From: a virus
Taxonomy: Duplodnaviria > Caudoviricetes
IMG/VR virus record: IMGVR_UViG_3300038416_000116
Span: 1-54,333 of that record
DNA length: 54,333 nucleotides
Reading direction: 5' to 3' (one strand)
How positions within the stretch are numbered: position 1 is the stretch's first letter; each line of letters opens with the position of its first letter. The notes below the pieces were generated by a model. The model was not told the DNA's origin. It was given only the letters and a program-made list of their open reading frames with translations, and ran no database searches. Of the stretch, positions 1-54,333 are shown piece by piece. Both the position numbers and the translations under genes were made by a program.

Positions 1-2
1 GC

Positions 3-677
3 TAATAACTCAGTAACAGTACCATCTCCTGAATTTGAGGTCCAAATATTAGTGCCATCGAAACATATGAACTGAGGAGCACTACCAACAGTAATAGGCT
101 CGGAAGTTGTAAGAACGTAATTGAATCCGAGTAAGGTATCTCCACCAAGAACCGCAACGAACATCCCGGTTTGAATGTTAGAATTAGTGTTCGCATCTGT
201 CGCGCGAGTAAGAACGTAATCATGCGAACCATCACCAGCTACTGTAACAGTGTAGATACCATTATAAGGAGCATTTCCACCTGTTTCATTGGAAACTAGA
301 ATTCTTTGTCCAGGTGATACAAGATGACCATCAACAGTTAGTGCGCCAAAAGAAGTACCTGTAAGAGTCGCACCTACACCTAGTACACCGTTAAAGTATG
401 TGTACGCAGGAAGAGCCGCGGCAGTAGCATAATCAACTGGAGCGTGTACACTAAGACCAACCGCAACAGAGTCAACATATTCTTTGTCTACAAGGTCTAG
501 TGCTGAGAAATTACCTAACTGAGAACTAGGGTAAGATATTAAAGCACCATCTGCAATACTGTGTGAAGAGAAGGTAGCTAGCTTTGAAGTCGCAATATCT
601 GCTGCAACGTTAATAAGCGCATCAGATATGGAACCAGCTTCTCCCTGCTCATTTAAGTCAATATAAGTTTTTGCCAT
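3..677 (-). CDS. Tail fibre-like virion protein (runs off window start; missing from ORF track)
   Basis: Hand translation: MAKTYIDLNEQ...DKEYVDSVAVGL...GQRILVSNETGGNAPYNGIYTV...LTRATDA...FDGTNIW; SD GGAG upstream; motifs typical of phage tail-fibre N-termini. Confidence 0.7.
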   Translation of the reverse strand, partial: MAKTYIDLNEQGEAGSISDALINVAADIATSKLATFSSHSIADGALISYPSSQLGNFSALDLVDKEYVDSVAVGLSVHAPVDYATAAALPAYTYFNGVLGVGATLTGTSFGALTVDGHLVSPGQRILVSNETGGNAPYNGIYTVTVAGDGSHDYVLTRATDANTNSNIQTGMFVAVLGGDTLLGFNYVLTTSEPITVGSAPQFICFDGTNIWTSNSGDGTVTELL

Positions 678-744
678 TAGAGTTTCTCCATAAATTTTAA
701 TTTAAGATAACTTACTTATTTAAAACTCTTTTCTAGGCTGTACG

Positions 745-1200
745 TTATGACGTAATACGATATGAAGCGAGTAATACTCCCGCTACTTCAGGAGCAGTCG
801 TTGTTGTAATAGTAGTAGATGAAATTGTGTAATCATTACCGATACCACTTCTTTGAAGAACACCATTGAGCCAGAAATAAACACTTCCTGCATCAGGAGT
901 ACTCGGTAAAGTAAAAGTAACATTTGACCCATCGATTACCCCAAAAGGAGTAATTTGATCTACAAACGTAATTGCAGAAGGGGCTGCTTGCCAATCAGCG
1001 GTAGTACCGGAAGTAGCTACTAAAGTTTCTCCGACAGTAGGTGTTCCTGTAATAAGTATACCATTAATAGCTTCCGCTTCGCTAGCTGTTCCAATTAAAG
1101 TAGCTGTAATAGTTCCAGCAGCAAAGTTTCCAGAAGAATCCCTTTCAACAATAGCATTTGGAACATCTGTACTAGTTCCTCGTTTAACAATGGCAGACAT
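745..1200 (-). CDS. Virion/tail-associated protein
   Basis: Thr/Gly-rich; IVERDSSGNFAAGTITA and GVIDGSNVTFTL...LNGVLQR..DYTIS motifs seen in phage structural proteins. Confidence 0.55.
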   Translation of the reverse strand: MSAIVKRGTSTDVPNAIVERDSSGNFAAGTITATLIGTASEAEAINGILITGTPTVGETLVATSGTTADWQAAPSAITFVDQITPFGVIDGSNVTFTLPSTPDAGSVYFWLNGVLQRSGIGNDYTISSTTITTTTAPEVAGVLLASYRITS

Positions 1201-1202
1201 AA

Positions 1203-1640
1203 TTAATAGCTCCAGAGTCTATAATTACCGGGAGTTCCGGTTGCTTTTATCCAGATACCTGGTTGACCTCTCCAATCCATTGAGATAGCTTCCTCAGGCA
1301 ATACTGTACCATGAAGATGAGTGCCATCAAAACTAAATTGAACAATTTGTGAAGGGTCATCATTAGTTACACTAATGCTAACGCTAGTAAACCCAAACAC
1401 GTAGTGAGTGTAAGTTCCAGTTAGAGCACCTGCAGATTGATCTATGTAGAAAGAATTAGATGAAGGAGGTGTTGATCCACCTCCGCCACCACCACCTGAT
1501 GTAGCTACAACACCACTATTATCAATCTGAATCGGAATTATATCTCCATCAGGAGCACGTCCATAAATTACCGATATAGCTTTATCATTAGTAGTTAGTA
1601 CGCTTACATCAGGATATGAGGTTTGAAGATTATATGTCAT
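1203..1640 (-). CDS. Hypothetical virion protein with poly-Gly linker
   Basis: 145-aa ORF in structural operon, beta-rich C-terminal domain. Confidence 0.5.
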   Translation of the reverse strand: MTYNLQTSYPDVSVLTTNDKAISVIYGRAPDGDIIPIQIDNSGVVATSGGGGGGGSTPPSSNSFYIDQSAGALTGTYTHYVFGFTSVSISVTNDDPSQIVQFSFDGTHLHGTVLPEEAISMDWRGQPGIWIKATGTPGNYRLWSY

Positions 1641-1655
1641 AAGTCGAGGTGCCCC

Positions 1656-2150
1656 TTACTTGTTTTTTGGGAGAAGAGATGTTTCAGTTATAGCTAAGGC
1701 GTTATGCGTTTTAGAATCTTCATCACTAATGAGAGTTACTACAGGCAAATCAACATCCTTAGGCCAGGGATAACTTTCTTTTAACGATTTAGAAGCTGAA
1801 ATAGGGCTAGTCAGCTGATCCTGTCGTACAATTCCTGCAGCTACTTCAGTAATAGTTGTAGCTGACGTCATAGGCTGCTTAGGTGCTTCAACGCTCTTTG
1901 TATCGCAAGGTAGTGCCGAATTTTCAACGATCATCCAGCCCATCTTAATAGATCTACCTAAAGATCCACTTAAACGAGATTTAACAGCTTCTGCGGAATC
2001 AACTAAATCCAAAGGTAAATACTGATCCTTCTGTAATCGTACTGGACGTAAAGATTTGCCTTCAGCTGACTTAATAAAAAGATCCGTCAGAATAAGTCCT
2101 TCAAGACCACTTTGTACGACACATTTATACTTTTCTTTGCTTAAATCCAT
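1656..2150 (-). CDS. Hypothetical protein
   Basis: 164-aa ORF with AAGGAG SD. Confidence 0.55.
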   Translation of the reverse strand: MDLSKEKYKCVVQSGLEGLILTDLFIKSAEGKSLRPVRLQKDQYLPLDLVDSAEAVKSRLSGSLGRSIKMGWMIVENSALPCDTKSVEAPKQPMTSATTITEVAAGIVRQDQLTSPISASKSLKESYPWPKDVDLPVVTLISDEDSKTHNALAITETSLLPKNK

Positions 2151-2277
2151 TTTATTTCTCCTTGCTTTCCTACATCTCTTTAAAACGACCTACACTATAA
2201 AATAATAATTCTACGGGTCATTACGATAACTACGTAAATTGTACTAGCCTACAAAGCCGACTAGCGGGCGATCTTAT

Positions 2278-2793
2278 TTAGAACGATGATAGTGCTGCTC
2301 GTACCCACGTATTAGTTGCTACACAGATGTAAAGATAGGTTGCGTCGAAGTCTACTTGTCCAAGAGTTCCAGGTGACGTTGACGTAGGTGCAGTACCGCC
2401 AATACCATCGGAATACTTCGTTACGGAATTACCTCCGTTATTTGTTACCCAAACATTGGCACCATCGTAGGCAACAAAAGATGGATAAGTGCCATGTTCA
2501 TAGGTGGTTCCTACTAGTGCCCCTGACGAAGCTAGAATCCATGATATGCTAGTGGATCCGGCATAACCAACTACCCATATATAAGTTCCATCATAGCACA
2601 TCCCAAGAACACCATTAGGACCTGCACTAAATGGAGAACCAATAGCAGGAGTCCCATTAGAGGCTAGAAGTTTACTTAGGGTAGAATCAAGAGTATTCCC
2701 AACCCAGATGTAAGTTCCATCGAATCCTCTTACGTCATCTAGCACAATAGGATTGTTGATTAAGCTAGTTATAACTTTAGGAATTAAAGCCAT
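2278..2793 (-). CDS. Beta-propeller-repeat virion protein
   Basis: Three [FY]DG[TA][YN][IV]WV repeats; C-terminal PGTLGQVDFDATYLYICVATNTWVR tail-fibre-like motif. Confidence 0.55.
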   Translation of the reverse strand: MALIPKVITSLINNPIVLDDVRGFDGTYIWVGNTLDSTLSKLLASNGTPAIGSPFSAGPNGVLGMCYDGTYIWVVGYAGSTSISWILASSGALVGTTYEHGTYPSFVAYDGANVWVTNNGGNSVTKYSDGIGGTAPTSTSPGTLGQVDFDATYLYICVATNTWVRAALSSF

Positions 2794-2948
2794 TTTAGTT
2801 CTCCGAGAAAATTAAATTAAACGCATTTTAAGTTACGGCGTCCCGTTACTTTTTACGTAGATATAAGATAAATTTCGTAACATACATCCACGAAGCGATT
2901 AATGGACAACAATGTATTTACGAACGAAATTTGATATACAAACAAATA

Positions 2949-2980
2949 GGGGAGTTGGGAGATTTACTTCCCAACTCCCC
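2949..2980 (-). terminator. Intrinsic terminator after major capsid gene
   Basis: 12-bp inverted repeat GGGGAGTTGGGA/TCCCAACTCCCC followed on minus strand by TATTTGTTTG. Confidence 0.8.
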
Positions 2981-3017
2981 CGTTTGAGGTAATCTTTGGT
3001 TAAGCCAACGACTAAGC

Positions 3018-3992
3018 TTAAGAAACTGTGATCTGTACAATACCCTTCGCGAAACGAATCACGAAGCCCACGTCTTCCCAGATCGCAAATACATCTGCGA
3101 ACTTGTTGGAATCCTTTAGGGTTTCGACGGATAGATCCGTACGAACGGCTAGTACACCAAGGTAATCTGCCGGAGCGAGGACGTACACCTGAGCGGAAGG
3201 GACGATAATGTCCTCGAGAACTTCTACACCCCAAATATTTCCAACGCGGCCAGCCTTAAGAGCCTGATCCTGGAAATTAGGTGCGAAGATACCAGCACCA
3301 CCTGCAGAACCGATAACCGTATTGAACAACATAAGGTCGGCGGAGCGTAGAGGGTTCAAGAAAATCTTGCTGCAAGGGACTAGCTTAGAACGAAGCGTAA
3401 CGATTGCATTGACAAGAGTTTCCTGAGACAACTTACCCGACGTATCGGTAAGAAGTGATGGATTACTTGAAGCCGCAGAAGTGCCCGCTAGGGACGCTAC
3501 ATTCGGCTGATTTGTTAGACTTGCGGCATATTGCAACAGATTAAAACCTCTAGAATCTTCCTGGAGCTGGATAGACGCTTTAGCGCGTTCCTGTGCCCGA
3601 TTCAGAATGTCGAACTTACGGAAATTCGATTCATTCCAACGAACTAAGGGGCGAACAGTAATAGGCGAAGTTTCAACGCGAATACGATCTGACTTAACTT
3701 CTAGTTGCTGCGGCAAGCCTTCTACCGAAATACTAGCTGCTGGAACGTCCAGATCTGCGTCGAATACGGCTTCCTCACCCATTGCGAGCTTATACGTCTG
3801 ATACAACTGGCGAATCCGACCCTCAAACAGCAAGTCTCTCTTTAGCGGCGAGAGCATCTGCTGAGCGATTGTCTGACGCCCACCAGGAGAATTCATGAGA
3901 CGAGTAAGTCTTTCCTCAACCTGCGAAGCAGTAAGGTTAAGACCAAAAATCTGCTCATCTGCAGGAACTGCATTCATGTCACTCATTTGCAT
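3018..3992 (-). CDS. Major capsid protein (HK97 fold)
   Basis: 324 aa, after protease and decoration genes, strong SD, terminator downstream; FLNP...VGNIWGVEVLED...EDVGFVIRFAKGIV pattern. Confidence 0.8.
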   Translation of the reverse strand: MQMSDMNAVPADEQIFGLNLTASQVEERLTRLMNSPGGRQTIAQQMLSPLKRDLLFEGRIRQLYQTYKLAMGEEAVFDADLDVPAASISVEGLPQQLEVKSDRIRVETSPITVRPLVRWNESNFRKFDILNRAQERAKASIQLQEDSRGFNLLQYAASLTNQPNVASLAGTSAASSNPSLLTDTSGKLSQETLVNAIVTLRSKLVPCSKIFLNPLRSADLMLFNTVIGSAGGAGIFAPNFQDQALKAGRVGNIWGVEVLEDIIVPSAQVYVLAPADYLGVLAVRTDLSVETLKDSNKFADVFAIWEDVGFVIRFAKGIVQITVS

Positions 3993-4019
3993 TTCTCCTA
4001 ATATGTTTTACTATTTAAC

Positions 4020-4526
4020 TTACGCGTTAAGTAGCTTGATTTGTAGCAGCGTTACGGGCGAAGAGCCTGTTACTGCCATAACTGTACCAACTGCCGCGAC
4101 TGTAGCCGAGGGCGGATTAGCGACTCCGTCTCTGATTAGTCCCGATGAATCGACAGTGACTAGAGCATTCAGCGTGTACGTATCGGTAGGATTGTAAGGG
4201 TAAACTGTTCCCGTAGGCGCAGCGTACGTATCCCCTGCTAGAGCGAACTCCCCACCATTTACGAACGCGCCAACTAGACCACCGCGATCGAAATTAGTAT
4301 AGTCATAACCTGCACCAGCTGTTAAACCATTGGCACCCTGTAAAGGGAACATAAGGTTGCTATCAGACGCGAGACCGAGAGGTTTCCATCCCGACGTGCC
4401 TGAAAAGGGCCGAACATGCTGGGAGTCAGGGTATAGCTCGAGAGGCTGACCGGCGATAATGGTTGCGCCACTAGCAACGGTGTAACCGGCATCTCGATTG
4501 ACTTCCTTAATAACTTGAATAGCCAT
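4020..4526 (-). CDS. Capsid decoration/cement protein (putative)
   Basis: 168 aa, Gly/Ala/Thr-rich, between scaffold and MCP. Confidence 0.6.
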   Translation of the reverse strand: MAIQVIKEVNRDAGYTVASGATIIAGQPLELYPDSQHVRPFSGTSGWKPLGLASDSNLMFPLQGANGLTAGAGYDYTNFDRGGLVGAFVNGGEFALAGDTYAAPTGTVYPYNPTDTYTLNALVTVDSSGLIRDGVANPPSATVAAVGTVMAVTGSSPVTLLQIKLLNA

Positions 4527-4661
4527 CTTGTTTTTCTCCTATTTGAATGTAACTTAGATTTACGATTCTTTTACTTTTACTTTACTTTGCGTTCCCAAGC
4601 AATCTATCTTGGGTAGCTATTACCTTATCAGCCGCTTTGCAAACCCTAAATTGTAGATGGG

Positions 4662-7600
4662 TTAGCGTCCCTTCTGGGAGCCCATTGAATCACAGATTCC
4701 TTTGAGCCAATCAGATTCCGAACCACCTGAATAAGGAAGGTTATTTAGTCTGTATGACGCAGTAGTATTTGTCCCAGCGGGTTTTGCGATCCTCTCAATA
4801 GATTCTGCGAACGCCTTTAACGAAGATGAATCCATCTTGAGTAACAGCGCGTGCTGGCGATCAGCGGCTAGCTTGAAAGCTTGGGCACGTGCATCAAACA
4901 ACGGCGTACCATCTGTTGTTAACTTCTGAACATCGGTTTCATCGGCGGATACAAGTCTCTTGTCAATCATAGTAGAGACAACTTGCTTACAGAACTCCGC
5001 CTTTGCACGCATAGATTTTTCAGCGCGAAGAGTAGATAACTCAGCCTCAAGCTGTAGTTCCCGGTCAGATTTCTCTGCCTTGACTTCAACCTTTGGCTCT
5101 AAAGTAGTTAGATGTACTTGGATAGGCTCTTTTTCCATCTCTTTAACTTCTTCCTTCTCATGCTTTGCAAGCTCAGTAACATCTTTCTTAGCATGTTCAG
5201 CAAGAGCTACATCCTTTTTCTCGGCGTCAAGTTTAGGATCGGTAGAAGCTTCCTTCTCTTCTTTCTTAGGAGCTTCTTCTTTAGGAGCAGCTTTTTCAGC
5301 TTTAGCCTCTTCTTTGGCTTCAGCTTTAGCAGCTTTTTCCTCTTCCTTCTCCGCCTTCTCTTCTTCCTTTTTAGCAGCAGCCTCTTCCTTCTCGGCTACC
5401 TTTGCATCGGCTTCCATTTGTTTTTCCATGGCAGCCTGAAATTTTTCAAGAGCTTTGCACATAGCTTCCATAGGCTTCTTCAGTTTATCCGCAGGAGTCA
5501 TAGCCTCAAGCATCTTTTCGATATGCTCTAGCTTTTCTTCATCGGACATATCTTCAGGAGCTTTATGTTCGGGCTTATGTTCAGCAGGAGCTTTATGCTC
5601 TTCTTTAGGAGCTTTATGCTCTTCTTTAGGAGCTTCAGGAGCCTTATGTTCCTTCTTTGGAGCCATATCCTTAGGCATATCCATAGGAGGCTTCATATCC
5701 ATTGGAGCTTCCATCTTAGGAGCCGCTTCTGCCATAGGAGCAGCAGCTTCAACTTTATGACTCATACACTCACAGGTTGGAGGGCACATCTTAGAACACT
5801 TCATGGCACACATACACGCACCAGATTTATCTTCATGAGATTCCTCATGAGAATGACTCATACCATCTGTACCATCAAGTCCTTCCATAGGGCCAGCTTT
5901 AACTTCAAGGGTACCTTCCTCTGAAGCTTTCTTACCCTTACCAACGGGCTTGTACTGATCCTTACCAATAGACTTCTGTGAAGGCCACTCTTTACCGGAA
6001 CCTGCGCCAGGAGCGGCAGGGAATCCCCCACCATCCATATCTTTGCCCTCTTCTAACTTTTTGATATGTGACGGAGCATGAGGAGCCTGAAGCTTATACT
6101 GATCTTTACCTACAGCACCAGCAGCTTCTTTAGTTAGTACAGTTGCGTCTAAAATAGAGGCAACTTTTTCAACGCCGTCAGCAGCCAGGCGGGATAGGAG
6201 ATAATTACCGTACTCCCATGATGCTGCGTACGTAGCGCGAGTTGGGAGCATGTCCCCCCAAATTTTGTCAAGAGTTGCCTTTAATACAGGTAGACCCTTA
6301 TCTGTTACAACCCAATAGGATTCCTTTATGGAAGGCTTAGAAACAAAGATTGCGCGATACTCAGCTTTCTTATCGTGCTCTTTTTCTGCCTTATCAGCAG
6401 CTTTCTCTTTAGCCTCTTCCTTCGCTTCAGCTTTAGCTTCGGCCTTGTCTTCCTTCTTGTCCTTAGCTTCCTCTTTATCAGCAGACTTAGAATCAGCTTC
6501 GACTTTAACTTCAGCTTTAGCTACAACTTCAACTACAGGAACTGCAGCAGCCTCGTGATGCTTCTCCTTATTAGCAGGAGTTTTATCTTCAGCTTTTTCG
6601 GCTTCAGATTCGTCCTTTTTCTTAGGAGCCATGTCAGGCTTTACCTTATCCTCTTTATAACCATCTGGTTCAGCTTTCTCTGCTTTGGCTTCCATCTTAG
6701 GAGTCTCCTCAGCTTTAATCTCGGCTTTCTTGGCACGAGTTGTAATAAAATCTACTAGATCGAGATACTCAAATGCAGAGAGCTTCTCACTTAAAATCTT
6801 TTTTAACGTATTTTCAGCAGCAGCTTCAACCTTAGGCTCGGTCTTAACTTCAACAGGGACTATAATAGGTGCGGCTACAGCTTCTGGCGTTGCAACAGGG
6901 GCTTGTAAATCGGCTTTCTTGGGAATCATTTTGAGTAAATCCTCCAACTCGTTGGTTAGGTGAGCAGGTACCTCTTTCTTATCAGAAGCAAACTTCTGAA
7001 TCTCATCTTTAAGCTGTGAGATTACCTGAACGATCTTAGCATTGCTCCAGGCTGGAACATTTACGACAGACAGTTCCGTAAAATTAAGTCCCTGGTTAAT
7101 TGCGTAGGCCTGAGTTCGATTTCCTTTCTTAATATTAAAATCAGGAAGATCAATCTCAGCTAAATAGTCTCTTAATAGTCCCCTACCAAGATGAATACAC
7201 TTCTCATCTTGGTCTGAGTGGATTGTATGACCGCAAATAGAACAAGTAGATGTCATAACAGAACAACCCATACTAACTGAATCTAAAATTGCTGTAGACA
7301 ATTGACGAGCTAACTCAGGGTTAGCAATAGCATCAATCTTACATAAACATTCAATGTACTTCTCTCCAGAGTCAGGATCAACTACAGGATAAGCGTCAAG
7401 TACCTTTCCAATAGCATTGCGAGGATCACTAGACGCATGATTTAAAAACATACTCCGACCAACGAAGGTCGAATGTGATTTTAAAAGCTGTGACCAAGGA
7501 AAGAAGTCGCCATTACCATTAGGTTCGTCGCCGGCAATTGCTTTTGCGGCGAAGTAAAGAAATTCGTTTTTATCTGACGCGATCTTTTCAGAGTCGCGAG

Positions 7601-7685
7601 TATCAACAATAGTACGACCGGAGGCTACTGTATCTAAAGAACCTACTTTAGAAATTATGAGTGTTACTCCGACTTTGTTAATCAT
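4662..7685 (-). CDS. Prohead protease fused to long scaffold domain
   Basis: N-terminal NGNGDFF, MFLNH, SVSMGC-CSICG, FTELSVVNVPA protease motifs; about 750-aa K/E/A/P-rich low-complexity C-terminus; between portal and MCP. Confidence 0.75.
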   Translation of the reverse strand: MINKVGVTLIISKVGSLDTVASGRTIVDTRDSEKIASDKNEFLYFAAKAIAGDEPNGNGDFFPWSQLLKSHSTFVGRSMFLNHASSDPRNAIGKVLDAYPVVDPDSGEKYIECLCKIDAIANPELARQLSTAILDSVSMGCSVMTSTCSICGHTIHSDQDEKCIHLGRGLLRDYLAEIDLPDFNIKKGNRTQAYAINQGLNFTELSVVNVPAWSNAKIVQVISQLKDEIQKFASDKKEVPAHLTNELEDLLKMIPKKADLQAPVATPEAVAAPIIVPVEVKTEPKVEAAAENTLKKILSEKLSAFEYLDLVDFITTRAKKAEIKAEETPKMEAKAEKAEPDGYKEDKVKPDMAPKKKDESEAEKAEDKTPANKEKHHEAAAVPVVEVVAKAEVKVEADSKSADKEEAKDKKEDKAEAKAEAKEEAKEKAADKAEKEHDKKAEYRAIFVSKPSIKESYWVVTDKGLPVLKATLDKIWGDMLPTRATYAASWEYGNYLLSRLAADGVEKVASILDATVLTKEAAGAVGKDQYKLQAPHAPSHIKKLEEGKDMDGGGFPAAPGAGSGKEWPSQKSIGKDQYKPVGKGKKASEEGTLEVKAGPMEGLDGTDGMSHSHEESHEDKSGACMCAMKCSKMCPPTCECMSHKVEAAAPMAEAAPKMEAPMDMKPPMDMPKDMAPKKEHKAPEAPKEEHKAPKEEHKAPAEHKPEHKAPEDMSDEEKLEHIEKMLEAMTPADKLKKPMEAMCKALEKFQAAMEKQMEADAKVAEKEEAAAKKEEEKAEKEEEKAAKAEAKEEAKAEKAAPKEEAPKKEEKEASTDPKLDAEKKDVALAEHAKKDVTELAKHEKEEVKEMEKEPIQVHLTTLEPKVEVKAEKSDRELQLEAELSTLRAEKSMRAKAEFCKQVVSTMIDKRLVSADETDVQKLTTDGTPLFDARAQAFKLAADRQHALLLKMDSSSLKAFAESIERIAKPAGTNTTASYRLNNLPYSGGSESDWLKGICDSMGSQKGR

Positions 7686-7688
7686 AGT

Positions 7689-7913
7689 TTATGATCGGTT
7701 GTTTGCTTGCTTTAATTCGTTAAAAAGTTTCAAAAAGTTGTCAAGTGTACTATAATAGTCATCTTTAAGATTTTTCTTATACTGATCGAAGCTACGGTCG
7801 CTCATTCCAGATATACGCGCATAATCTAATGCACGGCCCATTAGTTTCTGAGTAAAAATCTTAAGTAGCTCTTCCTCATTCTGAGCAATTAATGGCTTTT
7901 CTTTGTCATCCAT
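7689..7913 (-). CDS. Hypothetical protein
   Basis: 74-aa helical ORF with SD. Confidence 0.55.
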   Translation of the reverse strand: MDDKEKPLIAQNEEELLKIFTQKLMGRALDYARISGMSDRSFDQYKKNLKDDYYSTLDNFLKLFNELKQANNRS

Positions 7914-8009
7914 ATCTTTCCTTTTCGTTACAGGGGTAGAGACGTTCTTCTATATTAATAAGGCAAGGATTATAGTAATGGGCGATTGTAACCGACGGTC
8001 GAACCGAAA

Positions 8010-8549
8010 TTAAGCATCTTTTAGATACTCAAGCCCTTCTTCTTCAGAATGAAAATTTCTAACCGAGCGCTCAGTGACGATTGCTTGCCACGTATCTAGA
8101 CGTTCATTATATCTAGATTCTTTCCACTTACTTACACTAGGCTCAGGAAGTCTACCATCTTCACGTCCTGTATCAACTTTGCCAAGCTCTTTAGAAGGAG
8201 CTTCTTCATTCTTATCAGGCTTCTCCATCTTAGGAGTCTTTTCTTCCGGAACTTCTTTAGCCTTAGGAGCTTCAGGTTCTTTCTTCTTATCGTCAGCAGA
8301 AAGTTTATTTTGCATAGCTGAAATTAATTTGGCTGTGGCTTGATTAGTAACGTCACGTAAAAATTCTATTTCATCTACAGCAGAAGCTTCTGACTCTTCT
8401 AATTGGCCAGTAATATATTTACTATATAATTCGGCGTAAAGAGGATCATCGAAATTAATAGTAGGCCCATTAGGCGCCTTGTAGCCTTTAGTAGCAAACT
8501 CTGGAGCGCTTCCAGCTGCATCTGTAATCCAACGAGGAATTGCCATCAT
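8010..8549 (-). CDS. Hypothetical head-module protein
   Basis: ORF overlapping upstream gene; start taken at MMAIPRW. Confidence 0.55.
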   Translation of the reverse strand: MMAIPRWITDAAGSAPEFATKGYKAPNGPTINFDDPLYAELYSKYITGQLEESEASAVDEIEFLRDVTNQATAKLISAMQNKLSADDKKKEPEAPKAKEVPEEKTPKMEKPDKNEEAPSKELGKVDTGREDGRLPEPSVSKWKESRYNERLDTWQAIVTERSVRNFHSEEEGLEYLKDA

Positions 8550-8551
8550 AA

Positions 8552-8818
8552 TTAGTTGCCCTCTCCACACTTTAAAGTATTAACTTCCCTACAGACTGGA
8601 CAAGCGATAGTAAGTTTAGATACTTTCGCTACCAGATCTACATCTTTACGCTTTATACTAATCATAGAATCGTCAGTTGTTTTGCAGAGCAACTTCCCGC
8701 ACCTAATACACCGAACTAACTGATTCTCCTTAATAATTTTCTCTTTTAATAGTTCAAAGTCCTCTGCAGTGGAAGCTACCGTAAGAATTTTTTGAATATC
8801 GCCAGTTTTATTAATCAT
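8552..8818 (-). CDS. Zn-ribbon protein, Mu Com-like
   Basis: VRCIRCGKLL...IACPVCREVN. Confidence 0.6.
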   Translation of the reverse strand: MINKTGDIQKILTVASTAEDFELLKEKIIKENQLVRCIRCGKLLCKTTDDSMISIKRKDVDLVAKVSKLTIACPVCREVNTLKCGEGN

Positions 8819-8826
8819 AATAATCC

Positions 8827-10449
8827 TTACTTTGCAGGTTCAGTCGGAGGAGTTGGAGGTGCAATAGGTACTTCAGGCATACCCGGTAGCTCAGGCATCA
8901 CTTCGGCTTTAGGGCCTTCACCCATCCCTGCTCCACCCATTTCTTCGCCGATTCCAGCGCCTGGAGCTCTCTCACCTAAGTTACCTCCCCCACCGACGGG
9001 TTTAGAAACCATAGGTAATCTACCTTTACCCACTCCCTTATCAAAGACTGTACCCCTTTCTTTTTCAAGATTGAGAGACTCTGTGACGTAATCAAGATCA
9101 GGAAACTTACCAAATAAAGTCTGAGTACTAATAATACCATCTTTCCAAAAATCATAATAAAGCTTTCTTTCTACATCTCTTTCTTCGATATCTAAAGACT
9201 TATACCAAGAAATAGTAGGAAGAATATATTCTTTCTTTCCTCTAACAGTCTTATATAAATTGTTCTTTACTGCTAGAGGCATAAAGAAATGTCTTAGCAT
9301 CCAATTTTCAAATTCGTCTCTGATAGTCTTATAGACCATCATTAACTTATGTAGAGACATTGTTTTAGCGTTACTAAAGCTAGGACCTTCTCCTAAGATT
9401 ACATTCTTATTAACTCCAAGACCTACCATAATCTGGTCTTGAATGTAAGTATATTCATTCGTAATAGGGAAGAACGATTTACCGCTTGTACTCAAAGCAT
9501 CGTACTTAACGATGGGGGGGAATACGAGCGAAAATGGAGGATTCTGAACAGCTAAGTTAATAGTGTTCTTAAACTTTTCAAGATCTGCTTCATTGGGCCA
9601 AATATCTTTAGCGGCGTCTCCAATCTGCCATAGTTCCACAGGATAAACGTATCTCTGGGCAAAAGACGATTGAGCCATGCGAATCCAATCTTGATAAATT
9701 AAAATCTTAAATAGTCTCTGAATAACAGGAGTACCTCGAGTAGCTGAAGGATCGGTAATACGTGCAATCATACTCACACGATCAGGATCTAGAGGAATCA
9801 TACGATTATTCTTAACACTTTCCATAACTACATCTGGAATAGCTTTCTGTCTTTCTAAAGCTACCGGATCAACAGATCTAACTAGCTTTTTGAGCTCTTC
9901 AGTGGGTACCAACTCAAATCGAGGATTATCTTCGAATACTTCCTGACGAATTTCAATTAACTCAGGCTCTAACAAAATAAAACTATGCCACTTCCACATA
10001 TTGTCTTTTTCATCATGAATCAAATTACCGAAAGGAATAGCTTCTCCGAACTTCCAGTAAGAAAGACTAGCACGCCTTAAAAAGGTATATAGATCAAAAG
10101 AAGGGCTAGAAGCTGCTTCTTTATAAAATTGAGTAACAGAAGGATCTGATGTAATAATATCAAACTTTGAAAGAGGATAGTCTGCGTGCATGTCAATGAT
10201 ACTGGATACATAAGGATCCAAGTTATAAAAGATTCTGCACCACTTGAGAATCTCTACGCGCGACTTAGGCAGTAGGAAAGATTCTGTGGTTAGTTCAGGA
10301 CTATAGAAGAAAGAAGAGGTGTTAGAGGAAGGAAATGCTACGCCACCGAGGCCGCCTTGAGCCTCTCTAGTTATACCTCCAGAGGAGATACTTTTGGCGG
10401 AGACACCTGTCTTTACGATACGAGGTTCACTAACTTTTCGCTTACCCAT
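8827..10449 (-). CDS. Portal protein
   Basis: 540 aa downstream of terminase; CRIFYNLDPYVSSIID, YWKFGEAIP, RGTP, GEGPSFSN; Gly/Pro tail. Confidence 0.8.
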   Translation of the reverse strand: MGKRKVSEPRIVKTGVSAKSISSGGITREAQGGLGGVAFPSSNTSSFFYSPELTTESFLLPKSRVEILKWCRIFYNLDPYVSSIIDMHADYPLSKFDIITSDPSVTQFYKEAASSPSFDLYTFLRRASLSYWKFGEAIPFGNLIHDEKDNMWKWHSFILLEPELIEIRQEVFEDNPRFELVPTEELKKLVRSVDPVALERQKAIPDVVMESVKNNRMIPLDPDRVSMIARITDPSATRGTPVIQRLFKILIYQDWIRMAQSSFAQRYVYPVELWQIGDAAKDIWPNEADLEKFKNTINLAVQNPPFSLVFPPIVKYDALSTSGKSFFPITNEYTYIQDQIMVGLGVNKNVILGEGPSFSNAKTMSLHKLMMVYKTIRDEFENWMLRHFFMPLAVKNNLYKTVRGKKEYILPTISWYKSLDIEERDVERKLYYDFWKDGIISTQTLFGKFPDLDYVTESLNLEKERGTVFDKGVGKGRLPMVSKPVGGGGNLGERAPGAGIGEEMGGAGMGEGPKAEVMPELPGMPEVPIAPPTPPTEPAK

Positions 10450-10452
10450 ATT

Positions 10453-10686
10453 TTATTGCTCCATAGCTGGCACTAGTTCTTGTGCTTTTAATTGGGCTGC
10501 TTCTAAAATACTTAATTGAGTAAGTAGATTTTGTCTACTGTATAGAAGAGCATCAATAACACCCTCAAGGGGCTTACTATTTAAAGTAATAGAGTCTATA
10601 GAAGTATGAATGTTACTGGTACCTTCTATAAGTACATCTAAAGCGTTAATGGCTGTCTTGAGCTGGTCGATTTCCTTGCTGTACAT
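10453..10686 (-). CDS. Hypothetical coiled-coil protein
   Basis: 77-aa ORF between terminase and portal. Confidence 0.5.
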   Translation of the reverse strand: MYSKEIDQLKTAINALDVLIEGTSNIHTSIDSITLNSKPLEGVIDALLYSRQNLLTQLSILEAAQLKAQELVPAMEQ

Positions 10687-10858
10687 TTTTAGATTCCTGA
10701 ATCATTTCGTTACCTTTCCGGAGGTAGTAATCACTAATACACTTCTTCATTGCCGGTGCACACCGATCGCACCACGCAAAACGTACTCCAGGTATATCAG
10801 ATAGCTGTCCACAAACACCACAAGCTTCCGGAATAGGACGCTCTACTTTTATCTTCAA
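10646..10858 (-). CDS. Small Zn-finger protein
   Basis: CGVC...CDRC; overlaps terminase stop. Confidence 0.5.
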   Translation of the reverse strand: MKIKVERPIPEACGVCGQLSDIPGVRFAWCDRCAPAMKKCISDYYLRKGNEMIQESKNVQQGNRPAQDSH

Positions 10859-12450
10859 GGGGTATCCATCCCAAAAATGCGCTTACCATAATCGGACATA
10901 CCTGGTCTAGCACTGTAAAGACCTCTATTTATTCCACTCATTGGTATTTTATACAGTGGTCGATTCATTCCCAGAGTCTCTGACTTATCTGCGGCCCACA
11001 CAGCTAACATATCGGAAAAGACTCCATCATCATGACTGCCACTAGGAGCTCTAATCAAATCGTTAAGACCTACACCACTATGTCTTTCTAAAGAGCACCA
11101 TTCATAAAAATGTTTTCTCATTATACGATGTTTTTCCATGGACTCAAAGGAAGGCATTTTAACTCTATCTGCCTGGAGTTCGAATTTAAAGTGGTGAGCC
11201 ATCGCATTCTTGTAATTTTTATGAGAAGAAGGCTCCGTCTGCGCGAACATGATACCTGCGACAGCAATCTTATTATTCTTAAAAATTTCAACGGCAGTGA
11301 TACCTACATTACTATAGTCAACGCAACCGAAGGCACAAGGAAATAATCCTCCAATAGGATTAACAATCTCTAGGACGTCTTTTAATTGTCCCAGAGTTTC
11401 GCCTCCTTGCCACTCAAAGCAACAAATTTTTTCTTTAATTCCAGTACCTGACTTTCTCCAAATAGAAAGAGAAGTAAAGTCCAAATCACTCTTACCTGGA
11501 ATAATAGAACCTGAAGCTGTGTCAAGGCCGAAGAAGTAAGTTTCTCCTGTCTGAGGAGACTCCATGATTTTGTGAGTACCTAAAATCTTTTCTTGTTCTT
11601 CACTAGACAAGAAAGTATTTAAGTCGTCTACCCAAGTCATATTGTACTGAGTCTGGAATTCTAACTCCGTCATATCTCCGTCGTAGTGAAGTTCAGGATT
11701 ATTTGGAAACATTTTCTGCTTGATAGACATAGGTACTCTATCCAAAACAGTAGAAGGGTATTTTTTACCTTCTATTTCTTTAAATCCAGATCTCAAAAGG
11801 AGAGGAGATTCTGTCCAGTTGTGTTGAAGAATCTTATATTTAGGATCACCATAACTTCTATAAAAGTGATTTTTATAGAGAGGGATTCCAATTTTAATTA
11901 ACTTATAAATCTTTTTACTACCTAACATAGGTAGTATTCTCTGGGTCATAGCGATATCAGTAACTCTATGAGCCTCATCGACTGCTATTACATCGAAGTG
12001 CCAGCCTTCCTGTTGAGACGTTTCCGCAGCAGACAAGGCTAACATATACGAACCATTCTTAAACATTAATCTATGAGCAGTTGTTCTAACCCAGTCTACT
12101 TGTTCATGGAGTTTAGTTCCTGTTAGTAAAGTACGTGCTTCAGAAATAATACGTCCAGCCTGATCGGTACGAGGACCAAATATACCTATTTCAAGATTAG
12201 GGTTGTCTACAGCCATTTTAATAAGTCCCGCGCATACACCCCAAGTTTTACCCGAACCACGTGAGCCAATCACCACCATATATCTAGTATTAAGATCTGC
12301 AACAGCTTTCATGATATCATTCTGGTTACTAAAAACTTCAGCACTTAGAAAAGCTTTTGCCCAGAGTTTAGGATCGTTAGCTTGCATTACATAGTCTTTA
12401 GATCTCTTAGCAATCTCAGACCAGATTTGTTTTTGTAACTGATTATCCAT
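10855..12450 (-). CDS. terL: Terminase large subunit
   Basis: Walker A GSRGSGKT, Walker B IAVDEAH, nuclease FGLDTA and SHDD. Confidence 0.9.
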   Translation of the reverse strand: MDNQLQKQIWSEIAKRSKDYVMQANDPKLWAKAFLSAEVFSNQNDIMKAVADLNTRYMVVIGSRGSGKTWGVCAGLIKMAVDNPNLEIGIFGPRTDQAGRIISEARTLLTGTKLHEQVDWVRTTAHRLMFKNGSYMLALSAAETSQQEGWHFDVIAVDEAHRVTDIAMTQRILPMLGSKKIYKLIKIGIPLYKNHFYRSYGDPKYKILQHNWTESPLLLRSGFKEIEGKKYPSTVLDRVPMSIKQKMFPNNPELHYDGDMTELEFQTQYNMTWVDDLNTFLSSEEQEKILGTHKIMESPQTGETYFFGLDTASGSIIPGKSDLDFTSLSIWRKSGTGIKEKICCFEWQGGETLGQLKDVLEIVNPIGGLFPCAFGCVDYSNVGITAVEIFKNNKIAVAGIMFAQTEPSSHKNYKNAMAHHFKFELQADRVKMPSFESMEKHRIMRKHFYEWCSLERHSGVGLNDLIRAPSGSHDDGVFSDMLAVWAADKSETLGMNRPLYKIPMSGINRGLYSARPGMSDYGKRIFGMDTP

Positions 12451-13007
12451 TATGATTGCAGTTTAGGATGTTGCGATAAATAGTTATAGACATCTGTAGG
12501 AGTCATACACTTAACTTGATCTGAAGTAAAATCTGCGCCGAGATAATCTTCCAGTATAATAGCCGCTAGTTCGGAGCAAAAATAACCTTGTTGGCTAATA
12601 GGATTCTTAATCTTACGACCGGCTAAAGCAGCTATTTTAACAGCTAAGATACCTAAAGCTGCTCCCAAGCTATAAGGTATACCTACGTTATCAATAGCAA
12701 ATTGAACAACCTTCATCTTTGTAGCTTCCGACACGGGGATAGTAAATTCCTTTACTATAACCTCTTGTGATTGAAATAAAGGAAGGCCGATAAAATTGAC
12801 CCTTAAACCACTTGCTTGATAAACAAGATCTCTATCATAAGAGTCAGAATGAAAACGAATATACGAATGAGAAAAATTACTTCCATCTACGAGCATTATT
12901 GCCCAAGCAAAAAATGGGGGTGGAAGATATGATGTTATTGGACGAGAAAATCCAAAAACAATATTATCTACACTCATTGCTTGTAGATCTCCATAAGAAT
13001 AGCGCAC
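12450..13007 (-). CDS. Permuted papain-like NlpC/P60 amidase (YiiX/YebB-like)
   Basis: FSHSYI...GIPYS...YFCSELAA...TP.D, His before Cys. Confidence 0.7.
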   Translation of the reverse strand: MRYSYGDLQAMSVDNIVFGFSRPITSYLPPPFFAWAIMLVDGSNFSHSYIRFHSDSYDRDLVYQASGLRVNFIGLPLFQSQEVIVKEFTIPVSEATKMKVVQFAIDNVGIPYSLGAALGILAVKIAALAGRKIKNPISQQGYFCSELAAIILEDYLGADFTSDQVKCMTPTDVYNYLSQHPKLQS

Positions 13008-13798
13008 CAGAATTGATAACCTGCTGTATGAGTGAATTGAAATCTAAATTTATTTGTGTGAAGAGTAGCACTATAATTCAGCAGTTTAGCTGCTCTACCA
13101 TCAGCGTCAAGACCTACCGAACCATCAATATATGACAGATTAACATTCTGAATAAAATTTTTAGATCCTCCATATACAGCGGGAATATCTGGAACAGCAA
13201 TAACGTTTAAAAATACATCTGAAGTCGGCTGCGTATCCATACGAAGACATCCACCTGCCACACAAATATTATAAGGAGGTTCAATATCTAAAACCGTCTT
13301 AACACAATTTCCTTGTAATGAAGGATTCGTAATAAGAGTTCCTGAAGCATCGTAAAGACTAATTGTTGCATCGCCAACAGGATTTCCATTTAGATCATTA
13401 TTAATTAGCCCACCTACTGTAGCCAACTGAACCTCTATCATGCGATAGTTAAAGTTCCAGCCAGTAGGGGCAACCTTTACACGACTTAATTGGGCTCCAT
13501 CTGTATCTATCTGAGCAGTTGTTTGAATTATTGTAGGGGGTTGGGGTCCAGCAGGTGTAATAGTTGGAAGTGTTAGATCCATTGTTCCTGTAGGAATAGT
13601 AGAAGAAAAAGTCCATAACGCGTTAAGTTCCGCGAGTTTGTTTGCAATTTGTGCCTTAAGCCAATTCATATCTTGGTTAGCAGATGACGCGGTAAAGCTA
13701 TCACTAAAGGTGATAGTACTATCAGGACTAGTGTAGTTGATTAGGATTCGAATTTGACTTCCAATATTTTCAGTTCCTATAATATTATATGTCCACAT
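12974..13798 (-). CDS. Hypothetical virion protein
   Basis: 274-aa beta-rich ORF with SD. Confidence 0.55.
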   Translation of the reverse strand: MWTYNIIGTENIGSQIRILINYTSPDSTITFSDSFTASSANQDMNWLKAQIANKLAELNALWTFSSTIPTGTMDLTLPTITPAGPQPPTIIQTTAQIDTDGAQLSRVKVAPTGWNFNYRMIEVQLATVGGLINNDLNGNPVGDATISLYDASGTLITNPSLQGNCVKTVLDIEPPYNICVAGGCLRMDTQPTSDVFLNVIAVPDIPAVYGGSKNFIQNVNLSYIDGSVGLDADGRAAKLLNYSATLHTNKFRFQFTHTAGYQFWCAILMEIYKQ

Positions 13799-13806
13799 AA
13801 GATCTC

Positions 13807-14193
13807 CTAAATACCTACACCAGTCATCATTTGTCTAGTATTATCTTTCGTAAATGTAATAGCTGGAAAAAATGCGGCCGCGGAAACACAATACCCATTA
13901 GCCGTACCTGTAAATGTAGGGGTATAACTACCTGTAGCTCCAGGTAAATAATCAGCGTCCGCTGATTCATTGTTTGGATTTCCTTCACTAACAAAGGGAG
14001 CAGTAACTGCCGTAACCTGATTAACAACATTACACACTGCCACAACCACATCGCCTGAATTTGTTGTAGTTAAAGTAGGACCTGTAAGAGTAGTCGCAGC
14101 AGCACTTCCTAAAGTAACTACGCCTGAAACATCAATAGGATTGCTTAATGCCGCTCCTGAATATTCAAGGACGCCTCCCATAAATGGTGGCAA
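13807..14193 (-). CDS. Beta-rich virion protein fragment, possibly 5'-truncated
   Basis: LEYSG...TTTNSGDVVVA motif; no clear SD or start. Confidence 0.4.
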   Translation of the reverse strand: MPPFMGGVLEYSGAALSNPIDVSGVVTLGSAAATTLTGPTLTTTNSGDVVVAVCNVVNQVTAVTAPFVSEGNPNNESADADYLPGATGSYTPTFTGTANGYCVSAAAFFPAITFTKDNTRQMMTGVGI

Positions 14194-14260
14194 GAGACTT
14201 GTCGTTAGTTATCAGTTCACTACAAGTAGTATATAGTGGTTTAAGATTGTATGTCATAAT

Positions 14261-14488
14261 TTAAGGAAGGTCAACAAACTGATCTTTACGACACTTAACA
14301 CATGAAAGAAGATTAGTTAATTTAAAAGTAATTCCCGGGGGAGATTGTCTAACCCATACCTGACGAGTACTTTTATATTCATGAGAACAATTAACTTTTG
14401 ATAATAAAGGAACTAAACTTGAAGGTAATACTGTTTCTAATATAGGAGATACTTTAAATCGAAAAAAATCTTTTATAGCTTTCCACAT
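14261..14488 (-). CDS. Small Zn-binding hypothetical protein
   Basis: CSHEY...CVKC; GAGG SD. Confidence 0.5.
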   Translation of the reverse strand: MWKAIKDFFRFKVSPILETVLPSSLVPLLSKVNCSHEYKSTRQVWVRQSPPGITFKLTNLLSCVKCRKDQFVDLP

Positions 14489-14544
14489 TTAGGTACCTCT
14501 ATAAAAAGAGGAGACTACTTTCTTTAAAGAAAGAAAAGTAGTCA

Positions 14545-14751
14545 TTAGGCTGCAGGTGTATCTGTTGGAGGTACTACTGGAGCAGGTGGAGGAGTAGACC
14601 CTTTAAGCTCTAGCAGAGCAGCTATAGCACCTTGGAGTTCAAGTCCTCGCTGTAAAAGCGCCCTTTTAACGTCTTCAAGTCTATTTAATTCTGCTTTAAT
14701 CTTTTCAAGTTCTGCAGCTTTTAATGCATGTAGTTCGTCTAATGCTGACAT
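14545..14751 (-). CDS. Small coiled-coil protein
   Basis: 68 aa, AGGAG SD. Confidence 0.55.
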   Translation of the reverse strand: MSALDELHALKAAELEKIKAELNRLEDVKRALLQRGLELQGAIAALLELKGSTPPPAPVVPPTDTPAA

Positions 14752-14767
14752 AGTAATCTCCTAATCT

Positions 14768-17368
14768 TTACTTTTTAAATATCTCTGCAATCATGTTAAG
14801 GGAAGATACGACCCCGACCTGATCCATGAGAATATTTTTCTTCTTTTCTAGAGCAGCCATTTCTTCTTCTAGCTTTCTAGCTGTCTCCCAATCTTTCGAC
14901 TTCATTAAGTCGTCCTGCAGCTGATGTATCTCTTGAATAGTGTTGTCTGCTTTCGCTTGCTGCGACTCGGGAAGCTTTACAGTCTTCAGAGCTGCAGCCC
15001 TTTCTTTCTCTAGCTTTTCAATAAGATTTTGAAACTTTTCAATACCTTGAGAAGTAGTTACAGGACCTTCTTGAGCTAAGTATCTAGAAAATAGATCATC
15101 AACTTGCATCATTTTCTGTGATACCGCTGCAGCTTGGGCCGCTTGTTCATCTTCACTCGGAAGACCTTTAAACATTTCCCACAATTCCTCTTCTTTAGCA
15201 GATACGGCCTGTGTCAGCTGAGTCAACTTAGATCTAATGCCATCTAATTCTGTTTGCATCTTGTGCTCATCTTCCAACAGCTTACGAAGTTCCTTAGAAC
15301 CCTTAGCTATTTCTACAGGATCCTTGAAAGGATCTTCCGTGGACTTACGAGCAGATAGATGTGCAAATTCTTTAAACTTAGCTATAAGAGCAGCTTTATA
15401 AGCATCATCAGAGACGGAACCTCTTTTCATTTCCTTACGAATAGTTTCCATCTCTTCTTTACGCTTAGCTTGCTGTTTTTCTAACTGAGCTTTTGTATGC
15501 TCGTCATGAGTACCATCAATTTCACTTTGAGCATTTTCAACAATGGTCTCTAGCTCTAAGAGCTTGTCATGCTTCTCCCTAGACTTCTTCCAATTATCGT
15601 GAATTGTATGAACTTGTTTTCGAAGATCATTTCGAAAATTAACAAGCATATGATTATAAATTTCTTGCATCTCTTTAGTAGGAAGACCTGCTGGCCAATC
15701 ATCTTTTAGCCAAGACAGTAATCCCGCTTCGACGTAGATGTTTGAATCAGCTAGAGCTTGAAGAAAAGGGTGCTGAGCAGAAGCATGTTCGGCCAATCCA
15801 GCGTCTTCAGATTCACCAAGATCTTCTTTAGCAATCTGACCCTCTTGTTCACCAGCAGCTTCCTCTTCCTTTTCAAGCTCTTCTTCTGTTTTCTCAACAA
15901 TCTCGTCGACAGTCTTAGGAGCGTCAGCGGGAGCCTCTCGAGTATCGAACTCGGGCCCCATCGCTTTCTCTTTCTCGCGCTCTTGTTTCTTATGAGCCGA
16001 CTCTCTTTCCTTAAGACCCCTGTATTCGCCAGGAGATACGAATACGCTAATACCTTCTTCTTCAGTAAGATGACTATGATCGCTCTTACCATCATTTAAA
16101 GTTATAACACCATTTTCATTCTTAACTACCTTACCTTTAACTTCCCCTTCATCAGATATATAAATGACATCTTGCCCTTCCTTTAAGTCTTTAGCAGGAA
16201 TAGCTGATACCTTTTCAATTTGATTCTTCAAAGAAGACGTCGCAGGTACTTCCGCAGGAGCTGGAGCAGATGTTGCAGCTCCTTCACCTTCTGCAGGACC
16301 TTCATTCATTAAGTCTTCCAACGAAATAGAGGGGGCTGGTTCTAATTTTTCTTCCTCGGATTCAGGTGCTTCTCCCCCTTTAGGCTCTTTTAGGAGCTCT
16401 TTCTTTGCACCTTCCCCGACATTTTTTGTATTTTTCCAAAAATCCTCGAGATCCTCTCTGGACTCAAAAAAGATATTTTGAATTACGGCTTTTCCAGAAG
16501 TCTTAGTCCATTTAGCTGTAACGCTATCGTATTGTAATCCATACTGATTAGCGTCGGGTGTTAGACTGCTGCAAATCTGATTAAAATCTTTAAAAGATAT
16601 TTCCTCTAAAATAAGGGTAGGGGTAGCATTTCCTACACGTGTTATAGTAGCTGCGTTCCTTAAAATGTCCCCTTCTAAAGTATAGGCCCTAGACCAAAAT
16701 GAAATTGTGTAGTTATCAGTACCACAATGAGTTCTAGAGTCGGTAGAAAACGAAGAAGTAGGGTTACCTAAAGGATTTTCAGTAGCTACTTTAAATTTGC
16801 GTAGAGCTACTTTTAGAAATTCGTCACTAAATTTAACTTTGATTTGATTTTTAGAACTAACTAAATCCCATCCTGGAACAAAAGAAGACATGGTATGACT
16901 ATCAAAAGTTTTAGTAACTTCTTCAGGGGTAGCAAATGACTGTACACCCTTGAAAAAATCTTCTGTCTGAGCTGCAGCTATATCAGGGCTAACTGAGTGT
17001 AGCGCGTCAATTTTATGGAGCTGTGTTTCCATCCCATCAAATAACCGCTGAGCCTCCTCAATACTCTTGCACTGTTTAGAGAAAACGCTGCGACCTTGTG
17101 AATCGCCTTTCCAAAAAGCCCCTACTTCACACTTTAAAGGAGGCTCTTGTTCATCACTGCTCTTATCCTGAGATGCGTCCATAAAAAGAACTAGTGGACG
17201 AGCTTCTTTATTAGCAGCTTGTAAGTCAGGTACCTGAAAAGTAGTCTCGTGATGTTCGCCTTTATAACTCTTGTACTCTGCGTCAGCTTCCTTAGCAATA
17301 TCTTCTCCAGCTACGTGCTTAAGCCATTCGGGGACAAGATCACCTTGAGTAATGAAATCTTTTGACAT
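14768..17368 (-). CDS. Large coiled-coil hypothetical protein (possible internal virion protein)
   Basis: 866 aa, E/K-rich, GAGGAG SD. Confidence 0.6.
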   Translation of the reverse strand: MSKDFITQGDLVPEWLKHVAGEDIAKEADAEYKSYKGEHHETTFQVPDLQAANKEARPLVLFMDASQDKSSDEQEPPLKCEVGAFWKGDSQGRSVFSKQCKSIEEAQRLFDGMETQLHKIDALHSVSPDIAAAQTEDFFKGVQSFATPEEVTKTFDSHTMSSFVPGWDLVSSKNQIKVKFSDEFLKVALRKFKVATENPLGNPTSSFSTDSRTHCGTDNYTISFWSRAYTLEGDILRNAATITRVGNATPTLILEEISFKDFNQICSSLTPDANQYGLQYDSVTAKWTKTSGKAVIQNIFFESREDLEDFWKNTKNVGEGAKKELLKEPKGGEAPESEEEKLEPAPSISLEDLMNEGPAEGEGAATSAPAPAEVPATSSLKNQIEKVSAIPAKDLKEGQDVIYISDEGEVKGKVVKNENGVITLNDGKSDHSHLTEEEGISVFVSPGEYRGLKERESAHKKQEREKEKAMGPEFDTREAPADAPKTVDEIVEKTEEELEKEEEAAGEQEGQIAKEDLGESEDAGLAEHASAQHPFLQALADSNIYVEAGLLSWLKDDWPAGLPTKEMQEIYNHMLVNFRNDLRKQVHTIHDNWKKSREKHDKLLELETIVENAQSEIDGTHDEHTKAQLEKQQAKRKEEMETIRKEMKRGSVSDDAYKAALIAKFKEFAHLSARKSTEDPFKDPVEIAKGSKELRKLLEDEHKMQTELDGIRSKLTQLTQAVSAKEEELWEMFKGLPSEDEQAAQAAAVSQKMMQVDDLFSRYLAQEGPVTTSQGIEKFQNLIEKLEKERAAALKTVKLPESQQAKADNTIQEIHQLQDDLMKSKDWETARKLEEEMAALEKKKNILMDQVGVVSSLNMIAEIFKK

Positions 17369-17386
17369 GGTAAAATTCTCCTCGAA

Positions 17387-18742
17387 TTACTGGTTGCGTG
17401 GCTTATAGTCAGCTGCATCATCCTTAGCAACATTTCTAACTTTTTTAAAAGTCCAATGAGGATCAGAATCTTTTTGAGTACTTAACTGATCATCAGACTT
17501 AGAGGTAAGTTCCCATCGATCATCATCTAATTCAATTATATCGCCAACGTTAAGAGACTTAGGAAGAGTTTCTCTGTTAACTCGAAGAGTATCCGGAGGT
17601 AATACTGTTGAACCGATACCTCCGTCAGCTTTCTTTGTAACCGGAACAACTGCATCAGAAGTCATATACGCCGGAACAGATGTACTCTTAATTTCGCGAT
17701 CAATACTTTTTGCACTCTTTAACAGCGCCGTGATCTGTTCGAAGGTAGGTAATTTCATACCATCCCCTGAAACAAAAACTTCTAGAGGAACCATCTTATA
17801 ATCTTTACCATCCATCATTTCTGCTTCGAGACACACTTTACCTGCACGAGTTTCAAGATCATATTCCGTAGAAATATGTTTGAGCTTTAATGCGGCAGCC
17901 TTTGACTTAAGAGAATCGGTTAAGCTAACCATAGCTCTCTGAGAGATGCGATCTTTTAGATCATCTAAAGACTTCTTATGAGCTTCCAGTGCGAATCGAG
18001 TACCTTCAAAAGTTTTATAACTTGTTGCTAGAGGAGACTCTTCAGGGGTCTTAGGAGATTCCGTAGTCCACGCCTTAACCTTATAAATTTCTTCGTCTCT
18101 AGAAATCTTATCTACAATAGTAGGTTCTTTAAAAGTTCCTTTAAAATTAACAGTGGCAGGCCAACCCTGGGCTTCATCAGAAAACATATCCTTTAGTAAA
18201 GCTTCTTTATTAACACACTCGGTATACTCACTCTTAGAAACAGCCCCAATAGGACTAATATCCCCGTAGGCAGCACTATGGTAAATTTTTAGATACTTAC
18301 TACCATCATTAACTACTTTAAAATCTTCTAGAGATGCCTTTACATTAGAAGACTTAGCTTCAGAGATAGACGCCTCAACAGCTGGGGCCGCTTTTAGCTC
18401 AGTGTCTAAAACTTTGTCGTTAATTACTAAATCGTTATCTATAAGAGCGACCGATAAATCTGCTTTCTTGATTTGTCGCCCATCTGTAAAAGTGGCGACA
18501 ACTTTTAACTTGCCCGAGTAAAGAAGAGCACTAGATTTAGTATCTTCTTTAGCGACAAGATCTGTCAGAGTGGAGGCGACAATCTTAATGCCCTCAGCAC
18601 GCTTCTTTTGTAACTTGGCTATAACTAGCTTCTCAGCCTTGTTACAAAAGTCCTTCTGGGCGAGTTCTTTCTTGAACTCCGCATTGGTTTCCGAGAAGTT
18701 GGTCGGCCGAAAAAGTCTCTGTTTGTCATCATTATGTGCCAT
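17387..18742 (-). CDS. Hypothetical protein (possible virion)
   Basis: 451 aa, first gene of minus-strand operon. Confidence 0.6.
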   Translation of the reverse strand: MAHNDDKQRLFRPTNFSETNAEFKKELAQKDFCNKAEKLVIAKLQKKRAEGIKIVASTLTDLVAKEDTKSSALLYSGKLKVVATFTDGRQIKKADLSVALIDNDLVINDKVLDTELKAAPAVEASISEAKSSNVKASLEDFKVVNDGSKYLKIYHSAAYGDISPIGAVSKSEYTECVNKEALLKDMFSDEAQGWPATVNFKGTFKEPTIVDKISRDEEIYKVKAWTTESPKTPEESPLATSYKTFEGTRFALEAHKKSLDDLKDRISQRAMVSLTDSLKSKAAALKLKHISTEYDLETRAGKVCLEAEMMDGKDYKMVPLEVFVSGDGMKLPTFEQITALLKSAKSIDREIKSTSVPAYMTSDAVVPVTKKADGGIGSTVLPPDTLRVNRETLPKSLNVGDIIELDDDRWELTSKSDDQLSTQKDSDPHWTFKKVRNVAKDDAADYKPRNQ

Positions 18743-18877
18743 TGTTAAGCCCTCTTATACTAATTAAAATTACTAAAGCGTACGACTGTCTATTTAAAAA
18801 CAACAGGATAATAGATCCTCATACGTTTCCGCAAGTATATACCCATTGTCGCCAAAAAGATTTTGTATTAATGATGT

Positions 18878-19375
18878 ATGGATTTAAAATCATTTTACAA
18901 AACCAACAAACAAAAGTTAATCTACGACCTAAAAGATATCCCTGTCGACATTCTTAGATTTCGTAAATCTCATCGGAGACTTACTTCCATCGAAAGGATG
19001 GTATCAGCCTTTCTACAAGATTGCGTCCGTTACGAAATTATACAAGGGTGCTCTACCCAAGAAATCATTAAAATAGGGAAGACAGGAAATTTCATTATAG
19101 TTGATTTTTATATTAAAGAACCTTCTCTGGTTATTGAAGTAGATGGTCCTGAACATAACGTGATGCGCGATGAAAAAAGAGACAAGGCTCTTTTCAAGTT
19201 GTTCGGAATAAAAGTTATTCGCGTGACAAATAAAGATGTGGAAGAAAATAATAAAAAGACGCGAGAATTTTTACTCAGAGAAATTTTATCTGCAAAAGAC
19301 TTTTCCTCGAGACAAATTGCATCAGCTATTAAAAAATATTGGATTACTAAAGATAGCGAGCGAAATTCTCTATGA
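18878..19375 (+). CDS. DUF559/Vsr-like endonuclease
   Basis: IVDFY...LVIEVDGPEH...RDEKRD...GIKVIRVTN. Confidence 0.75.
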   Translation: MDLKSFYKTNKQKLIYDLKDIPVDILRFRKSHRRLTSIERMVSAFLQDCVRYEIIQGCSTQEIIKIGKTGNFIIVDFYIKEPSLVIEVDGPEHNVMRDEKRDKALFKLFGIKVIRVTNKDVEENNKKTREFLLREILSAKDFSSRQIASAIKKYWITKDSERNSL

Positions 19376-19563
19376 GTTATTCAGCAGCAGATCCTCATGA
19401 GGAAAAACTTTGTTGTGTGGTACAATCCATTGGGAAACTTTATGGAAAAAATATTTGCAAACAATGTTTAAAAAATATTATTAATAAAAAAGGAGTTAAT
19501 GAAAATACATTCCCAGATATTTTAGCATTACTAAACGCATTCACGCTACATGGTAAAACTTAA
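19372..19563 (+). CDS. LCC-family Cys-rich microprotein
   Basis: KLCCVVQ...CKQC. Confidence 0.55.
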   Translation: MSYSAADPHEEKLCCVVQSIGKLYGKNICKQCLKNIINKKGVNENTFPDILALLNAFTLHGKT

Positions 19564-19870
19564 AAAAGATAGCGCTCAAAAATTATTAGATGGTGTATGC
19601 CATTTAACAGGTCATAGACTTTTTCCACAGAAAGATGTTTGTGAAAGATGTCGTAGGCCCCTGATATACTATGCTATTAGTCTCAATAATAACTATGTAA
19701 AGACAGAAGCACAGGTGCTTAAGACATCAAAATTAATTATTGAATTAAATGTATACCAAGGAGACAGAGTAGAGATAACTGCTCTATCTCGACGAGGCAC
19801 GAAGTACCGTAAATTCCATAAAAAACTTAAAATAAGAAAGCCTCGTCGTACTCTAGTCTTTAAGTTTTAG
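19550..19870 (+). CDS. Hypothetical Zn-binding basic protein
   Basis: CHLTGH...CERC. Confidence 0.5.
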   Translation: MVKLKKDSAQKLLDGVCHLTGHRLFPQKDVCERCRRPLIYYAISLNNNYVKTEAQVLKTSKLIIELNVYQGDRVEITALSRRGTKYRKFHKKLKIRKPRRTLVFKF

Positions 19871-19943
19871 GCACCATTATCAAGAACAACTTATAGGTTT
19901 ATTTATTAAATAATCCATGAAATGTTCTTAGTGTATTATAAAA

Positions 19944-20279
19944 GTGATTAATAAATTTCGAGATATTGTAGTTCATCGTATTACCCAATCTGACTATATA
20001 GCCCCTCTTTGCTGCGTCCTCAATAAAATGGACGTCTATCCTGAAGGATTTATTTGTGGGGAACATCTAGGGGAAATGTACGAGACGTTCGAAAATCAAG
20101 AATCATACTTCAAACATTGGGATCTTACAACATGGTTAAGCGATCCTTTTAATAAATTAGGTGAACCATGTCCGACCTCTGCTGCGTCCTCAATCCCTCC
20201 AATAAATGCTTCTCCTGTAAGCAGCCCGTCTGCGACTTCCATTACTGGGCAGAAGAAGGACACTTCCTCTGGGAAATAA
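19944..20279 (+). CDS. LCC-family protein
   Basis: PLCCVLNK...CGEH. Confidence 0.5.
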   Translation: MINKFRDIVVHRITQSDYIAPLCCVLNKMDVYPEGFICGEHLGEMYETFENQESYFKHWDLTTWLSDPFNKLGEPCPTSAASSIPPINASPVSSPSATSITGQKKDTSSGK

Positions 20280-20362
20280 CCTGGAGTGCTACCAAACTGA
20301 AGTGTCTCAAAACAAACGAAAGCTGTTACACTACAGTTAACTCGTATTTACTATACGAATAA
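20168..20362 (+). CDS. LCC-family microprotein
   Basis: DLCCVLNP...CFSC...CDFH. Confidence 0.65.
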   Translation: MSDLCCVLNPSNKCFSCKQPVCDFHYWAEEGHFLWEITWSATKLKCLKTNESCYTTVNSYLLYE

Positions 20363-20405
20363 CCTGATTAGCTGTATAAATTAATATCATTGTAAGGAGT
20401 ATATA

Positions 20406-22175
20406 ATGTTCGTCCCCGAAAATTTTTCTCTCGAAATTTTTAAGAAGCGTTACGCGTTCACTGAAGAAGAGACATGGGTAGAAGCTTGTAGCAGAGTCGC
20501 CCGTCAAATGAGTTTGGCGGAAGTACCTGAAAAACAAAAAGCTTACTATGATAAATTTTTAGAAGTGCTACAAGCTAACTTGTTTGTACCGGGGGGAAGA
20601 ATTTGGTATAACTCGGGGAGAAATAGCCCTCAACTTCTTAATTGTTTTGTGCTAGATCCTAACAAAGATTCTAAAGAAGGGTGGGGTAAGTCAGCCTACA
20701 ACATGATAGTAACTTCTATGACCGGAGGAGGTTGTGGAGATGACTTTTCAGATATTCGTCCTAAAGGGGCGGCTATTGAAGGACAAAAGGGCGTAGCCCC
20801 TGGTTCTGTAGAGCTTATGAGACTCATTGACGGATGTGCTAAGCCCGTTAAAGCAGGGGGTCAACGAAGAGTTGCTTTAATGTTTAGTCTCGATCTTGAT
20901 CACCCTGATGTAGAAGAATTTTTAAATGCTAAATTAGTTAAGGGGGAACTTACTCACGCAAATGTATCTGTTCGTAGTAAGAGGACAAAAGAATTTATTA
21001 AAGCTGTTAAGAATGATGGTGACTGGGATCTTAGTTGGAAAGGTAAATATAAAAAGACTGTAAAGGCTAAAGAAATTTGGCAAACTATTGTACGTAATGC
21101 TTATAACTCTGCAGAACCAGGCTTCTTAAATTGGGAGTTGGTTGAAAGTGAGAGTAACATTAGCTACATTGAGCCCTTAACTACAACTAACCCTTGTGGA
21201 GAGATTGCTTTATCCGCTTACGATTGTTGCTGCTTAGGACACATAGTTCTCCCTAGATTTGTTTCTAATGGCGAAGTAGACTGGTCAGCTATAGGTAATA
21301 CCATTAGAACGTCCGTAAGATTTTTAGATAATGTTTTAACAGTTAATCATTATCCCTTAAATGAAATGAAAACTAAATCACATAATCTACGACGGATTGG
21401 TTTAGGTACTACAGGATTAGCCGACATGTTAGCTACTCTAGGCTACAAGTACGGCTCTAAAGAAGGGAATCAATTCGTTGATAAACTTTTTAGATTTATT
21501 TCTAAAGCTGCCTACGAAGCGTCTATTATGTTAGCTGTCGAAAAAGGGCCATTTCCTATGTGTATCCCTTCCAAACATGTGGAATCAGGCTTCATGAAAA
21601 GAATGCCTGAGAAAATTAAATCTCTAGTTCTTGAGCAAGGCATTCGTAACTGCGCCATCTTAACACAAGCTCCTACAGGAACAGTTTCTATTCTATCAGG
21701 GAACTGCTCTAGTGGAATTGAACCAATGTTTGCTCCTGCGTACGAAAGACGTTATTGGGATGGAGACTCAAGAAAAATGGAATTAGTTTTTCATCCCTTA
21801 TTCGAACAATTTATGGCTGAAGGTAAAAGCGTAGATCATTTTGTAGGATCTAGAGACATTTCTGTAGAAAATCATATGGAAGTTCAAAAGATTATCCAGA
21901 AGCATGTCGACAACGCTGTATCAAAAACAATCAACATCCCTGAAGATTATCCTATGGAAGATGTTGAAAAGTTGTGGCTGCAATATCTTCCCTTCTTAAA
22001 AGGTACTACATTTTATAGAGAGAATACGAGAGGATATATTGGAGAAGGAGGAGTTGTTGAGGAGCCTCCATTAAAAGCTATTTCATTAAAAGAGGCTAAG
22101 GCAAGATTTGCAGAGAAGCATTCTACTGAAAATAAAACTGTAAATGATTGCCCTAAAGGCGTTTGTGAAATTTAA
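20406..22175 (+). CDS. nrdJ: Adenosylcobalamin-dependent (class II) ribonucleotide reductase
   Basis: PGGRI, LLNCFV, AEPG, TNPCGEI, RRIGLG, APTGTVS, SSGIEP, VSKTIN, C-terminal CPKGVC; no beta subunit nearby. Confidence 0.88.
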   Translation: MFVPENFSLEIFKKRYAFTEEETWVEACSRVARQMSLAEVPEKQKAYYDKFLEVLQANLFVPGGRIWYNSGRNSPQLLNCFVLDPNKDSKEGWGKSAYNMIVTSMTGGGCGDDFSDIRPKGAAIEGQKGVAPGSVELMRLIDGCAKPVKAGGQRRVALMFSLDLDHPDVEEFLNAKLVKGELTHANVSVRSKRTKEFIKAVKNDGDWDLSWKGKYKKTVKAKEIWQTIVRNAYNSAEPGFLNWELVESESNISYIEPLTTTNPCGEIALSAYDCCCLGHIVLPRFVSNGEVDWSAIGNTIRTSVRFLDNVLTVNHYPLNEMKTKSHNLRRIGLGTTGLADMLATLGYKYGSKEGNQFVDKLFRFISKAAYEASIMLAVEKGPFPMCIPSKHVESGFMKRMPEKIKSLVLEQGIRNCAILTQAPTGTVSILSGNCSSGIEPMFAPAYERRYWDGDSRKMELVFHPLFEQFMAEGKSVDHFVGSRDISVENHMEVQKIIQKHVDNAVSKTINIPEDYPMEDVEKLWLQYLPFLKGTTFYRENTRGYIGEGGVVEEPPLKAISLKEAKARFAEKHSTENKTVNDCPKGVCEI

Positions 22176-22359
22176 ATCATTTAAAGTACCCTGTTGCGAC
22201 GCTAAGCCTTTCGCCAAATGTAACGTTTGTAATAAAATTGTTTGTAAACGTTGTATGCGAAAGGAGCACATGAAGATGGAGCACGATCAGCAAATTTGTA
22301 CTGTTAGAAATTTTGTCGCGGGATGGGATCCTGTTATACTTCCAGATGAGCGAGATTAA
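22165..22359 (+). CDS. LCC-like (PCC variant) microprotein
   Basis: VPCCDAKP...CNVC...CKRC. Confidence 0.5.
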   Translation: MKFKSFKVPCCDAKPFAKCNVCNKIVCKRCMRKEHMKMEHDQQICTVRNFVAGWDPVILPDERD

Positions 22360-22576
22360 ACTTTGTTGTCTAATAGATCCCATGAGTTTAGAAACAGGGA
22401 TTATGAAATTATTTGATATCGAAAAATTCGGAAGGCCTACTATTTGTAAAAAATGCTACGACGACTTGATTGACGGAATCCCTGAAGCTATAAGAGGCAC
22501 TAGCACAAAAGGTGTATGGGAAGCGATTATTGAACATGTACATTTTAAAATTAAGCAAGAGCATTTACAAAAATGA
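22346..22576 (+). CDS. LCC-family microprotein
   Basis: KLCCLIDP...CKKC. Confidence 0.6.
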   Translation: MSEIKLCCLIDPMSLETGIMKLFDIEKFGRPTICKKCYDDLIDGIPEAIRGTSTKGVWEAIIEHVHFKIKQEHLQK

Positions 22577-22785
22577 CTGAAACTACTACATTTAATTTGT
22601 GCTGTGCTCTTAACGCAGCTACAGAATGTGTCTTTTGTAGAGCAAGATTTTGTAGCATATGTAGATACGACCCTAATCATTCAATAGAAGCTTTTGTTAC
22701 TCTTCCCTATAAAACTAGGGCTAAGGTTCAGGTAAGATGTAAAAATACAGATAGACTATGTATGCTAGTACCTTTAATGAGATGA
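22573..22785 (+). CDS. LCC-family microprotein
   Basis: NLCCALNA...CVFC...CSIC. Confidence 0.65.
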   Translation: MTETTTFNLCCALNAATECVFCRARFCSICRYDPNHSIEAFVTLPYKTRAKVQVRCKNTDRLCMLVPLMR

Positions 22786-23018
22786 TTAGACTTTGTTGTA
22801 CCTTAGATAGTAGAATTTCTTGTACCTCTTGTAATGAAGTATGGTGCTCCACATGCTGGAAATCGCTAGGAGTATTAGATCATAAGCCCTCTGTAACTAG
22901 GGGACAAGATATGAGTCATACGGACACCTGGCATTGTAATATTTCAAATGAATATGTATGCTTTGATTTTAAATCGCAAGACGAGGTAATATTTAGAGTT
23001 TGTCCCCACAGATCTTAA
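22782..23018 (+). CDS. LCC-family microprotein
   Basis: RLCCTLDS...CTSC...CSTC. Confidence 0.65.
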   Translation: MIRLCCTLDSRISCTSCNEVWCSTCWKSLGVLDHKPSVTRGQDMSHTDTWHCNISNEYVCFDFKSQDEVIFRVCPHRS

Positions 23019-23039
23019 CAATTAATTTGTATTATTTGT

Positions 23040-23288
23040 ATGGCTCGAATTCATCACCCTTCTAGTCTATGCTGTCTTCTAAATCCCCATGGTAGATGTT
23101 CTGCCTGCACGCTCAAACTATGTCAGGACTGCTTTTCAGATCACCTCGAAAAGAACGATTGCGAAGTACAATTAAAATTTAGTAGTAAGCACGACGAGGG
23201 TCCTTATACTTTTCATACCTCTATGAAATGTTCTCTTCTCGGAAAGCCCGCCATCTACGTCGAAGTAGATACTGATTTAAATCTATAA
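23040..23288 (+). CDS. LCC-family microprotein
   Basis: SLCCLLNP...CSAC...CQDC. Confidence 0.65.
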   Translation: MARIHHPSSLCCLLNPHGRCSACTLKLCQDCFSDHLEKNDCEVQLKFSSKHDEGPYTFHTSMKCSLLGKPAIYVEVDTDLNL

Positions 23289-23509
23289 TGGATCCTAAAC
23301 TTTGTTGTATGCTCCATGCATTATTCATGTGTGATGCATGTGGAGAAAAATGGTGTTCAGTCCATTATAAAGAATTTGATGATCTACACCCTGCAATTAT
23401 GTACTATGAAGGAGTAATCTGGTCTGTGGCGTGTAAAAAAACACATATTAGGGTAGAGCTTCAAGAAAATAATGGATTAGCCGGTGAAGGGCACTACGTA
23501 ATTCCATGA
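23288..23509 (+). CDS. LCC-family microprotein
   Basis: KLCCMLHA...CDAC...CSVH. Confidence 0.65.
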   Translation: MDPKLCCMLHALFMCDACGEKWCSVHYKEFDDLHPAIMYYEGVIWSVACKKTHIRVELQENNGLAGEGHYVIP

Positions 23510-23691
23510 GTAATCTATGTTGTGTACTAAATCCTTATAAATGTAATGCATGTAACACTTTCTTAACATTAAATGGGAAAATTCAAGAAGGTTCTCTTTG
23601 CAGTGCACATTATGTACCTGTACAAGGTACTATGTGTGAACAACATTATTACAAATCTTTAAGAAGAGCTTTTCGAAGATCTAAAAAATGA
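23506..23691 (+). CDS. LCC-family microprotein
   Basis: NLCCVLNP..CNAC. Confidence 0.65.
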   Translation: MSNLCCVLNPYKCNACNTFLTLNGKIQEGSLCSAHYVPVQGTMCEQHYYKSLRRAFRRSKK

Positions 23692-23861
23692 ACAATCTCT
23701 GCTGTGTCCTAGATCCATGGTTAATATGTAAAAATTGTGATTGGAGATCTTGTTATAAATGTAGTTATGCAGACGTAAAAGATATGACCACTTCTATGAA
23801 AACACATAAAATCAAATGTGTTAAACCTGAAATAGTAATGAATGTGATGTATAATGGATAA
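23688..23861 (+). CDS. LCC-family microprotein (below ORF-track cutoff)
   Basis: MNNLCCVLDPWLICKNCDWRSCYKC. Confidence 0.65.
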   Translation: MNNLCCVLDPWLICKNCDWRSCYKCSYADVKDMTTSMKTHKIKCVKPEIVMNVMYNG

Positions 23862-24087
23862 TCTTTGTTGCGTCTTAGATAAAGTATACCAATGTACGGC
23901 TTGTGACAGAGTGTTTTGTCAAAAATGTTTTGAGATCTCCGACCATACGTGGAAGTCAGGACCTTCAATAAAAGATTTTAGTTATCTCACTCACAGATGG
24001 TGGAGATGTATTCAAGCTCATACTAACGTAGCACCTAGAACTTCTATTCCTACTAAACCTCTAATACTAGAGCCTATAGATGACTAA
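23854..24087 (+). CDS. LCC-family microprotein
   Basis: NLCCVLDK...CTAC...CQKC. Confidence 0.65.
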   Translation: MDNLCCVLDKVYQCTACDRVFCQKCFEISDHTWKSGPSIKDFSYLTHRWWRCIQAHTNVAPRTSIPTKPLILEPIDD

Positions 24088-24295
24088 ACTTTGCTGTATC
24101 TTAAATAAGGCAATTCATTCTAACTGGAAAGGAGATGAACAATTTTATTGTATTAATTGTGCTACAGATCTTCTTACAGAAGAATACGGCGACGATTTTA
24201 GACGAAAACATAAAAACAGTGAGCTAGGTGATCGACTAAGAAAAGATTTTTCATTCTTTCATCCGGTTCAAGATTGTTCAAAGGCATGTTCATGA
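24080..24295 (+). CDS. LCC-family microprotein
   Basis: KLCCILNK...CINC. Confidence 0.6.
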   Translation: MTKLCCILNKAIHSNWKGDEQFYCINCATDLLTEEYGDDFRRKHKNSELGDRLRKDFSFFHPVQDCSKACS

Positions 24296-24489
24296 TTGAT
24301 TGTAAAGGGACGCTTATCGAAAAATGCGATATAGCAACTTATTCCCTTTGCTGTGTTCTAAATCCCCACTGGATTTGTGACGTATGTGATCACAGAGAAT
24401 GTCTATTGCACGTAGGCCAAAAAAATAATGTTTGGTACACTTACGCAAAAAAATATTATTGTTATAGCTGTTATCAAAATTTACTATGA
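24292..24489 (+). CDS. LCC-family microprotein
   Basis: SLCCVLNP...CDVC...CLLH...CYSC. Confidence 0.6.
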   Translation: MIDCKGTLIEKCDIATYSLCCVLNPHWICDVCDHRECLLHVGQKNNVWYTYAKKYYCYSCYQNLL

Positions 24490-24665
24490 GTGAAACTTCT
24501 GTCGCCATAGCTGAATGTCTACCCTGTTTATTAAAACCTCGAAAGGTTTGTCATCGATGTAAAAAGAAATATTGCCTCTATCATTTTACGACGGACAACG
24601 GATCCATTGTGAGAACAAAAGGTTATAACAATTGGGTTTGTCATAAATGTACACATCCAAAATAA
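24486..24665 (+). CDS. CLxCL-variant microprotein (below cutoff)
   Basis: ECLPCLLKP...CHRC...CLYH...CHKC. Confidence 0.6.
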   Translation: MSETSVAIAECLPCLLKPRKVCHRCKKKYCLYHFTTDNGSIVRTKGYNNWVCHKCTHPK

Positions 24666-24667
24666 TT

Positions 24668-24889
24668 ATGAAATTACTTTGTTGTATGTTAAAAGCTTTC
24701 GCTAAATGTTCTTTTTGTAATGAACAATGGTGTGCATCTCACTGGTTACCAAATCCTCATGATCATCGTGCTGGAGGAGAATTTGAAACAAGTTGGATAT
24801 GTCCTAAGTATAATAAATCTCTTACCTGGAAACTACGAGTCGCAAATCCTGGCATCTTAATTGACGTCAATGACAAAGAAGCCTGCTGA
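24668..24889 (+). CDS. LCC-family microprotein
   Basis: LLCCMLKA...CSFC...CASH. Confidence 0.65.
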   Translation: MKLLCCMLKAFAKCSFCNEQWCASHWLPNPHDHRAGGEFETSWICPKYNKSLTWKLRVANPGILIDVNDKEAC

Positions 24890-25112
24890 AGAAGGTGACG
24901 TAACCAAATTTAAAGAACAACTCAAGAGAGTTGAATTCATACCTAGACCTTCTTTATGTTGTGTTTTAAACTCTTGGCTTAAATGTAAAAACTGTACTTG
25001 GACACTATGTGAGGAGTGTTTGAATTTAGGACGTCCAAAAGATATGTATCATTACGCAGCATATTTGTCACATGAAATTTATGGATGCAAAGAACATTTC
25101 CAACTCGATTAG
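24870..25112 (+). CDS. LCC-family microprotein
   Basis: SLCCVLNS...CKNC...CEEC. Confidence 0.6.
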   Translation: MTKKPAEEGDVTKFKEQLKRVEFIPRPSLCCVLNSWLKCKNCTWTLCEECLNLGRPKDMYHYAAYLSHEIYGCKEHFQLD

Positions 25113-25338
25113 GCCTATAATTGGTACCATGGCGACCGCCGCGGCCTTACCAAAAACGCGCGATTGTCGCCTTTGCTGCTTACTCTCTCCGGAACATAAA
25201 TGTGATACCTGTCTCATGCAAGTTTGTAAAGTATGCTGGAAAGATCCTGATATAAATCCTGGAGTAACTTATTTTGTATTTGAAAAGGAAGGTAAGGTAT
25301 CTTATTGCTCTAACTGCAACCCTAAAAAGAGTTTCTAA
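25072..25338 (+). CDS. LCC-family microprotein
   Basis: RLCCLLSP...CDTC...CKVC...CSNC; start uncertain. Confidence 0.6.
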   Translation: MKFMDAKNISNSIRPIIGTMATAAALPKTRDCRLCCLLSPEHKCDTCLMQVCKVCWKDPDINPGVTYFVFEKEGKVSYCSNCNPKKSF

Positions 25339-25357
25339 AAAAATTTTATAATTTAAA

Positions 25358-25540
25358 ATGAAAGTTAAAAGATTATGTTGTGTTCTCAATCCTGCCAATC
25401 ACTGCAGCCAATGTATGGATCAAGTTTGTAATGAGTGCTACTGGATTATGGGTAAGACCCAAGTGATGTCTAAAATGGATTCTGATGGTGTACATATTTG
25501 GGAACAACGTTACTTATGTGATGACTGCCATGGATCCTAA
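25358..25540 (+). CDS. LCC-family microprotein
   Basis: RLCCVLNP...CSQC...CNEC...CDDC. Confidence 0.65.
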   Translation: MKVKRLCCVLNPANHCSQCMDQVCNECYWIMGKTQVMSKMDSDGVHIWEQRYLCDDCHGS

Positions 25541-25721
25541 AGATTTACTTTCTGACGATCGCAAACTGTGTTGCATCTTGGAACCTTATGATCGATGTGA
25601 CAAGTGCAGTCAAGAATTTTGTGACTCTTGTTTAATATTTGACGGAGGTCATCAATATGACCATCCAATGTTATATTGTCGCAGATGTTTTAAAAAATCA
25701 TATGGAAAATATTTATCATAA
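25530..25721 (+). CDS. LCC-family microprotein
   Basis: KLCCILEP...CDKC...CDSC...CRRC. Confidence 0.65.
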   Translation: MDPKDLLSDDRKLCCILEPYDRCDKCSQEFCDSCLIFDGGHQYDHPMLYCRRCFKKSYGKYLS

Positions 25722-25899
25722 CAATTTGTGTTGTCTAATACAGCCTCAAATTATTTGTGAGGTATGTGATTTTAAAGTATGTCGGGAATGTGACATAGCT
25801 TTTGGATATTGGACAATGAAAACACATAATCCTGTTTGCACTGCAGAGTTCTCTAACTGGGAAGATTCTTCTATGACCATAAGGATGTATTATGAATAG
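25702..25899 (+). CDS. LCC-family microprotein
   Basis: NLCCLIQP...CEVC...CREC. Confidence 0.65.
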   Translation: MENIYHNNLCCLIQPQIICEVCDFKVCRECDIAFGYWTMKTHNPVCTAEFSNWEDSSMTIRMYYE

Positions 25900-25919
25900 G
25901 GGCTTACGAAAACCGCGAT

Positions 25920-26168
25920 ATGAAACCTAAACTGTGCTGTCTTATATCGCCCGAATGGGTATGTGATACATGTAAATTCCAGACATGCAACGTATGCTGG
26001 TCGATCGACTATCCTGATAAGGCCGCAAACACCTATACAACTTATCCAGGTAAAACTTTTTGTAATGAGTGTTATCCTAAAAATATGGTTTTTAAGACCT
26101 CTACATATATAATCGGATCGATGCAAGAGATATATCTTCGCAGCGTACAAGCAACAGCCACAGAATAA
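25920..26168 (+). CDS. LCC-family microprotein
   Basis: KLCCLISP...CDTC...CNVC...CNEC. Confidence 0.65.
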   Translation: MKPKLCCLISPEWVCDTCKFQTCNVCWSIDYPDKAANTYTTYPGKTFCNECYPKNMVFKTSTYIIGSMQEIYLRSVQATATE

Positions 26169-26466
26169 TAGGGTAAAACAGCAGCAACAGCGCCGACATT
26201 CGGCCTTCCTTCCTGAAGTATCCTAAGACTCAGTCTACCTATCTTAGGGAATGTACGATCAATTATAGCTCTATTTGAGCCCATCTATAGGAGTAGTATG
26301 GCCTAATCAAGGGTCATCTTCTGCGTTATATTAGAGATAGATTAGATCTTATACTATAAACTGATCTAGATATACCCCGACAAATTTTTTTAGAAATGAA
26401 TATATTCGTAAAAGTCGGGTACAGCAGTATTTTAAGGCACTTAGTATATTCACGGTACTAGGCCTA

Positions 26467-26560
26467 GGGGTATACCCCGTAGCCCCTGTCCCCCGGGAGG
26501 GGGGGAGGGGGGAGGGGGGAGGGGGAGGGGGAGGGCCGGTCGGGGATACTCCCTCCCGGG
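26467..26560. repeat. GC-rich palindrome plus (G5-7A)n tract inside a 10-bp inverted repeat
   Basis: GGGGTATACCCC; CCCGGGAGGG (26492)...CCCTCCCGGG (26551); G-runs 26495-26535. Confidence 0.85.
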
Positions 26561-26697
26561 TACGTACATAGACGACAAGGAGGTGTCATGCATACATGTC
26601 CTATGGAGATCGTTGCACTCGTGGTAGCGTTGCCTGGAGTAGGAGCTATCGTGCACGTAGCCAAGATGTACTTAGGTAAGTCATAGGAGGAGATAAC

Positions 26698-27030
26698 ATG
26701 TTATCACTTGGAGTTAAACTAACTAAGGATGGAGGACATATCAAGACCAATGGAGAGTTGCATCTTGAGATCATAGCAGGAGAGATCATGGAGTCAGGTA
26801 AGGCTATCACTCACTACCTGAGAGTAGGTAATATCCCTTACGACCATCTCAATAGGTTAAGAGGACATATCATATCAGTAGGGGCAATAAGGGAGTACAG
26901 ACATATGGAGAGCGTCAAGAGAATGAATGGCTCCGTCTATATGCAAGGCTGGAAGACATGGTACACTAGACTACTTAAGTTCCGAATGGATCCTAAGAAC
27001 GATGATAAGGACTTCACGGTACCTCGATGA
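26698..27030 (+). CDS. Hypothetical early protein
   Basis: 110 aa, AGGAGGAG SD. Confidence 0.6.
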   Translation: MLSLGVKLTKDGGHIKTNGELHLEIIAGEIMESGKAITHYLRVGNIPYDHLNRLRGHIISVGAIREYRHMESVKRMNGSVYMQGWKTWYTRLLKFRMDPKNDDKDFTVPR

Positions 27031-27607
27031 AGAAAGGGTTAGCCTTTATATTAGGACTTGTGGTACTGATAGCTGCTGGATGGATCGTGATCTTATCCCA
27101 AGCGGATAAGTTTCTCGAAGCGTTCAACGTGACAAAGTAAAGGAGATCATATGACCATTGGACAACTGCTCGCTGGACAGAAGGGTCTACTGTATAAGGT
27201 TGCTTCAACGAACGAGAAGGCATTGAGAGAGGATAAGCGAATGAAGATAGAAGAGCTTAAGAAACAAAGACAGTTGAGAGAGTCTCAACGTCTTCCTAAG
27301 GCGTGGAGCTCGGACAAGGTGATCTCCTAATGCCTGCTATAGCGGCGGGAGTCATCTTCGTCCTGTGTTGGTTGTACGCTGCTACTAATCAGAACGTACA
27401 CACTCCAAAGGATAAGCCTGCAATTGTTAAGGAGGTCAAATGAATACGGATACTAGCTTCATAGGAGTGTCTTTCGTTCGACTCGAGAGGCTGAAGCTGA
27501 TCGCGGACAAGAAGGATCGGATTGAAGACAGAGCTCGCAAGGTCTATATCTTCAAGCAGAAGGTTCTTAAGTCGTTGAGCGTTAGCTTCACATGGAGATA
27601 AAATAAT

Positions 27608-28264
27608 ATGAACAAAGAACTGATAGAGCATCTGTTGACGTTCGATGTGATCAAAGAGGCTGAGAAGATGACGATGCAGCCATACGGAAAGGATGACACG
27701 ACGCAGAGGCTGGCTGCTCTTAACTTCATTAAGAGAAGTCAGAAGCTAGCAAAAGAGTTGAAGCTTAGTTCAGATACACACAGAGGAATGTCGTATCTAG
27801 ACTTCATCAATGTAGTAGTGTCAGAAGGATTTGTTCCAGTTCTCAACGAATCCTTCCAAGGAAAAGGTTACGAGAGCAAGCCAGTCACGGAGGTGTACTT
27901 AGTCTTCTATCATCAGAGTAAAGGAATACTGTTGACAGCTGAATCGTTCGGAGGATCGATGGTCAATCGAGCCGTGATGTATTACAACTGGGTGCCTAAT
28001 CCTTTAGATAAAGAATGGCATCGAGCAACAGCATCAGGACGACTGCATGGACAAGTGTGGGCAGGATACCATGACGTCAACGAAGCGTTGAGATACAAGT
28101 TAGACTTGTTACAACACAAAGGTTACTTCTGCAAATGGATTCAACAACCGTCGGTGTATCTGTTGAACTATATGGAAGGAAGAACCTTGACTCAGGTAGA
28201 GAGCCTTAACAAAGCTAAGATGCAGAAGCTGCCAGAGCTCGTTCGCAATGCCATACTAGCGTAA
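27608..28264 (+). CDS. Hypothetical protein
   Basis: 218 aa, GGAG SD. Confidence 0.65.
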   Translation: MNKELIEHLLTFDVIKEAEKMTMQPYGKDDTTQRLAALNFIKRSQKLAKELKLSSDTHRGMSYLDFINVVVSEGFVPVLNESFQGKGYESKPVTEVYLVFYHQSKGILLTAESFGGSMVNRAVMYYNWVPNPLDKEWHRATASGRLHGQVWAGYHDVNEALRYKLDLLQHKGYFCKWIQQPSVYLLNYMEGRTLTQVESLNKAKMQKLPELVRNAILA

Positions 28265-28273
28265 GGAGATCAA

Positions 28274-28678
28274 ATGAAGAAGATGATACTGGCTACATTG
28301 TTCATGACAGTAGCGAATACATTGGCTTCATCATTGATGTACAAGCACAAGAAGTTAATTCCGTTAGGAATGGTTCGCGTAACAAAGTATACACACAACG
28401 AAGGAGGTTGGTGGACTAGTAGTGGCTACCGTATGAAAGAGAAGGATGCTATGAGCGTGTGTGCCATCTCACGAGACTGGTGGAGGCGACGTGTCAAACC
28501 TGGTGATGCCATTCAAGTGGATGGAATCATTTGTCGAGCCCTTGATACGATGGCCCTGAAAAATAGAAAGGGGTTCAGACAACGTAAGTGGATAGATATC
28601 TTCAACGGGTCAAAGGTTGAAGAGAGTCTTGACTACGGAATACAAAAGCATCAGGCATACATCGTAAAAGAAATGTAG
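28274..28678 (+). CDS. 3D-domain (MltA-like) peptidoglycan-active protein with signal peptide
   Basis: Hydrophobic N-terminus; VTKY...TSSG...CAIS...PGD.I.VDG...ALDT...IDIF. Confidence 0.65.
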   Translation: MKKMILATLFMTVANTLASSLMYKHKKLIPLGMVRVTKYTHNEGGWWTSSGYRMKEKDAMSVCAISRDWWRRRVKPGDAIQVDGIICRALDTMALKNRKGFRQRKWIDIFNGSKVEESLDYGIQKHQAYIVKEM

Positions 28679-28783
28679 CGTCGTGCTCTTCTATCCTTCA
28701 GCGATCGGTGGAGAGTCCGGCGTTGGAGGATAGGTAAAGCCTGATGATACAATCAGGTAGACGTTAAATAAAAGGAGAACAAA

Positions 28784-29083
28784 ATGAACACTGAGAAGAT
28801 CGAAGCGACTCCGTGCCGTATCGTGGTCCTCAACGTCCTTCGCAATGGACCTTCGACGTGGCGAGACATTCGGATCGCTTACTACGGACCAGTTCGTTCG
28901 CAGAGCAAGAGCAACACTTCGTTCCAGAATCAGTTGGGACGAATGATCGATAAGGGACTCATCAAGAAGGAAGATGGGCATTACGAGATCACTTCGCTCG
29001 GCCGAGAGATGATCGAGAGCTTGACTCCCGAAGCAATCGAAGGAGCGAAGAGCAAAGCGCACACGATGGCGGAGGTGAAATAG
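28784..29083 (+). CDS. Winged-helix DNA-binding protein
   Basis: VLNVLRNGP.TW...QLGRMIDKGLIKK...YEITSLGRE; paralog of 36716..37078. Confidence 0.7.
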   Translation: MNTEKIEATPCRIVVLNVLRNGPSTWRDIRIAYYGPVRSQSKSNTSFQNQLGRMIDKGLIKKEDGHYEITSLGREMIESLTPEAIEGAKSKAHTMAEVK

Positions 29084-29207
29084 ATGAAAATCAAAAACGT
29101 CAGCTGGGTGATCTTCATAACAGGATGCATGACTATCCTTGCGGTAGACATTGTGTCTTGGACGATCGTCGCTGATGAACTGGCTCGTTACTTCTAAAGG
29201 AGATAAC

Positions 29208-29402
29208 ATGAACGACCAACTGTACGCTGCGTACGTTAAGCAAGCTCGTCTGTGTCAGCGTCCGTTGTTGGATCAGGATCACTTCTTCAAAGCAGTGAAG
29301 ATGATCGCTGACATGTGCCAAGAAGATCCTATGAGCACAGGGATCTTAGAAGCGGATGCAATGGAAATGATAGTGATGTTGAATGCAAAGGAGGTAGCAT
29401 AA
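29208..29402 (+). CDS. Hypothetical protein
   Basis: AAGGAG SD. Confidence 0.55.
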   Translation: MNDQLYAAYVKQARLCQRPLLDQDHFFKAVKMIADMCQEDPMSTGILEADAMEMIVMLNAKEVA

Positions 29403-29403
29403 C

Positions 29404-29691
29404 ATGTATCATGAGAGCGAGCAGGAGAAGAAAGTAGGTGAGAAGATGAAAAAGATAATGCATGTGCGAAGCTTGGTGAAGACGATGGTAGCTTCGTATC
29501 CGGATTATCAAATCAGAGCTTGGTGCAAAGCAAGTCAGCCTGAGCTGGCAGGTGACATCTCCATGGATTGGATAAAGCATAAGGAGACGTTAGCTTTGCC
29601 AGATCAAGAACTGGTACTCGAACTCTGGAAAGAGACACTCCAGATGGCTACCAATGAAGTCTCAGTACTCGTCAAGAACTACGGCAAGTAA
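29404..29691 (+). CDS. Hypothetical protein
   Basis: GGAGG SD. Confidence 0.55.
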   Translation: MYHESEQEKKVGEKMKKIMHVRSLVKTMVASYPDYQIRAWCKASQPELAGDISMDWIKHKETLALPDQELVLELWKETLQMATNEVSVLVKNYGK

Positions 29692-29852
29692 AGGAGAAAT
29701 GAAATGATCATCCGTCATTACGATGACGACATGACTGGCGATGACGTTGTGTTCGAAGAGAAGCGGAAGAAGATGAATCAGTTCAAAGAGAAGAGGCATA
29801 CGCAAGCTATCTCTTTGAACAAGCTGCCTATCCAAAATGATCAGGAGGCCAA

Positions 29853-30080
29853 ATGAACACAGCTACTAAAGAAGTGAAAGAGATCGTACAGACGTTGCAA
29901 AGGGTATACGAAGAAGATCCGTTCGCTGAAGCATTCGATACGGATCTGAAATCGTTTCGCATCGGTAAAGTGCCCTTCGAAGGAGTTCAGTTCGGACAGC
30001 TGCTGTGGGAAACGAACGGTAGATTAGAGTACTATCATGATAAAGAAGAGGGGGTGATATACTATCGCAAAGCTTCCTAA
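29853..30080 (+). CDS. Hypothetical protein
   Basis: AGGAGG SD. Confidence 0.6.
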   Translation: MNTATKEVKEIVQTLQRVYEEDPFAEAFDTDLKSFRIGKVPFEGVQFGQLLWETNGRLEYYHDKEEGVIYYRKAS

Positions 30081-30087
30081 GTCTAAG

Positions 30088-30240
30088 ATGTGTTGTATCC
30101 TAGATCCACATTGGGTATGGGAAGAAACAGGTGAAGGCCCTTTGTGCGAAGCTTGTTCGATAGTATATTGGAAGTCGGGAACTCATGGTGAATCCATGCT
30201 ACCTCGACCTCGCACTACGTCGTCAGAGAATAGGAGATAA
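30088..30240 (+). CDS. LCC-family microprotein (below cutoff)
   Basis: MCCILDPHW...LCEAC. Confidence 0.45.
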   Translation: MCCILDPHWVWEETGEGPLCEACSIVYWKSGTHGESMLPRPRTTSSENRR

Positions 30241-30246
30241 CCTCAT

Positions 30247-31359
30247 ATGGCCAAAGTACACGAAGCTAAGCTCCAGCTGTTCAAAATCATCAAGGCTGGG
30301 CTCACGGAAGCCGTACTAGGACTGGAAGGAGGCCCTGGAATCGGTAAGTCCGCGATCGTGAAAGCCGTTGCGAAAGAGATCGCAGCGGAGTCGGGAAGAC
30401 CGTTCGGATGCATCGACATTAGGTTGAGTCAGATGGCCGATGCATCGGACTTCGTTGGTATGCCTCGAACGGATACTGCATCAGGAACAACGGTGTTCTG
30501 TAAGCCGGATTGGTGGCCGGCAGAAGGAACGCAAGGCATTCTGTTCCTCGATGAGCCTAATCGTGGTGCGCCAGACGTCATGCAGGGAGTGTTTCAGTTA
30601 CTTACGGATCGGAGGATCCACACTCACAAGCTGCCTGATGGTTGGTTCATCGTCATGGCATTCAATCCGGGAGATGATACAGCACTGTCGATGAACGTGA
30701 GTACGACGGATGCGGCTTGGAACAGTCGCTTCATTCGTCTTCACGTGACTCATGATGTCGAAGCGTGGATGGATTGGGGGAAGAAGAACAACATCCATCC
30801 GACGGTGCTTCGCTTCATCGCAGTGCATCCGGAACTGTTGTATGCTCCAAAGGAATCGGGAAGCTTTCCTTGCCCGAGATCTTGGGAGTTCGTCTCCGCC
30901 TTCCTGGCTAAGGATGCATTCAGCCTGGAGATCCAAGGAGACATGATCAGAGGAATGGTGGGAATGGAAGCTGCTGCTACGTTCATCAGCTTCATGGATA
31001 AGGCAACCATCAAGCCTCTGGGAGCAAAGGAAGTCTTGGCCGGCTACGCCAACGGCGAAGTCGAACGAGATGGAAGGAAGATCAAGATGAGGGAGGTGTT
31101 GAAGGCTCAGCAGAATGATGCTACTGCTGCGACGTGCCGTGAGTTGGGAATGGAGTTGGGAGACGAGACAGGAACGACTGTCAGCAAGGAGGCAGAAGCT
31201 AACATGATCGCGTTCATGTTGGATCTGTCCGACGAGCAGAACATCGCCCTGTTGAAGAAGTTCAAGCGGCCTTGGCTTGCAGTGCTTGGACAAAGGTCTC
31301 CTGAGTTGATGAAGAGGATCACGACTCTTCTCAACAGCCTGAAGCCTAAGGCGAAGTAA
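30247..31359 (+). CDS. MoxR-like AAA+ ATPase
   Basis: GGPGIGKS, IDIRLSQ, ILFLDEPNR, SRF, PCPRSWE. Confidence 0.85.
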   Translation: MAKVHEAKLQLFKIIKAGLTEAVLGLEGGPGIGKSAIVKAVAKEIAAESGRPFGCIDIRLSQMADASDFVGMPRTDTASGTTVFCKPDWWPAEGTQGILFLDEPNRGAPDVMQGVFQLLTDRRIHTHKLPDGWFIVMAFNPGDDTALSMNVSTTDAAWNSRFIRLHVTHDVEAWMDWGKKNNIHPTVLRFIAVHPELLYAPKESGSFPCPRSWEFVSAFLAKDAFSLEIQGDMIRGMVGMEAAATFISFMDKATIKPLGAKEVLAGYANGEVERDGRKIKMREVLKAQQNDATAATCRELGMELGDETGTTVSKEAEANMIAFMLDLSDEQNIALLKKFKRPWLAVLGQRSPELMKRITTLLNSLKPKAK

Positions 31360-31371
31360 TGATAGTGCCTA

Positions 31372-31392
31372 CTAAAGGTCCAATCCCTTTAG
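31372..31392 (+). repeat. Hairpin motif copy 1 (AAGG-TCCAATC-CCTT)
   Basis: CTAAAGG TCCAATC CCTTTAG. Confidence 0.7.
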
Positions 31393-31422
31393 ATAGGTCG
31401 TACAAAATAGAACGGAGGTAAT

Positions 31423-31680
31423 GTGAAACAGAAAAGGCATCAAATAGGAAGAAAGTGCAAGCCGCTGTGCGATCTATGTGGTTATGAAGAGATGGGAGCA
31501 CGCATTGCCAAAGAGCCTATCATCATCAAAGAAGTTAAAAGATTATCATCTCTACCAGCCAAGAAGTTATGGGTAGAGTTAAAGAAGAAAGATAGCCTTT
31601 GGTTGATGACGTTAGGCATGTCGCGGGGAGGATTGGAACTTCGTAACAAGATACTAAAGTACAAACAGGAGGTGCTATGA
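31423..31680 (+). CDS. Hypothetical basic protein
   Basis: GGAGG SD, CxxC. Confidence 0.5.
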   Translation: MKQKRHQIGRKCKPLCDLCGYEEMGARIAKEPIIIKEVKRLSSLPAKKLWVELKKKDSLWLMTLGMSRGGLELRNKILKYKQEVL

Positions 31681-31700
31681 TCGAAGGCGAAGTAAAATAA

Positions 31701-31739
31701 GTAACAACAAAGAAGGTCCGATCCCTTCCGAGTTGTTAC
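31701..31739 (+). repeat. Hairpin motif copy 2
   Basis: GTAACAAC aaa GAAGG TCCGATC CCTTC cga GTTGTTAC. Confidence 0.7.
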
Positions 31740-31916
31740 ATCTAAGGAGGATACAATGAGAAAACCTGAGGAGTGGGAATGTGGTGCGATTAAACGAATA
31801 GGAATGTCTGAAGAGTTCTACGTATGCTCTAGACCTTCTGATCATCTTGGCCTATGTCAAGACAACATGGGCTCATGGAAGAAAGAAGAACTTATTCCAA
31901 TTAGCAAGGAGATCAA

Positions 31917-32174
31917 ATGACTAACACTGAAAAGATGTTAAATCAGATTGATGACTTAGTTATCAATGAAGCTGACCAGGATGTCGTTGATCCACGGAGA
32001 CTTGTAACGTCTGAGATCACGTTGTCTTATGCTAAAGAACTTCTTAAGAAGGAGGTAGCATTAAGACTTGCGTACACGACAATCAGAGGTCTTAACAACA
32101 AGTGGTACGCAAAGTATTCTAACGATACTGCGTACATCCAGACGTTAAAAGATCAGCTACGAGCCTGTCGATAA
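31917..32174 (+). CDS. Hypothetical protein
   Basis: AAGGAG SD. Confidence 0.55.
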   Translation: MTNTEKMLNQIDDLVINEADQDVVDPRRLVTSEITLSYAKELLKKEVALRLAYTTIRGLNNKWYAKYSNDTAYIQTLKDQLRACR

Positions 32175-32209
32175 CTAACTGTATTAGTTAGAAGAACGAA
32201 GGAGCTCAC

Positions 32210-32629
32210 ATGCCTTGGAATCAAAAGAAGAAAGAATACTCAGAACGGTATCGTAAAGAAGGTAGGCGTAAGAAGTACGACGAAAAGTATAACGCTGACT
32301 ACTTCCAGAAGCATAAGGAGAAGAGCGTTAAGAAGAGTACCAAGTATGCAGACGATAGACCTTTATATCGAACTTGGTATAGTATGAAGACGAGATGTCT
32401 TAACGAGAAACATGAAGCCTATCCTAACTATGGAGGAAGAGGTATCAAGGTGTGCGACCGTTGGATGAAGTTTGAAAACTTCGAGGAGGATATAAACAAA
32501 CTAATAGGACCTCGGCCAGAAGGAATGACTCTTGATAGAGTCAACAACGATGGTGACTACGCTCCTGGTAACGTTCGTTGGGCTACTAGGATCGAGCAGA
32601 GGGCTAATCGTCGTAAGGAGGTTATATGA
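32210..32629 (+). CDS. HNH-family homing endonuclease-like protein
   Basis: WYSMKTRC...YGGRGIKVCDRW...RPEGMTLDRVNNDGDYAPGNVRWAT. Confidence 0.8.
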   Translation: MPWNQKKKEYSERYRKEGRRKKYDEKYNADYFQKHKEKSVKKSTKYADDRPLYRTWYSMKTRCLNEKHEAYPNYGGRGIKVCDRWMKFENFEEDINKLIGPRPEGMTLDRVNNDGDYAPGNVRWATRIEQRANRRKEVI

Positions 32630-33810
32630 TTGAAGGGGAAGATAAGATTAGTAAGGCTCTTATCTACTTAATGCAATCGAATGGTGCATTCTACGCCGAA
32701 TTGTTTATCCGTATGATCAGGATCGAAGGCAAAGAGACGTTGCCTCCAGATGCCTTACTAGCTGTACTTCCAACGAACGGACGCATCTATCTGTACACTG
32801 ATGTGAATCGTTTGAAGGATATGTCCATCGAACAGGTAGCGAAGGGACTAGAGCACGAAGCACTACACATCGTAATGGATCACGCTTCCAGACGTTGTGA
32901 TCGTAATCCATTGGGATGGAACTACGCAGGTGATCTGGCAATCAATAGCCTGATCAAAGACATGGACATAGGATTAATACCTGGCAAAGGACAGTTCGCG
33001 AACTTCCCGAAGATGAAGTCAGCGGAAGAGTATTTCGAACTGTTGAAGCAGATGAGTCAGGATCAAGCGGGAAAGGGAAGTAAGTGTAATTCCCATTCCG
33101 CTCACGGCAAGAAAGCTCCTGGTCAAGGAGAGGGAGAAGATCAGGAGACGTCAGACTTCGATAAGGAGGTAATGCGAAAAGCAGCACAAGAAGCTAAAGA
33201 CTCAGCTGATAAGTACGATCAACGAGGCAGGCTTCCTGGAGACATCGAGAAGATCGTTAACGACTTCTTGAGACCTCCTACAGTGAACTGGAAGCAAGTC
33301 TTGAGACAGAAGATCGCAGCGACGGTCAAAGCGAACACGAAGAGGACGTGGCGCAAAGAGAATCGTCGCAAGCTGGATTACTTGAAGGGGAAGATGAAGG
33401 ATCGGATCCTTCGAGTAACGTTGGTGTTGGATACTTCCGGATCTATCTTCGGAGATCCTGAGTTGCTATCAGAGTTCTACGGAGAGATCAATGGCATCCA
33501 GAAGGTATACAACAGTGAAATGTTAGTCATCGAATGCGATGCAATGGTGGCTAATACGTACACACTAAGGAGTGGTCAAAGGCCTAATCCTTCACCGAAG
33601 GGTGGTGGAGGAACGAGCTTCAGACCTCCTTATCAGTGGCTGGCAGAGCATAAGAAGACAACAGACGTTGTTGTCTACCTGACAGACTTGTACGGAGACT
33701 TCCCTGAGAAGGAGCCCGTCAAGACTATCTGGTGCGTCTGTCCTGGAGGAGCGGATAAGGTTCCTTGGGGACAAATAGTTAAGATGACTCCGTCAGCGAA
33801 GAAGAAGTAA
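32626..33810 (+). CDS. Metallopeptidase-like + vWA domain protein (DUF2201-type MoxR partner)
   Basis: HEALH, WNYAGDLAIN, MIDAS DTSGS, GGGGTSF, YLTD. Confidence 0.85.
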   Translation: MIEGEDKISKALIYLMQSNGAFYAELFIRMIRIEGKETLPPDALLAVLPTNGRIYLYTDVNRLKDMSIEQVAKGLEHEALHIVMDHASRRCDRNPLGWNYAGDLAINSLIKDMDIGLIPGKGQFANFPKMKSAEEYFELLKQMSQDQAGKGSKCNSHSAHGKKAPGQGEGEDQETSDFDKEVMRKAAQEAKDSADKYDQRGRLPGDIEKIVNDFLRPPTVNWKQVLRQKIAATVKANTKRTWRKENRRKLDYLKGKMKDRILRVTLVLDTSGSIFGDPELLSEFYGEINGIQKVYNSEMLVIECDAMVANTYTLRSGQRPNPSPKGGGGTSFRPPYQWLAEHKKTTDVVVYLTDLYGDFPEKEPVKTIWCVCPGGADKVPWGQIVKMTPSAKKK

Positions 33811-33815
33811 ACTAA

Positions 33816-33853
33816 GATAAGGTAGCAAGGTCCAATCCCTTGCGAACCTTATC
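33816..33853 (+). repeat. Hairpin motif copy 3
   Basis: GATAAGGT a GCAAGG TCCAATC CCTTGC ga ACCTTATC. Confidence 0.7.
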
Positions 33854-33869
33854 ATATAAAGGAGGTAGG

Positions 33870-34175
33870 ATGAAAAAGAAATTAGCTCCGGAAGATTGTC
33901 TTGCTTGCGTCTTGCACCAACGAATTTCAGTCAAAGATATAATTGAACCGTTGATAGCTCGACGAGATAAAGCGTTAGAGAGAGCGGAGCGAGCGCCTAC
34001 CAATGATCATATCGAGAGTGCAGTTGTAAAAGCTTGGGATGACTTCTATGAAGCTGTAAATAAGACTGATGTCGAAAGAGTTTCATTCACTGACGACCCG
34101 AAAGAATGGAACGGATTATGGGATATGTATACCCATTCAGAAGAAGGAGTCATCTACGCAAAGGAGATCATATGA
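33870..34175 (+). CDS. Protein with CLxC leader
   Basis: DCLACVLH; AAGGAGG SD. Confidence 0.55.
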   Translation: MKKKLAPEDCLACVLHQRISVKDIIEPLIARRDKALERAERAPTNDHIESAVVKAWDDFYEAVNKTDVERVSFTDDPKEWNGLWDMYTHSEEGVIYAKEII

Positions 34176-34663
34176 CTATGAAGCCAATCATACCCGCACT
34201 TGTTAAGGCTATGAGTGATGAATACAAGAAGGATGCTCGAGAGAAAGGTCTTATGCATGATGACCTAGAAAAGAAGCTTCAACATCATAAGAGGTTCGAA
34301 AGCTTGAGAGCTGACTGGGCAGAGAAGAGAGTCAACAGTATCTTCCGAGAGGTAGAGAGATATGGAATTACTATCAAGAAAGCTGAAGTTACAGGAGGAT
34401 GGAGAGGGACTACTCTTAAGGCGATATACCAAGGTGTAACGATGGAAGGAGAATTACAGTATCGATCGATGGATATGGTGAGACCTTACAAGCCTTGGAG
34501 AAGACCTAAGATTGTAGCCACCTTCTGGATCTTAGATAGCAATGGCAATAAGTGTTATCTAGAAGGACATATCCCATCAGCGTTCATGATTGTCTTCGGA
34601 GCAAAGCGAATGCTGACGTACAATCGGTTAATGCCTGCAGTCTTGAATGCAATGGCGAGGTGA
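34172..34663 (+). CDS. Hypothetical protein
   Basis: AAGGAG SD. Confidence 0.6.
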   Translation: MTMKPIIPALVKAMSDEYKKDAREKGLMHDDLEKKLQHHKRFESLRADWAEKRVNSIFREVERYGITIKKAEVTGGWRGTTLKAIYQGVTMEGELQYRSMDMVRPYKPWRRPKIVATFWILDSNGNKCYLEGHIPSAFMIVFGAKRMLTYNRLMPAVLNAMAR

Positions 34664-34665
34664 TT

Positions 34666-35049
34666 ATGGAAAATAAACTGTGCTGTGTTCTAAGTCCTTG
34701 GAGCCCTAAAGCTAAGACATGCGCTTATCATACTCGTATGTGGGCGTATGGAAGTCTACATGGCTCACCTGAAGCAATGCAAGGATGGGTTCCTGGAGAG
34801 AAGTCTCTTCCAGCTAGGTTCATAAAAGTAATAGAGATAGTAGGTAAGGTTAAGCGGAATGCTTTCTACGACTCCGCGCAAGTATCTAACCTATCTACTA
34901 AGAAGGCAGGCTACATAGTAAGGGTCGAAGGAGGTTATGTTCTTACAGAGAAGGGTAAGAAGTATCTTAAGGATCATCCAGCAATAACTGTAGATGTTAA
35001 AGAATGGATGGAAACAAAGTCCTCAAAGGGAAGAGGCTACAAACAATGA
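34666..35049 (+). CDS. LCC leader fused to a winged-helix-like domain
   Basis: MENKLCCVLSP...CAYH...GYIVRVEGGYVLTEKGKKYL. Confidence 0.55.
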   Translation: MENKLCCVLSPWSPKAKTCAYHTRMWAYGSLHGSPEAMQGWVPGEKSLPARFIKVIEIVGKVKRNAFYDSAQVSNLSTKKAGYIVRVEGGYVLTEKGKKYLKDHPAITVDVKEWMETKSSKGRGYKQ

Positions 35050-35274
35050 GCGAACATGGAAAGTCGTTACTTAGGTTGGTAGCAGCTTGAGAACAACATC
35101 CTATAACAAATGGGTGACTAAGATGAGGAGGGGTTTTCTTTAGCTACACTAACATAGAATATAAGATCGCGGGCCCGGGTCGGGCGGGGTCCCTCCCTTG
35201 CGGTAGCCCTGGTCATTTGAAACTCGCACCTCCACCGTCACTACGTTCCGGAGTCAAATATCGCTGGCTCGAGA

Positions 35275-35875
35275 ATGTTTTACCGTCTATCAAAAAGCTT
35301 TTAAGCGGCTTTATGTTTTACCCAGGATGGGCAAAAGGTGTGAAGCGGCAAAATGTTTTACCTCCTAATTATACTTTAAGATTGATCACGATGTTTTACC
35401 CAGGTCAAACGTTGGGTCTTTAAGAATGTATTTCCCCTCATAATCGTGATGATATGTTTTACCTAGGCAAAAGATATTGCTGAGGTAATACATTCTCTCC
35501 TTCTCTCCTTCCCTATGTTTTACCTCCGAAACAAAAAGCGTTCTTTGGAGTATAATAAATCATGCCCTACAGTCTATGCTGTGCAATGGGTGAAGCACCT
35601 TGGATGTGTCGTTACTGTAAGACCGCGTACTGTGGTGACTGTACCATGCAAAAGGATAGGCCTGGCTACTGGGACCCACTGTGTAAAAAGTGTCAGAAGG
35701 CCGGGTGGAGGATATACGTCGGACTGCCCTTAGACGAGTTCATGGATCCTAAGTAACTAAGCCGGGCCTATAGTCTTAATTTTATCCCTAGCCAGGAGTC
35801 TGCCTTGAAAAGGACCAAGGTAGCAAAGATATTATCTTTAAGCTGAAGATCTAATGTTTTACCTGGGTAAAACAT
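35275..35875. repeat. ATGTTTTACC repeat cluster (operator/iteron-like)
   Basis: Exact copies at 35275, 35313, 35353, 35391, 35454, 35515, 35854; last forms perfect palindrome ATGTTTTACC-TG-GGTAAAACAT. Confidence 0.85.
35562..35756 (+). CDS. LCC-family microprotein
   Basis: SLCCAMGE...CRYC...CGDC...CKKC. Confidence 0.6.
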   Translation: MPYSLCCAMGEAPWMCRYCKTAYCGDCTMQKDRPGYWDPLCKKCQKAGWRIYVGLPLDEFMDPK

Positions 35876-35964
35876 AGTTTGTCAGATTTTAATAACTTTA
35901 AGCTTAGCCTTCAATGTTTACCCCGATCCCGAAACAATTTTGCGTCCAATTCGTATATTATATA

Positions 35965-36141
35965 ATGGAAGCTCGATTATGTTGCGTCCTGGCACCGACT
36001 AAAATTAGCAAGTGTGGAATGGTATGGTGTTGGGTCTGTTGGCTCGAAGATACAGACCATTGGGGCGTACTCGATGCCTCCGGATATACTGCCTCATGCA
36101 AAATTCGAGCTCCTTGCAACCCGCAACAAAAGTTGATTTGA
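35965..36141 (+). CDS. LCC-family microprotein
   Basis: RLCCVLAP...CWVC. Confidence 0.6.
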   Translation: MEARLCCVLAPTKISKCGMVWCWVCWLEDTDHWGVLDASGYTASCKIRAPCNPQQKLI

Positions 36142-36444
36142 TTTGTATAATATAAGAGCTCTTCGTCTATAATGGAGTTCCTATTAAAAAGAATAGATGC
36201 AGCAATCGGGACGGTTGCGTTTCTTGCCAGAAGATGGGAGCCCTGTGTAAGGGTTACGCCTTCGTGAAGCTGGCAGGAGGGTACGAATACCCTCTGTGCT
36301 ATAAGTGCGTCCGGGACTGCTGCGGTGTAGGAAGACCCATACGCGGCGAGACCTATGAGTTGCTGAGCCCGTTCTCGTTAGGAGTTGCAGGGACCTTTTA
36401 TACTCCTAAGCCAATCACCATGGCTATCTATCCGGGAGTACCTA

Positions 36445-36612
36445 ATGAAGATACCGCTAAAGTGGATAAGGAACCCTCTTAGACCGGTATCGATAGCTCT
36501 AACGGGTCTAGCTATAGGACTGTTCATCAGCGGCCAGAAAACAGATTCCGCGGAATTTATATTGCTATTAGCTATCTGGGTTGACGGGCGCTCAGGTATA
36601 TATAACGATTAA
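36445..36612 (+). CDS. Small membrane protein
   Basis: Two hydrophobic segments. Confidence 0.45.
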   Translation: MKIPLKWIRNPLRPVSIALTGLAIGLFISGQKTDSAEFILLLAIWVDGRSGIYND

Positions 36613-36715
36613 GACCCGTTACAAAAACCAATTTCATTCGTATAATATATTAGCGCAATGTGAACGCGCAAAGATCTAGACTTGATAAGTAACTCAGGTC
36701 AGAGGAGGTAGTACA

Positions 36716-37078
36716 ATGAGCGAGAAGAAAGCGTTTAACATCACCCCGGCCCGCCAGGTTATCCTGAACGGTCTTCGGAACGGTGGATTGAAGTGGTCCG
36801 CCTTGCGGGTGGTTTATTTCGGTGAGAACCGTGCGAAGGGGGGAGCGTCCACTGCGTTCCATATGCAGTTGACGAAGATGATCGAGAACGGTCTGGTCCT
36901 GAAGGATGCGGCCACGGCGCTGTATTCGTTGACCGATGCCGGAACCCAGGCGATCATCGATCTCGAAGGCAAGGGCGTTGACCTGAGCCTCGCGGTCACC
37001 AATGCGTCCAAGAATGAGCCTACCATCAAGGTCAAGGCTCCCAAGGCTGCTGCGACTACGGTCGAGGTGCCTGCCTAA
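36716..37078 (+). CDS. Winged-helix DNA-binding protein
   Basis: ILNGLRNGG.KW...QLTKMIENGLVLK...YSLTDAG; GAGGAGG SD; GC-rich codons. Confidence 0.7.
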   Translation: MSEKKAFNITPARQVILNGLRNGGLKWSALRVVYFGENRAKGGASTAFHMQLTKMIENGLVLKDAATALYSLTDAGTQAIIDLEGKGVDLSLAVTNASKNEPTIKVKAPKAAATTVEVPA

Positions 37079-37079
37079 C

Positions 37080-37250
37080 AGGACGTGGCCAAGGGCTGAG
37101 GCGTAAATCAACCCAGTTAGCCACGGAGTCCGAGAACCAGTTGGTTCTCCTCCGTGCACTATTTGACCGAAATCTGACATCGCTGGAACGATAATCGGAG
37201 TGAAACCTTTCCAGAGGGACTAGCCCATTGGTGGCTAGCGGTCAATTAAT
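37080..37250 (+). ncRNA. Putative structured ncRNA
   Basis: Stems CGTGGC/GCCACG, CACGGAG/CTCCGTG, GAGAACC/GGTTCTC, TTGACCG/CGGTCAA, CTGGAA/TTCCAG, CTAGCC/GGCTAG. Confidence 0.4.
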
Positions 37251-37254
37251 TTAT

Positions 37255-37338
37255 AGCAGGGAGGTGGCTATTGGCTTGCCACGGGAGTCTCATAAGCTCC
37301 AGCCGAAAGGCGTGTCAGTTCGATTCTGACCCTTGCAA
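37255..37338 (+). tRNA. tRNA with CAT anticodon (Met or Ile2), atypical
   Basis: Acceptor AGCAGGG/CCTTGCA, D stem GTGGC/GCCAC, anticodon arm GGAGT-CTCATAA-GCTCC, variable hairpin GCC-GAAA-GGC, T arm GTCAG-TTCGATT-CTGAC. Confidence 0.75.
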
Positions 37339-37408
37339 CCTTTACTCAACGGAGGGCTAGGCTGTAGTCCGGAGGTGATGCCCGGAGTCTAGCCTTCCAG
37401 AATTTGAT

Positions 37409-37475
37409 TCCCTAGTAGTTTAATGGAAAACACGAGGTCGCACCTCGGACGCAAGTTCAAACCTTGCCAAGGGAG
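37409..37475 (+). tRNA. tRNA-like element with aberrant anticodon loop
   Basis: Acceptor TCCCTAG/CAAGGGA, D arm GTTT/AAAC, CGAGG-TCGCA-CCTCG (5-nt loop), T arm GCAAG-TTCAAAC-CTTGC. Confidence 0.6.
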
Positions 37476-37603
37476 CCGATTTGGTTCGGAGGTATCTATG
37501 TGCATGGTCTGCGTAGATGAAGCTGCTATGGGCGTTGCTATCGTTATAGCATCGATGCCATGGTGGAAGGTTCTTTGGACAAAGCTATTCCATAGGAAGT
37601 AAT

Positions 37604-37768
37604 ATGGAAGATAACCTAGGATGCCTAATAAATGGGCATCATATAGATATTGATAGGCTTAATGCCTATTGCGTAGACTGCGGCAAAGAATTGGTCTGCA
37701 TGTGCGACGTAGAAAAGGATGCCCTTTGTAAATGGGTTCTAATTGAAGAAGCTTTTCCAGGAGCCTGA
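37604..37768 (+). CDS. NLGCL..GH-family microprotein (below cutoff)
   Basis: MEDNLGCLINGH...CVDC. Confidence 0.6.
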   Translation: MEDNLGCLINGHHIDIDRLNAYCVDCGKELVCMCDVEKDALCKWVLIEEAFPGA

Positions 37769-37769
37769 T

Positions 37770-38027
37770 GTGGAAACCAATCTAGGCTGTGTTCTAAATG
37801 GCCATGTAGCCCCTTCAGGACATTACCAAGGTAATGACGAGATAGGTTTCTGGTCTGTGTGCGAAAATTGCAGTAATTCCATCTATACACCCCCTAGTCG
37901 TATAGATCCGCAGTGGAACTGGGTAGAGGCGACGGTAGCTCCTCCCGCGGTAGCGGAGGCGATTGTCGATCTAACCCTAAAAGCTAATACAAATCGTGAC
38001 GTAAGAGACCGGGGACGCCGCCCTTGA
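37770..38027 (+). CDS. NLGCL..GH-family microprotein
   Basis: ETNLGCVLNGH...CENC. Confidence 0.6.
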   Translation: METNLGCVLNGHVAPSGHYQGNDEIGFWSVCENCSNSIYTPPSRIDPQWNWVEATVAPPAVAEAIVDLTLKANTNRDVRDRGRRP

Positions 38028-38254
38028 CTCCCAAAATCTATCTCTGTTGCCAGATCCTACCTCTTTACTATTGTCTAGCTTGTAATCGACAATGGTGTTG
38101 GGAACACTGGGTTAATAAAGATGGTCATATCCGGATGAGATGTGCTAGACGTAAACTTAAAGAAGTCGAGCGGGAAGAAACTGATAAAGCTTTCGACCCT
38201 CTTACCCAACAATCCTGTAGCACAATTACCAAGGTCGTATACGATTTAGTTTAG
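38024..38254 (+). CDS. LCC-family microprotein
   Basis: YLCCQILP...CLAC...CWEH. Confidence 0.6.
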   Translation: MTPKIYLCCQILPLYYCLACNRQWCWEHWVNKDGHIRMRCARRKLKEVEREETDKAFDPLTQQSCSTITKVVYDLV

Positions 38255-38459
38255 CTCCCAAAACTATGATAAAGGTTAGGAAGTTACGTTTCAAACTCTT
38301 CGACCATTCGATTTTGGTTCAACATGCCTTCGATCGGTCCTTAGGGCCTTTTCACTTTCAGTACGTCGGACATAGTTGTCAGGGAGACAATAGATCCAAG
38401 AGTCTCTTTGTAGTAATCCTTTACTACGCGATGACTATAGAGGTCTGGAAGAGATAACT

Positions 38460-38780
38460 ATGACTAACCCAAAGCCTTGTGGAGATACGACTATGACACC
38501 AGCTGATGTTCTAAAAGATTTGGATAAGGCCCTAGCTCGATTCGGAACCTATGACTATTATGATAAGGGTGTCGATGAAGTCTTTGATGCTAGTAAAGCG
38601 ACCAGTTATGTTAGAAGCTTGGAGCCTGCGGATGCTGTAAGGTTCTTAGTTAGTCTTAGTAATCATGAACACGGTAGTCATCTTGTAAGTCATATCGTTA
38701 ATTGTCTTGATGACACTCCAGAAGAATGGTTTGAAGTTGTGGTCGAAGAATGTAGGGAAGCAGGACTCGACGTTTACTAG
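38460..38780 (+). CDS. Hypothetical acidic protein
   Basis: 106-aa ORF. Confidence 0.55.
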   Translation: MTNPKPCGDTTMTPADVLKDLDKALARFGTYDYYDKGVDEVFDASKATSYVRSLEPADAVRFLVSLSNHEHGSHLVSHIVNCLDDTPEEWFEVVVEECREAGLDVY

Positions 38781-38788
38781 ACCAATCT

Positions 38789-38959
38789 ATGGCCGATAAC
38801 CTAGCCTGCTTAATCAAAGGTCATACTCCTGGTAGAATGGTAACCTATACCCGCTTCGGAGTTCAAGGCTATTGTCTTCTGTGCGACCGTAAACTTATTT
38901 GTGTGCAGATGTTCGATAGGGATGCAGAAGAGTGGGTCGGAGAGAACGACAATGGTTAA
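38789..38959 (+). CDS. NLACL..GH-family microprotein (below cutoff)
   Basis: MADNLACLIKGH...CLLC. Confidence 0.6.
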   Translation: MADNLACLIKGHTPGRMVTYTRFGVQGYCLLCDRKLICVQMFDRDAEEWVGENDNG

Positions 38960-39128
38960 GCTTCTTTGTTGTACAATTAACCCAGAATTTGTTTGCGTTC
39001 AGTGTCGTCTAATAATTTGTCGCGAACATGACGAGAAGGAGCTAGAGTATTGTACGGCCTCATCTGCCAAAGGCTACATCAAAAGGCATTACTTCAAACC
39101 GATAACAAAAGATTGGGCACCATTTTAA
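38952..39128 (+). CDS. LCC-family microprotein
   Basis: LLCCTINP...CVQC...CREH. Confidence 0.6.
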   Translation: MVKLLCCTINPEFVCVQCRLIICREHDEKELEYCTASSAKGYIKRHYFKPITKDWAPF

Positions 39129-39411
39129 TATGAATCATTGGACGACTTGGAGTGCGGAGTATATAGCCTACTGTAGGAATGGCTATAGAGTTAAGTATGT
39201 TTGTTGTCAAAGGTCTGACAAATGTCTTTGCGGGCATAATTGGAAAGATGAAATGAAGATAGTTCACGATGTCGTATCAGGATATAGGTTATGACCAAAT
39301 CCCATTATTGTCGAGAAGGTTGGGGTCAGATCCGATGTAATCGTAACCGATGGCTTCTTGTTCGTAGAACAGATAAGTGGTCGAGGGTAACTTGTAAGTC
39401 GTGTATACGCT

Positions 39412-39621
39412 ATGGAAAATAACCTTTGTTGTCATCTTAGTCCTGTTGTCATTTGTGAGGGTTGTGATAGTAAGTGGTGCGATCCTTGTTCTAATTTGCC
39501 TAGCACGAGACATCGACCTTGTAATGATGGCTCACTAAGATGGACATGTGATAAGTATAAGGGTAAGCTTTGGGTAAGTCGCGGCAGTAACTATGCTATT
39601 ACCTTTTCGAAAGATCCTTGA
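39412..39621 (+). CDS. LCC-family microprotein
   Basis: NLCCHLSP...CEGC...CDPC. Confidence 0.65.
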   Translation: MENNLCCHLSPVVICEGCDSKWCDPCSNLPSTRHRPCNDGSLRWTCDKYKGKLWVSRGSNYAITFSKDP

Positions 39622-39622
39622 T

Positions 39623-39796
39623 ATGAATCCAAACAATCTCGGTTGCTTGATTAACGGCCATAGAATTGTTGAAAGGGATACGCCTGACTCGGTGCGTAAG
39701 TCGAAGATGCCTGACTATCCTTTTTGTATAGGCTGTCATCGTAGAATCATATGGTGGGATGGAAAGTTCATTTTGATTAGACCTTATAAGAGGTAA
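39623..39796 (+). CDS. NLGCL..GH-family microprotein
   Basis: NNLGCLINGH...CIGC. Confidence 0.6.
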   Translation: MNPNNLGCLINGHRIVERDTPDSVRKSKMPDYPFCIGCHRRIIWWDGKFILIRPYKR

Positions 39797-39801
39797 CGAC
39801 A

Positions 39802-40035
39802 ATGGCTTGGAAAACTGACGATCCTAAAGAATTACTACCTGACTTGCCGTTGACTAGAGCTTCGGTCGAAACGAATTGGGAGTCGGGCTATCCTAATTCT
39901 TTAGAGCGATGGATAAAAGATCTTAGTCCTACCTATACGTTAGATGCTGAGTACGACCTTGGAGATAACAAAACTCTCTATAGGTTTAAGTCTCTTGCAG
40001 GTCATTTTCAAAACGTTGTCATCGGGAATAAGTGA
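39802..40035 (+). CDS. Hypothetical protein
   Basis: GAGG SD. Confidence 0.5.
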   Translation: MAWKTDDPKELLPDLPLTRASVETNWESGYPNSLERWIKDLSPTYTLDAEYDLGDNKTLYRFKSLAGHFQNVVIGNK

Positions 40036-40349
40036 CTATGGATGAAGAAATGATTAAGATACTAATCGCGGTCGCTTGCTTCGTTTATATGCCTTCGCCG
40101 TACGGAATTCTTGCTGCCCTAGTTGTTTTCTTTCTTCTATAGGAGACCTATGAATAAGAAATTCGGATGGGCTTTTGTCGTAGCGTGGTTCGGAATGGTT
40201 CTTCTCCAGCTCACTTGGATAGGACTTTTCGTTTGGGCTGTCGTTCATTTCGTCCGTAAGTTTTGGTAGTCTATGACTAAGTTCCAGATGTTCGAGTGCG
40301 TCGTAGGATTCGTTTTTATGGTTTGGATGTTTGCGGATGTCGACTAAAT

Positions 40350-40508
40350 ATGAACGAGAATCTAGGTTGTTTAATTAAAGGTCACTATCCGGGAGATCCT
40401 GATCTTGGCTTCGGTAGTCTGAGACCTATTTACATTTGTAAGGGGTGCAGACAGCCTGTGACCTTCGATTGGAATCCTGAAGTAAGAGAGTGGGTCGTAA
40501 AGGAGTGA
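40350..40508 (+). CDS. NLGCL..GH-family microprotein
   Basis: ENLGCLIKGH...CKGC. Confidence 0.6.
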   Translation: MNENLGCLIKGHYPGDPDLGFGSLRPIYICKGCRQPVTFDWNPEVREWVVKE

Positions 40509-40584
40509 CTATGTTTTTACTTCCAGTAATAGCTCTAGGGTCAATAGCTTTGATGGCGACGTGGATGGTTAAGAAGATAGGTAA

Positions 40585-40737
40585 ATGAGAAAGTATCTGT
40601 GGACGGAGCTGCTCGACATGTATCATAAGCCAGGCCCTTGTTGCTGGTTGGATCCTTGGACACTCATAAACTATAAGATTTGCGTTCCATGTCTAGAAAG
40701 GTTTATGGATAAGTATAGACATATGCGCTCACTATGA
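40585..40737 (+). CDS. LCC-like (PCC variant) microprotein (below cutoff)
   Basis: GPCCWLDP...CVPC. Confidence 0.45.
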   Translation: MRKYLWTELLDMYHKPGPCCWLDPWTLINYKICVPCLERFMDKYRHMRSL

Positions 40738-41027
40738 TTACCATAAAGCTATCTCGTTACGACGCTAGACGACTAAAGTTCTATCTAGATGTAGGAATGC
40801 CTCTCAAAGATATCTACTTCAAGTGGGAACGTCGTCTTGCAGAACAGCTAGAGAAGGCCCTCAAAAGAAGACGGAGGTAACGTGATCCTACTGCTCTGGA
40901 CGGCTATAGGCCTCGTTATTCTTAATGGAATTTATCCGATACCTAAGCCAGAAGATCTATTAGTTATGACGATGCGACCAATAATAAATCTTACGATGGA
41001 TCTGAGAAACTTCATCCTAGAGGCGAT

Positions 41028-41258
41028 ATGAACGACTGTCTTGCCTGCCTTATCAAGCCGACTTGGATGTGTGAGAACTGCGATAAAGTAGGATGTTGTA
41101 GGGATCATACGAACACGTTTACTATCTTTCAGGCTAAGGATTGTGATGAGGGGGAAGTAGTCTCCTGCGCTCAGTGCCGTGCGCAAGTTTCGGACAATTT
41201 TAGAGGTAAGATGCATTGGTCGACCTGCTTAAAAAACTTCCTCGACAGGCCTTACTAA
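41028..41258 (+). CDS. CLxCL-variant microprotein
   Basis: DCLACLIKP...CENC...CRDH...CAQC. Confidence 0.6.
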   Translation: MNDCLACLIKPTWMCENCDKVGCCRDHTNTFTIFQAKDCDEGEVVSCAQCRAQVSDNFRGKMHWSTCLKNFLDRPY

Positions 41259-41527
41259 TGAACAATTTATGTTGTGTCATACAGCCGGCGAATATATGTT
41301 ATTACTGTGAAGGGGTGTGGTGTCTTTCTTGTTGGTCGAAGATGTTTGCAGGCAGAGGGCTTAACTTCGACAGATGTTCTTTAGGTAATTTTCCAGGTGG
41401 TGACGATCGCGGAGGGCACTACACCTATACATACGGTGGATCTATATACGACAAGTCCTACGTTGATCGTCATTGGATCAGCCGGGCTGCTGCGACCGTA
41501 GAAACGGACAAGAAAATTGCGGGCTGA
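41258..41527 (+). CDS. LCC-family microprotein
   Basis: NLCCVIQP...CYYC...CLSC. Confidence 0.65.
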   Translation: MNNLCCVIQPANICYYCEGVWCLSCWSKMFAGRGLNFDRCSLGNFPGGDDRGGHYTYTYGGSIYDKSYVDRHWISRAAATVETDKKIAG

Positions 41528-41660
41528 TCTTATACTATAAGATGAAGACCCTAAAATTGAACCTCAAGCCGACCCGTATATCCTATTGAGCTTCGGGGTC
41601 TTTAGGGGATGTTCTTGCGGTCACTTTACGGGTAGCTTCCGGTCACTTTAAGGGAGAGTT

Positions 41661-41870
41661 ATGGCCACTCAACGCTTTGGAGTCGGAGATATCGTTGTCG
41701 CGTCGCCTGCAAAAGGTATCCAAATTTATGGAACGGTATCTTGGGTAGGCTCTGACGGTTCAGTTGAAATTACAGAGCCTAGCGGCAGCGCAGGAATGTA
41801 TGCTCAGTATATGGTAACGCATCGTCAACCATCATGGCCGGGCGTAGCCAGCCGTAAGAAAAAGAAGTAA
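41661..41870 (+). CDS. Small SH3/KOW-like protein
   Basis: FGVGDIVV...GTVSWV..DGSVEI. Confidence 0.5.
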   Translation: MATQRFGVGDIVVASPAKGIQIYGTVSWVGSDGSVEITEPSGSAGMYAQYMVTHRQPSWPGVASRKKKK

Positions 41871-41986
41871 GGGACGACAGGCTTGGAGAAACAAGTGACC
41901 AAACGAAAGCGAAAGAAGTCTACGTGGCGACCTCCTACGGCCAAAGAGCTTAAGGCTTTTGAGAAGAAGTACAAACCTAAATCGAT

Positions 41987-42706
41987 ATGAACAATCTATG
42001 CTGTCTCATCAGTCCATCTCTTAAAGACGAATCTGGAAGCGGTTGGTGCCCTGCCCATTGGTTTGAATCAGGGATCAAGTTTGTTACAATAAACGCAGGC
42101 ACCTTTAATATGGGTGAGGATGTGCAGCACGAAGTTACATTAACTCGTAACTATGATCTGGGAGTCTATCCTGTGACACAGCAGGAGTACCAGAGTGTTA
42201 TGAAGGTTAACCCTTCTCAATTTGAAAATCCTTTGTCTCCTGTCGAAACAGTATCCTGGGATGATTTGCAGAAGTTTATAGAGAAGCTAAACCAGATACA
42301 AAAGAAATACTTCTATCGATTGCCTACAGAAGGAGAATGGGAGTATGCCTGTAGAGCGGGCACTAACAAACCTTTTTCATTCAGTGAATCTAAATTGGAC
42401 TCGTACGCTTGGTTTGATAAAAATGCTAAAGGAACATCTCATCCTGTTGGTCAGAAGAAACCAAATAGATGGGGGCTCTATGATATGCACGGCAACATCT
42501 GGGAGTGGTGCCAAGACTGGTACGCAGACTATCCTATAGGTAAAGCGGTAGATCCTTTTGGACCTAAAACCGGCTCGCGCCGGGTCGTCCGGGGCGGCTC
42601 CTGGTACGACGATGCCAGGCTCCTCCGCTCCGCCCGCCGCAACTACGCCGTCCCGGGCTTTCGCTACCCCGGCTTGGGGGTCCGCCTCGTGAGGTCATGC
42701 TGTTGA
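41987..42706 (+). CDS. LCC leader + FGE-sulfatase (C-type lectin fold) protein, DGR-target-like
   Basis: MNNLCCLISP; GTFNMG, YPVTQ, PVETVSW, RLPTEGEWEYACRAG, PN.WGLYDMHGNIWEWC.D, RVVRGGSW...G.RL. Confidence 0.88.
   Translation: MNNLCCLISPSLKDESGSGWCPAHWFESGIKFVTINAGTFNMGEDVQHEVTLTRNYDLGVYPVTQQEYQSVMKVNPSQFENPLSPVETVSWDDLQKFIEKLNQIQKKYFYRLPTEGEWEYACRAGTNKPFSFSESKLDSYAWFDKNAKGTSHPVGQKKPNRWGLYDMHGNIWEWCQDWYADYPIGKAVDPFGPKTGSRRVVRGGSWYDDARLLRSARRNYAVPGFRYPGLGVRLVRSCC
42572..42694 (+). other. DGR variable region (VR)
   Basis: Abrupt GC-rich, A-poor segment; positions that are Asn in FGE-type TRs are all NNC/NNT codons. Confidence 0.7.
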
Positions 42707-42738
42707 CCTTTGGTTTGTTGGACTCTTGGCTGTTGTTG

Positions 42739-42781
42739 TGGCGCCTCGCCCGAGTTGCTGTTGACCGGATGCGAGGCGCCA
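42739..42781. repeat. GC-rich hairpin downstream of VR
   Basis: TGGCGCCTCGC-N21-GCGAGGCGCCA. Confidence 0.8.
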
Positions 42782-42832
42782 GCGAGGATGAACGTTAAAC
42801 GATCTTTGTTGTGTACTCAATCCTAAATCGAT

Positions 42833-43063
42833 ATGAAGAAGCAACTCTGTTGTGTTCTTAATACAAGTGCCATCTGTGATGAGTGTGGAAAGGTTTGGTG
42901 TCGCCCATGTTGGAATCGTTCCCCTAACAAACACCACTTCGGGGTTAATCCCGCGGAAGATGGAATCTTGTACAGAATGTGTCCTAAAACAAAAAGAAAG
43001 GTTATGGCAGAGAGAGACCTTACAACAATAATACATTTGTCGACGAAATGGTTTAAGACATGA
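42833..43063 (+). CDS. LCC-family microprotein
   Basis: QLCCVLNT...CDEC...CRPC. Confidence 0.65.
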   Translation: MKKQLCCVLNTSAICDECGKVWCRPCWNRSPNKHHFGVNPAEDGILYRMCPKTKRKVMAERDLTTIIHLSTKWFKT

Positions 43064-43272
43064 ACAACTTATGTTGTCTACTAGGTCACGTCTACATAAA
43101 GTGTACCCAATGTGATAGCCAATGGTGTTGGCAATGTTGGGTAGAAGACGAAGGTCATGCAGTTAAGTTAGATGAGTCCAGACAAGTATCTCGAAAATGT
43201 CCTGTAACTAAGAAACGTTTAAGTACCAATCGTACTGAGTATCCTGTTTATACCCTTGAGCTTCAACCATGA
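43060..43272 (+). CDS. LCC-family microprotein
   Basis: NLCCLLGH...CTQC...CWQC. Confidence 0.65.
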   Translation: MNNLCCLLGHVYIKCTQCDSQWCWQCWVEDEGHAVKLDESRQVSRKCPVTKKRLSTNRTEYPVYTLELQP

Positions 43273-43442
43273 ACAAGCTGTGCTGTGAAATTAATCCCTT
43301 CCAGATATGTACTAGATGCAAAGAAACTATTTGTGTTCCTTGCTGGAATGCAAATGATATCTGGGCCTGCGTAGAGCCTCACTCAGGACATAACTATCAA
43401 GTAGGAGGACACTTTTGGGTGTATTACAGAAATGACCTCTAA
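43269..43442 (+). CDS. LCC-family microprotein (below cutoff)
   Basis: MNKLCCEINP...CTRC...CVPC. Confidence 0.6.
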   Translation: MNKLCCEINPFQICTRCKETICVPCWNANDIWACVEPHSGHNYQVGGHFWVYYRNDL

Positions 43443-43689
43443 ACTTTGCTGTGCCTTAAATCCAGAAATGACTTGCGGGTTCTGTAAGGAAGAATGGTGT
43501 TCGACCTGCTACTACGCTTTAACAGATTGGCCAAATAATCCATGCAGCGTTCCTAACACATCGGGATCTGACCAAGGTAACCACTATACAATGGATATAG
43601 GGAGCGAGATGACCAATCCTAGTCGTGTTCGTCTTCTGCAGGACAACGAGAAAGTTACAGACTTCGATCAAATGAAATCAAGGATATGA
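43432..43689 (+). CDS. LCC-family microprotein
   Basis: KLCCALNP...CGFC...CSTC. Confidence 0.65.
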   Translation: MTSKLCCALNPEMTCGFCKEEWCSTCYYALTDWPNNPCSVPNTSGSDQGNHYTMDIGSEMTNPSRVRLLQDNEKVTDFDQMKSRI

Positions 43690-43844
43690 ATGAAAATTTA
43701 GGTTGCTTGGTCAAAGGTCATCATCCTACTGACTATGGAATCTGTTACGACTATTCAACAGGCAGATATAGTGCGACTTGCGGTGGCTGTAAAGAAAAGA
43801 TTTGGATCGACACTGAAGGCGATCACCAATGGAAACTAATCTAA
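43686..43844 (+). CDS. NLGCL..GH-family microprotein (below cutoff)
   Basis: MNENLGCLVKGH...CGGC. Confidence 0.6.
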   Translation: MNENLGCLVKGHHPTDYGICYDYSTGRYSATCGGCKEKIWIDTEGDHQWKLI

Positions 43845-44062
43845 GCCTCTGCTGTATACTATCACCTTGGGCTATCTGTAAAGGATGCAGCGGAACATGG
43901 TGTGTACACTGTTGGGGATATGATAGAGGAGGCTCAACTCACCATCCCTATACTAGCGTAAGAGGTGGCTGGGTCAGAGATTGTAATGGCGTAAAGGTCT
44001 TTGAAGACAAAAATTTAAAGGGTCCTCCATATGTCTTAACTCTTTATGAAACTAAAATCTAA
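43829..44062 (+). CDS. LCC-family microprotein
   Basis: SLCCILSP...CKGC...CVHC. Confidence 0.65.
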   Translation: METNLSLCCILSPWAICKGCSGTWCVHCWGYDRGGSTHHPYTSVRGGWVRDCNGVKVFEDKNLKGPPYVLTLYETKI

Positions 44063-44261
44063 GCTTTGTTGCGTTCTTAATAGCAAAGTAAATTGTCCTG
44101 CCTGCGGGATACACTTTTGTCACGACTGTTGGATAGCGGATGCTATTCACTCTCCTACTCCTAGATCGCGTGGCGAGTTGTTCTGTAGTTCAACAGGCGT
44201 TAAAATTGAGTGGGTAGAAGTTGAATCGCTTGAAGATTTTAGACTCATAGCGAAAGAGTAG
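44046..44261 (+). CDS. LCC-family microprotein
   Basis: KLCCVLNS...CPAC...CHDC. Confidence 0.65.
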   Translation: MKLKSKLCCVLNSKVNCPACGIHFCHDCWIADAIHSPTPRSRGELFCSSTGVKIEWVEVESLEDFRLIAKE

Positions 44262-44263
44262 TT

Positions 44264-44476
44264 ATGGGGCTACCTCTTTGTTGTATCTTAAATGGGATCC
44301 AAAATGACGGACACTGCTGCGGGTTTAAATTATGTGAGCCCTGCACCGATAAGTATAGACAAATGAAATCTAAAATTTATAGGAATGATAGGTGCAATTA
44401 CATTGCAGATCTTCACGCCGTCTTTAGTCCAGAATGCGATGAGATACGAGCACGTATCCCTTACAGACTAAAATGA
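44264..44476 (+). CDS. LCC-family microprotein
   Basis: PLCCILNG...CCGFKLCEPC...ADLH; subfamily with 48259 and 51457. Confidence 0.65.
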   Translation: MGLPLCCILNGIQNDGHCCGFKLCEPCTDKYRQMKSKIYRNDRCNYIADLHAVFSPECDEIRARIPYRLK

Positions 44477-44703
44477 GACCTCTCGAGATGAACAAGAAAC
44501 TAATTGTATTAGGAATGATTGCAATAGCAAGCGTAATGTATCTACTTCGTACGCACTACACGGTTGGAGAAGAATCTTGGTGTGCTGTTGATCATTGGAA
44601 CAATACGCAATGCTACTACGAGTCTTACGAGGAATGCATGAAGGTAGTACAACTACCTGATAGCATATGGGTAAGCTGCAAGAAGACTAATCCAGGAGGC
44701 TAA
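44473..44703 (+). CDS. Small exported Cys protein (DUF3551-like)
   Basis: Signal/TM segment then WCA...CYYESYEEC. Confidence 0.5.
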   Translation: MRPLEMNKKLIVLGMIAIASVMYLLRTHYTVGEESWCAVDHWNNTQCYYESYEECMKVVQLPDSIWVSCKKTNPGG

Positions 44704-44886
44704 ATGTTCTACACACTCGTTAGGCTTTCAGATCAAATTGTTCTTCGGTCTCTCGAATCGGAAGAAGAGATCAACTCAATCTTAGTCGAGCTCCACGGTG
44801 ACGGAGCAGATCTTCACGACTACGATATCATTCAGACGGACAAGTTGTATCAAGAAGACCAAGTGTTAGATGAAACCTATGCCTAA
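44704..44886 (+). CDS. Small acidic hypothetical protein
   Basis: AGGAGG SD. Confidence 0.5.
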   Translation: MFYTLVRLSDQIVLRSLESEEEINSILVELHGDGADLHDYDIIQTDKLYQEDQVLDETYA

Positions 44887-45124
44887 ACTTTGTTGCGTTC
44901 TTAATCCTCATCTTGAATGTGAAGCCTGTGGCATCAGAGTATGTATAGAGGAAAGAGACAAAGAAGGGAATTGGCTTACATGGAAGCTTCATGACTACGT
45001 GGATGACGAGACGTACACCAACGGAAAATTGATGAAAGAATTGATGTACGAGTGCCCTACAACAAAGATAAGAGTTATTACAGACTACAGCGTGAAGCAT
45101 CTTCGCTTCAAGAGGATACCATGA
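44870..45124 (+). CDS. LCC-family microprotein
   Basis: KLCCVLNP...CEAC. Confidence 0.65.
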   Translation: MKPMPKLCCVLNPHLECEACGIRVCIEERDKEGNWLTWKLHDYVDDETYTNGKLMKELMYECPTTKIRVITDYSVKHLRFKRIP

Positions 45125-45438
45125 AACCGGTTGATGCTTCACCACTTCCTACGCTGTGCTGCGAACTGAATCCGCTAATGGCAACGTCAGGTAAGAGGAT
45201 CTATCAGGAAGATGGATTACCTACATACGTAGAACTAACGCCCCTACTATGTAGGTTTTGTGGTTGTAAGGTTTGTGAAGAGTGTTGGAAGAGTGGGAAG
45301 CACTTCGTCAAGAACTTCGTTGCTGGAGAAGAAGAGGACGTGTATGGATGGAAGCCGCTGCTAGAAGTTAAACGAGAAATGCCGTCATGTATCAATCCTT
45401 GGCACAATATGCTGCTGAGGACGAAAGCAAGCCTATAG
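45121..45438 (+). CDS. LCC-family protein with insertion
   Basis: TLCCELNP...CRFC...CEEC. Confidence 0.6.
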   Translation: MKPVDASPLPTLCCELNPLMATSGKRIYQEDGLPTYVELTPLLCRFCGCKVCEECWKSGKHFVKNFVAGEEEDVYGWKPLLEVKREMPSCINPWHNMLLRTKASL

Positions 45439-45634
45439 GCATCATAGGAGAACCTGTGAAAGATAGAGCGCCTCCGTATTAACTTCTAGGAGCGAACGAG
45501 AATTACTTATTGAGGTGCTGGCGTAGGTTCCTGGCGCCTCTAAAACAAACTAACAAAGACCTGGAGTAAGATAGTACTAATTAGCTTCTAGGAGAACTCC
45601 TAGCTAGAGATTAATTAGGAACTCTTACTCCAGG
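45437..45634. repeat. Two long imperfect hairpins in an intergenic gap
   Basis: AGGCATCA..GAACCTGTG / CGTAGGTTC..TGGCGCCT; CCTGGAGTAAGA (45560)...TCTTACTCCAGG (45634) enclosing CTAGGAG-AA-CTCCTAG. Confidence 0.65.
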
Positions 45635-45652
45635 CACAATTTGAGAAATGCA

Positions 45653-45892
45653 ATGGATAAGAAATCTACTGACGAACGTAATCTCTGCTGTATTCTTAAT
45701 GCAAGGGGTAAAATGGTGTGCGGCCATTGCAACAGATGGCTATGTGAAAGTTGTGCCTTTGATGATAAATATTATGTAGCGTGTAGTTTGGGAGGCAGGA
45801 GACCTGAATCTACTTACTATCATTGCCCGAGACATATAAGGCTTTGTAAGACGAGACTAGAAAAAGGGGCCGTCATACAAGAAAGAAGATAA
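45653..45892 (+). CDS. LCC-family microprotein
   Basis: NLCCILNA...CGHC...CESC. Confidence 0.65.
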   Translation: MDKKSTDERNLCCILNARGKMVCGHCNRWLCESCAFDDKYYVACSLGGRRPESTYYHCPRHIRLCKTRLEKGAVIQERR

Positions 45893-45894
45893 AT

Positions 45895-46128
45895 ATGATA
45901 AAATATACTCATAAAGTTCGTGAGCAGCGCCTCTGCTGTGTACTAAATAGATCTTGTTTCATTACCAAACACCTTAAACCCTTTATCACTAGGCATCCTC
46001 ATATGATAGCAAAGATACTTCAAGATAAGTTCGTAACCTCAAGCTATCAGTTGTGGAAAGAAGACATTCTCTATACCCCTGGATACGTTGCAGGATACTT
46101 AGGAAGTATGCTTCTCAACCGAAAATAA
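45895..46128 (+). CDS. LCC leader with non-Zn C-terminus
   Basis: RLCCVLNR, no CxxC after. Confidence 0.55.
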   Translation: MIKYTHKVREQRLCCVLNRSCFITKHLKPFITRHPHMIAKILQDKFVTSSYQLWKEDILYTPGYVAGYLGSMLLNRK

Positions 46129-46308
46129 TATGAACATACAAAAGAGCACCTGCACTTGCGGTAAGCTTCATACAGTGGTTGTCTTCTTAGGAAGACTAGT
46201 GATACACTGTTCTCCACGACTTTGTCGTTCTATAAAGGCTCATCCCTGTATAAAGGAAGGAGCTAAAGCATATCCATTATTCAAAGCGTACATGCGGGCG
46301 ATACCCTA

Positions 46309-46509
46309 ATGGCATTAAAGCTTTGCTGTGTCTTAGAAGGTTTAGCGGAGCATTGCGCCTTCTGTAATAAGGAACTTAAATTTTGTAAGATCCATATAAC
46401 AGGAACCAACGATCATTTTCTAAATGGCAATTGTCGTTTGCGAAAAGAGGGATGTGTATGCTCAAGCGAAAAATTGTGCAAGTGCTTGGCAGCTTCTGCT
46501 GCCGAATGA
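46309..46509 (+). CDS. LCC-family microprotein
   Basis: KLCCVLEG...CAFC...CKIH. Confidence 0.6.
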   Translation: MALKLCCVLEGLAEHCAFCNKELKFCKIHITGTNDHFLNGNCRLRKEGCVCSSEKLCKCLAASAAE

Positions 46510-46703
46510 ATCCTACTATCATTTGTCATGGATGTGATAAGTATTGGTGTGAGAAATGTAATCCCTCAAACAACCCTGAATGGAACGATCCTAAAGGACA
46601 TAAGTGTCTTGGGAAGAATTGGATGTGTCCTGCTGGAGGATTTGTCTGGCTGCATAAAACGCGGGGCGATGGCATCTCACATCTAGAGCGTTATGTCGAA
46701 TAA
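46458..46703 (+). CDS. LCC-family microprotein (FCC variant)
   Basis: SFCCRMNP...CHGC...CEKC. Confidence 0.55.
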   Translation: MLKRKIVQVLGSFCCRMNPTIICHGCDKYWCEKCNPSNNPEWNDPKGHKCLGKNWMCPAGGFVWLHKTRGDGISHLERYVE

Positions 46704-46863
46704 ACTTTGCTGTGTCTTAAATACCTATCTTAAATGTTCTACATGTGATTGGGTTCTTTGTATGGCTTGCAGATCAATAGAATCTGTAAATTGTTATGCG
46801 CTACACAGAAAACAACTTGGATGCAAAGGTCATACTATATTAGTTAACGTCTATGGAAAATAA
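46693..46863 (+). CDS. LCC-family microprotein (below cutoff)
   Basis: MSNKLCCVLNT...CSTC...CMAC. Confidence 0.6.
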   Translation: MSNKLCCVLNTYLKCSTCDWVLCMACRSIESVNCYALHRKQLGCKGHTILVNVYGK

Positions 46864-47020
46864 AGAGAACCTAGCCTGCTTAATTAAGGGTCACGAAGAG
46901 ATAGCAGGAACTTCAAATAACGTTACGTCGCGTTGTAAGTATTGCGGCAGAGAGATTGAGTGCAGAGCAATACATGGCGGCGGGGATAAGGATTGTATAT
47001 GGCAACTCTATGGCGAATGA
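46853..47020 (+). CDS. NLACL..GH-family microprotein (below cutoff)
   Basis: ENLACLIKGH...CKYC. Confidence 0.6.
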   Translation: MENKENLACLIKGHEEIAGTSNNVTSRCKYCGREIECRAIHGGGDKDCIWQLYGE

Positions 47021-47216
47021 GAACCTAGCGTGCCTGTTAAATGGACACAAACCCACAGGTGTAACCCTTAATACAAGGACGACTTGCTGCTACTGTCACG
47101 AGCCGCTTTACTATGTGGGTGATATATTTTGGGACGAGCAATACTGTTGGAAAACTAAAGAAGAGATGGACAAAACAAATGATAGACCAACCGGATTCGA
47201 TCCAGATTATCCATAA
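47010..47216 (+). CDS. NLACL..GH-family microprotein
   Basis: ENLACLLNGH...CCYC. Confidence 0.6.
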   Translation: MANENLACLLNGHKPTGVTLNTRTTCCYCHEPLYYVGDIFWDEQYCWKTKEEMDKTNDRPTGFDPDYP

Positions 47217-47490
47217 CGACTTATGTTGTGAGGTGTCGCCTTTCTTGTGCTGCTACGCGTGTGGTGCTAAGAAATGTGCAGATCATTACTACCGATTACA
47301 GGAACACTTAGCAGACACACACCTTAAGGTACTTCAAACCGATGATCACTACGTGACGCACTGCACGATCACAAATACTCTTTGCTGTCAAGTTACGCCG
47401 GGAAGACTAGACTTTGTTCAGAAGTGCACTCATGGAAAAAATCCAAATGGATCAACATCTGTCATATCGAAAGCTAGTAATGCCGGGTGA
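47179..47490 (+). CDS. LCC-family protein with two LCC motifs
   Basis: DLCCEVSP...CYAC...CADH...TLCCQVTP. Confidence 0.55.
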   Translation: MIDQPDSIQIIHNDLCCEVSPFLCCYACGAKKCADHYYRLQEHLADTHLKVLQTDDHYVTHCTITNTLCCQVTPGRLDFVQKCTHGKNPNGSTSVISKASNAG

Positions 47491-47833
47491 TCTCAATTCG
47501 GCTCATACCCTCTTTGGCGGCACAATAATGAAATGGGCCGACGAAGCTGTAAGCATTTACGTTATGTGCCAACTGGGTACTAAGAAGGTTGTTACATTAA
47601 AGGTCAGTGAGATCCTTTTTAAAGAACCTGTTCAAGAAGGAGACGTCCTCGAGTTCATGGCAAGCACTGTTAAGGTAGGCAACACATCTATTACAGTCAA
47701 GTTAGATGTGCAACGCAAGTCAATCGAAGACAAGACTATAGTAGCCCCAACTGTTCTGTCATGTGAGTTCGTCTTCGTTGCAGTCGACGATAAGGGTCGG
47801 CCCACGCAACATAAGCTTTCAAAACGAGTATAA
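47432..47833 (+). CDS. Acyl-CoA thioesterase (hot-dog fold, YciA-like)
   Basis: VMPGDLNSAHTLFGG..MKWADE...VVT...F..PV..GD...VGNTS...FVFVAVD..GRP. Confidence 0.85.
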   Translation: MEKIQMDQHLSYRKLVMPGDLNSAHTLFGGTIMKWADEAVSIYVMCQLGTKKVVTLKVSEILFKEPVQEGDVLEFMASTVKVGNTSITVKLDVQRKSIEDKTIVAPTVLSCEFVFVAVDDKGRPTQHKLSKRV

Positions 47834-47916
47834 TATGAATCACGCTGCTGAAGTTTGCTTGTTAGCAGGTATAGGGTGCTTAGTCTATGCTATTAGCCTG
47901 ATGAGGGAGAACTAGA

Positions 47917-48129
47917 ATGAGCGCTAAGCTTTGTTGTATCCTTAGCCCACGAGACTATTGCACATACTGCGAACAGCCTATGTGCGATGACTGTGGAAGA
48001 ATACGCGAACTTAAAAAGAAAGAGGCGTACAACTGGCATAAACTAGCTCCAGGATATAGTTCTTGTACCCCTCGAGATAGAAATTTTGTATTTGATGGAC
48101 ACTATTACGGCGGCAAGCCTGTAGTATGA
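47917..48129 (+). CDS. LCC-family microprotein
   Basis: KLCCILSP...CTYC...CDDC. Confidence 0.65.
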   Translation: MSAKLCCILSPRDYCTYCEQPMCDDCGRIRELKKKEAYNWHKLAPGYSSCTPRDRNFVFDGHYYGGKPVV

Positions 48130-48299
48130 GAAAGCGTTGCACTCGTCTTTGCTGTGTTGTTAACCCTTTAGTTATGTGTGTCCATTGTAAAGAAAAACTT
48201 TGTCAGACGTGCGTCTGGAATACGGAATGCTTTCACAAGCTAGCTGAGGTAGGTCAAGATGGAAAACCAAGACACGCCTTTAGGATCTTCGACAACTAA
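48126..48299 (+). CDS. LCC-family microprotein (below cutoff)
   Basis: RLCCVVNP...CVHC...CQTC. Confidence 0.55.
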   Translation: MRKRCTRLCCVVNPLVMCVHCKEKLCQTCVWNTECFHKLAEVGQDGKPRHAFRIFDN

Positions 48300-48525
48300 A
48301 CTTAAGTTGTGTTGCATCCTTAATGGTACAACGTATATGCCTGAGCTATGCAATTGCGGCTTCAGGGCTTGTGACGAGTGTATAGCGGTGGCGCAGAGAG
48401 CCGGCGATGGTTGGTACATTTCAAAATACTTTGATGGCCTAACAACTCTAGCAGATCTTCACTACGAGTATTCAAATAAGAAGTGCCCTAGATTTCACGT
48501 AGAGAAAAAATTAGATGGTGAATAA
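48259..48525 (+). CDS. LCC-family microprotein
   Basis: KLCCILNG...CNCGFRACDEC...ADLH. Confidence 0.65.
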   Translation: MENQDTPLGSSTTKLKLCCILNGTTYMPELCNCGFRACDECIAVAQRAGDGWYISKYFDGLTTLADLHYEYSNKKCPRFHVEKKLDGE

Positions 48526-48730
48526 TAAACTTTGTTGTCTTCTAAACCCTAGCTACAAATGTTATTTGTGCAACTGGTTAAGGTGCAAAGACTGTTGGGA
48601 TGGGCTCGAACAAGGCTCGCACTATACAATGAGGGTCGGGCAAGAAGTAGATCTTTACGATGTCAAATATTTTAAGCGTAGACATAAAAAGGAAGGACGT
48701 ATATGTTGTCTGGAAGGAAAAACTCTATGA
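48515..48730 (+). CDS. LCC-family microprotein
   Basis: KLCCLLNP...CYLC...CKDC. Confidence 0.65.
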   Translation: MVNNKLCCLLNPSYKCYLCNWLRCKDCWDGLEQGSHYTMRVGQEVDLYDVKYFKRRHKKEGRICCLEGKTL

Positions 48731-49043
48731 AAAAAATTCTGACGCTAGCTGCTTGGTGGGGCCTGTGCCCTTATCAATGGGGGCCTCTTCCTCCCTTCCA
48801 GGGAGATGCTCTCCACCAAGACTGTCCTACAGTTGCTGCAACAGAAGTAGAAGTAAATATTAGTACAGGAGGCGCATATGGCAAACATTATCTTGAACCT
48901 CTTATTCAAGACGCTCGTAGCTTGGACCGCATACCACATAACGCTTCACTTCGTTAAGAGTATGACTCCCGCTGAGATAGGCGCTGCAGCGATAGCGATA
49001 TACTTCTTCTGCGATTCTAAACTTACGTTCAAGTAGAGGCACT

Positions 49044-49331
49044 ATGGATTCAGTCGAAGAAAATATGGCGTGGATGCGTCTAGATTTAGAAAGAGGGCTG
49101 CTCGTAGAGACACACAATGAGCTCTGCTGTGAACTCAACCCTAGAATCTATTGCAAAGGTTGTGGTAAGAAATGGTGTGAAGAACATGATACACGCAGAT
49201 GGTCTGATGAGGACTTCGATCACCAGACTCTCGGAGGGAATTTTTATAAATGTCCTATAGCCGATAAGGTAAAGAATACCTACGATATGGGACCTCACCC
49301 AGCCATACTTATACCTCAGACACTAAAGTAG
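49044..49331 (+). CDS. LCC-family microprotein
   Basis: ELCCELNP...CKGC...CEEH. Confidence 0.65.
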   Translation: MDSVEENMAWMRLDLERGLLVETHNELCCELNPRIYCKGCGKKWCEEHDTRRWSDEDFDHQTLGGNFYKCPIADKVKNTYDMGPHPAILIPQTLK

Positions 49332-49376
49332 TTCTTACCTCGAATAAGCTCGTTACAATTGATGTATTAATCTAAG

Positions 49377-50678
49377 ATGCCGAAAGTATATCCGCCACCT
49401 AGATCTAATTGGAGACCAACATATATGGGCGAAACCTTAGTTAAGACGACTGATTTGACCGAAAAGAAAACATCTGCACGAAATATTCTGAAACCGGTCA
49501 ATGTGCCTGAAGACCTGCCCACAGACAGATTCCAAAGGCTTCTAGATGTAGCTGCTGGTAAGATGAAAAATGGAAGCTACACTTTGTGGACACATGATAC
49601 ACCTAACCTCGATTCGTTGGACGTTACGTTAGTCAACGAAGGGATGGCTCCTCACCCCGAGGATAGTGGTGAAGCTACTCCTTGGGCTGGACTTTACGAG
49701 CTCAAGCACGAAGGCGAAGTGTACTACTTGATAGGCATCTTTCAGCAAGGAGACTATAAGTTCAGAAAGTGTTACGGTATCGTTGGACCTACAAAAGATA
49801 AGGTCCTTGCTCTGTCTGAGTCTTTTCAAAAGGGGCAATCTACTTCTAAAAGGCTTCTTGCCCCTAAGTACATCTTCACTCCGCGCAATGGAAGGACTCC
49901 TCGCCCTTCATATGATTGGAATAAAGTAGTTCTTCCGGATGAGATCCGTAAGCAACTTCAAACTAACTTCTCTACATTCTTTAAGGGACCTGAAGCCTTC
50001 AACAAGGCAGGAGTTGCTTATCGAAGAGGTATCCTACTCACAGGAGCTCCAGGAACAGGTAAGACCTCGATATTGAAAGCAGTGATGTCTCAATATCCTA
50101 CCATCCCTTTCTTTGTCTTCGAGAAGACCTACGACGATGTTTATGTTGAGGACCTTCGTTCGATGTTCGCGGAAGCCGCCAGACTTCAACCAGCTGTCGT
50201 TGTTATTGAAGATATCGATCGCCTTGTGGATAGCAATAGCTTTCCGTTGGCAGATCTTTTGAATGTGCTTGACGGTCTTGGTACAGCTCAAGGTGTTATG
50301 GTTCTCGCAACGGCAAATAACGAAGGAGACATAGATCCTGCTCTCGTAGAGCGGCCTAGTCGTTTCGATCTTGTAGTCCGCGTTCCAATGCCTGACAAAG
50401 AGCATCGCAAGGCTTATATTGTCGAAAGGTCAACTTCGTTAGAGATCAAGCTTGCCGATCCGGAACTCGAAAAGCTTCTAGAGGCCACAGATAAGTATAC
50501 TATGGCCCAATGTCAAGAAATGTTCACTAACGCCGTCTTGACATCATTCGCAGAAGACACTCAGGTCTCCTATGAGCACCTCTTGATAGGTATCAAGAAT
50601 ATGGATAACTCCTTGAAGGCAGCCCGCAAGGTTGATTCCAAGAAGAAGACAGGCTTCAATCCCTTAGCAGAACTTTAA
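49377..50678 (+). CDS. AAA+ ATPase (classic AAA clade)
   Basis: RRGILLTGAPGTGKT, VVVIEDID, LLNVLDG, ATAN, DPAL.ERPSRFD. Confidence 0.85.
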   Translation: MPKVYPPPRSNWRPTYMGETLVKTTDLTEKKTSARNILKPVNVPEDLPTDRFQRLLDVAAGKMKNGSYTLWTHDTPNLDSLDVTLVNEGMAPHPEDSGEATPWAGLYELKHEGEVYYLIGIFQQGDYKFRKCYGIVGPTKDKVLALSESFQKGQSTSKRLLAPKYIFTPRNGRTPRPSYDWNKVVLPDEIRKQLQTNFSTFFKGPEAFNKAGVAYRRGILLTGAPGTGKTSILKAVMSQYPTIPFFVFEKTYDDVYVEDLRSMFAEAARLQPAVVVIEDIDRLVDSNSFPLADLLNVLDGLGTAQGVMVLATANNEGDIDPALVERPSRFDLVVRVPMPDKEHRKAYIVERSTSLEIKLADPELEKLLEATDKYTMAQCQEMFTNAVLTSFAEDTQVSYEHLLIGIKNMDNSLKAARKVDSKKKTGFNPLAEL

Positions 50679-50691
50679 GTCTGGAGGTCTT

Positions 50692-51195
50692 GTGGCTGCC
50701 GAGACTCGTGACAAAGACGGGCTCATCCTTATGGAGTATCCTTTTGAGACAGCTATTACTCTAGATAAGAAGTGCTGGGTAGATATCGCTCAGATGCTTC
50801 TTAAACAAGAGAATCTCAAAGGAATCAACATTGAGCTTCAACCAGGTAAATGGTATCAATCTAAAAGAAGTCGGGGTCCTTACCTAGGTAAACTGGTCGA
50901 CTTCGTGTTTGGTCCTGAGATTATATATCTTTATGGATCCCACGTAGCGTACTGGAAGTACAAGAAGAAGGTGCATGAAGTTATACATATCGCGGTTGAT
51001 AGAGAAGACAAAGATATTCTAAGTACTTTGCTTCACGAGATCGCTCATGCACATCACATAGGTGATGATCATGGTAAGAAGTGGGAAGCAGAGTATCTTC
51101 GTCTAATGGACGAATACTATGTTTCCAGTTCGGCAGGACAATTGTACGAGACGCTAGTAGATCTGTACGAACCATCTTATGCAAGTACAAAATAG
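50692..51195 (+). CDS. SprT-like zinc metalloprotease
   Basis: TLLHEIAH...DHGKKW. Confidence 0.7.
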   Translation: MAAETRDKDGLILMEYPFETAITLDKKCWVDIAQMLLKQENLKGINIELQPGKWYQSKRSRGPYLGKLVDFVFGPEIIYLYGSHVAYWKYKKKVHEVIHIAVDREDKDILSTLLHEIAHAHHIGDDHGKKWEAEYLRLMDEYYVSSSAGQLYETLVDLYEPSYASTK

Positions 51196-51457
51196 ACTCT
51201 GTTGCATAATTAATTCCTTTGGATACTGCTACTACTGCGATGAGCAATGGTGTCGACCTTGTTGGAACGTCGTAGTAAATGGTGGGAATGAATGGCTGGG
51301 AAGTAAATGTCCTGTGGCAAATTCTCTTAACAGAAGCATCTCTTATGGTAGGAGAGGAGGACATTGTGATTGGGCTACAGGAGTTGACATGCCTAGAGAT
51401 AATGTTAAGAAGTTCAACGCGGCCATAATTGATCTAAAGAAACTAATGGAACCATAG
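51179..51457 (+). CDS. LCC-family microprotein
   Basis: RLCCIINS...CYYC...CRPC...RGGH (similar to 41258). Confidence 0.65.
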   Translation: MQVQNRLCCIINSFGYCYYCDEQWCRPCWNVVVNGGNEWLGSKCPVANSLNRSISYGRRGGHCDWATGVDMPRDNVKKFNAAIIDLKKLMEP

Positions 51458-51756
51458 TGTCTAAAAATCTTAAACTATGTTGCCTCTTATCAAGACATCC
51501 CGTCGCAAGGTATGCCTTAGATAACTACGACATGAGACATTCTGATTGGTGTACGTGCGGATTTGGACTATGTGATACGTGCGCACAAGCTATATCAAAA
51601 GGTAGCAAACCTTCTAGGCTTTGGCCTAAAGATAACACATCTGGACACGTAGGAGGATACTTATCCTACGTCGACGAACACTACCTCTACAATCGAGAGT
51701 GTCCTTGGACCAAAGCATTCGTTAAACAAGAAGGCGAGCCTAACTTAAATGGATAA
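51457..51756 (+). CDS. LCC-family microprotein
   Basis: KLCCLLSR...CTCGFGLCDTC. Confidence 0.65.
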   Translation: MSKNLKLCCLLSRHPVARYALDNYDMRHSDWCTCGFGLCDTCAQAISKGSKPSRLWPKDNTSGHVGGYLSYVDEHYLYNRECPWTKAFVKQEGEPNLNG

Positions 51757-51970
51757 TAATCTTTGTTGCGTCTTAAATCCTAAGCTGAAGTGCTTCGATT
51801 GTAGAGCACAACTGTGTACTAATTGTAGTTGGGCAGGCAAGTTAAATACAAGAACGCATCTCAGAGTAGCAGGGATTTATGTTTTGTGTCGGAAGTGTTT
51901 AGATAAAGCAGAAGGATTTGAAGTAGACGAATTCATACTAGTCTCAACGTGGGAGGGAGATTTCCAATGA
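51749..51970 (+). CDS. LCC-family microprotein
   Basis: NLCCVLNP...CFDC...CTNC...CRKC. Confidence 0.65.
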   Translation: MDNNLCCVLNPKLKCFDCRAQLCTNCSWAGKLNTRTHLRVAGIYVLCRKCLDKAEGFEVDEFILVSTWEGDFQ

Positions 51971-52134
51971 TATTTTCATTTGCGGCATTCGCCGCATTGT
52001 GTGCCTTAATTGTTCCAGCGAGCTACATTAACTTCAAGCACCAAGTAAAGTTACACAGAGAGCCTATACGTGTTCTAAAAGAAGATCCGGCCTTAAAAGT
52101 GAAGGGAATTAATTTGCCTGGCTATAACCATTAG
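51967..52134 (+). CDS. Small membrane/exported protein
   Basis: Hydrophobic N-terminus, SD. Confidence 0.45.
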   Translation: MIFSFAAFAALCALIVPASYINFKHQVKLHREPIRVLKEDPALKVKGINLPGYNH

Positions 52135-52481
52135 GAGATAACATGAGTCCAACTTACTACGTGCTTAACTTTGTAGTGACCTTATTCGTAGGTGGAGCGA
52201 TCTGTAAGTACTTGTTTAAGATAGAGCCTAACGTAGGACTTGTGATAGGCTCTATTTTAGGAACCATATTCTCTATGTGGTTGTTAGGAATTAAATATTA
52301 GTAACCCGGCAGGGGACTAATGAGTTGTACAATGTCTCAGTCGTATCGGAGGAGCCAACCTCCTGAGATGCGAAAGCATCGGTAGTATCGTTGATTAGAT
52401 ACGGGCCCATAGATATACTAATAAAGGATCTCAAGGTAGTAATGATCTAGGGTACCTCCAAATCTTGCGGAGGACAATTTT

Positions 52482-52757
52482 ATGAACAAATTGTGTTGTG
52501 CCATCAATGGTACTTCCTCTTGCGCCACGTGTGCTAAGCCCTTATGTGAAAAGCATACGCTAGGAAGAGGCAGTCATTATGGATACAATCACAAGGTACA
52601 AAGGTGTCTACAGTGTCATAGAAAATTCGTTCAATTTCATCGAACAGGGAAAGCAGGTGTCTCCTTTAAAGCCTGGCTTTCCCAGATTTCAAGACGTCGA
52701 AAGAAGCAAGGCAAGGTAGCTATGCCTCGGCCTCAAAGAGAGTGGTTTAGTTTTTAA
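52482..52757 (+). CDS. LCC-family microprotein
   Basis: KLCCAING...CATC...CEKH...CLQC. Confidence 0.65.
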   Translation: MNKLCCAINGTSSCATCAKPLCEKHTLGRGSHYGYNHKVQRCLQCHRKFVQFHRTGKAGVSFKAWLSQISRRRKKQGKVAMPRPQREWFSF

Positions 52758-52837
52758 CTCCGATTAAGTAATGGTATGACAAAGTAGAGACAAATCATAC
52801 GGCGTAAGCGCTTCTGCTCTACCAGAGCGCTTACGCA

Positions 52838-53146
52838 ATGCGACTCGTTCCCTCCAACGAAGCCGCCGGAGTTTCTTTATTTATGAAACATATCACTGAG
52901 AACAAATTTACGGGCAACTCTTTATGTTGCCTTCTTAATCCATTAGCATCGTGCACTAAATGTAATTGGACAATTTGTACCAAATGTTGGGATGCATACT
53001 CTGAAGTAGCACCCCCTCCTTTAGATGATGCTTTTAGTTCTTGTAGCATTGATGCAGTGCATAACGCTTGCATGAAGAGAAAGTGCTACATGAAAAGAGA
53101 TTGCCATAGAGGGGAAGACTTCAAAAGAACGGATTATGAAGACTGA
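52838..53146 (+). CDS. LCC-family microprotein
   Basis: SLCCLLNP...CTKC...CTKC; start uncertain. Confidence 0.6.
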   Translation: MRLVPSNEAAGVSLFMKHITENKFTGNSLCCLLNPLASCTKCNWTICTKCWDAYSEVAPPPLDDAFSSCSIDAVHNACMKRKCYMKRDCHRGEDFKRTDYED

Positions 53147-53351
53147 ACATTTAGATACCAAACTCTGTTGTATCTTAGATCCGATTAGGGCGTGCGCTAA
53201 ATGCGATTGGGCAATTTGTTGGACGTGCTACTACGCAGCATCAAAAAAGTTAAGAACAACGAGTATATTTCCTATGCATGATAAAGTATCAAATCATGCG
53301 ATGGCGGAAGGAAGAGTTCCATTCGGAGATATTATAGTATATACTTTCTAA
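53136..53351 (+). CDS. LCC-family microprotein
   Basis: KLCCILDP...CAKC...CWTC. Confidence 0.65.
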   Translation: MKTEHLDTKLCCILDPIRACAKCDWAICWTCYYAASKKLRTTSIFPMHDKVSNHAMAEGRVPFGDIIVYTF

Positions 53352-53361
53352 GGAGATAATT

Positions 53362-53553
53362 ATGTCATGTAACGATGGCGGCGGATGCGGTAGCTGTGAA
53401 GACTGTCCGGAGAAGCAAGAAGCAAAGAAACAGATGGCTTTATGGAAGAGTATCTTTACAAAGGCGCTCCAGGCAGATGGTGGAGAAGGACGTCTCCTTT
53501 CTCCAGAAGAGGAAGCGCTAGTAAAGAAGACGCTTGAGGGCTTTCCAGAGTAA
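53362..53553 (+). CDS. Small protein with N-terminal Cys cluster
   Basis: MSCNDGGGCGSCEDCP; AAGGAG SD. Confidence 0.55.
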   Translation: MSCNDGGGCGSCEDCPEKQEAKKQMALWKSIFTKALQADGGEGRLLSPEEEALVKKTLEGFPE

Positions 53554-53729
53554 TTATGATACGACTACATCTGCATAGACTTAACTTGTGGACATCGGGG
53601 GTGGAGCTAGGGATATCCATCATGTCCCTAGTAGACAAGCGCTATAGCATGTCAGCAGTATGTTTCTTCGTATCTATAATTCTTTATTGCCTCTACCACA
53701 TAACAGACGAAAAATTGTACGGTTTCTAA

Positions 53730-54002
53730 ATGGCTAACCTTTGTTGTGTCCTAAGTCCAATCGTACACTGTAAGGCTTGTGGAATCAAATGGTGTGCTTC
53801 CTGTTGGACAGCAGCGTGCAAGCCTAGCAATACGTATGGAATATTCTTGAATAGAATCCATGACAAAGATATAGACTCGCACGCAAAGAGCCCTAGAGTA
53901 TGTAGTCTTACGAAGAGAATCGTTGGTGTCATAGAGAATCGCTATACTCCTTGGGAGACACGTGAAGGTAAAGTCGGACTAACCTTTGGGCCTATACCGT
54001 AA
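53730..54002 (+). CDS. LCC-family microprotein
   Basis: NLCCVLSP...CKAC...CASC. Confidence 0.65.
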   Translation: MANLCCVLSPIVHCKACGIKWCASCWTAACKPSNTYGIFLNRIHDKDIDSHAKSPRVCSLTKRIVGVIENRYTPWETREGKVGLTFGPIP

Positions 54003-54015
54003 GGAGAAAGAATCT

Positions 54016-54240
54016 ATGGGTAATTGGTACTTCATAGTAGGGCTTATGTTCGCTGGAGCTACGGGATATATTCTAGATAAAACTCTCCCTGAAGAGTTCC
54101 AAGTTCTCACTGTAGTATGCAGTTGGGGCATGATAGCTTTATGGGGCGTCGTATTAGGATTAGCTCTGCTAGCCTTACCAGTGGTCATCGGTGTCTACGT
54201 AGGCAAGCTTCTTTTCACCACATGGAAGGAGCTAACGTGA
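54016..54240 (+). CDS. Small multi-pass membrane protein
   Basis: Hydrophobic, AAGGAG SD. Confidence 0.55.
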   Translation: MGNWYFIVGLMFAGATGYILDKTLPEEFQVLTVVCSWGMIALWGVVLGLALLALPVVIGVYVGKLLFTTWKELT

Positions 54241-54333
54241 CTGAAAATTGTCTTCCATGTCTATTAAGACAAGGGCATTCATACTGTGTTCATTGTGAAG
54301 AACCTATATGCGACGTATGTGTAACTAAAATGG
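54237..54333 (+). CDS. CLxCL-variant microprotein (runs off window end)
   Basis: ENCLPCLLRQGH..CVHC...CDVC. Confidence 0.55.
   Translation, partial: MTENCLPCLLRQGHSYCVHCEEPICDVCVTKM

Follow-up and report, generated by a model that had tools for sequence, protein, structure and literature searches.

The closest precedent for the locus described here is in Bacillus phage G, where Iyer et al. (2021; PMC7824862) describe a Zn-ribbon expansion of about 35 copies; as here, it is a lineage-specific expansion of small zinc proteins in a jumbo phage. Two other systems are informative. The Opia viruses of Asgard archaea are described as encoding small, Cys-rich, double-zinc proteins in a variable region of the genome (PMC11529989), and Kaur et al. 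(2020; PMC7159879) describe ternary MoxR-vWA conflict systems of bacteria that contain effector-associated domains and FGS-domain effectors, the FGE-sulfatase (FGS) domain being presented there as a ligand-binding "neutralizing" module. We analyzed a 54,333-bp stretch of DNA (the window, below) that is a fragment of an uncultured peat-soil phage with a parent genome of roughly 200 kb, and it contains 68 small ORFs of a single Cys-rich family.

The gene family and its relatives

All 68 family ORFs lie on the + strand between 19.4 and 54.3 kb (Table 1) and occupy 15,381 nt, or 44% of positions 19372-54333. They comprise 53 LCC, eight NL[GA]CL[IV][KN]GH, four xCC ([FMP]CC) and three CLxC (CL[AP]C) subtypes. 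The string LCC is encoded 58 times in the + frames and eight times, by unrelated sequences, in the - frames; in 54 + strand ORFs of more than 20 aa it falls a few residues past the start codon, and 40 of these fit the canonical pattern LCC-x6-9-CxxC-x3-6-Cxx[CH], which occurs 40 times on the + strand, never on the - strand, and not once among 100 shuffles of the window. These numbers agree with the initial annotation, which had proposed about 70 members, about 57 of them with the motif. The co-orientation and two clusters that it reported are also borne out (22.1-26.2 and 37.6-54.3 kb, and others dispersed over 19.4-20.4, 30.1 and 34.7-36.1 kb), as is its ATGA/TAATG packing: 12 of the 67 junctions between successive members are 4-nt ATGA overlaps, three are 1-nt overlaps, and 35 fall within -31 to +9. 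The proteins are 39-239 aa long (median 73 aa). A Shine-Dalgarno-like motif precedes 17 of the 68 genes, whereas among the phage's larger genes 16 of 21 have one (Fisher p 5e-5). An assembly artifact is excluded, as contigs from four further public runs contain the array at an identity of at least 99%.

Copy number per genome was checked in a complete relative, G002 (210,348 bp; MCP 78% and RNR 81% identical to those of the window phage), and is about 70 (56 profile matches, 70 regex matches). The family is also present on two further viral contigs; no copy was found in 50,697 phage records or in 185,579 prokaryote species, each represented by one genome. Its carriers form a clade of peat and wetland phages with genomes of roughly 200 kb, and the closest isolate, judged by the major capsid protein, is Bacillus phage G (29% identity). 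The genes sit in a strand-opposed accessory arm, which in G002 also carries RNA-repair genes, with PNKP, a ligase, RlaP and a CCA-adding-type enzyme, and 37 tRNAs. A match to a characterized family was sought, but every Pfam, PHROG and NCBIfam model stays below its cut-off and no source names the family, which was thus previously unnamed. The earlier statement that no phage paralog family of this size and form had been described needs qualifying in view of the phage G precedent.

At the L, C, C and P positions of the motif all synonymous codons are used (six for Leu and four for Pro, with TGT/TGC at 32/22 and 39/15 for the two Cys); thus, selection on the motif acts at the protein level, as had been claimed. 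The tails were first seen as hypervariable; in the sense of ongoing diversification this is not supported. The nearest paralogs are at most 46% identical (over at least 50 aa), the best match of 47 of 54 members lies outside the window and a relative carries about 70 copies, so that an old and maintained repertoire is well supported by sequence comparison. Tails differ between paralogs and are conserved between orthologs: nine ortholog-like pairs are 48-63% identical across most of their length, with tail identity (179/390, 46%) near that of the non-ligand core (91/178, 51%). Between the window and G002, other accessory-arm genes have diverged to about the same extent (30-43%), so a special arms-race rate is not demonstrated.

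Table 1. Family ORFs and associated features of the window
Position	Strand	Feature	Length (aa)	Remarks
19372..19563	+	LCC variant (CC + one CxxC)	63
19944..20279	+	LCC variant (CC + CxxH)	111	GTG start
20168..20362	+	LCC canonical	64
22144..22359	+	PCC-type	71	canonical Cys spacing
22346..22576	+	LCC variant	76
22573..22785	+	LCC canonical	70
22782..23018	+	LCC canonical	78
23040..23288	+	LCC canonical	82
23288..23509	+	LCC canonical	73
23506..23691	+	LCC variant	61
23688..23861	+	LCC canonical	57	ortholog-like P0103 (50% over 56 aa)
23854..24087	+	LCC canonical	77	ortholog-like P0124 (61% over 75 aa)
24080..24295	+	LCC variant	71
24292..24489	+	LCC canonical	65
24486..24665	+	CLPC-type	59	first pair C-x2-C
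24668..24889	+	LCC canonical	73	family's top zf-AN1 score, 20 bits (cut-off 27.9)
24870..25112	+	LCC canonical	80
25129..25338	+	LCC canonical	69
25358..25540	+	LCC canonical	60	ortholog-like P0058
25530..25721	+	LCC canonical	63	ortholog-like P0060
25702..25899	+	LCC canonical	65
25920..26168	+	LCC canonical	82
30088..30240	+	MCC-type, minimal	50	ends 7 nt 5' of MoxR-like gene
30247..31359	+	MoxR-like AAA_5 ATPase		homolog on all three other family-bearing contigs
32626..33810	+	DUF2201 metallopeptidase-like + VWA		homolog on all three other family-bearing contigs
34666..35049	+	LCC minimal finger (CC + CxxH)	127	100-aa tail
35562..35756	+	LCC canonical	64
35965..36141	+	LCC variant	58
37604..37768	+	NLGC..GH-type	54
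37770..38027	+	NLGC..GH-type	85	GTG start
38024..38254	+	LCC canonical	76	TTG start
38789..38959	+	NLAC..GH-type	56
38952..39128	+	LCC canonical	58
39412..39621	+	LCC canonical	69
39623..39796	+	NLGC..GH-type	57
40350..40508	+	NLGC..GH-type	52
40618..40737	+	PCC-type, short	39	weakest call
41028..41258	+	CLAC-type	76	first pair C-x2-C
41258..41527	+	LCC canonical	89
41976..41991	+	16-nt direct repeat		first copy
41987..42706	+	LCC start (CC + WCxxH only) fused to FGE-sulfatase domain	239	PF03781, 1.9e-43
42795..42836	+	LCC 5' remnant		no start codon; 14-codon frame to stop
42822..42837	+	16-nt direct repeat		second copy
42833..43063	+	LCC canonical	76
43060..43272	+	LCC canonical	70	P0013, structure-modeled
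43269..43442	+	LCC canonical	57
43432..43689	+	LCC canonical	85	ortholog-like P0130
43686..43844	+	NLGC..GH-type	52
43829..44062	+	LCC canonical	77
44046..44261	+	LCC canonical	71
44264..44476	+	LCC variant	70
44879..45124	+	LCC variant	81
45121..45438	+	LCC	105	30-aa insert ahead of CxxC-x4-CxxC
45653..45892	+	LCC canonical	79
45895..46128	+	LCCVLN start, no downstream finger Cys	77	doubtful/decayed; outside the 68
46309..46509	+	LCC canonical	66
46458..46703	+	FCC-type		canonical spacing; start uncertain (overlaps preceding gene)
46693..46863	+	LCC canonical	56
46853..47020	+	NLAC..GH-type	55
47010..47216	+	NLAC..GH-type	68
47179..47490	+	LCC canonical	103	second LCC downstream
47917..48129	+	LCC canonical	70	top six-frame zf-B_box score, 16.9 bits (cut-off 24.1)
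48126..48299	+	LCC canonical	57
48259..48525	+	LCC variant	88
48515..48730	+	LCC canonical	71
49074..49331	+	LCC canonical	85	ortholog-like P0099
49377..50678	+	classical AAA+ ATPase (CDC48/FtsH/PAN-like core)		inside array 2
50692..51195	+	SprT-like metallopeptidase, weak		adjoins AAA+ gene
51179..51457	+	LCC canonical	92
51457..51756	+	LCC variant	99	GTG start
51749..51970	+	LCC canonical	73
52482..52757	+	LCC canonical	91
52883..53146	+	LCC canonical	87	ortholog-like P0083
53136..53351	+	LCC canonical	71	ortholog-like P0072
53730..54002	+	LCC canonical	90	ortholog-like P0050 (59% over 90 aa)
54222..54333	+	CLPC-type		incomplete at contig end

The zinc domain and its nearest folds

The domain begins three to five residues past the initiator Met and spans about 45 residues with an eight-ligand pattern, CC-x7-CxxC-x4-Cxx[C/H]…H…C, in which the His lies about 5-12 residues past ligand 6 and is followed by Cys. 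Among 103 aligned members, L, C, C, C, C and C are invariant and another Cys is present in at least 90%; the exact LCC-x7-CxxC-x4-Cxx[CH] spacing is found in 163 of 186 distinct small members, and 134 of those 163 have a His no more than 20 residues past the sixth ligand. The initial description of complete divergence after the motif was thus overstated. Eight ligands are enough for two Zn ions, and the domain is probably binuclear. The first pair may be CC, C-L-[AP]-C or C...GH, and because LCC is replaced by the other two in variants we infer that it is the first ligand pair of the zinc domain and not a detachable tag. Three members (those starting at 41987, 34666 and 19944, the first being the FGE fusion) retain only CC and the third pair, W-C-x-x-H, which hints at cross-brace ligation; pair 1 would then act with pair 3 and pair 2 with pair 4, the interleaving seen in binuclear treble-clef fingers such as B-box type 1.

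The proposed constant-plus-variable design survives in part. In the fusion member an FGE-sulfatase/C-type-lectin-like binding domain takes the place of the tail behind an LCC start, but LCC appears to be part of the zinc domain, with no separate tag. The fusion gene is bracketed by a 16-nt direct repeat (two matches vs. 0 expected).

The suggested resemblance to B-box/treble-clef fingers held up. The family profile matches the multi-B-box proteins P0001 (5e-24, 34 stretches), P0147 and P0004. The structure models are of moderate quality (pLDDT 73.7 and 69.6). When a domain-only model was searched against 48,161 PDB chains, five matched at Z of 2 or more, three of them named B-boxes, namely COL2 (Z 2.9, rmsd 2.5, 36 aa), PML B-box1 (Z 2.7) and TRIM28 B-box1 (Z 2.1), and a further comparison of the model with PML B-box1 gave Z 2.9 and rmsd 2.4 over 37 of 50 residues. 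Pfam zf-B_box (PF00643), however, scores no higher than 17.4 bits against a cut-off of 24.1, and an hhalign comparison of the family with 62 B-box repeats gives P 0.024. This weak but convergent evidence, below the usual thresholds and with structural Z under 3, points to B-box type 1 as the nearest known fold.

Both domains have about 40-45 residues and eight Cys/His ligands, and the spacing of ligands 3-6, C-x2-C-x4-C-x2-[C/H], is identical. Unlike the B-box, the family has an adjacent CC as its first pair (C-x2-C in three members only) and H...C with longer, variable spacing as ligands 7-8, and its members are stand-alone microproteins of a tailed phage rather than segments of RING-B-box-coiled-coil proteins. 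B-boxes are known from eukaryotes, including TRIM/PML and plant CONSTANS-like proteins, and are mainly protein-interaction and self-association modules, which fits a binder role for the family. The AN1-type zinc finger (PF01428) shares the ligand 3-6 spacing and gives the top single Pfam score (20 bits), but this falls short of the 27.9-bit cut-off, the AN1 first pair and last ligands are unlike those of the family, and no AN1 structure is among the matches listed for the domain model. Eukaryotic AN1 proteins are adaptors of AAA+ unfoldases, a parallel to the adaptor alternative considered below.

Proposed role and alternatives

The reading we favor, at about an even chance, is that the family is an old and maintained set of binders, built on a zinc scaffold, that serves host takeover or counter-defense. 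The zinc scaffold would be the constant part of each paralog, the ligand 6-7-8 loops and C-terminal tail would form a paralog-specific binding surface, and the set would act during takeover and counter-defense as specific binders or inhibitors of macromolecules of the host or of rival elements. These targets would most likely be proteins rather than nucleic acids, since the pI is not uniformly basic and one member carries an FGE-sulfatase domain.

Alternatively, as the initial annotation proposed, though we think it unlikely, the zinc module could dock on one phage machine while the tail recruits a host protein for remodeling or degradation. Candidate machines are the MoxR-like ATPase with the VWA/metallopeptidase, or the CDC48/FtsH-like AAA+ protein with the SprT-like peptidase. 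The MoxR-like and DUF2201/VWA genes are the only non-family module common to all four family-bearing contigs, and a family gene lies directly 5' of the MoxR-like gene in the window (30088-30240), in G002 (68490-68624) and in contig G001 (match 3019-3138 adjoining the gene at 1770-2855). However, with family genes so dense such adjacency is expected by chance, and the MoxR-vWA-peptidase pair of other jumbo phages has been proposed to act as a chaperone in virion assembly (Iyer et al. 2021; PMC7824862). The AAA+ gene and the weak SprT-like gene that follows it lie within array 2, but no SprT-like counterpart was found in the complete G002, and the AAA+ proteins of the two phages share the ATPase core only, at 30%. 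Within the start, polar residues (N at -2, K/N at -1, then N and P) are more strongly conserved than a role as ligand pair would by itself require, and the FGE fusion shows that a foreign binding domain can be attached to the start. Against this, no LCC-like domain was found in the window's MoxR-like, VWA and AAA+ proteins, so there is no indication of a homotypic adaptor of the effector-associated type described by Kaur et al. (2020).

There is a similarly small chance that the fingers are DNA- or RNA-binding and make up a large repertoire of phage-specific transcription or translation factors or nucleoid proteins, the role suggested for the phage G Zn-ribbons (Iyer et al. 2021, PMC7824862). 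The pI (4.7 to 10.5, median 7.8) is above 8 in 27 of 54 members, but it is below 7 in 22. Control of late genes or translation by small phage zinc proteins is known (P2 Ogr, Mu Com), and one member has a weak score to the Mu Com Zn-ribbon model (0.0023, below the cut-off). Yet 68 regulators would far outnumber the operons of a 200-kb genome, and the nearest folds, B-boxes, are mainly protein-interaction modules.

It is very improbable that the N-terminus is a capsid-targeting sequence like that of the T4 internal proteins, and that the proteins are injected with the DNA as a first-wave counter-defense. The start is short and constant, precedes diverse bodies and has a fixed place at the very N-terminus (in 84 of 144 small matches L is residue 4 or 5), but its two Cys vary together with the other finger ligands, it is not followed by a conserved cleavage motif, the structural module is in the opposite arm from these genes, and about 70 cargo species would be unprecedented. 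Modified or secreted peptides, made, as at multi-precursor RiPP loci, from precursors that join Cys-rich cores to a short conserved leader, might be suspected from the many small Cys-rich ORFs with a common start and differing remainder and from the phiEco32-like COOH-NH2 ligase and amidotransferase of G002, but can hardly be credited when just 3-5 residues precede the first Cys and run into a fixed zinc-ligand pattern, signal peptides are absent, whole 60-90 aa lengths are conserved among orthologs, and Pfam scans of the window's larger ORFs found no radical-SAM, lanthipeptide or cyclodehydratase-type enzyme.

Comparison with described systems

The MoxR-vWA conflict systems, as presented by Kaur et al. 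(2020), resemble the LCC family in having many paralogs per genome with a short N-terminal module on varied bodies, an FGS domain with all other domains N-terminal to it, and MoxR-vWA genes nearby. They are, however, cellular defense systems whose adaptor domains are also found on the core component, whereas the LCC family is carried by a phage whose MoxR-like and VWA proteins lack an LCC domain, and most family members have no effector domain.

The Opia proteins, according to their description (PMC11529989), likewise form runs of small, Cys-rich, two-zinc proteins in a variable region of wetland-soil viruses. Each genome has up to six; at up to 197 aa they are larger than LCC members, and their authors describe them as beta-beta-alpha-metal nucleases of PacI/HNH-like type. 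The LCC family gave no PacI or HNH match.

The LCC profile has no match in the 497,513-bp Bacillus phage G genome. Phage G gp32 has a mid-protein CPxC...CPxxC ribbon with four ligands, in contrast to the eight of the LCC family, and the two align over only 14 columns (P 0.066); judged by these sequences, the phage G Zn-ribbon is a different family. The phage described here has about double the copies in a genome less than half as large, and its 68 genes are roughly twice the largest zinc-finger expansion that we found described for a phage.

The LCC family in the window and in related phages

The string LCC occurs 58 times in plus-strand frames of the window, with eight unrelated occurrences in minus-strand frames, and in 54 plus-strand ORFs it lies shortly after the start codon. 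Forty of these 54 ORFs fit the pattern LCC-x6-9-CxxC-x3-6-Cxx[CH], which is found 40 times on the plus strand, never on the minus strand and in none of 100 shuffles of the window. ORFs with altered starts were picked up with a profile of the first 32 residues (eight with NL[GA]CL[IV][KN]GH, three with CL[AP]C and four with F, M or P for L), and the family as a whole comprises 68 ORFs that occupy 15,381 nt, or 44% of positions 19372-54333. Consecutive members share an ATGA overlap at 12 of their 67 junctions and a 1-nt overlap at three. All six Leu codons, both Cys codons and all four Pro codons are used at the invariant positions, so conservation acts on the protein. The initial annotation had described about 70 co-oriented members, about 57 of them with the LCC motif, and selection on the protein, and all of this agrees well with our counts. 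The LCC family is a real, translated-looking and zinc-ligand-rich protein family.

The window takes in the entire 54,333-bp viral contig, which has a completeness rating of 27%. A minus-strand structural module that includes tail-fibre-like proteins extends over 1-18,742, and from 18.9 kb onward coding is almost all on the plus strand (see the table). Among isolates, Bacillus phage G is the nearest by capsid protein, although the two proteins share only 29% identity. Near-identical DNA is present in peat and wetland metagenome runs from many studies; 20 runs are listed, none of them an RNA run, and nine of the 20 contain at least half of the sampled words. Contigs from four metagenome runs cover the array at ≥99% identity and are nearly identical to it, with 26 variant rows over 16.9 kb, some of these contributed by foreign FGE-like contigs; the 13 variant sites classified are too few for dN/dS.

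Features of the window
Feature	Position	Strand	Remark
Major head protein	3018-3992	-	
Portal	8827-10449	-	
Large terminase	10855-12450	-	
Family member	19944-20279	+	CC and W-C-x-x-H only
Ribonucleotide reductase	20406-22175	+	class II-like
MoxR-like AAA_5 ATPase	30247-31359	+	
DUF2201 metallopeptidase-like + VWA protein	32626-33810	+	
Family member	34666-35049	+	CC and W-C-x-x-H only
FGE fusion	41987-42706	+	CC and W-C-x-x-H only
LCC remnant	42795-42836	+	start-less, 14 codons
ORF with LCC start	45895-46128	+	lacks finger cysteines; outside the 68
Small ORF, long hydrophobic stretch	48878-49036		between family genes
Classical AAA+ ATPase	49377-50678	+	CDC48/FtsH/PAN-like core, all far under family cut-offs
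SprT-like peptidase	50692-51195	+	weak match
Small ORF, long hydrophobic stretch	51949-52134		between family genes
Small ORF, long hydrophobic stretch	52143-52301		between family genes
Small ORF, long hydrophobic stretch	53556-53729		between family genes
Small ORF, long hydrophobic stretch	53986-54240		between family genes

Several further features lie in and around the two family arrays. Array 1 (22000-26000) has a G+C content of 0.36, compared with 0.42-0.49 across 26-54 kb, and the two arrays may have different histories. At the boundary between this low-G+C array and the next block, about 500 nt (26170-26700) are without a plus-strand gene, and a G-rich stretch within them reads as Gly/Arg/Glu runs in several frames. 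Two winged-helix paralogs are present, at 28784-29083 (HTH_45, 1.8e-5) and 36716-37078, the first of which has three relatives at 24.5-28.6 kb in the complete relative described below. A tRNA-Met gene (37255-37340) lies just ahead of array 2, and a 4HBT-type thioesterase gene (9e-16; 47414-47833) lies within it. The hydrophobic small ORFs between family genes are possibly membrane microproteins.

Degenerate DNA patterns for the family start located three more viral contigs rich in the family, which we call G001, G002 and G003. Profile matches (E ≤ 0.001) number 17 in G001 (27.6 kb) and 17 in G003 (39 kb), in each case all on a single strand. The G002 genome is complete (210,348 bp, with terminal repeats) and has 56 such matches, 54 of them on one strand, or 70 members by regular expression. 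The structural modules of G002 and the window are syntenic, with identities of 78% for the major head protein, 69% for the portal and 58% for the terminase, and the reductases are 81% identical. The G002 portal gene (9611-12406) encodes 931 aa, compared with 540 aa in the window, and contains a LAGLIDADG domain (1.9e-11) that is probably an intein or homing-endonuclease insertion. The G002 family genes lie in a plus-strand arm of about 100 kb together with genes for PNKP, ligase, RlaP, a CCA-adding-type enzyme, a BCS1-like AAA+ protein, SPFH and RuvB, and with 37 tRNA genes (39.1-116.1 kb), 32 of which form one 13-kb block interleaved with family genes. The family is held at about 70 copies per genome in this accessory arm.

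Beyond these contigs, a metagenome scan found at least 118 loci, with canonical members in 25 among the matches listed. One member searched by tblastn had no match at E ≤ 1 among 50,697 isolate phage records. In 185,579 prokaryote species (one genome each), a pattern that catches only members starting N-[NK]-L-C-C-x-x-N-P gave 58 matches, which we take as chance because the Cys pattern is absent from all of them. A word-indexed protein search with the family alignment gave seven matches among 69 candidates, none named and none with a Pfam domain, and the ten clusters that were looked up carried no names. Judging from these searches, only this group of uncultured large phages seems to have the family.

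Family genes differ from their neighbors in their starts. A Shine-Dalgarno-like motif precedes 17 of the 68 (background 0.21) but 16 of 21 larger genes of the same phage, often as TAAGGAG (Fisher p 4.8e-5), and G002 shows the same trend (12 of 50 family genes and 27 of 53 others, p 0.008). Codons 2-3 of family genes are A-rich. The Shine-Dalgarno-poor starts may reflect coupled re-initiation, a different way of initiating translation or an output that is kept low on purpose. In 36.0-54.3 kb neither promoter-like sites (23, with 33.4 expected) nor terminator-like sites (16, with 12.7 expected) stand out.

The zinc domain and its likeness to known fingers

When 103 full-length members, taken from the window and from metagenomes, are aligned, the consensus is M-N-x-L-C-C-x-L-N-P-x3-C-x2-C-x4-C-x2-C-x9-H-x9-C. 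The L and five Cys are invariant, and one more Cys is present in ≥90% of members. The exact spacing LCC-x7-CxxC-x4-Cxx[CH] is present in 163 of 186 distinct small members; their sixth ligand is C in 75% and H in 24%, and in 134 of the 163 a His follows it within 20 residues. The conserved Cys and His positions thus supply eight candidate ligands, enough for two zinc ions, over about 45 residues, more than half of a typical 73-aa member. The picture in the initial annotation, of a constant LCC module that docks or serves as a targeting tag, calls for revision, since LCC looks like the first ligand pair of an eight-ligand domain. This pair is mostly CC, and becomes C-x2-C in CL[AP]C members and C...GH in NLGC members. 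Such plasticity makes sense for a metal site, as far as the sequences go. Three members keep just CC and a third pair W-C-x-x-H (see the table), which hints that pairs 1 and 3 share one zinc, in cross-brace order. Three metagenome proteins of 132-156 aa (P0002, P0003 and P0005) have two LCC fingers in tandem and could occur naturally in this form or result from read-through between neighboring genes.

Every member stays below the cut-offs of Pfam, PHROG and NCBIfam models. When 35 of the 54 members then known were scanned, none passed zf-B_box (PF00643; cut-off 24.1 bits, best 17.4) or zf-AN1 (PF01428; cut-off 27.9 bits, best 19.9-20), and a six-frame scan of the window with PF00643 gave five matches at E ≤ 1, the best at 16.9 bits and none above the cut-off. 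By Pfam's rule, then, the LCC domain is not a B-box member. Other sub-threshold Pfam matches of the 35 members were to ANCHR-like B-box, ZZ, HIT, IBR and FYVE. IBR appears as one weak IBR_1 match (0.013), among language-model neighbors (IBR clusters at scores of 0.92-0.93, leads only) and as HHARI at Z 2.3 with the full-length model. Against PDB sequences the family profile gave weak rows only, rabphilin FYVE (0.011), cellulose-synthase RING (0.019), HERC2 ZZ (0.035) and TRIM5 (0.037).

The type 1 B-box has the consensus C-x2-C-x7-12-C-x2-C-x4-C-x2-[CH]-x3-4-H-x4-9-H, and the spacing of family ligands 3-6 is identical to it in 163 of 186 members. The family differs from it in pair 1, which is CC, with C-x2-C in only 3 of 68, and in ligands 7-8, which are H then C at wider spacing. 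A search of 1.84 billion representative proteins with the family profile gave 251 matches at E ≤ 0.001. Among the best 150 of the 251, 17 are from the window and the rest are mostly proteins of 55-110 aa with the same start (L at residue 4-5 in 84 of 144 small matches), but a few long ones (P0001, P0004 and P0147) are multi-B-box proteins by Pfam (zf-B_box, 1e-19 to 1e-26). When the family was compared by hhalign with 62 B-box repeats cut from multi-B-box proteins, CxxC-x4-CxxC...H aligned in register, though with a P of only 0.024.

A full-length AlphaFold model (pLDDT 73.7) had no Foldseek match at E ≤ 0.001 in the PDB or in BFVD. Its best score in a wide structure search (Z 3.7) was to cobalamin-binding beta domains, which are unrelated; the variable beta-rich tail, as modeled, probably dominated these searches. 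A model of the 45-residue domain alone (pLDDT 69.6) is more informative. Only five of 48,161 PDB chains match it at Z ≥ 2, values that are low in absolute terms: the COL2 tandem B-box (Z 2.9, rmsd 2.5, 36 aa), PML B-box1 (Z 2.7), CYLD residues 789-840 (Z 2.3), which form the B-box-like insert of CYLD, a Toxoplasma conoid protein (Z 2.3) and TRIM28 B-box1 (Z 2.1). The three named B-boxes align at rmsd 2.5-2.7 over 36-37 aa, and a second structure comparison placed PML B1 first (Z 2.9, rmsd 2.4, 37 of 50 residues). Each of these lines is weak, but they agree in suggesting that the LCC domain is most like a type 1 B-box, and the resemblance in Cys spacing remarked upon initially is exact for ligands 3-6 and echoed below threshold by profile and domain model.

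Divergence of the paralogs and possible roles

The closest paralogs within the window are no more than 46% identical over ≥50 aa and usually are not neighbors, and for 47 of 54 members the best match lies outside the window; by these comparisons the paralogs are old. Nine of the 49 members with any outside match have ortholog-like partners, 48-63% identical over most of their length. In these nine pairs the tails are 46% identical (179/390) and the non-ligand core 51% (91/178), and because the two values are so close the tails, initially described as hypervariable, appear to be paralog-specific but maintained. Other accessory-arm genes are 30-43% identical between the window and G002, about as diverged as the family, so an exceptional rate cannot be claimed for it.

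We propose that the LCC proteins would act as specific binders that share one zinc scaffold, a reading to which we give an even chance. It draws on the B-box-like fold, on the lineage-wise conservation of each tail, on a broad pI range (4.7-10.5) that speaks against a nucleic-acid role common to all members, and on a single member with an FGE-sulfatase domain in place of the tail. This domain shares 50-60% identity with homologues from bacteria, some of them with TIR domains, and Kaur et al. (2020, PMC7159879) describe its fold as a module that binds ligands in conflict systems. An exact 16-nt direct repeat (41976-41991 and 42822-42837; two matches in the window, none expected) spans a stop/start junction and brackets the fusion gene and the LCC remnant. 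The arrangement resembles a scar left where a cassette was inserted or duplicated at the conserved 5′ end, and if so would be one way of joining new bodies to the LCC start.

The initial annotation suggested adaptors, in which the conserved finger would dock on a shared partner, and this we consider unlikely. A MoxR-like and DUF2201/VWA module is present on all four family contigs (window 30247-33810; G001 263-2855; G002 68.7-78.3 kb; G003 1-8832), with a family gene just upstream of the MoxR-like gene on three of the four; family genes are, however, dense everywhere. G002 and G003 each have two VWA paralogs, and two family contigs end at this module. The candidate partners are without an LCC domain, the six-frame ORF profile search of the window giving no family match in the frames of the MoxR-like, DUF2201/VWA and AAA+ genes, whereas in MoxR-vWA systems the effector-associated domain is also met on the core vWA or NTPase. 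It also speaks against docking that Iyer et al. (2021, PMC7824862) propose a virion-assembly role for the MoxR-VWA pair in other jumbo phages. The SprT-like gene directly 3′ of the AAA+ gene (49377-51195) makes a pair reminiscent of an ATP-dependent protease split in two; G002 lacks a counterpart of the peptidase. In the fullest form of the adaptor reading, which we rate as slightly more doubtful again, the fingers would be interchangeable substrate adaptors whose N-terminal zinc face plugs into the MoxR-like/VWA-metallopeptidase or the CDC48-like AAA+, while about 70 loops and tails, and the lectin-like FGE domain, would each bind a host protein of their own, to be unfolded, cleaved or sequestered. 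If true, this would be a phage-borne, eukaryote-like targeted protein removal built on B-box/AN1-like fingers, mirroring bacterial MoxR-vWA conflict systems from the attacker's side.

In the window, which covers only about 27% of the genome, Pfam scans of 16 and 31 further ORFs found no RiPP modifying enzyme. T4 IP-type internal proteins are capsid-targeted and carried in virions, with an N-terminal tag cleaved by the prohead protease; the LCC genes lie outside the structural module, and a conserved cleavage motif is absent after their start.

Precedent and significance

The B-box fold is known from eukaryotic TRIM and CONSTANS proteins, and if our reading is right a B-box-like binuclear finger would be placed in tailed phages, which bears on the origin of such fingers. 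On the same reading a soil phage clade devotes roughly 7% of its 200-kb genome to some 70 variants of a single tiny zinc scaffold. Should the LCC proteins be specific binders, they would amount to a library of 55-110 aa binders made by nature, every one conserved within its lineage, and their targets should lead to nodes of host takeover or to defence systems of poorly studied peat bacteria, and the scaffold could be reused as a minimal binding protein. Since Pfam, PHROG and NCBIfam hold no model for it, defining the LCC family would annotate hundreds of metagenomic ORFs.

With subscription journals and preprint supplements outside the scope of our literature search, we found no description of the LCC family or of phage B-box fingers, and no larger single-domain expansion described for a phage. 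The initial statement that no paralog family of this size and form had been described needs qualifying by the Zn-ribbon set of phage G (about 35 copies), which Iyer et al. (2021, PMC7824862) call an unprecedented lineage-specific expansion. The phage G genome (497,513 bp) has no match to the family profile at E ≤ 1, and its Zn-ribbon protein gp32 has a mid-protein four-Cys ribbon that aligns to the LCC alignment over only 14 columns (P 0.066), so that, judged by these comparisons, the two families differ. The LCC family, with roughly double the copies of the phage G set, is a larger case of such expansion, on a different and more eukaryote-like finger.

Follow-up and report, generated by a model that had tools for sequence, protein, structure and literature searches.

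Does the short Leu-Cys-Cys (LCC) leader that recurs at the protein starts of this phage behave as an independent tag that can be carried onto unrelated domains, or is it one half of a metal site in the proteins that bear it? The window, which is the whole phage contig of 54,333 bases, encodes a terminase of the tailed-phage type whose nearest named relative is Bacillus phage G (30.9% identity). Across the window, LCCx[LIVM] occurs as 55 motifs in 54 small plus-strand ORFs. The degenerate DNA pattern YTNTGYTGYNNNNT matches 60 times, with 57 hits falling on the plus strand, whereas the expectation for the same pattern is 4.24 ± 2.03 in 100 shuffles, none of which reaches 60. The Leu and Cys codons vary synonymously, indicating that LCC is conserved at the protein level. 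Searches of both Pfam and PHROG returned no model for the family, whose genes lie in two arrays:

19372..26168, plus strand, family gene array 1, broken by a ribonucleotide reductase gene (20406-22175)
33870..54333, plus strand, family gene array 2, extending to the contig end

The second array also holds a tRNA-Met, a 4HBT thioesterase, an AAA ATPase and small membrane-like ORFs.

Each genome encodes dozens of these free-standing proteins, which have 55-90 residues. They follow the pattern M-x(2-3)-L-C-C-x-[LIV]-N-P-x3-C-x2-C-x4-[W/hydrophobic]-C-x2-[C/H]-[W/Y/F]...H...C, for which one member serves as the reference:

43060..43272, plus strand, canonical member P0001, ligands C5, C6, C15, C18, C23, C26, H33 and C47

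Alignment of 115 representatives showed that L4, C5, C6, C15, C18 and C23 are invariant and that H33 and C47 are at least 90% conserved. Thus there are eight conserved Cys/His ligands in four pairs, with C, H, D or E at position 26. The family is otherwise very divergent (mean column identity of 10-13%), and the Leu, the two Cys and [LIV]-N-P form its most conserved stretch. Canonical tails make up 228 of the 258 distinct tails. In these, the spacing from the second Cys is 8 to pair 2 (217/228) and 16 to pair 3 (212/228). The two pairs differ in their surroundings: a hydrophobic residue precedes pair 3 in 198 tails vs. pair 2 in 88, an aromatic residue follows pair 3 in 127 vs. pair 2 in none, and His occurs in pair 3 only, where the second ligand is mostly C (164) or H (56) and seldom D (6) or E (2).

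In the AF2 model of P0001 (pLDDT 70.4), a turn (residues 4-8) is followed by a hairpin (11-14/21-23) and then by a helix (24-29), as in a treble clef. The structural neighbours of this model are weak (best VIA, Z 3.4) and are mostly RING/U-box domains aligning from residues 1-3, and Foldseek gave no match at E ≤ 0.001. From the ligand pattern and this model, it appears fairly probable that LCC is the first ligand pair of an eight-ligand, two-metal, cross-braced treble-clef finger of the RING/ZZ/FYVE kind. One metal, presumably zinc, would sit between pair 1 (CC) and pair 3 (C-x2-C/H, at the helix start), and the other between pair 2 (at the hairpin turn) and pair 4 (H...C). An adjacent Cys pair rarely chelates one zinc ion, and both vicinal Cys would have to do so here. 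The varying distance from LCC to the first CxxC, on which the earlier note based part of its case for a tag, is real in both ORFs named:

45121..45438, plus strand, canonical member whose CxxC pairs are set apart from LCC..NP by a 22-residue insertion
51457..51756, plus strand, long-spacer member, LCC followed by W-C-T-C-G-F-G-L-C-D-T-C

The second Cys of the former, which has five cluster members, is 30 residues from its CRFC; the spacer of the latter is 23 residues. Together with six in the relative G001, these long inserts fall between pairs 1 and 2, in the loop that is variable in RING-type fingers, and they are counted for the cross-brace.

In the proposed finger, pairs 1 and 3 would form a self-sufficient four-ligand site, so that LCC plus hydrophobic-C-x2-[C/H] could persist as a minimal knuckle after loss of the second site. 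Such a knuckle would be what precedes the foreign domains and the tails described earlier as lacking further CxxC pairs, for which four ORFs are relevant:

34666..35049, plus strand, LCC and a winged-helix-like tail, MENKLCCVLSPW..., 127 aa, LCC at C6 and C7, then C19-A-Y-H22
41987..42706, plus strand, LCC-FGE fusion, MNNLCCLISPS..., LCC at C5 and C6, then W-C21-P-A-H24-W
45895..46128, plus strand, LCC ORF without CxxC, 77 aa, C20 and H25 (C-x4-H), plus H33 and H35
47179..47490, plus strand, two-LCC ORF, motifs at 47221 (canonical) and 47380

CxxC is indeed absent at 45895, yet a close Cys/His dyad follows LCC in 34666, 41987, 45895 and the second copy of 47179, which as previously reported carries the motif twice. 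In its second copy, LCC is followed by K-C-T-H (C-x-H) at a spacing of 13. A close dyad follows all 55 window motifs; it is Cxx[CH] within 45 residues in 53, and C-x4-H and C-x-H in the other two. The background in 107 non-family ORFs is 1.7% of 25-residue stretches for Cxx[CH] and 3.5% for C-x(1-4)-[CH]. A counter-case comes from G001, in which the family-like ORF 62376 (LCCILNPVVQEMC...) has one further Cys and no dyad. Nine forms retain a single pair (WCPAHW, VCQRCF, VCQQCF, VCQRCF, ICKKCY, ICKQCL, ICGEHL, YCINCA and TCAYHT), at a spacing of 12-15 in seven, 18 in YCINCA and 26 in ICKKCY. By the preferences for a preceding hydrophobic residue, a following aromatic residue and His, the surviving pair resembles pair 3 and not pair 2.

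Members that have lost the first Cys were compared with those that keep it. Each of the 14 family-like L[GA]C members has a substitute ligand (11 have H at +5, one has C at +5 and two have C at -3), whereas only 7 of 121 LCC members have H at +5. Two of the genes with an altered first knuckle, and a third that was earlier listed as a CLAC variant, are:

40350..40508, plus strand, example of the NL[GA]CLIKGH sub-family, four ligands C7, H12, C30 and C33, repeat family D3
41028..41258, plus strand, canonical member with first knuckle C-L-A-C, not L-C-C
33870..34175, plus strand, CLAC variant, 101 aa, C10-L-A-C13-V-L-H16 and a Cys-free tail

The CLAC variant at 33870 is present in the sequence, and the exact protein occurs on 15 contigs. 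It has a Cys at -3 and no downstream partner pair, leaving only C, C and H, and its Pfam matches are weak; its membership of the LCC family is uncertain. The motif also occurs inside proteins. In the tandem two-module proteins P0006-P0008, the second LCC is internal. Three related phages (G001/G005, which are identical, G007 and G008) share a conserved four-Cys form, LCCxVNPxxxIYxKxVCQxCF, whose LCC lies ~40 residues from the beginning of the stop-to-stop frame and is 24, 16 and 16 residues past the nearest upstream Met.

These observations bear on whether the leader is a recognition peptide (a docking site, degron or packaging signal) for a common partner, besides or instead of being a ligand. 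Its place in the most conserved stretch of a divergent family, its occurrence 3-4 residues past Met in 103 of the 150 instances of the motif, and the AAA ATPase and metallopeptidase-like genes in and beside the array would suit such a peptide, as would its occurrence before the unrelated and intact FGE domain. However, G or A can stand in for the first Cys given a His or Cys at +5 or -3, which fits a metal ligand and not a sequence-specific tag, the motif works internally, its partner dyad is always present in the window, and fusions to foreign domains are very rare. A recognition peptide is thus considered unlikely, and the constant dyads, the compensated Cys losses and the internal copies likewise speak against the earlier proposal that LCCxLxP is an independent tag, degron, acylation site or intermolecular clasp. 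The conservation of the Leu, of Asn-Pro and of the position 3-4 residues after Met exceeds what a bare ligand role needs.

The fusion at 41987 is the sole solid case of the leader before an unrelated domain. Residues 32-236 match FGE-sulfatase (PF03781, E = 1.9e-43) over profile positions 5-255 of 255, and the AF2 model has a mean pLDDT of 89.2, exceeding 90 from residue 31 onward. Residues 1-20 have pLDDT below 50, but the alignment has no coverage there, so that the low value says little against a folded N-terminal knuckle, although the model does not support one either; their modelled disorder would also suit a recognition peptide. Four 239-aa strain variants from several sources have identical N-termini and an FGE domain that varies at three positions. 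Thus an assembly chimera is ruled out for this gene, as is a decayed pseudogene, the alternative that the earlier note had named for the fusions. Its W-C-P-A-H-W lies at the third-pair position of the family, at spacing 15, and pair 2 has decayed completely. Recent descent, and not selection, could account for part of the C-x2-H conservation seen in the fusions. Among 79 aligned FGE-domain homologues, none has LCC; the bacterial ones have other N-termini, with a hydrophobic run in 27 of 79. Residue 213 is Leu, where 59 of 79 homologues have Cys. No active-site Cys of the kind expected after RGGSW, which belongs to the FGE catalytic pair, is found in residues 205-218; one strain variant has a Cys at 207.

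The surroundings of this gene contain traces of recombination:

41972..42004, plus strand, 33-nt direct repeat, upstream copy, lying across the start of the FGE-fusion gene
42818..42850, plus strand, same 33-nt repeat, downstream copy, lying across the start of the LCC gene that follows (42833)
42804..42836, plus strand, remnant LCCVLNPKSI-stop that lacks a start, located after the FGE gene and before the LCC gene that follows

The repeat copies (family D8) are 82% identical and 846 nt apart, and the remnant is probably a recombination scar. The fusions probably arose by recombination among tandem paralogues with alike 5' ends.

The other two odd members are less clear. For 34666, the LCC reported before a winged-helix-like domain is present and the fold assignment is weak (HTH_45, E = 0.082; Mrr_N, E = 0.084, Pfam). 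Its nearest Atlas clusters are Mrr_N (0.85-0.86, a lead only), the Atlas model itself has pLDDT 0.37, and it showed no similarity to the two paralogous wHTH proteins of the window. The start call also varies, with 127 aa including LCC in one source and 103 aa from Met25, without LCC, in another. A reading of 45895 as a frameshifted canonical gene was rejected; its exact sequence is absent from the protein collection, and its single viral locus match was spurious. Neither 34666 nor 45895 gave any viral relatives, and in the closely related phages G001 and G005-G008 nothing corresponds to the FGE fusion or to 34666.

The fusions could therefore be read as recombination by-products, with an LCC start inherited from a neighbouring gene and no role for it there. 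The flanking repeat and nearby remnant, the missing counterparts and relatives, the leaderless start of 34666 in one source and the LCC-free N-termini of the FGE homologues agree with this. However, the FGE fusion keeps W-C-P-A-H-W at spacing 15 though pair 2 is gone, its N-terminus is constant while its FGE domain varies, and the genes are tightly packed, with 34666 and 45895 starting 3 nt past the preceding stop. This reading is doubtful. Portability in any case appears rare: a profile search for longer proteins gave no other foreign-domain fusion, the longer family members tested have no Pfam domain, and among the 150 listed representatives LCC is never fused to a recognised domain. The catalogue of fused domains called for previously thus contains one recognised foreign domain across two phage genomes and 150 metagenomic representatives.

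Comparisons with known systems were used to place the predicted cross-braced finger. The family resembles RING/U-box domains in having four ligand pairs (eight ligands), a variable loop behind pair 1, pair 2 on the hairpin and a helix from pair 3. In contrast, its pair 1 is a vicinal CC instead of CxxC, pairs 2 and 3 are four residues apart, the scores are low, and the family, which belongs to a tailed-phage virus, shows no sign of an E2-binding function. Weak profile matches to ZZ, FYVE and B-box domains (rabphilin-3A FYVE-like, E = 0.026, the best in PDB; HERC2 ZZ, 0.13; Vps27 FYVE, 0.4; TRIM B-box) align to the core C-x2-C-x4-C-x2-C and then to His and Cys ligands, but the first knuckle differs, the family is free-standing and multi-copy, and the scores are sub-cut-off. 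The Pfam matches (IBR_1, E = 0.013; ZZ_ADA2, zf-B_box and ANCHR-like B-box, E = 0.03-0.06) are likewise below cut-offs. The nearest ESM Atlas clusters (0.90-0.93) are IBR-like, a point against a cross-brace, as IBR domains, which are also small, two-zinc and of C6HC type, bind zinc sequentially. The single-site forms keep LCC with a pair-3-like dyad, which speaks indirectly for cross-bracing over IBR-like sequential binding. Small prokaryotic zinc-finger micro-proteins, such as the C(P)XCG proteins of Haloferax (PMC11241148), are similarly free-standing and under 100 residues with one or two Cys4-type sites, but they have another motif and are not known to carry a vicinal-Cys knuckle or to show a comparable tandem expansion. 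HVO_2753 is among the weak Foldseek matches.

The Cys could instead be engaged in disulfides or in an iron-sulfur or rubredoxin-like centre, or undergo modification like that of the precursor peptides of ribosomal natural products, in which case the N-terminus would be a leader. The tandem arrangement, hypervariability and Cys content of the many small genes, together with their conserved N-terminus, do recall precursor-peptide families, and rubredoxin is among the weak structural neighbours (Z 2.1). However, the conserved positions span the whole domain in a 4+4 pattern that includes His, with no split into leader and core; no modifying enzyme typical of such pathways was found in the window, and its FGE-like protein lacks the Cys at 213. 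This alternative is very improbable. Two lipid-related readings were rejected. A lipobox has a charged n-region and a hydrophobic h-region followed by L-[AS]-[GA]-C, whereas here polar N/K/E residues precede the motif, which is 3-4 residues past Met with no hydrophobic run. Eukaryotic-type dual-Cys S-acylation needs an N-terminal position and a host acyl-transferase; here internal LCC copies are conserved, and the virus is a tailed phage.

The LCC family thus represents a hugely expanded set of tiny predicted zinc-finger proteins in a large phage. It is quite unlikely that the minimal unit (LCC and hydrophobic-C-x2-C/H, ~25 residues) is a modular zinc-dependent adaptor that this clade of phages places on unrelated cargo, comprising dozens of hypervariable tails, the FGE-fold domain and the winged-helix-like domain. 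The cargo would then dock on one hub, for example an AAA machine of the phage, a target in the host or the inside of the capsid, and the array would be a library of cargo sharing one address label.

In a six-frame scan, the plus strand alone showed LCCx[LIVM] motifs followed by 30 residues or more: 55 motifs in 54 ORFs, most of them 55-100 residues long, located at 19.4-26.2 kb and 33.9-54.3 kb. In about ten more ORFs, L[GA]C or CLxC takes the place of LCC. The back-translated pattern has 60 matches, 57 of them on the plus strand, vs. 4.24 ± 2.03 in shuffled sequences. The codons of the motif Leu (CTT 27, CTC 11, CTA 11, TTA 8, CTG 5, TTG 4) and of its second Cys (TGT 43, TGC 23) vary freely, and the conservation therefore lies in the protein; this synonymous variation rules out a DNA-level element (a promoter, a recombination site or an RNA) behind the motif. 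The ORFs singled out in the earlier note, which start at 33870, 34666, 41987, 45121, 45895, 47179 and 51457, match their description. The matches behind the winged-helix label for the tail of 34666 are weak. For most family genes (e.g., those starting at 43060, 43269, 43432 and 43686), the 20 nt before the start contain no obvious Shine-Dalgarno sequence; 33870, with AAGGAGG upstream, is an exception. Many of the starts overlap the preceding stop codon (ATGA), and AAY/AAR is usual at codons 2-3.

With its 54,333 bases, the window takes in a whole IMG/VR virus record and covers an estimated ~27% of a genome. Structural-like ORFs, read from the ORF list, occupy the minus strand at 1-18.7 kb. The plus strand encodes a ribonucleotide reductase, an AAA_5 ATPase, a DUF2201 metallopeptidase/VWA protein, a 4HBT thioesterase and an AAA ATPase. 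Among the genes of the window are:

10855-12450, minus strand: terminase large subunit; nearest named relative Bacillus phage G, 30.9% identity
37255-37340, within the array of LCC genes: one tRNA-Met (CAT) gene

Relatives of the terminase were not found in bacterial genomes. The AAA_5 (MoxR-like) ATPase (30247-31359) precedes the DUF2201 protein (32626-33810) by a few genes, just upstream of the second array. The thioesterase (47414-47833), the AAA ATPase (49377-50678) and an ORF with a metallopeptidase-like HEIAHAHH motif and no Pfam match (50692-51195) are embedded in the zinc-finger array. On the minus strand, a 1007-residue ORF (4662-7685) adjoins an ORF read as the capsid gene. It has long low-complexity stretches rich in Lys, Glu and Ala, matches no Pfam family, and is a possible scaffold or protease fusion.

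A profile of 41 window paralogues matched 294 representative proteins or clusters at E ≤ 0.001 among 1.84 billion metagenomic proteins. Nearly all of the 150 matches listed are 55-125 residues long and start with M-x(2-3)-LCC. In 103 of 150 motif instances, LCC is placed 3 or 4 residues past the nearest Met. Pfam and PHROG have no model for the LCC family, and searches of the full-text literature on the LCC motif in phages and on jumbo-phage zinc fingers found no paper on this undescribed family. A relative with 55% terminase identity has a complete genome of 210,348 bases with terminal repeats, in which there are 61 profile matches and 64 LCC matches. The family takes a large share of these two related large phage genomes.

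The alignment of 115 representatives has L4, C5, C6, C15, C18 and C23 in every sequence; for H33 and C47, conservation is 90% or higher. In the canonical tails (228 of 258 distinct tails), the spacing from the second Cys is 8 to the C-x2-C pair (217/228) and 16 to the following hydrophobic-C-x2-[C/H] pair (212/228), whose last ligand is C in 164, H in 56, D in 6 and E in 2. The conserved positions and the pair spacings thus point to eight putative ligand positions grouped in four pairs: the adjacent cysteines of LCC (pair 1), C-x2-C (pair 2), the hydrophobic-C-x2-[C/H] pair (pair 3) and H...C (pair 4).

The AF2 model of a reference member is modest (pLDDT 70.4). Residues 4-8 form a turn, residues 11-14 and 21-23 a hairpin whose tip carries pair 2, and residues 24-29 a helix that starts at pair 3, a predicted treble-clef layout. 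A Foldseek search with this model returned nothing at E ≤ 0.001, with RING domains as the top rows. The exhaustive VIA structure search gave a best Z of 3.4, with RING and U-box domains dominating and aligning from residues 1-3. Weak profile matches to solved structures include the rabphilin FYVE-like domain (E = 0.026), HERC2 ZZ (0.13), Vps27 FYVE (0.4) and a TRIM B-box, and the ESM Atlas neighbours of the family are IBR-like. From these results, the proteins are read as small two-metal fingers of the cross-brace class. We infer that the metal is zinc, that the two adjacent Cys chelate one ion, and that pairs 1 and 3 and pairs 2 and 4 form a cross-brace.

The earlier note had taken LCC for an independent tag (a docking peptide, degron, acylation site or intermolecular Zn clasp) that is portable onto unrelated domains. 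In the window, the motif is never alone. Cxx[CH] follows within 45 residues in 53 of the 55 cases, and the other two are followed by C-x4-H (45895) and C-x-H (the second copy in 47179); in 107 non-family ORFs, the background rates in a 25-residue stretch are 1.7% for Cxx[CH] and 3.5% for C-x(1-4)-[CH]. The sole family-like exception found is an ORF at 62376 in a related phage (G001), which has a single further Cys. Comparison of pairs 2 and 3 in the canonical tails showed a hydrophobic residue just before pair 3 in 198/228 and before pair 2 in 88/228, an aromatic one just after pair 3 in 127/228 and after pair 2 in 0/228, and His confined to pair 3. The forms that keep LCC and a single dyad carry W-C21-P-A-H24-W at a spacing of 15 (the fusion to an FGE-sulfatase domain at 41987-42706) or VCQRCF, VCQQCF, ICKKCY, ICKQCL, ICGEHL, YCINCA and TCAYHT. 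The surviving pair looks like pair 3, so that pairs 1 and 3 would remain together once pairs 2 and 4 are lost, as a cross-brace predicts. LCC and the third pair would then be the minimal knuckle, which may survive recombination onto other sequences.

Changes within the motif point the same way. A replacement ligand is present in 14/14 family-like cases with an altered first Cys: the L[GA]C members have His (11) or Cys (1) at +5, and two members (41028 in the window and 107593 in G001) have Cys at -3 (CLAC). His at +5 occurs in just 7/121 LCC members. Such compensation would be tolerable for a metal knuckle, and not for a sequence-specific tag or an acylation site. Nor does LCC have to be N-terminal: the related phages G001/G005, G007 and G008 share a conserved four-Cys form, LCCxVNPxxxIYxKxVCQxCF, with LCC ~40 residues into the frame, and the tandem proteins P0006-P0008 have a second, internal module. 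The constant dyad, its resemblance to pair 3, the compensation and the internal copies together argue against a free-standing tag. The best reading of LCC is as ligand pair 1 in cross-brace-like zinc fingers that make up a new, very large phage family. This leaves room for an added recognition role of the leader, since its Leu and Asn-Pro are strongly conserved and LCC usually comes right after Met. A complex prediction of the 45895 protein as a homodimer with two zinc ions scored 0.00 against a mark of 0.32 with no controls, and speaks neither for nor against a clasp. Scanning viral contigs, with near relatives of the window record possibly left out, for leader DNA encoding M-N-[NK]-LCC..NP, whatever follows, gave 0 matches; the seven matches to N-[NK]-LCC..NP were all chance, without family features.

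The leader does stand before an unrelated domain in the FGE fusion. FGE-sulfatase (PF03781) matches residues 32-236 with E = 1.9e-43, and the AF2 model has pLDDT >90 from residue 31, so the domain is solid. Residues 1-20 are below 50, and because the alignment, of FGE homologues only, does not cover them, the model does not say either way whether the leader is folded. Four variants of 239 residues, obtained from several sources, have identical N-termini and differ at three positions in the FGE domain; the gene is real. LCC occurs solely in the window's own protein among 120 FGE homologues listed. LCC is absent from all 79 aligned homologues, of which 27 start with a hydrophobic run and 13 have a lipobox-like motif; the phage protein has thus exchanged an export signal for the family leader. 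Position 213, Cys in 59/79 homologues, is not Cys in the phage protein, and the name formylglycine-generating enzyme should therefore be avoided for it. Two features flank the gene:

41972-42004 and 42818-42850: 33-nt direct repeat, 82% identity, bracketing the FGE-fusion gene
42804-42836: start-less LCCVLNPKSI remnant, just before the next LCC gene

The repeat and the remnant point to recombination between LCC gene starts, leaving a scar-like trace in the array.

The related genomes G001 and G005-G008 gave no counterpart to either 34666 or the FGE fusion, and viral contigs gave no relative of 34666. Other viral contigs do have FGE-domain loci (L003-L007), none of them with LCC genes. A profile search for longer fused forms among 3,534 candidates of 162-2000 aa gave none at E ≤ 10, which is weak evidence. 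Pfam gave no significant domain in the 79416 ORF of G001, the family proteins P0060, P0137, P0138 and P0147 or the tandem proteins. The only viral locus found for 45895 (L053) was a wrong-frame chance match, and no other frame of 45895 continues the canonical pattern, which disposes of a frameshifted canonical gene. Portability of LCC is thus real, as the FGE fusion shows, but rare, with no other recognised foreign domain found.

Other ORFs resemble the family to varying degrees. A sub-family with the leader M-x-[ED]-N-L-[GA]-C-L-I-[KN]-G-H is present at:

37604-37768
37770-38027
38789-38959
39623-39796
40350-40508
43686-43844
46853-47020
47010-47216

These ORFs of 52-85 residues have a single CxxC after the leader and are interleaved with LCC genes. 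With four ligands, they are probably one-metal relatives of the LCC family. The four-Cys ortholog group (~65-80 residues, an internal LCC..NP and one VCQxCF pair) lies at 21033 in G001 (locus L046), 11627 in G007 (L063) and 13693 in G008 (L065), adjoining non-array genes in these three phages, and can be compared with 19372-19560 of the window. Between two LCC genes, a 59-residue Cys/His-rich ORF without the leader (46130-46309; CTCGKLH...HC...C...HPC) could be one more divergent relative. An ORF cut off by the end of the contig (54117-54332; N-C-L-P-C-L-L-R-Q-G-H-S-Y-C-V-H-C-E-E-P-I-C-D-V-C) has a CLxC-type first knuckle followed by canonical pairs. Two paralogous winged-helix proteins (28784-29083 and 36716-37078; 36% identity, E = 9e-19), one of which matches HTH_45 (E = 1.8e-5), lack the leader and are unlike the tail of 34666.

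Reading LCC as a ligand knuckle rather than a tag would help annotators to spot family members in their variant forms (LCC, CLxC and L[GA]C..H), predicts an unusual vicinal-Cys metal site, and puts the fusions down to recombination in the array. As a guess, these many tiny, fast-diverging zinc scaffolds may serve as binders in host take-over or counter-defence.

Follow-up and report, generated by a model that had tools for sequence, protein, structure and literature searches.

The 3′ end of a gene for a protein with an FGE-sulfatase domain, carried by an environmental jumbo phage, is a variable region (VR) of the kind diversified by DGRs. The gene is a genuine DGR variable-protein gene with complete target-side signals, and it is an orphan in the sequence at hand. 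It lies on IMGVR_UViG_3300038416_000116, a linear IMG/VR viral contig of 54,333 bp (42.1% GC, estimated to be 27% complete) that was analysed over its whole length and is called the window below. In our judgement the gene is probably an active or recently active DGR target that is served from outside this contig, with the chances divided roughly evenly between a DGR of the host and unsampled DNA of the phage itself. The features that are relevant to this reading are the following.

41976 to 41991, + strand: 16-nt direct repeat, copy 1, which includes the ATG of the FGE gene
41987 to 42706, + strand: ORF of the FGE gene, 239 aa, a TvpA-like DGR variable protein with an LCC-derived N-terminus (PF03781, 2y3c, Foldseek)
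41987 to 42064, + strand: N-terminal 26 residues (MNNLCC...WCPAHW), LCC-derived, with the zinc-knuckle cysteines mostly lost
42080 to 42694, + strand: FGE-sulfatase (C-type-lectin-like) domain, residues 32–236 (Pfam PF03781, E 1.9e-43)
42572 to 42706, + strand: VR, rich in GC and poor in A, with homology to the TRs and VRs of a DGR clade of HRDC/Avd type (nhmmer E 1.1e-26)
42587 to 42608, + strand: allelic hypervariable patch with sites 42587, 42605, 42606 and 42608 (four alleles compared)
42689 to 42706, + strand: VR-type 3′ end (IMH-like), with AGGTC where TRs read GCTCAC; it holds the stop codon
42707 to 42738, + strand: T/G-rich non-coding stretch with three TTGG repeats
42739 to 42781, + strand: GC-rich inverted repeat with 11-bp arms (42739–42749 and 42771–42781), a 21-nt loop and no T-run
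42822 to 42837, + strand: 16-nt direct repeat, copy 2, at the start of the next LCC gene (42833 to 43063)

The minus strand of the window encodes a structural and packaging module at 1–18.7 kb (major head protein, protease, portal and large terminase), and a ribonucleotide reductase is found at 20.4–22.2 kb. Between 19 and 54 kb there are about 55 small plus-strand ORFs with an N-terminal LCC, LGC or LAC motif; those tested belong to no Pfam family (0 of 4) and to no PHROG (0 of 9). The source runs of the phage sequence are peat and wetland metagenomes. A search with the major head protein returned 58 related viral contigs, including three complete genomes (G006–G008) of 192–210 kb with terminal repeats, and the full phage genome was taken to be about 200 kb. 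The terminase has Bacillus phage G as its best cultured relative, at 31% identity. Contig G005 (116.7 kb), with a head protein that is 99% identical, shares the left ~6 kb of the window and then runs the opposite way. At 56% of a ~200-kb genome it covers about 165 kb together with the window, and 36–44 kb (roughly 40 kb) lie in neither. Searches with an ATPase near the right end of the window and with an ORF near the far end of G005 returned no further contigs to bridge this gap. Contig G011 carries the label of a provirus, yet its two 14-kb ends both look phage-like. The major capsid protein of the phage had no match among 401 Elusimicrobiota genomes; this search was run without a positive control and is therefore uninformative on the host.

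The ORF begins with MNNLCCLISP...WCPAHW and runs on into the PF03781 domain, in agreement with an earlier note on this DNA, which had described an LCC-type start (MNNLCCLISP...WCPAH) joined to a full FGE-sulfatase domain. The top PDB sequence match of the 239-aa product is Treponema denticola variable protein 1 (TvpA, 2y3c; E 5.6e-32), and formylglycine-generating enzymes score 1e-15 to 1e-17 in the same search. An AlphaFold2 model of the protein (50 sequences, mean pLDDT 66.6) is confident at residues 25–170 and has low pLDDT at residues 179–229, which correspond to the variable part. Foldseek comparison of this model gave TMq values of 0.69 for 2y3c, 0.65 for PvdO and about 0.58 for FGEs. 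No catalytic Cys pair was found at the expected position, where the C-x4-C segment of the Streptomyces enzyme 2q17 aligns with Cys-free residues of the query, and the VR translation contains no Cys until a terminal SCC. Since 2y3c is the best relative and the catalytic Cys pair is missing, the product is predicted to be a non-enzymatic, TvpA-like binding protein with the C-type-lectin/FGE fold, that is, a binding scaffold rather than an FGE enzyme. An FGE domain was found in none of the ten related phage contigs searched, suggesting that the gene is particular to the phage of the window (strain-specific).

The composition of the gene changes sharply near its end. In 200-nt windows the GC content is 0.385–0.46 over 42000–42499 and 0.65 at 42500–42699, and the number of A per 30 nt, which is 7–15 before, is 1–5 between 42560 and 42769. 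On the plus strand, 100-nt windows with at most 8 A occur only at 42571–42681 and in a repeat-rich gene at 5.3–6.4 kb. The abrupt switch to GC-rich, A-poor sequence that had been noticed by eye is thus real: the last 135 nt (42572–42706) go from ~41% to 65–76% GC. An nhmmer profile of 13 family TR and VR sequences has a single match in the window, 42572–42703 (E 1.1e-26), so that the GC-rich block starts exactly where homology to the TRs starts.

Within 42572–42706, 29 sites are A in at least two of three related TRs (TR-A sites below). The window is non-A at 20 of them, and 27 of the 29 fall on codon positions 1–2 of the window ORF. At the remaining 106 sites of the VR, the window agrees with at least one of the three TRs in 97 cases. 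The positions that the earlier note had read as NNY codons, on the assumption of a template with AAC or AAT, therefore agree with real related templates. The closest TR, that of metagenome contig L074, is identical to the window at 50 of 51 non-A sites in 42572–42634 but at only 38 of 55 in 42635–42706, and none of the three related TRs (L074 and an Elusimicrobiota MAG) is cognate to the window VR. Considering the agreement with related TRs, the substituted TR-A sites and the VR-type 3′ end, we conclude that this stretch is a real variable region.

The region around the stop codon distinguishes the VRs of the family from its TRs. AGGTC is present in eight of ten family VRs, as it is in the window VR, and in none of the three TRs, whereas GCTCAC with a conserved spacer is found in all three TRs and in none of the ten VRs. 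At least two TTGG motifs within 50 nt past the stop codon occur behind six of the ten VRs and none of the TRs; the window has three. A profile of the ten VR flanks has only one window match below E 1, at 42681–42730 (E 1.6e-6), the next one having E 1.2. The IMH-like end, the TTGG repeats and the hairpin belong to the target and are not copies of the TR. The T/G-rich stretch followed by an 11-bp inverted repeat, both expected from the earlier reading, could be located precisely, at 42707–42738 and with the arms given above. The DNA fold of 42690–42800 has a free energy of -21.7 kcal/mol (z -4.24), and none of 200 shuffled sequences was as stable. The 42739–42781 hairpin was not called a terminator; most family VRs are followed, with comparable spacing, by strong GC hairpins that lack T-runs, and 34% of DGRs have been described as carrying a GC-rich inverted repeat past the IMH (PMC5758913). 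A second, small hairpin at 42691–42710 was called terminator-like and was discarded, as it is not conserved across the family VRs.

The related sequences came from pattern scans with a short pattern from the conserved start of the GC-rich block, which returned no viral contig, four stretches in metagenome contigs and one in species genomes, none of them a cognate TR. L074 is a 72.8-kb metagenome contig (locus GC 0.585), on which the TR (AAC-rich, A fraction 0.20) is arranged tail-to-tail with the VR of an AAA-FGE protein that exceeds 704 aa. Another hit, L078, sits in the Elusimicrobiota MAG G015, which has two RVT_1 genes and nine matches to window positions 42560–42800 on several contigs, with 67–74% identity. 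The cassettes of this MAG have the order FGE target, HRDC protein, bAvd, RT and TR, and additional VR copies lie on separate contigs and 50 kb away from the RT. The reference clade is thus a real DGR, in which an FGE target, HRDC, bAvd and RT are combined with a TR and with additional VR copies in the same MAG. The VR DNA of the window was matched at E ≤ 1e-8 in eight of the 401 Elusimicrobiota genomes, the best match having 76% identity. Among the homologues of the G015 RT with at least 68% identity, the three with an organism name are all Elusimicrobia, and the named ones at 51–56% belong to the Deltaproteobacteria, Myxococcota and Desulfobacteraceae. Two further hits, L075 and L076, on a contig of 72% GC, are VR-like sequences of another family and are irrelevant here.

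The window VR and those of the G015 and L074 cassettes are 67–77% identical overall and nearly identical at the non-A sites of the 5′ half, and they have the VR-type end, the TTGG repeats and the position of the hairpin in common. In contrast, the identity of the target bodies with the phage protein is only 33–46%, the three TRs are all non-cognate, and the genomes of these cassettes have 58–59% GC versus 42% in the phage. A similar organisation is known from T. denticola, whose HRDC-type DGR represents Architecture C of Wu et al. 2018 and has seven non-adjacent targets (PMC5758913); the clade related to the window likewise combines HRDC and Avd with several non-adjacent targets.

Alleles of the gene, all of them assembled contigs from peat and wetland metagenomes, allowed a comparison between samples. 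The 90% protein cluster of the 239-aa ORF has four members, in which 236 of 239 columns are invariant and residues 201 (V/I/L/I), 207 (Y/Y/C/I) and 208 (D/D/N/N) vary. The underlying bases are G/A/C at 42587, T/A at 42605, A/G/T at 42606 and G/A at 42608, so that two of the four sites are tri-allelic. A 62-kb contig from run X2, compared over 41500–43300 (1801 nt), differs from the window only by 42587 G>C, 42606 A>G and 42608 G>A, and metagenome contig L077 (1128 nt, window 41872–42999) only by 42587 G>A, 42605 T>A, 42606 A>T and 42608 G>A. Together these are seven nucleotide differences, all non-synonymous, at four sites, and nothing else differs. The one residue difference of the third allele also lies at these four sites. 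Each of the four is a TR-A site (hypergeometric p 0.0018 within the VR). That the gene is a DGR-type target whose variable region is followed by a hairpin, as the earlier note had proposed, is borne out by the related TRs and VRs and by these alleles, which differ only at TR-A sites; the target also has an IMH-like end. Roux et al. take as their criterion that non-synonymous SNVs are in excess in the VR relative to neighbouring genes (PMC8144416); judged by this, the pattern looks like recent DGR activity, though it was seen between samples.

It should be noted that only four of the 29 TR-A sites vary, all within a patch of 22 nt at the VR's 5′ end, and that the other 25 are the same in every allele. 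In canonical homing the 3′ boundary is set at the IMH, and the 5′ one is loose (PMC5758913). Since independent events of full-length homing would re-randomise all A sites, and since the canonical fixed boundary is the 3′ one, the patch represents a non-canonical footprint. It falls in the half of the VR where the L074 TR and the window share 50 of 51 non-A sites. Its source may be editing in short patches from a non-cognate template, a cognate TR with few adenines, or a bias in the set of assembled alleles.

In runs X4, X5 and X6, phage contigs that are otherwise identical to the window break off at 42598, 42586 and 42577 and start again at 42663, 42754 and 42789, respectively, and two of these left ends lie one base before a TR-A site (42587 and 42578). 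We considered these holes as evidence of VR variation and rejected them, as the same runs have other low-depth gaps; the holes prove nothing.

Searches for the machinery were extended from the window to its relatives and to metagenomes. The window contains no second copy of 42540–42790, no RVT_1 and no bAvd, and the TR/VR profile matches nothing but 42572–42703, consistent with the earlier failure to see any TR, RT or Avd there. RVT_1 was found in none of the 58 related phage contigs, including the complete genomes G006–G008, bAvd in none of five, and TR-like DNA in none of G005–G009, where the best matches were at most 23 nt with E 0.003 or worse. A cognate TR was found in none of the three pattern scans (viral contigs, metagenome contigs, species genomes), and the metagenome scan did return a phage allele (L077) but no TR for it. 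In run X2 the phage contig has a depth of 16.9 and the depth in the VR bins equals that of this one contig. This weakly suggests that the assembly of that run lacks a TR of at least 80% likeness, but a TR could be less than 80% alike.

The history of the gene can partly be read from its surroundings. A perfect 16-nt repeat at 41976–41991 and 42822–42837, with exactly two matches in the window against 0.01 expected by chance, indicates that a duplicated start of an LCC gene flanks the FGE cassette on both sides. The 5′ end of the FGE gene aligns with the 5′ ends of four LCC paralogues and encodes their N-terminal M-x(1-3)-L-C-C motif (as MNNLCC); judged from this alignment, the first 26 residues do derive from the 5′ end of the neighbouring LCC gene. 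The zinc-knuckle cysteines are largely lost, the C-DE-C...W-C-RP-C-W of the neighbour corresponding to K-DE-S...W-C-PA-H-W in the fusion. With 239 aa and one of four Cys kept, the fusion falls outside the LCC definition of two CxxC knuckles in 50–90 aa, and the idea of LCC as a tag for ligand-binding modules, put forward in the earlier note, is not supported, also in view of the ten relatives searched, none of which had the FGE domain. The FGE body has a phage-like GC content and is 41–46% identical to the Elusimicrobiota targets and 33% to that of L074, and the best database homologues show 52–60% identity. The VR and the body thus have different histories, as expected if the VR was overwritten from a TR. 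Capture of the whole gene from a GC-rich host, which had been offered as an alternative origin, does not agree with the phage-like GC of the body, with its identity of only 41–46% to the Elusimicrobiota targets or with the GC-rich part beginning exactly at the TR homology.

In the scenario that we favour, the VR, i.e., the last 135 nt of the gene, would have been written by cDNA from a GC-rich TR of the HRDC/Avd-type clade seen in Elusimicrobiota, and adenine-directed mutagenesis would have acted on it recently within the peat phage population. The RT, the accessory proteins and the template would be supplied from outside the 54-kb contig, either in trans by the DGR of the infected cell or by an unsampled cassette of the phage. 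Action in trans has been established experimentally with an avd-TR-brt plasmid that edits a target with GC14, IMH and stem-loop on another replicon (PMC12875486; PMC5758913), which makes editing of a replicating phage genome by a host DGR mechanistically plausible.

The host-encoded variant of this scenario, in which the phage has no DGR and the Elusimicrobiota-type RT, Avd, HRDC and TR of its host mutagenise a phage VR that mimics the host's own remote targets, is a tentative proposal when taken by itself. The VR and also the 3′ flank, which is not derived from a TR, match the VRs of the Elusimicrobiota-type clade, and in this clade further VR copies occur on separate contigs and at 50 kb from the RT. 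The absence of RVT_1 from all 58 related phage contigs, the absence of the FGE domain from the ten relatives searched, the experimental precedent for trans action in BPP-1 (PMC5758913, PMC12875486) and the position of the variable patch, which falls in the very half of the VR that the L074 TR matches at 50 of 51 non-A sites, also favour it. However, no cognate TR was found in the contigs and genomes searched, and the non-A differences of the 3′ half would be overwritten if a non-cognate TR homed in the canonical way. A more specific form of the proposal would account for the short patch. A lytic jumbo phage without a retroelement may carry decoy-like host DGR target signals, and the HRDC/Avd/RT/TR system of the host may hypermutate the phage binding protein in short patches where the cDNA equals the target. 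Editing of this kind would explain the 22-nt patch if the host template were cognate only in the 5′ half of the VR; we consider this specific form improbable as a whole. We know of no precedent for a host DGR that edits a phage gene.

Rather unlikely, yet a live rival because the variation is confined to the 22-nt patch, is a fossil or grafted target. The VR and its 3′ flank would then have come from a DGR-bearing genome, possibly by recombination onto an FGE gene of the phage, and would no longer be diversified, and the alleles would be standing variation. The RT, TR and Avd not being found in the window, the relatives or the scans, the 25 of 29 TR-A sites that are fixed across alleles and the perfect 16-nt repeat, which suggests a recent rearrangement, are consistent with such a history. 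On the other hand, two sites are tri-allelic, and seven differences fall on four sites with none elsewhere in 1.1–1.8 kb of DNA that is identical at all other positions, a pattern that requires hypermutation after the lineages split. Furthermore, the GC-rich block begins on its left at the start of TR homology and not at an arbitrary junction, and the non-coding cis-elements are intact.

Returning to a target served from outside the contig, its other variant is a non-adjacent DGR of the phage itself, with RT, Avd and TR in the 36–44 kb that lie outside the window and G005. We regard this variant, considered separately, as unlikely. The window (27%) and G005 (56%), with an overlap of ~6 kb, leave room for a cassette in the ~200-kb genome, phage DGR targets up to ~50 kb from the RT are on record (PMC5758913), and a strain-specific FGE gene could go with a strain-specific cassette. 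Against this variant, there is no RT in the 58 relatives with their three complete genomes, no TR-like DNA in G005–G009, and no TR beside the phage allele L077 in the metagenome scan; the VR depth in run X2 (16.9), equal to that of a single phage contig, argues only weakly in the same direction, since a TR could fall below 80%.

Finally, an ordinary formylglycine-generating enzyme or another FGE-family enzyme, with a 3′ end merely of odd composition, is hardly credible, for although the Pfam domain is named FGE-sulfatase and PHROG 18508 labels the protein a 'kinase', the catalytic position lacks the Cys pair, the closest solved structure is a DGR variable protein, and neither the VR/TR homology (E 1.1e-26) nor an allelic variation limited to A sites fits an enzyme.

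Among the known systems, TvpA resembles the phage protein in its FGE-type C-type-lectin fold with a C-terminal VR (2y3c, E 5.6e-32, TMq 0.69). It differs in that its bacterial genome encodes the RT and TR, none of which was found on the contig of the FGE gene, and in that the phage protein has an LCC-derived N-terminus and only 239 aa. The Mtd system of Bordetella phage BPP-1 also has a phage-borne target whose 3′ end carries the VR; its IMH differs from IMH*, and a GC-rich inverted repeat further downstream promotes homing (PMC5758913, PMC12875486). However, mtd, avd, TR and brt are adjacent in BPP-1, whereas the window yielded no RT, Avd or TR; Mtd is the tip of a tail fibre, whereas the FGE gene lies in an array of small non-structural ORFs; and the hairpin of the window stands 33 nt past the stop codon, behind TTGG repeats and with a 21-nt loop. 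The remote targets of cellular DGRs, like the FGE gene, lie far from the RT and are recognised via cis-elements, with trans action shown by means of plasmids (PMC5758913, PMC12875486), but the known ones share a genome with their DGR. Remote targets are not expected for phage DGRs according to Wu et al. (PMC5758913), and no case of a phage-borne target without a phage DGR was met in the part of the DGR literature examined. Surveys of DGRs take the RT as their starting point and, as they themselves state, miss non-adjacent targets (PMC8144416), so that a phage-borne target without a phage-borne DGR would be outside their view.

If the mutator belongs to the host, a retroelement would functionally cross the host–virus boundary, and the phage would gain hypervariation at no coding cost. 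On a conservative reading, the gene is a clean natural example of variation restricted to A sites in an environmental jumbo phage, and a phage DGR target other than a tail fibre. In either case, the TTGG repeats between the IMH and the hairpin, present behind the VRs of one DGR clade and not behind its TRs, represent a candidate new target-side cis-element.

Within the Elusimicrobiota-type HRDC/Avd DGR clade, VRs carry CTTGG-type repeats on their 3' side, with a GC hairpin beyond them, an arrangement seen in the flanks of five comparison loci (L074, L081, L082, L083 and L093); the corresponding repeat stretch of the window is 42707-42738. The TRs of the clade are followed by a conserved spacer in place of these repeats. 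The CTTGG-type repeats behind VRs may represent a target-recognition element, of which no description was met in the portions of the DGR literature consulted.

VR-like sequences were also found in other contigs. A second large phage contig (L002 / G001; 136.5 kb, locus GC 0.30) carries an FGE gene whose final ~130 nt, at L002:10500-10670, are GC-rich and VR-like. The 136.5-kb contig has no second copy of this stretch; an RVT_1 ORF that contains a TAG codon in frame is located 56 kb away. This gene may be a second orphan or remote phage target. One locus of a 34-kb IMG/VR contig encodes almost nothing but VR-like tails (GGSW...GFR) with A-rich linkers between them:

L006:90-400: two tandem mini-ORFs.

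Two further FGE genes with VR-like ends occur in a 10-kb metagenome contig with a GC content of 0.72 (L075/L076), the ends being separated by 3.1 kb; despite an RGGSW-coding 17-mer that both ends share with the window, they belong to a different VR family. Besides the VR, the only A-poor plus-strand stretches of the window are the low-complexity repeats of one gene:

4662-7685, minus strand: 1007-aa protein with a prohead-protease-like N-terminus and long low-complexity repeats.

An N-terminal M-x-x-L-C-C (or LGC/LAC) motif is common to about 55 small ORFs of the window and is followed in most of them by CxxC...WCxxCW. No match was obtained for any of the four LCC-type ORFs tested against Pfam or the nine tested against PHROG.

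19372-54000, plus strand: array of ~55 LCC-type small ORFs, 50-130 aa each.

Two calls in the window are probably neighbouring tRNA genes:

37255-37340: tRNA-Met (ARAGORN).
37409-37475: tRNA (Rfam).

An intergenic GC island, reaching a GC of 0.78 over 100 nt versus 0.42 window-wide, contains a tract that looks capable of G-quadruplex formation:

26480-26540: G-rich tract of repeated GGGGGA/GGGGGGA units.
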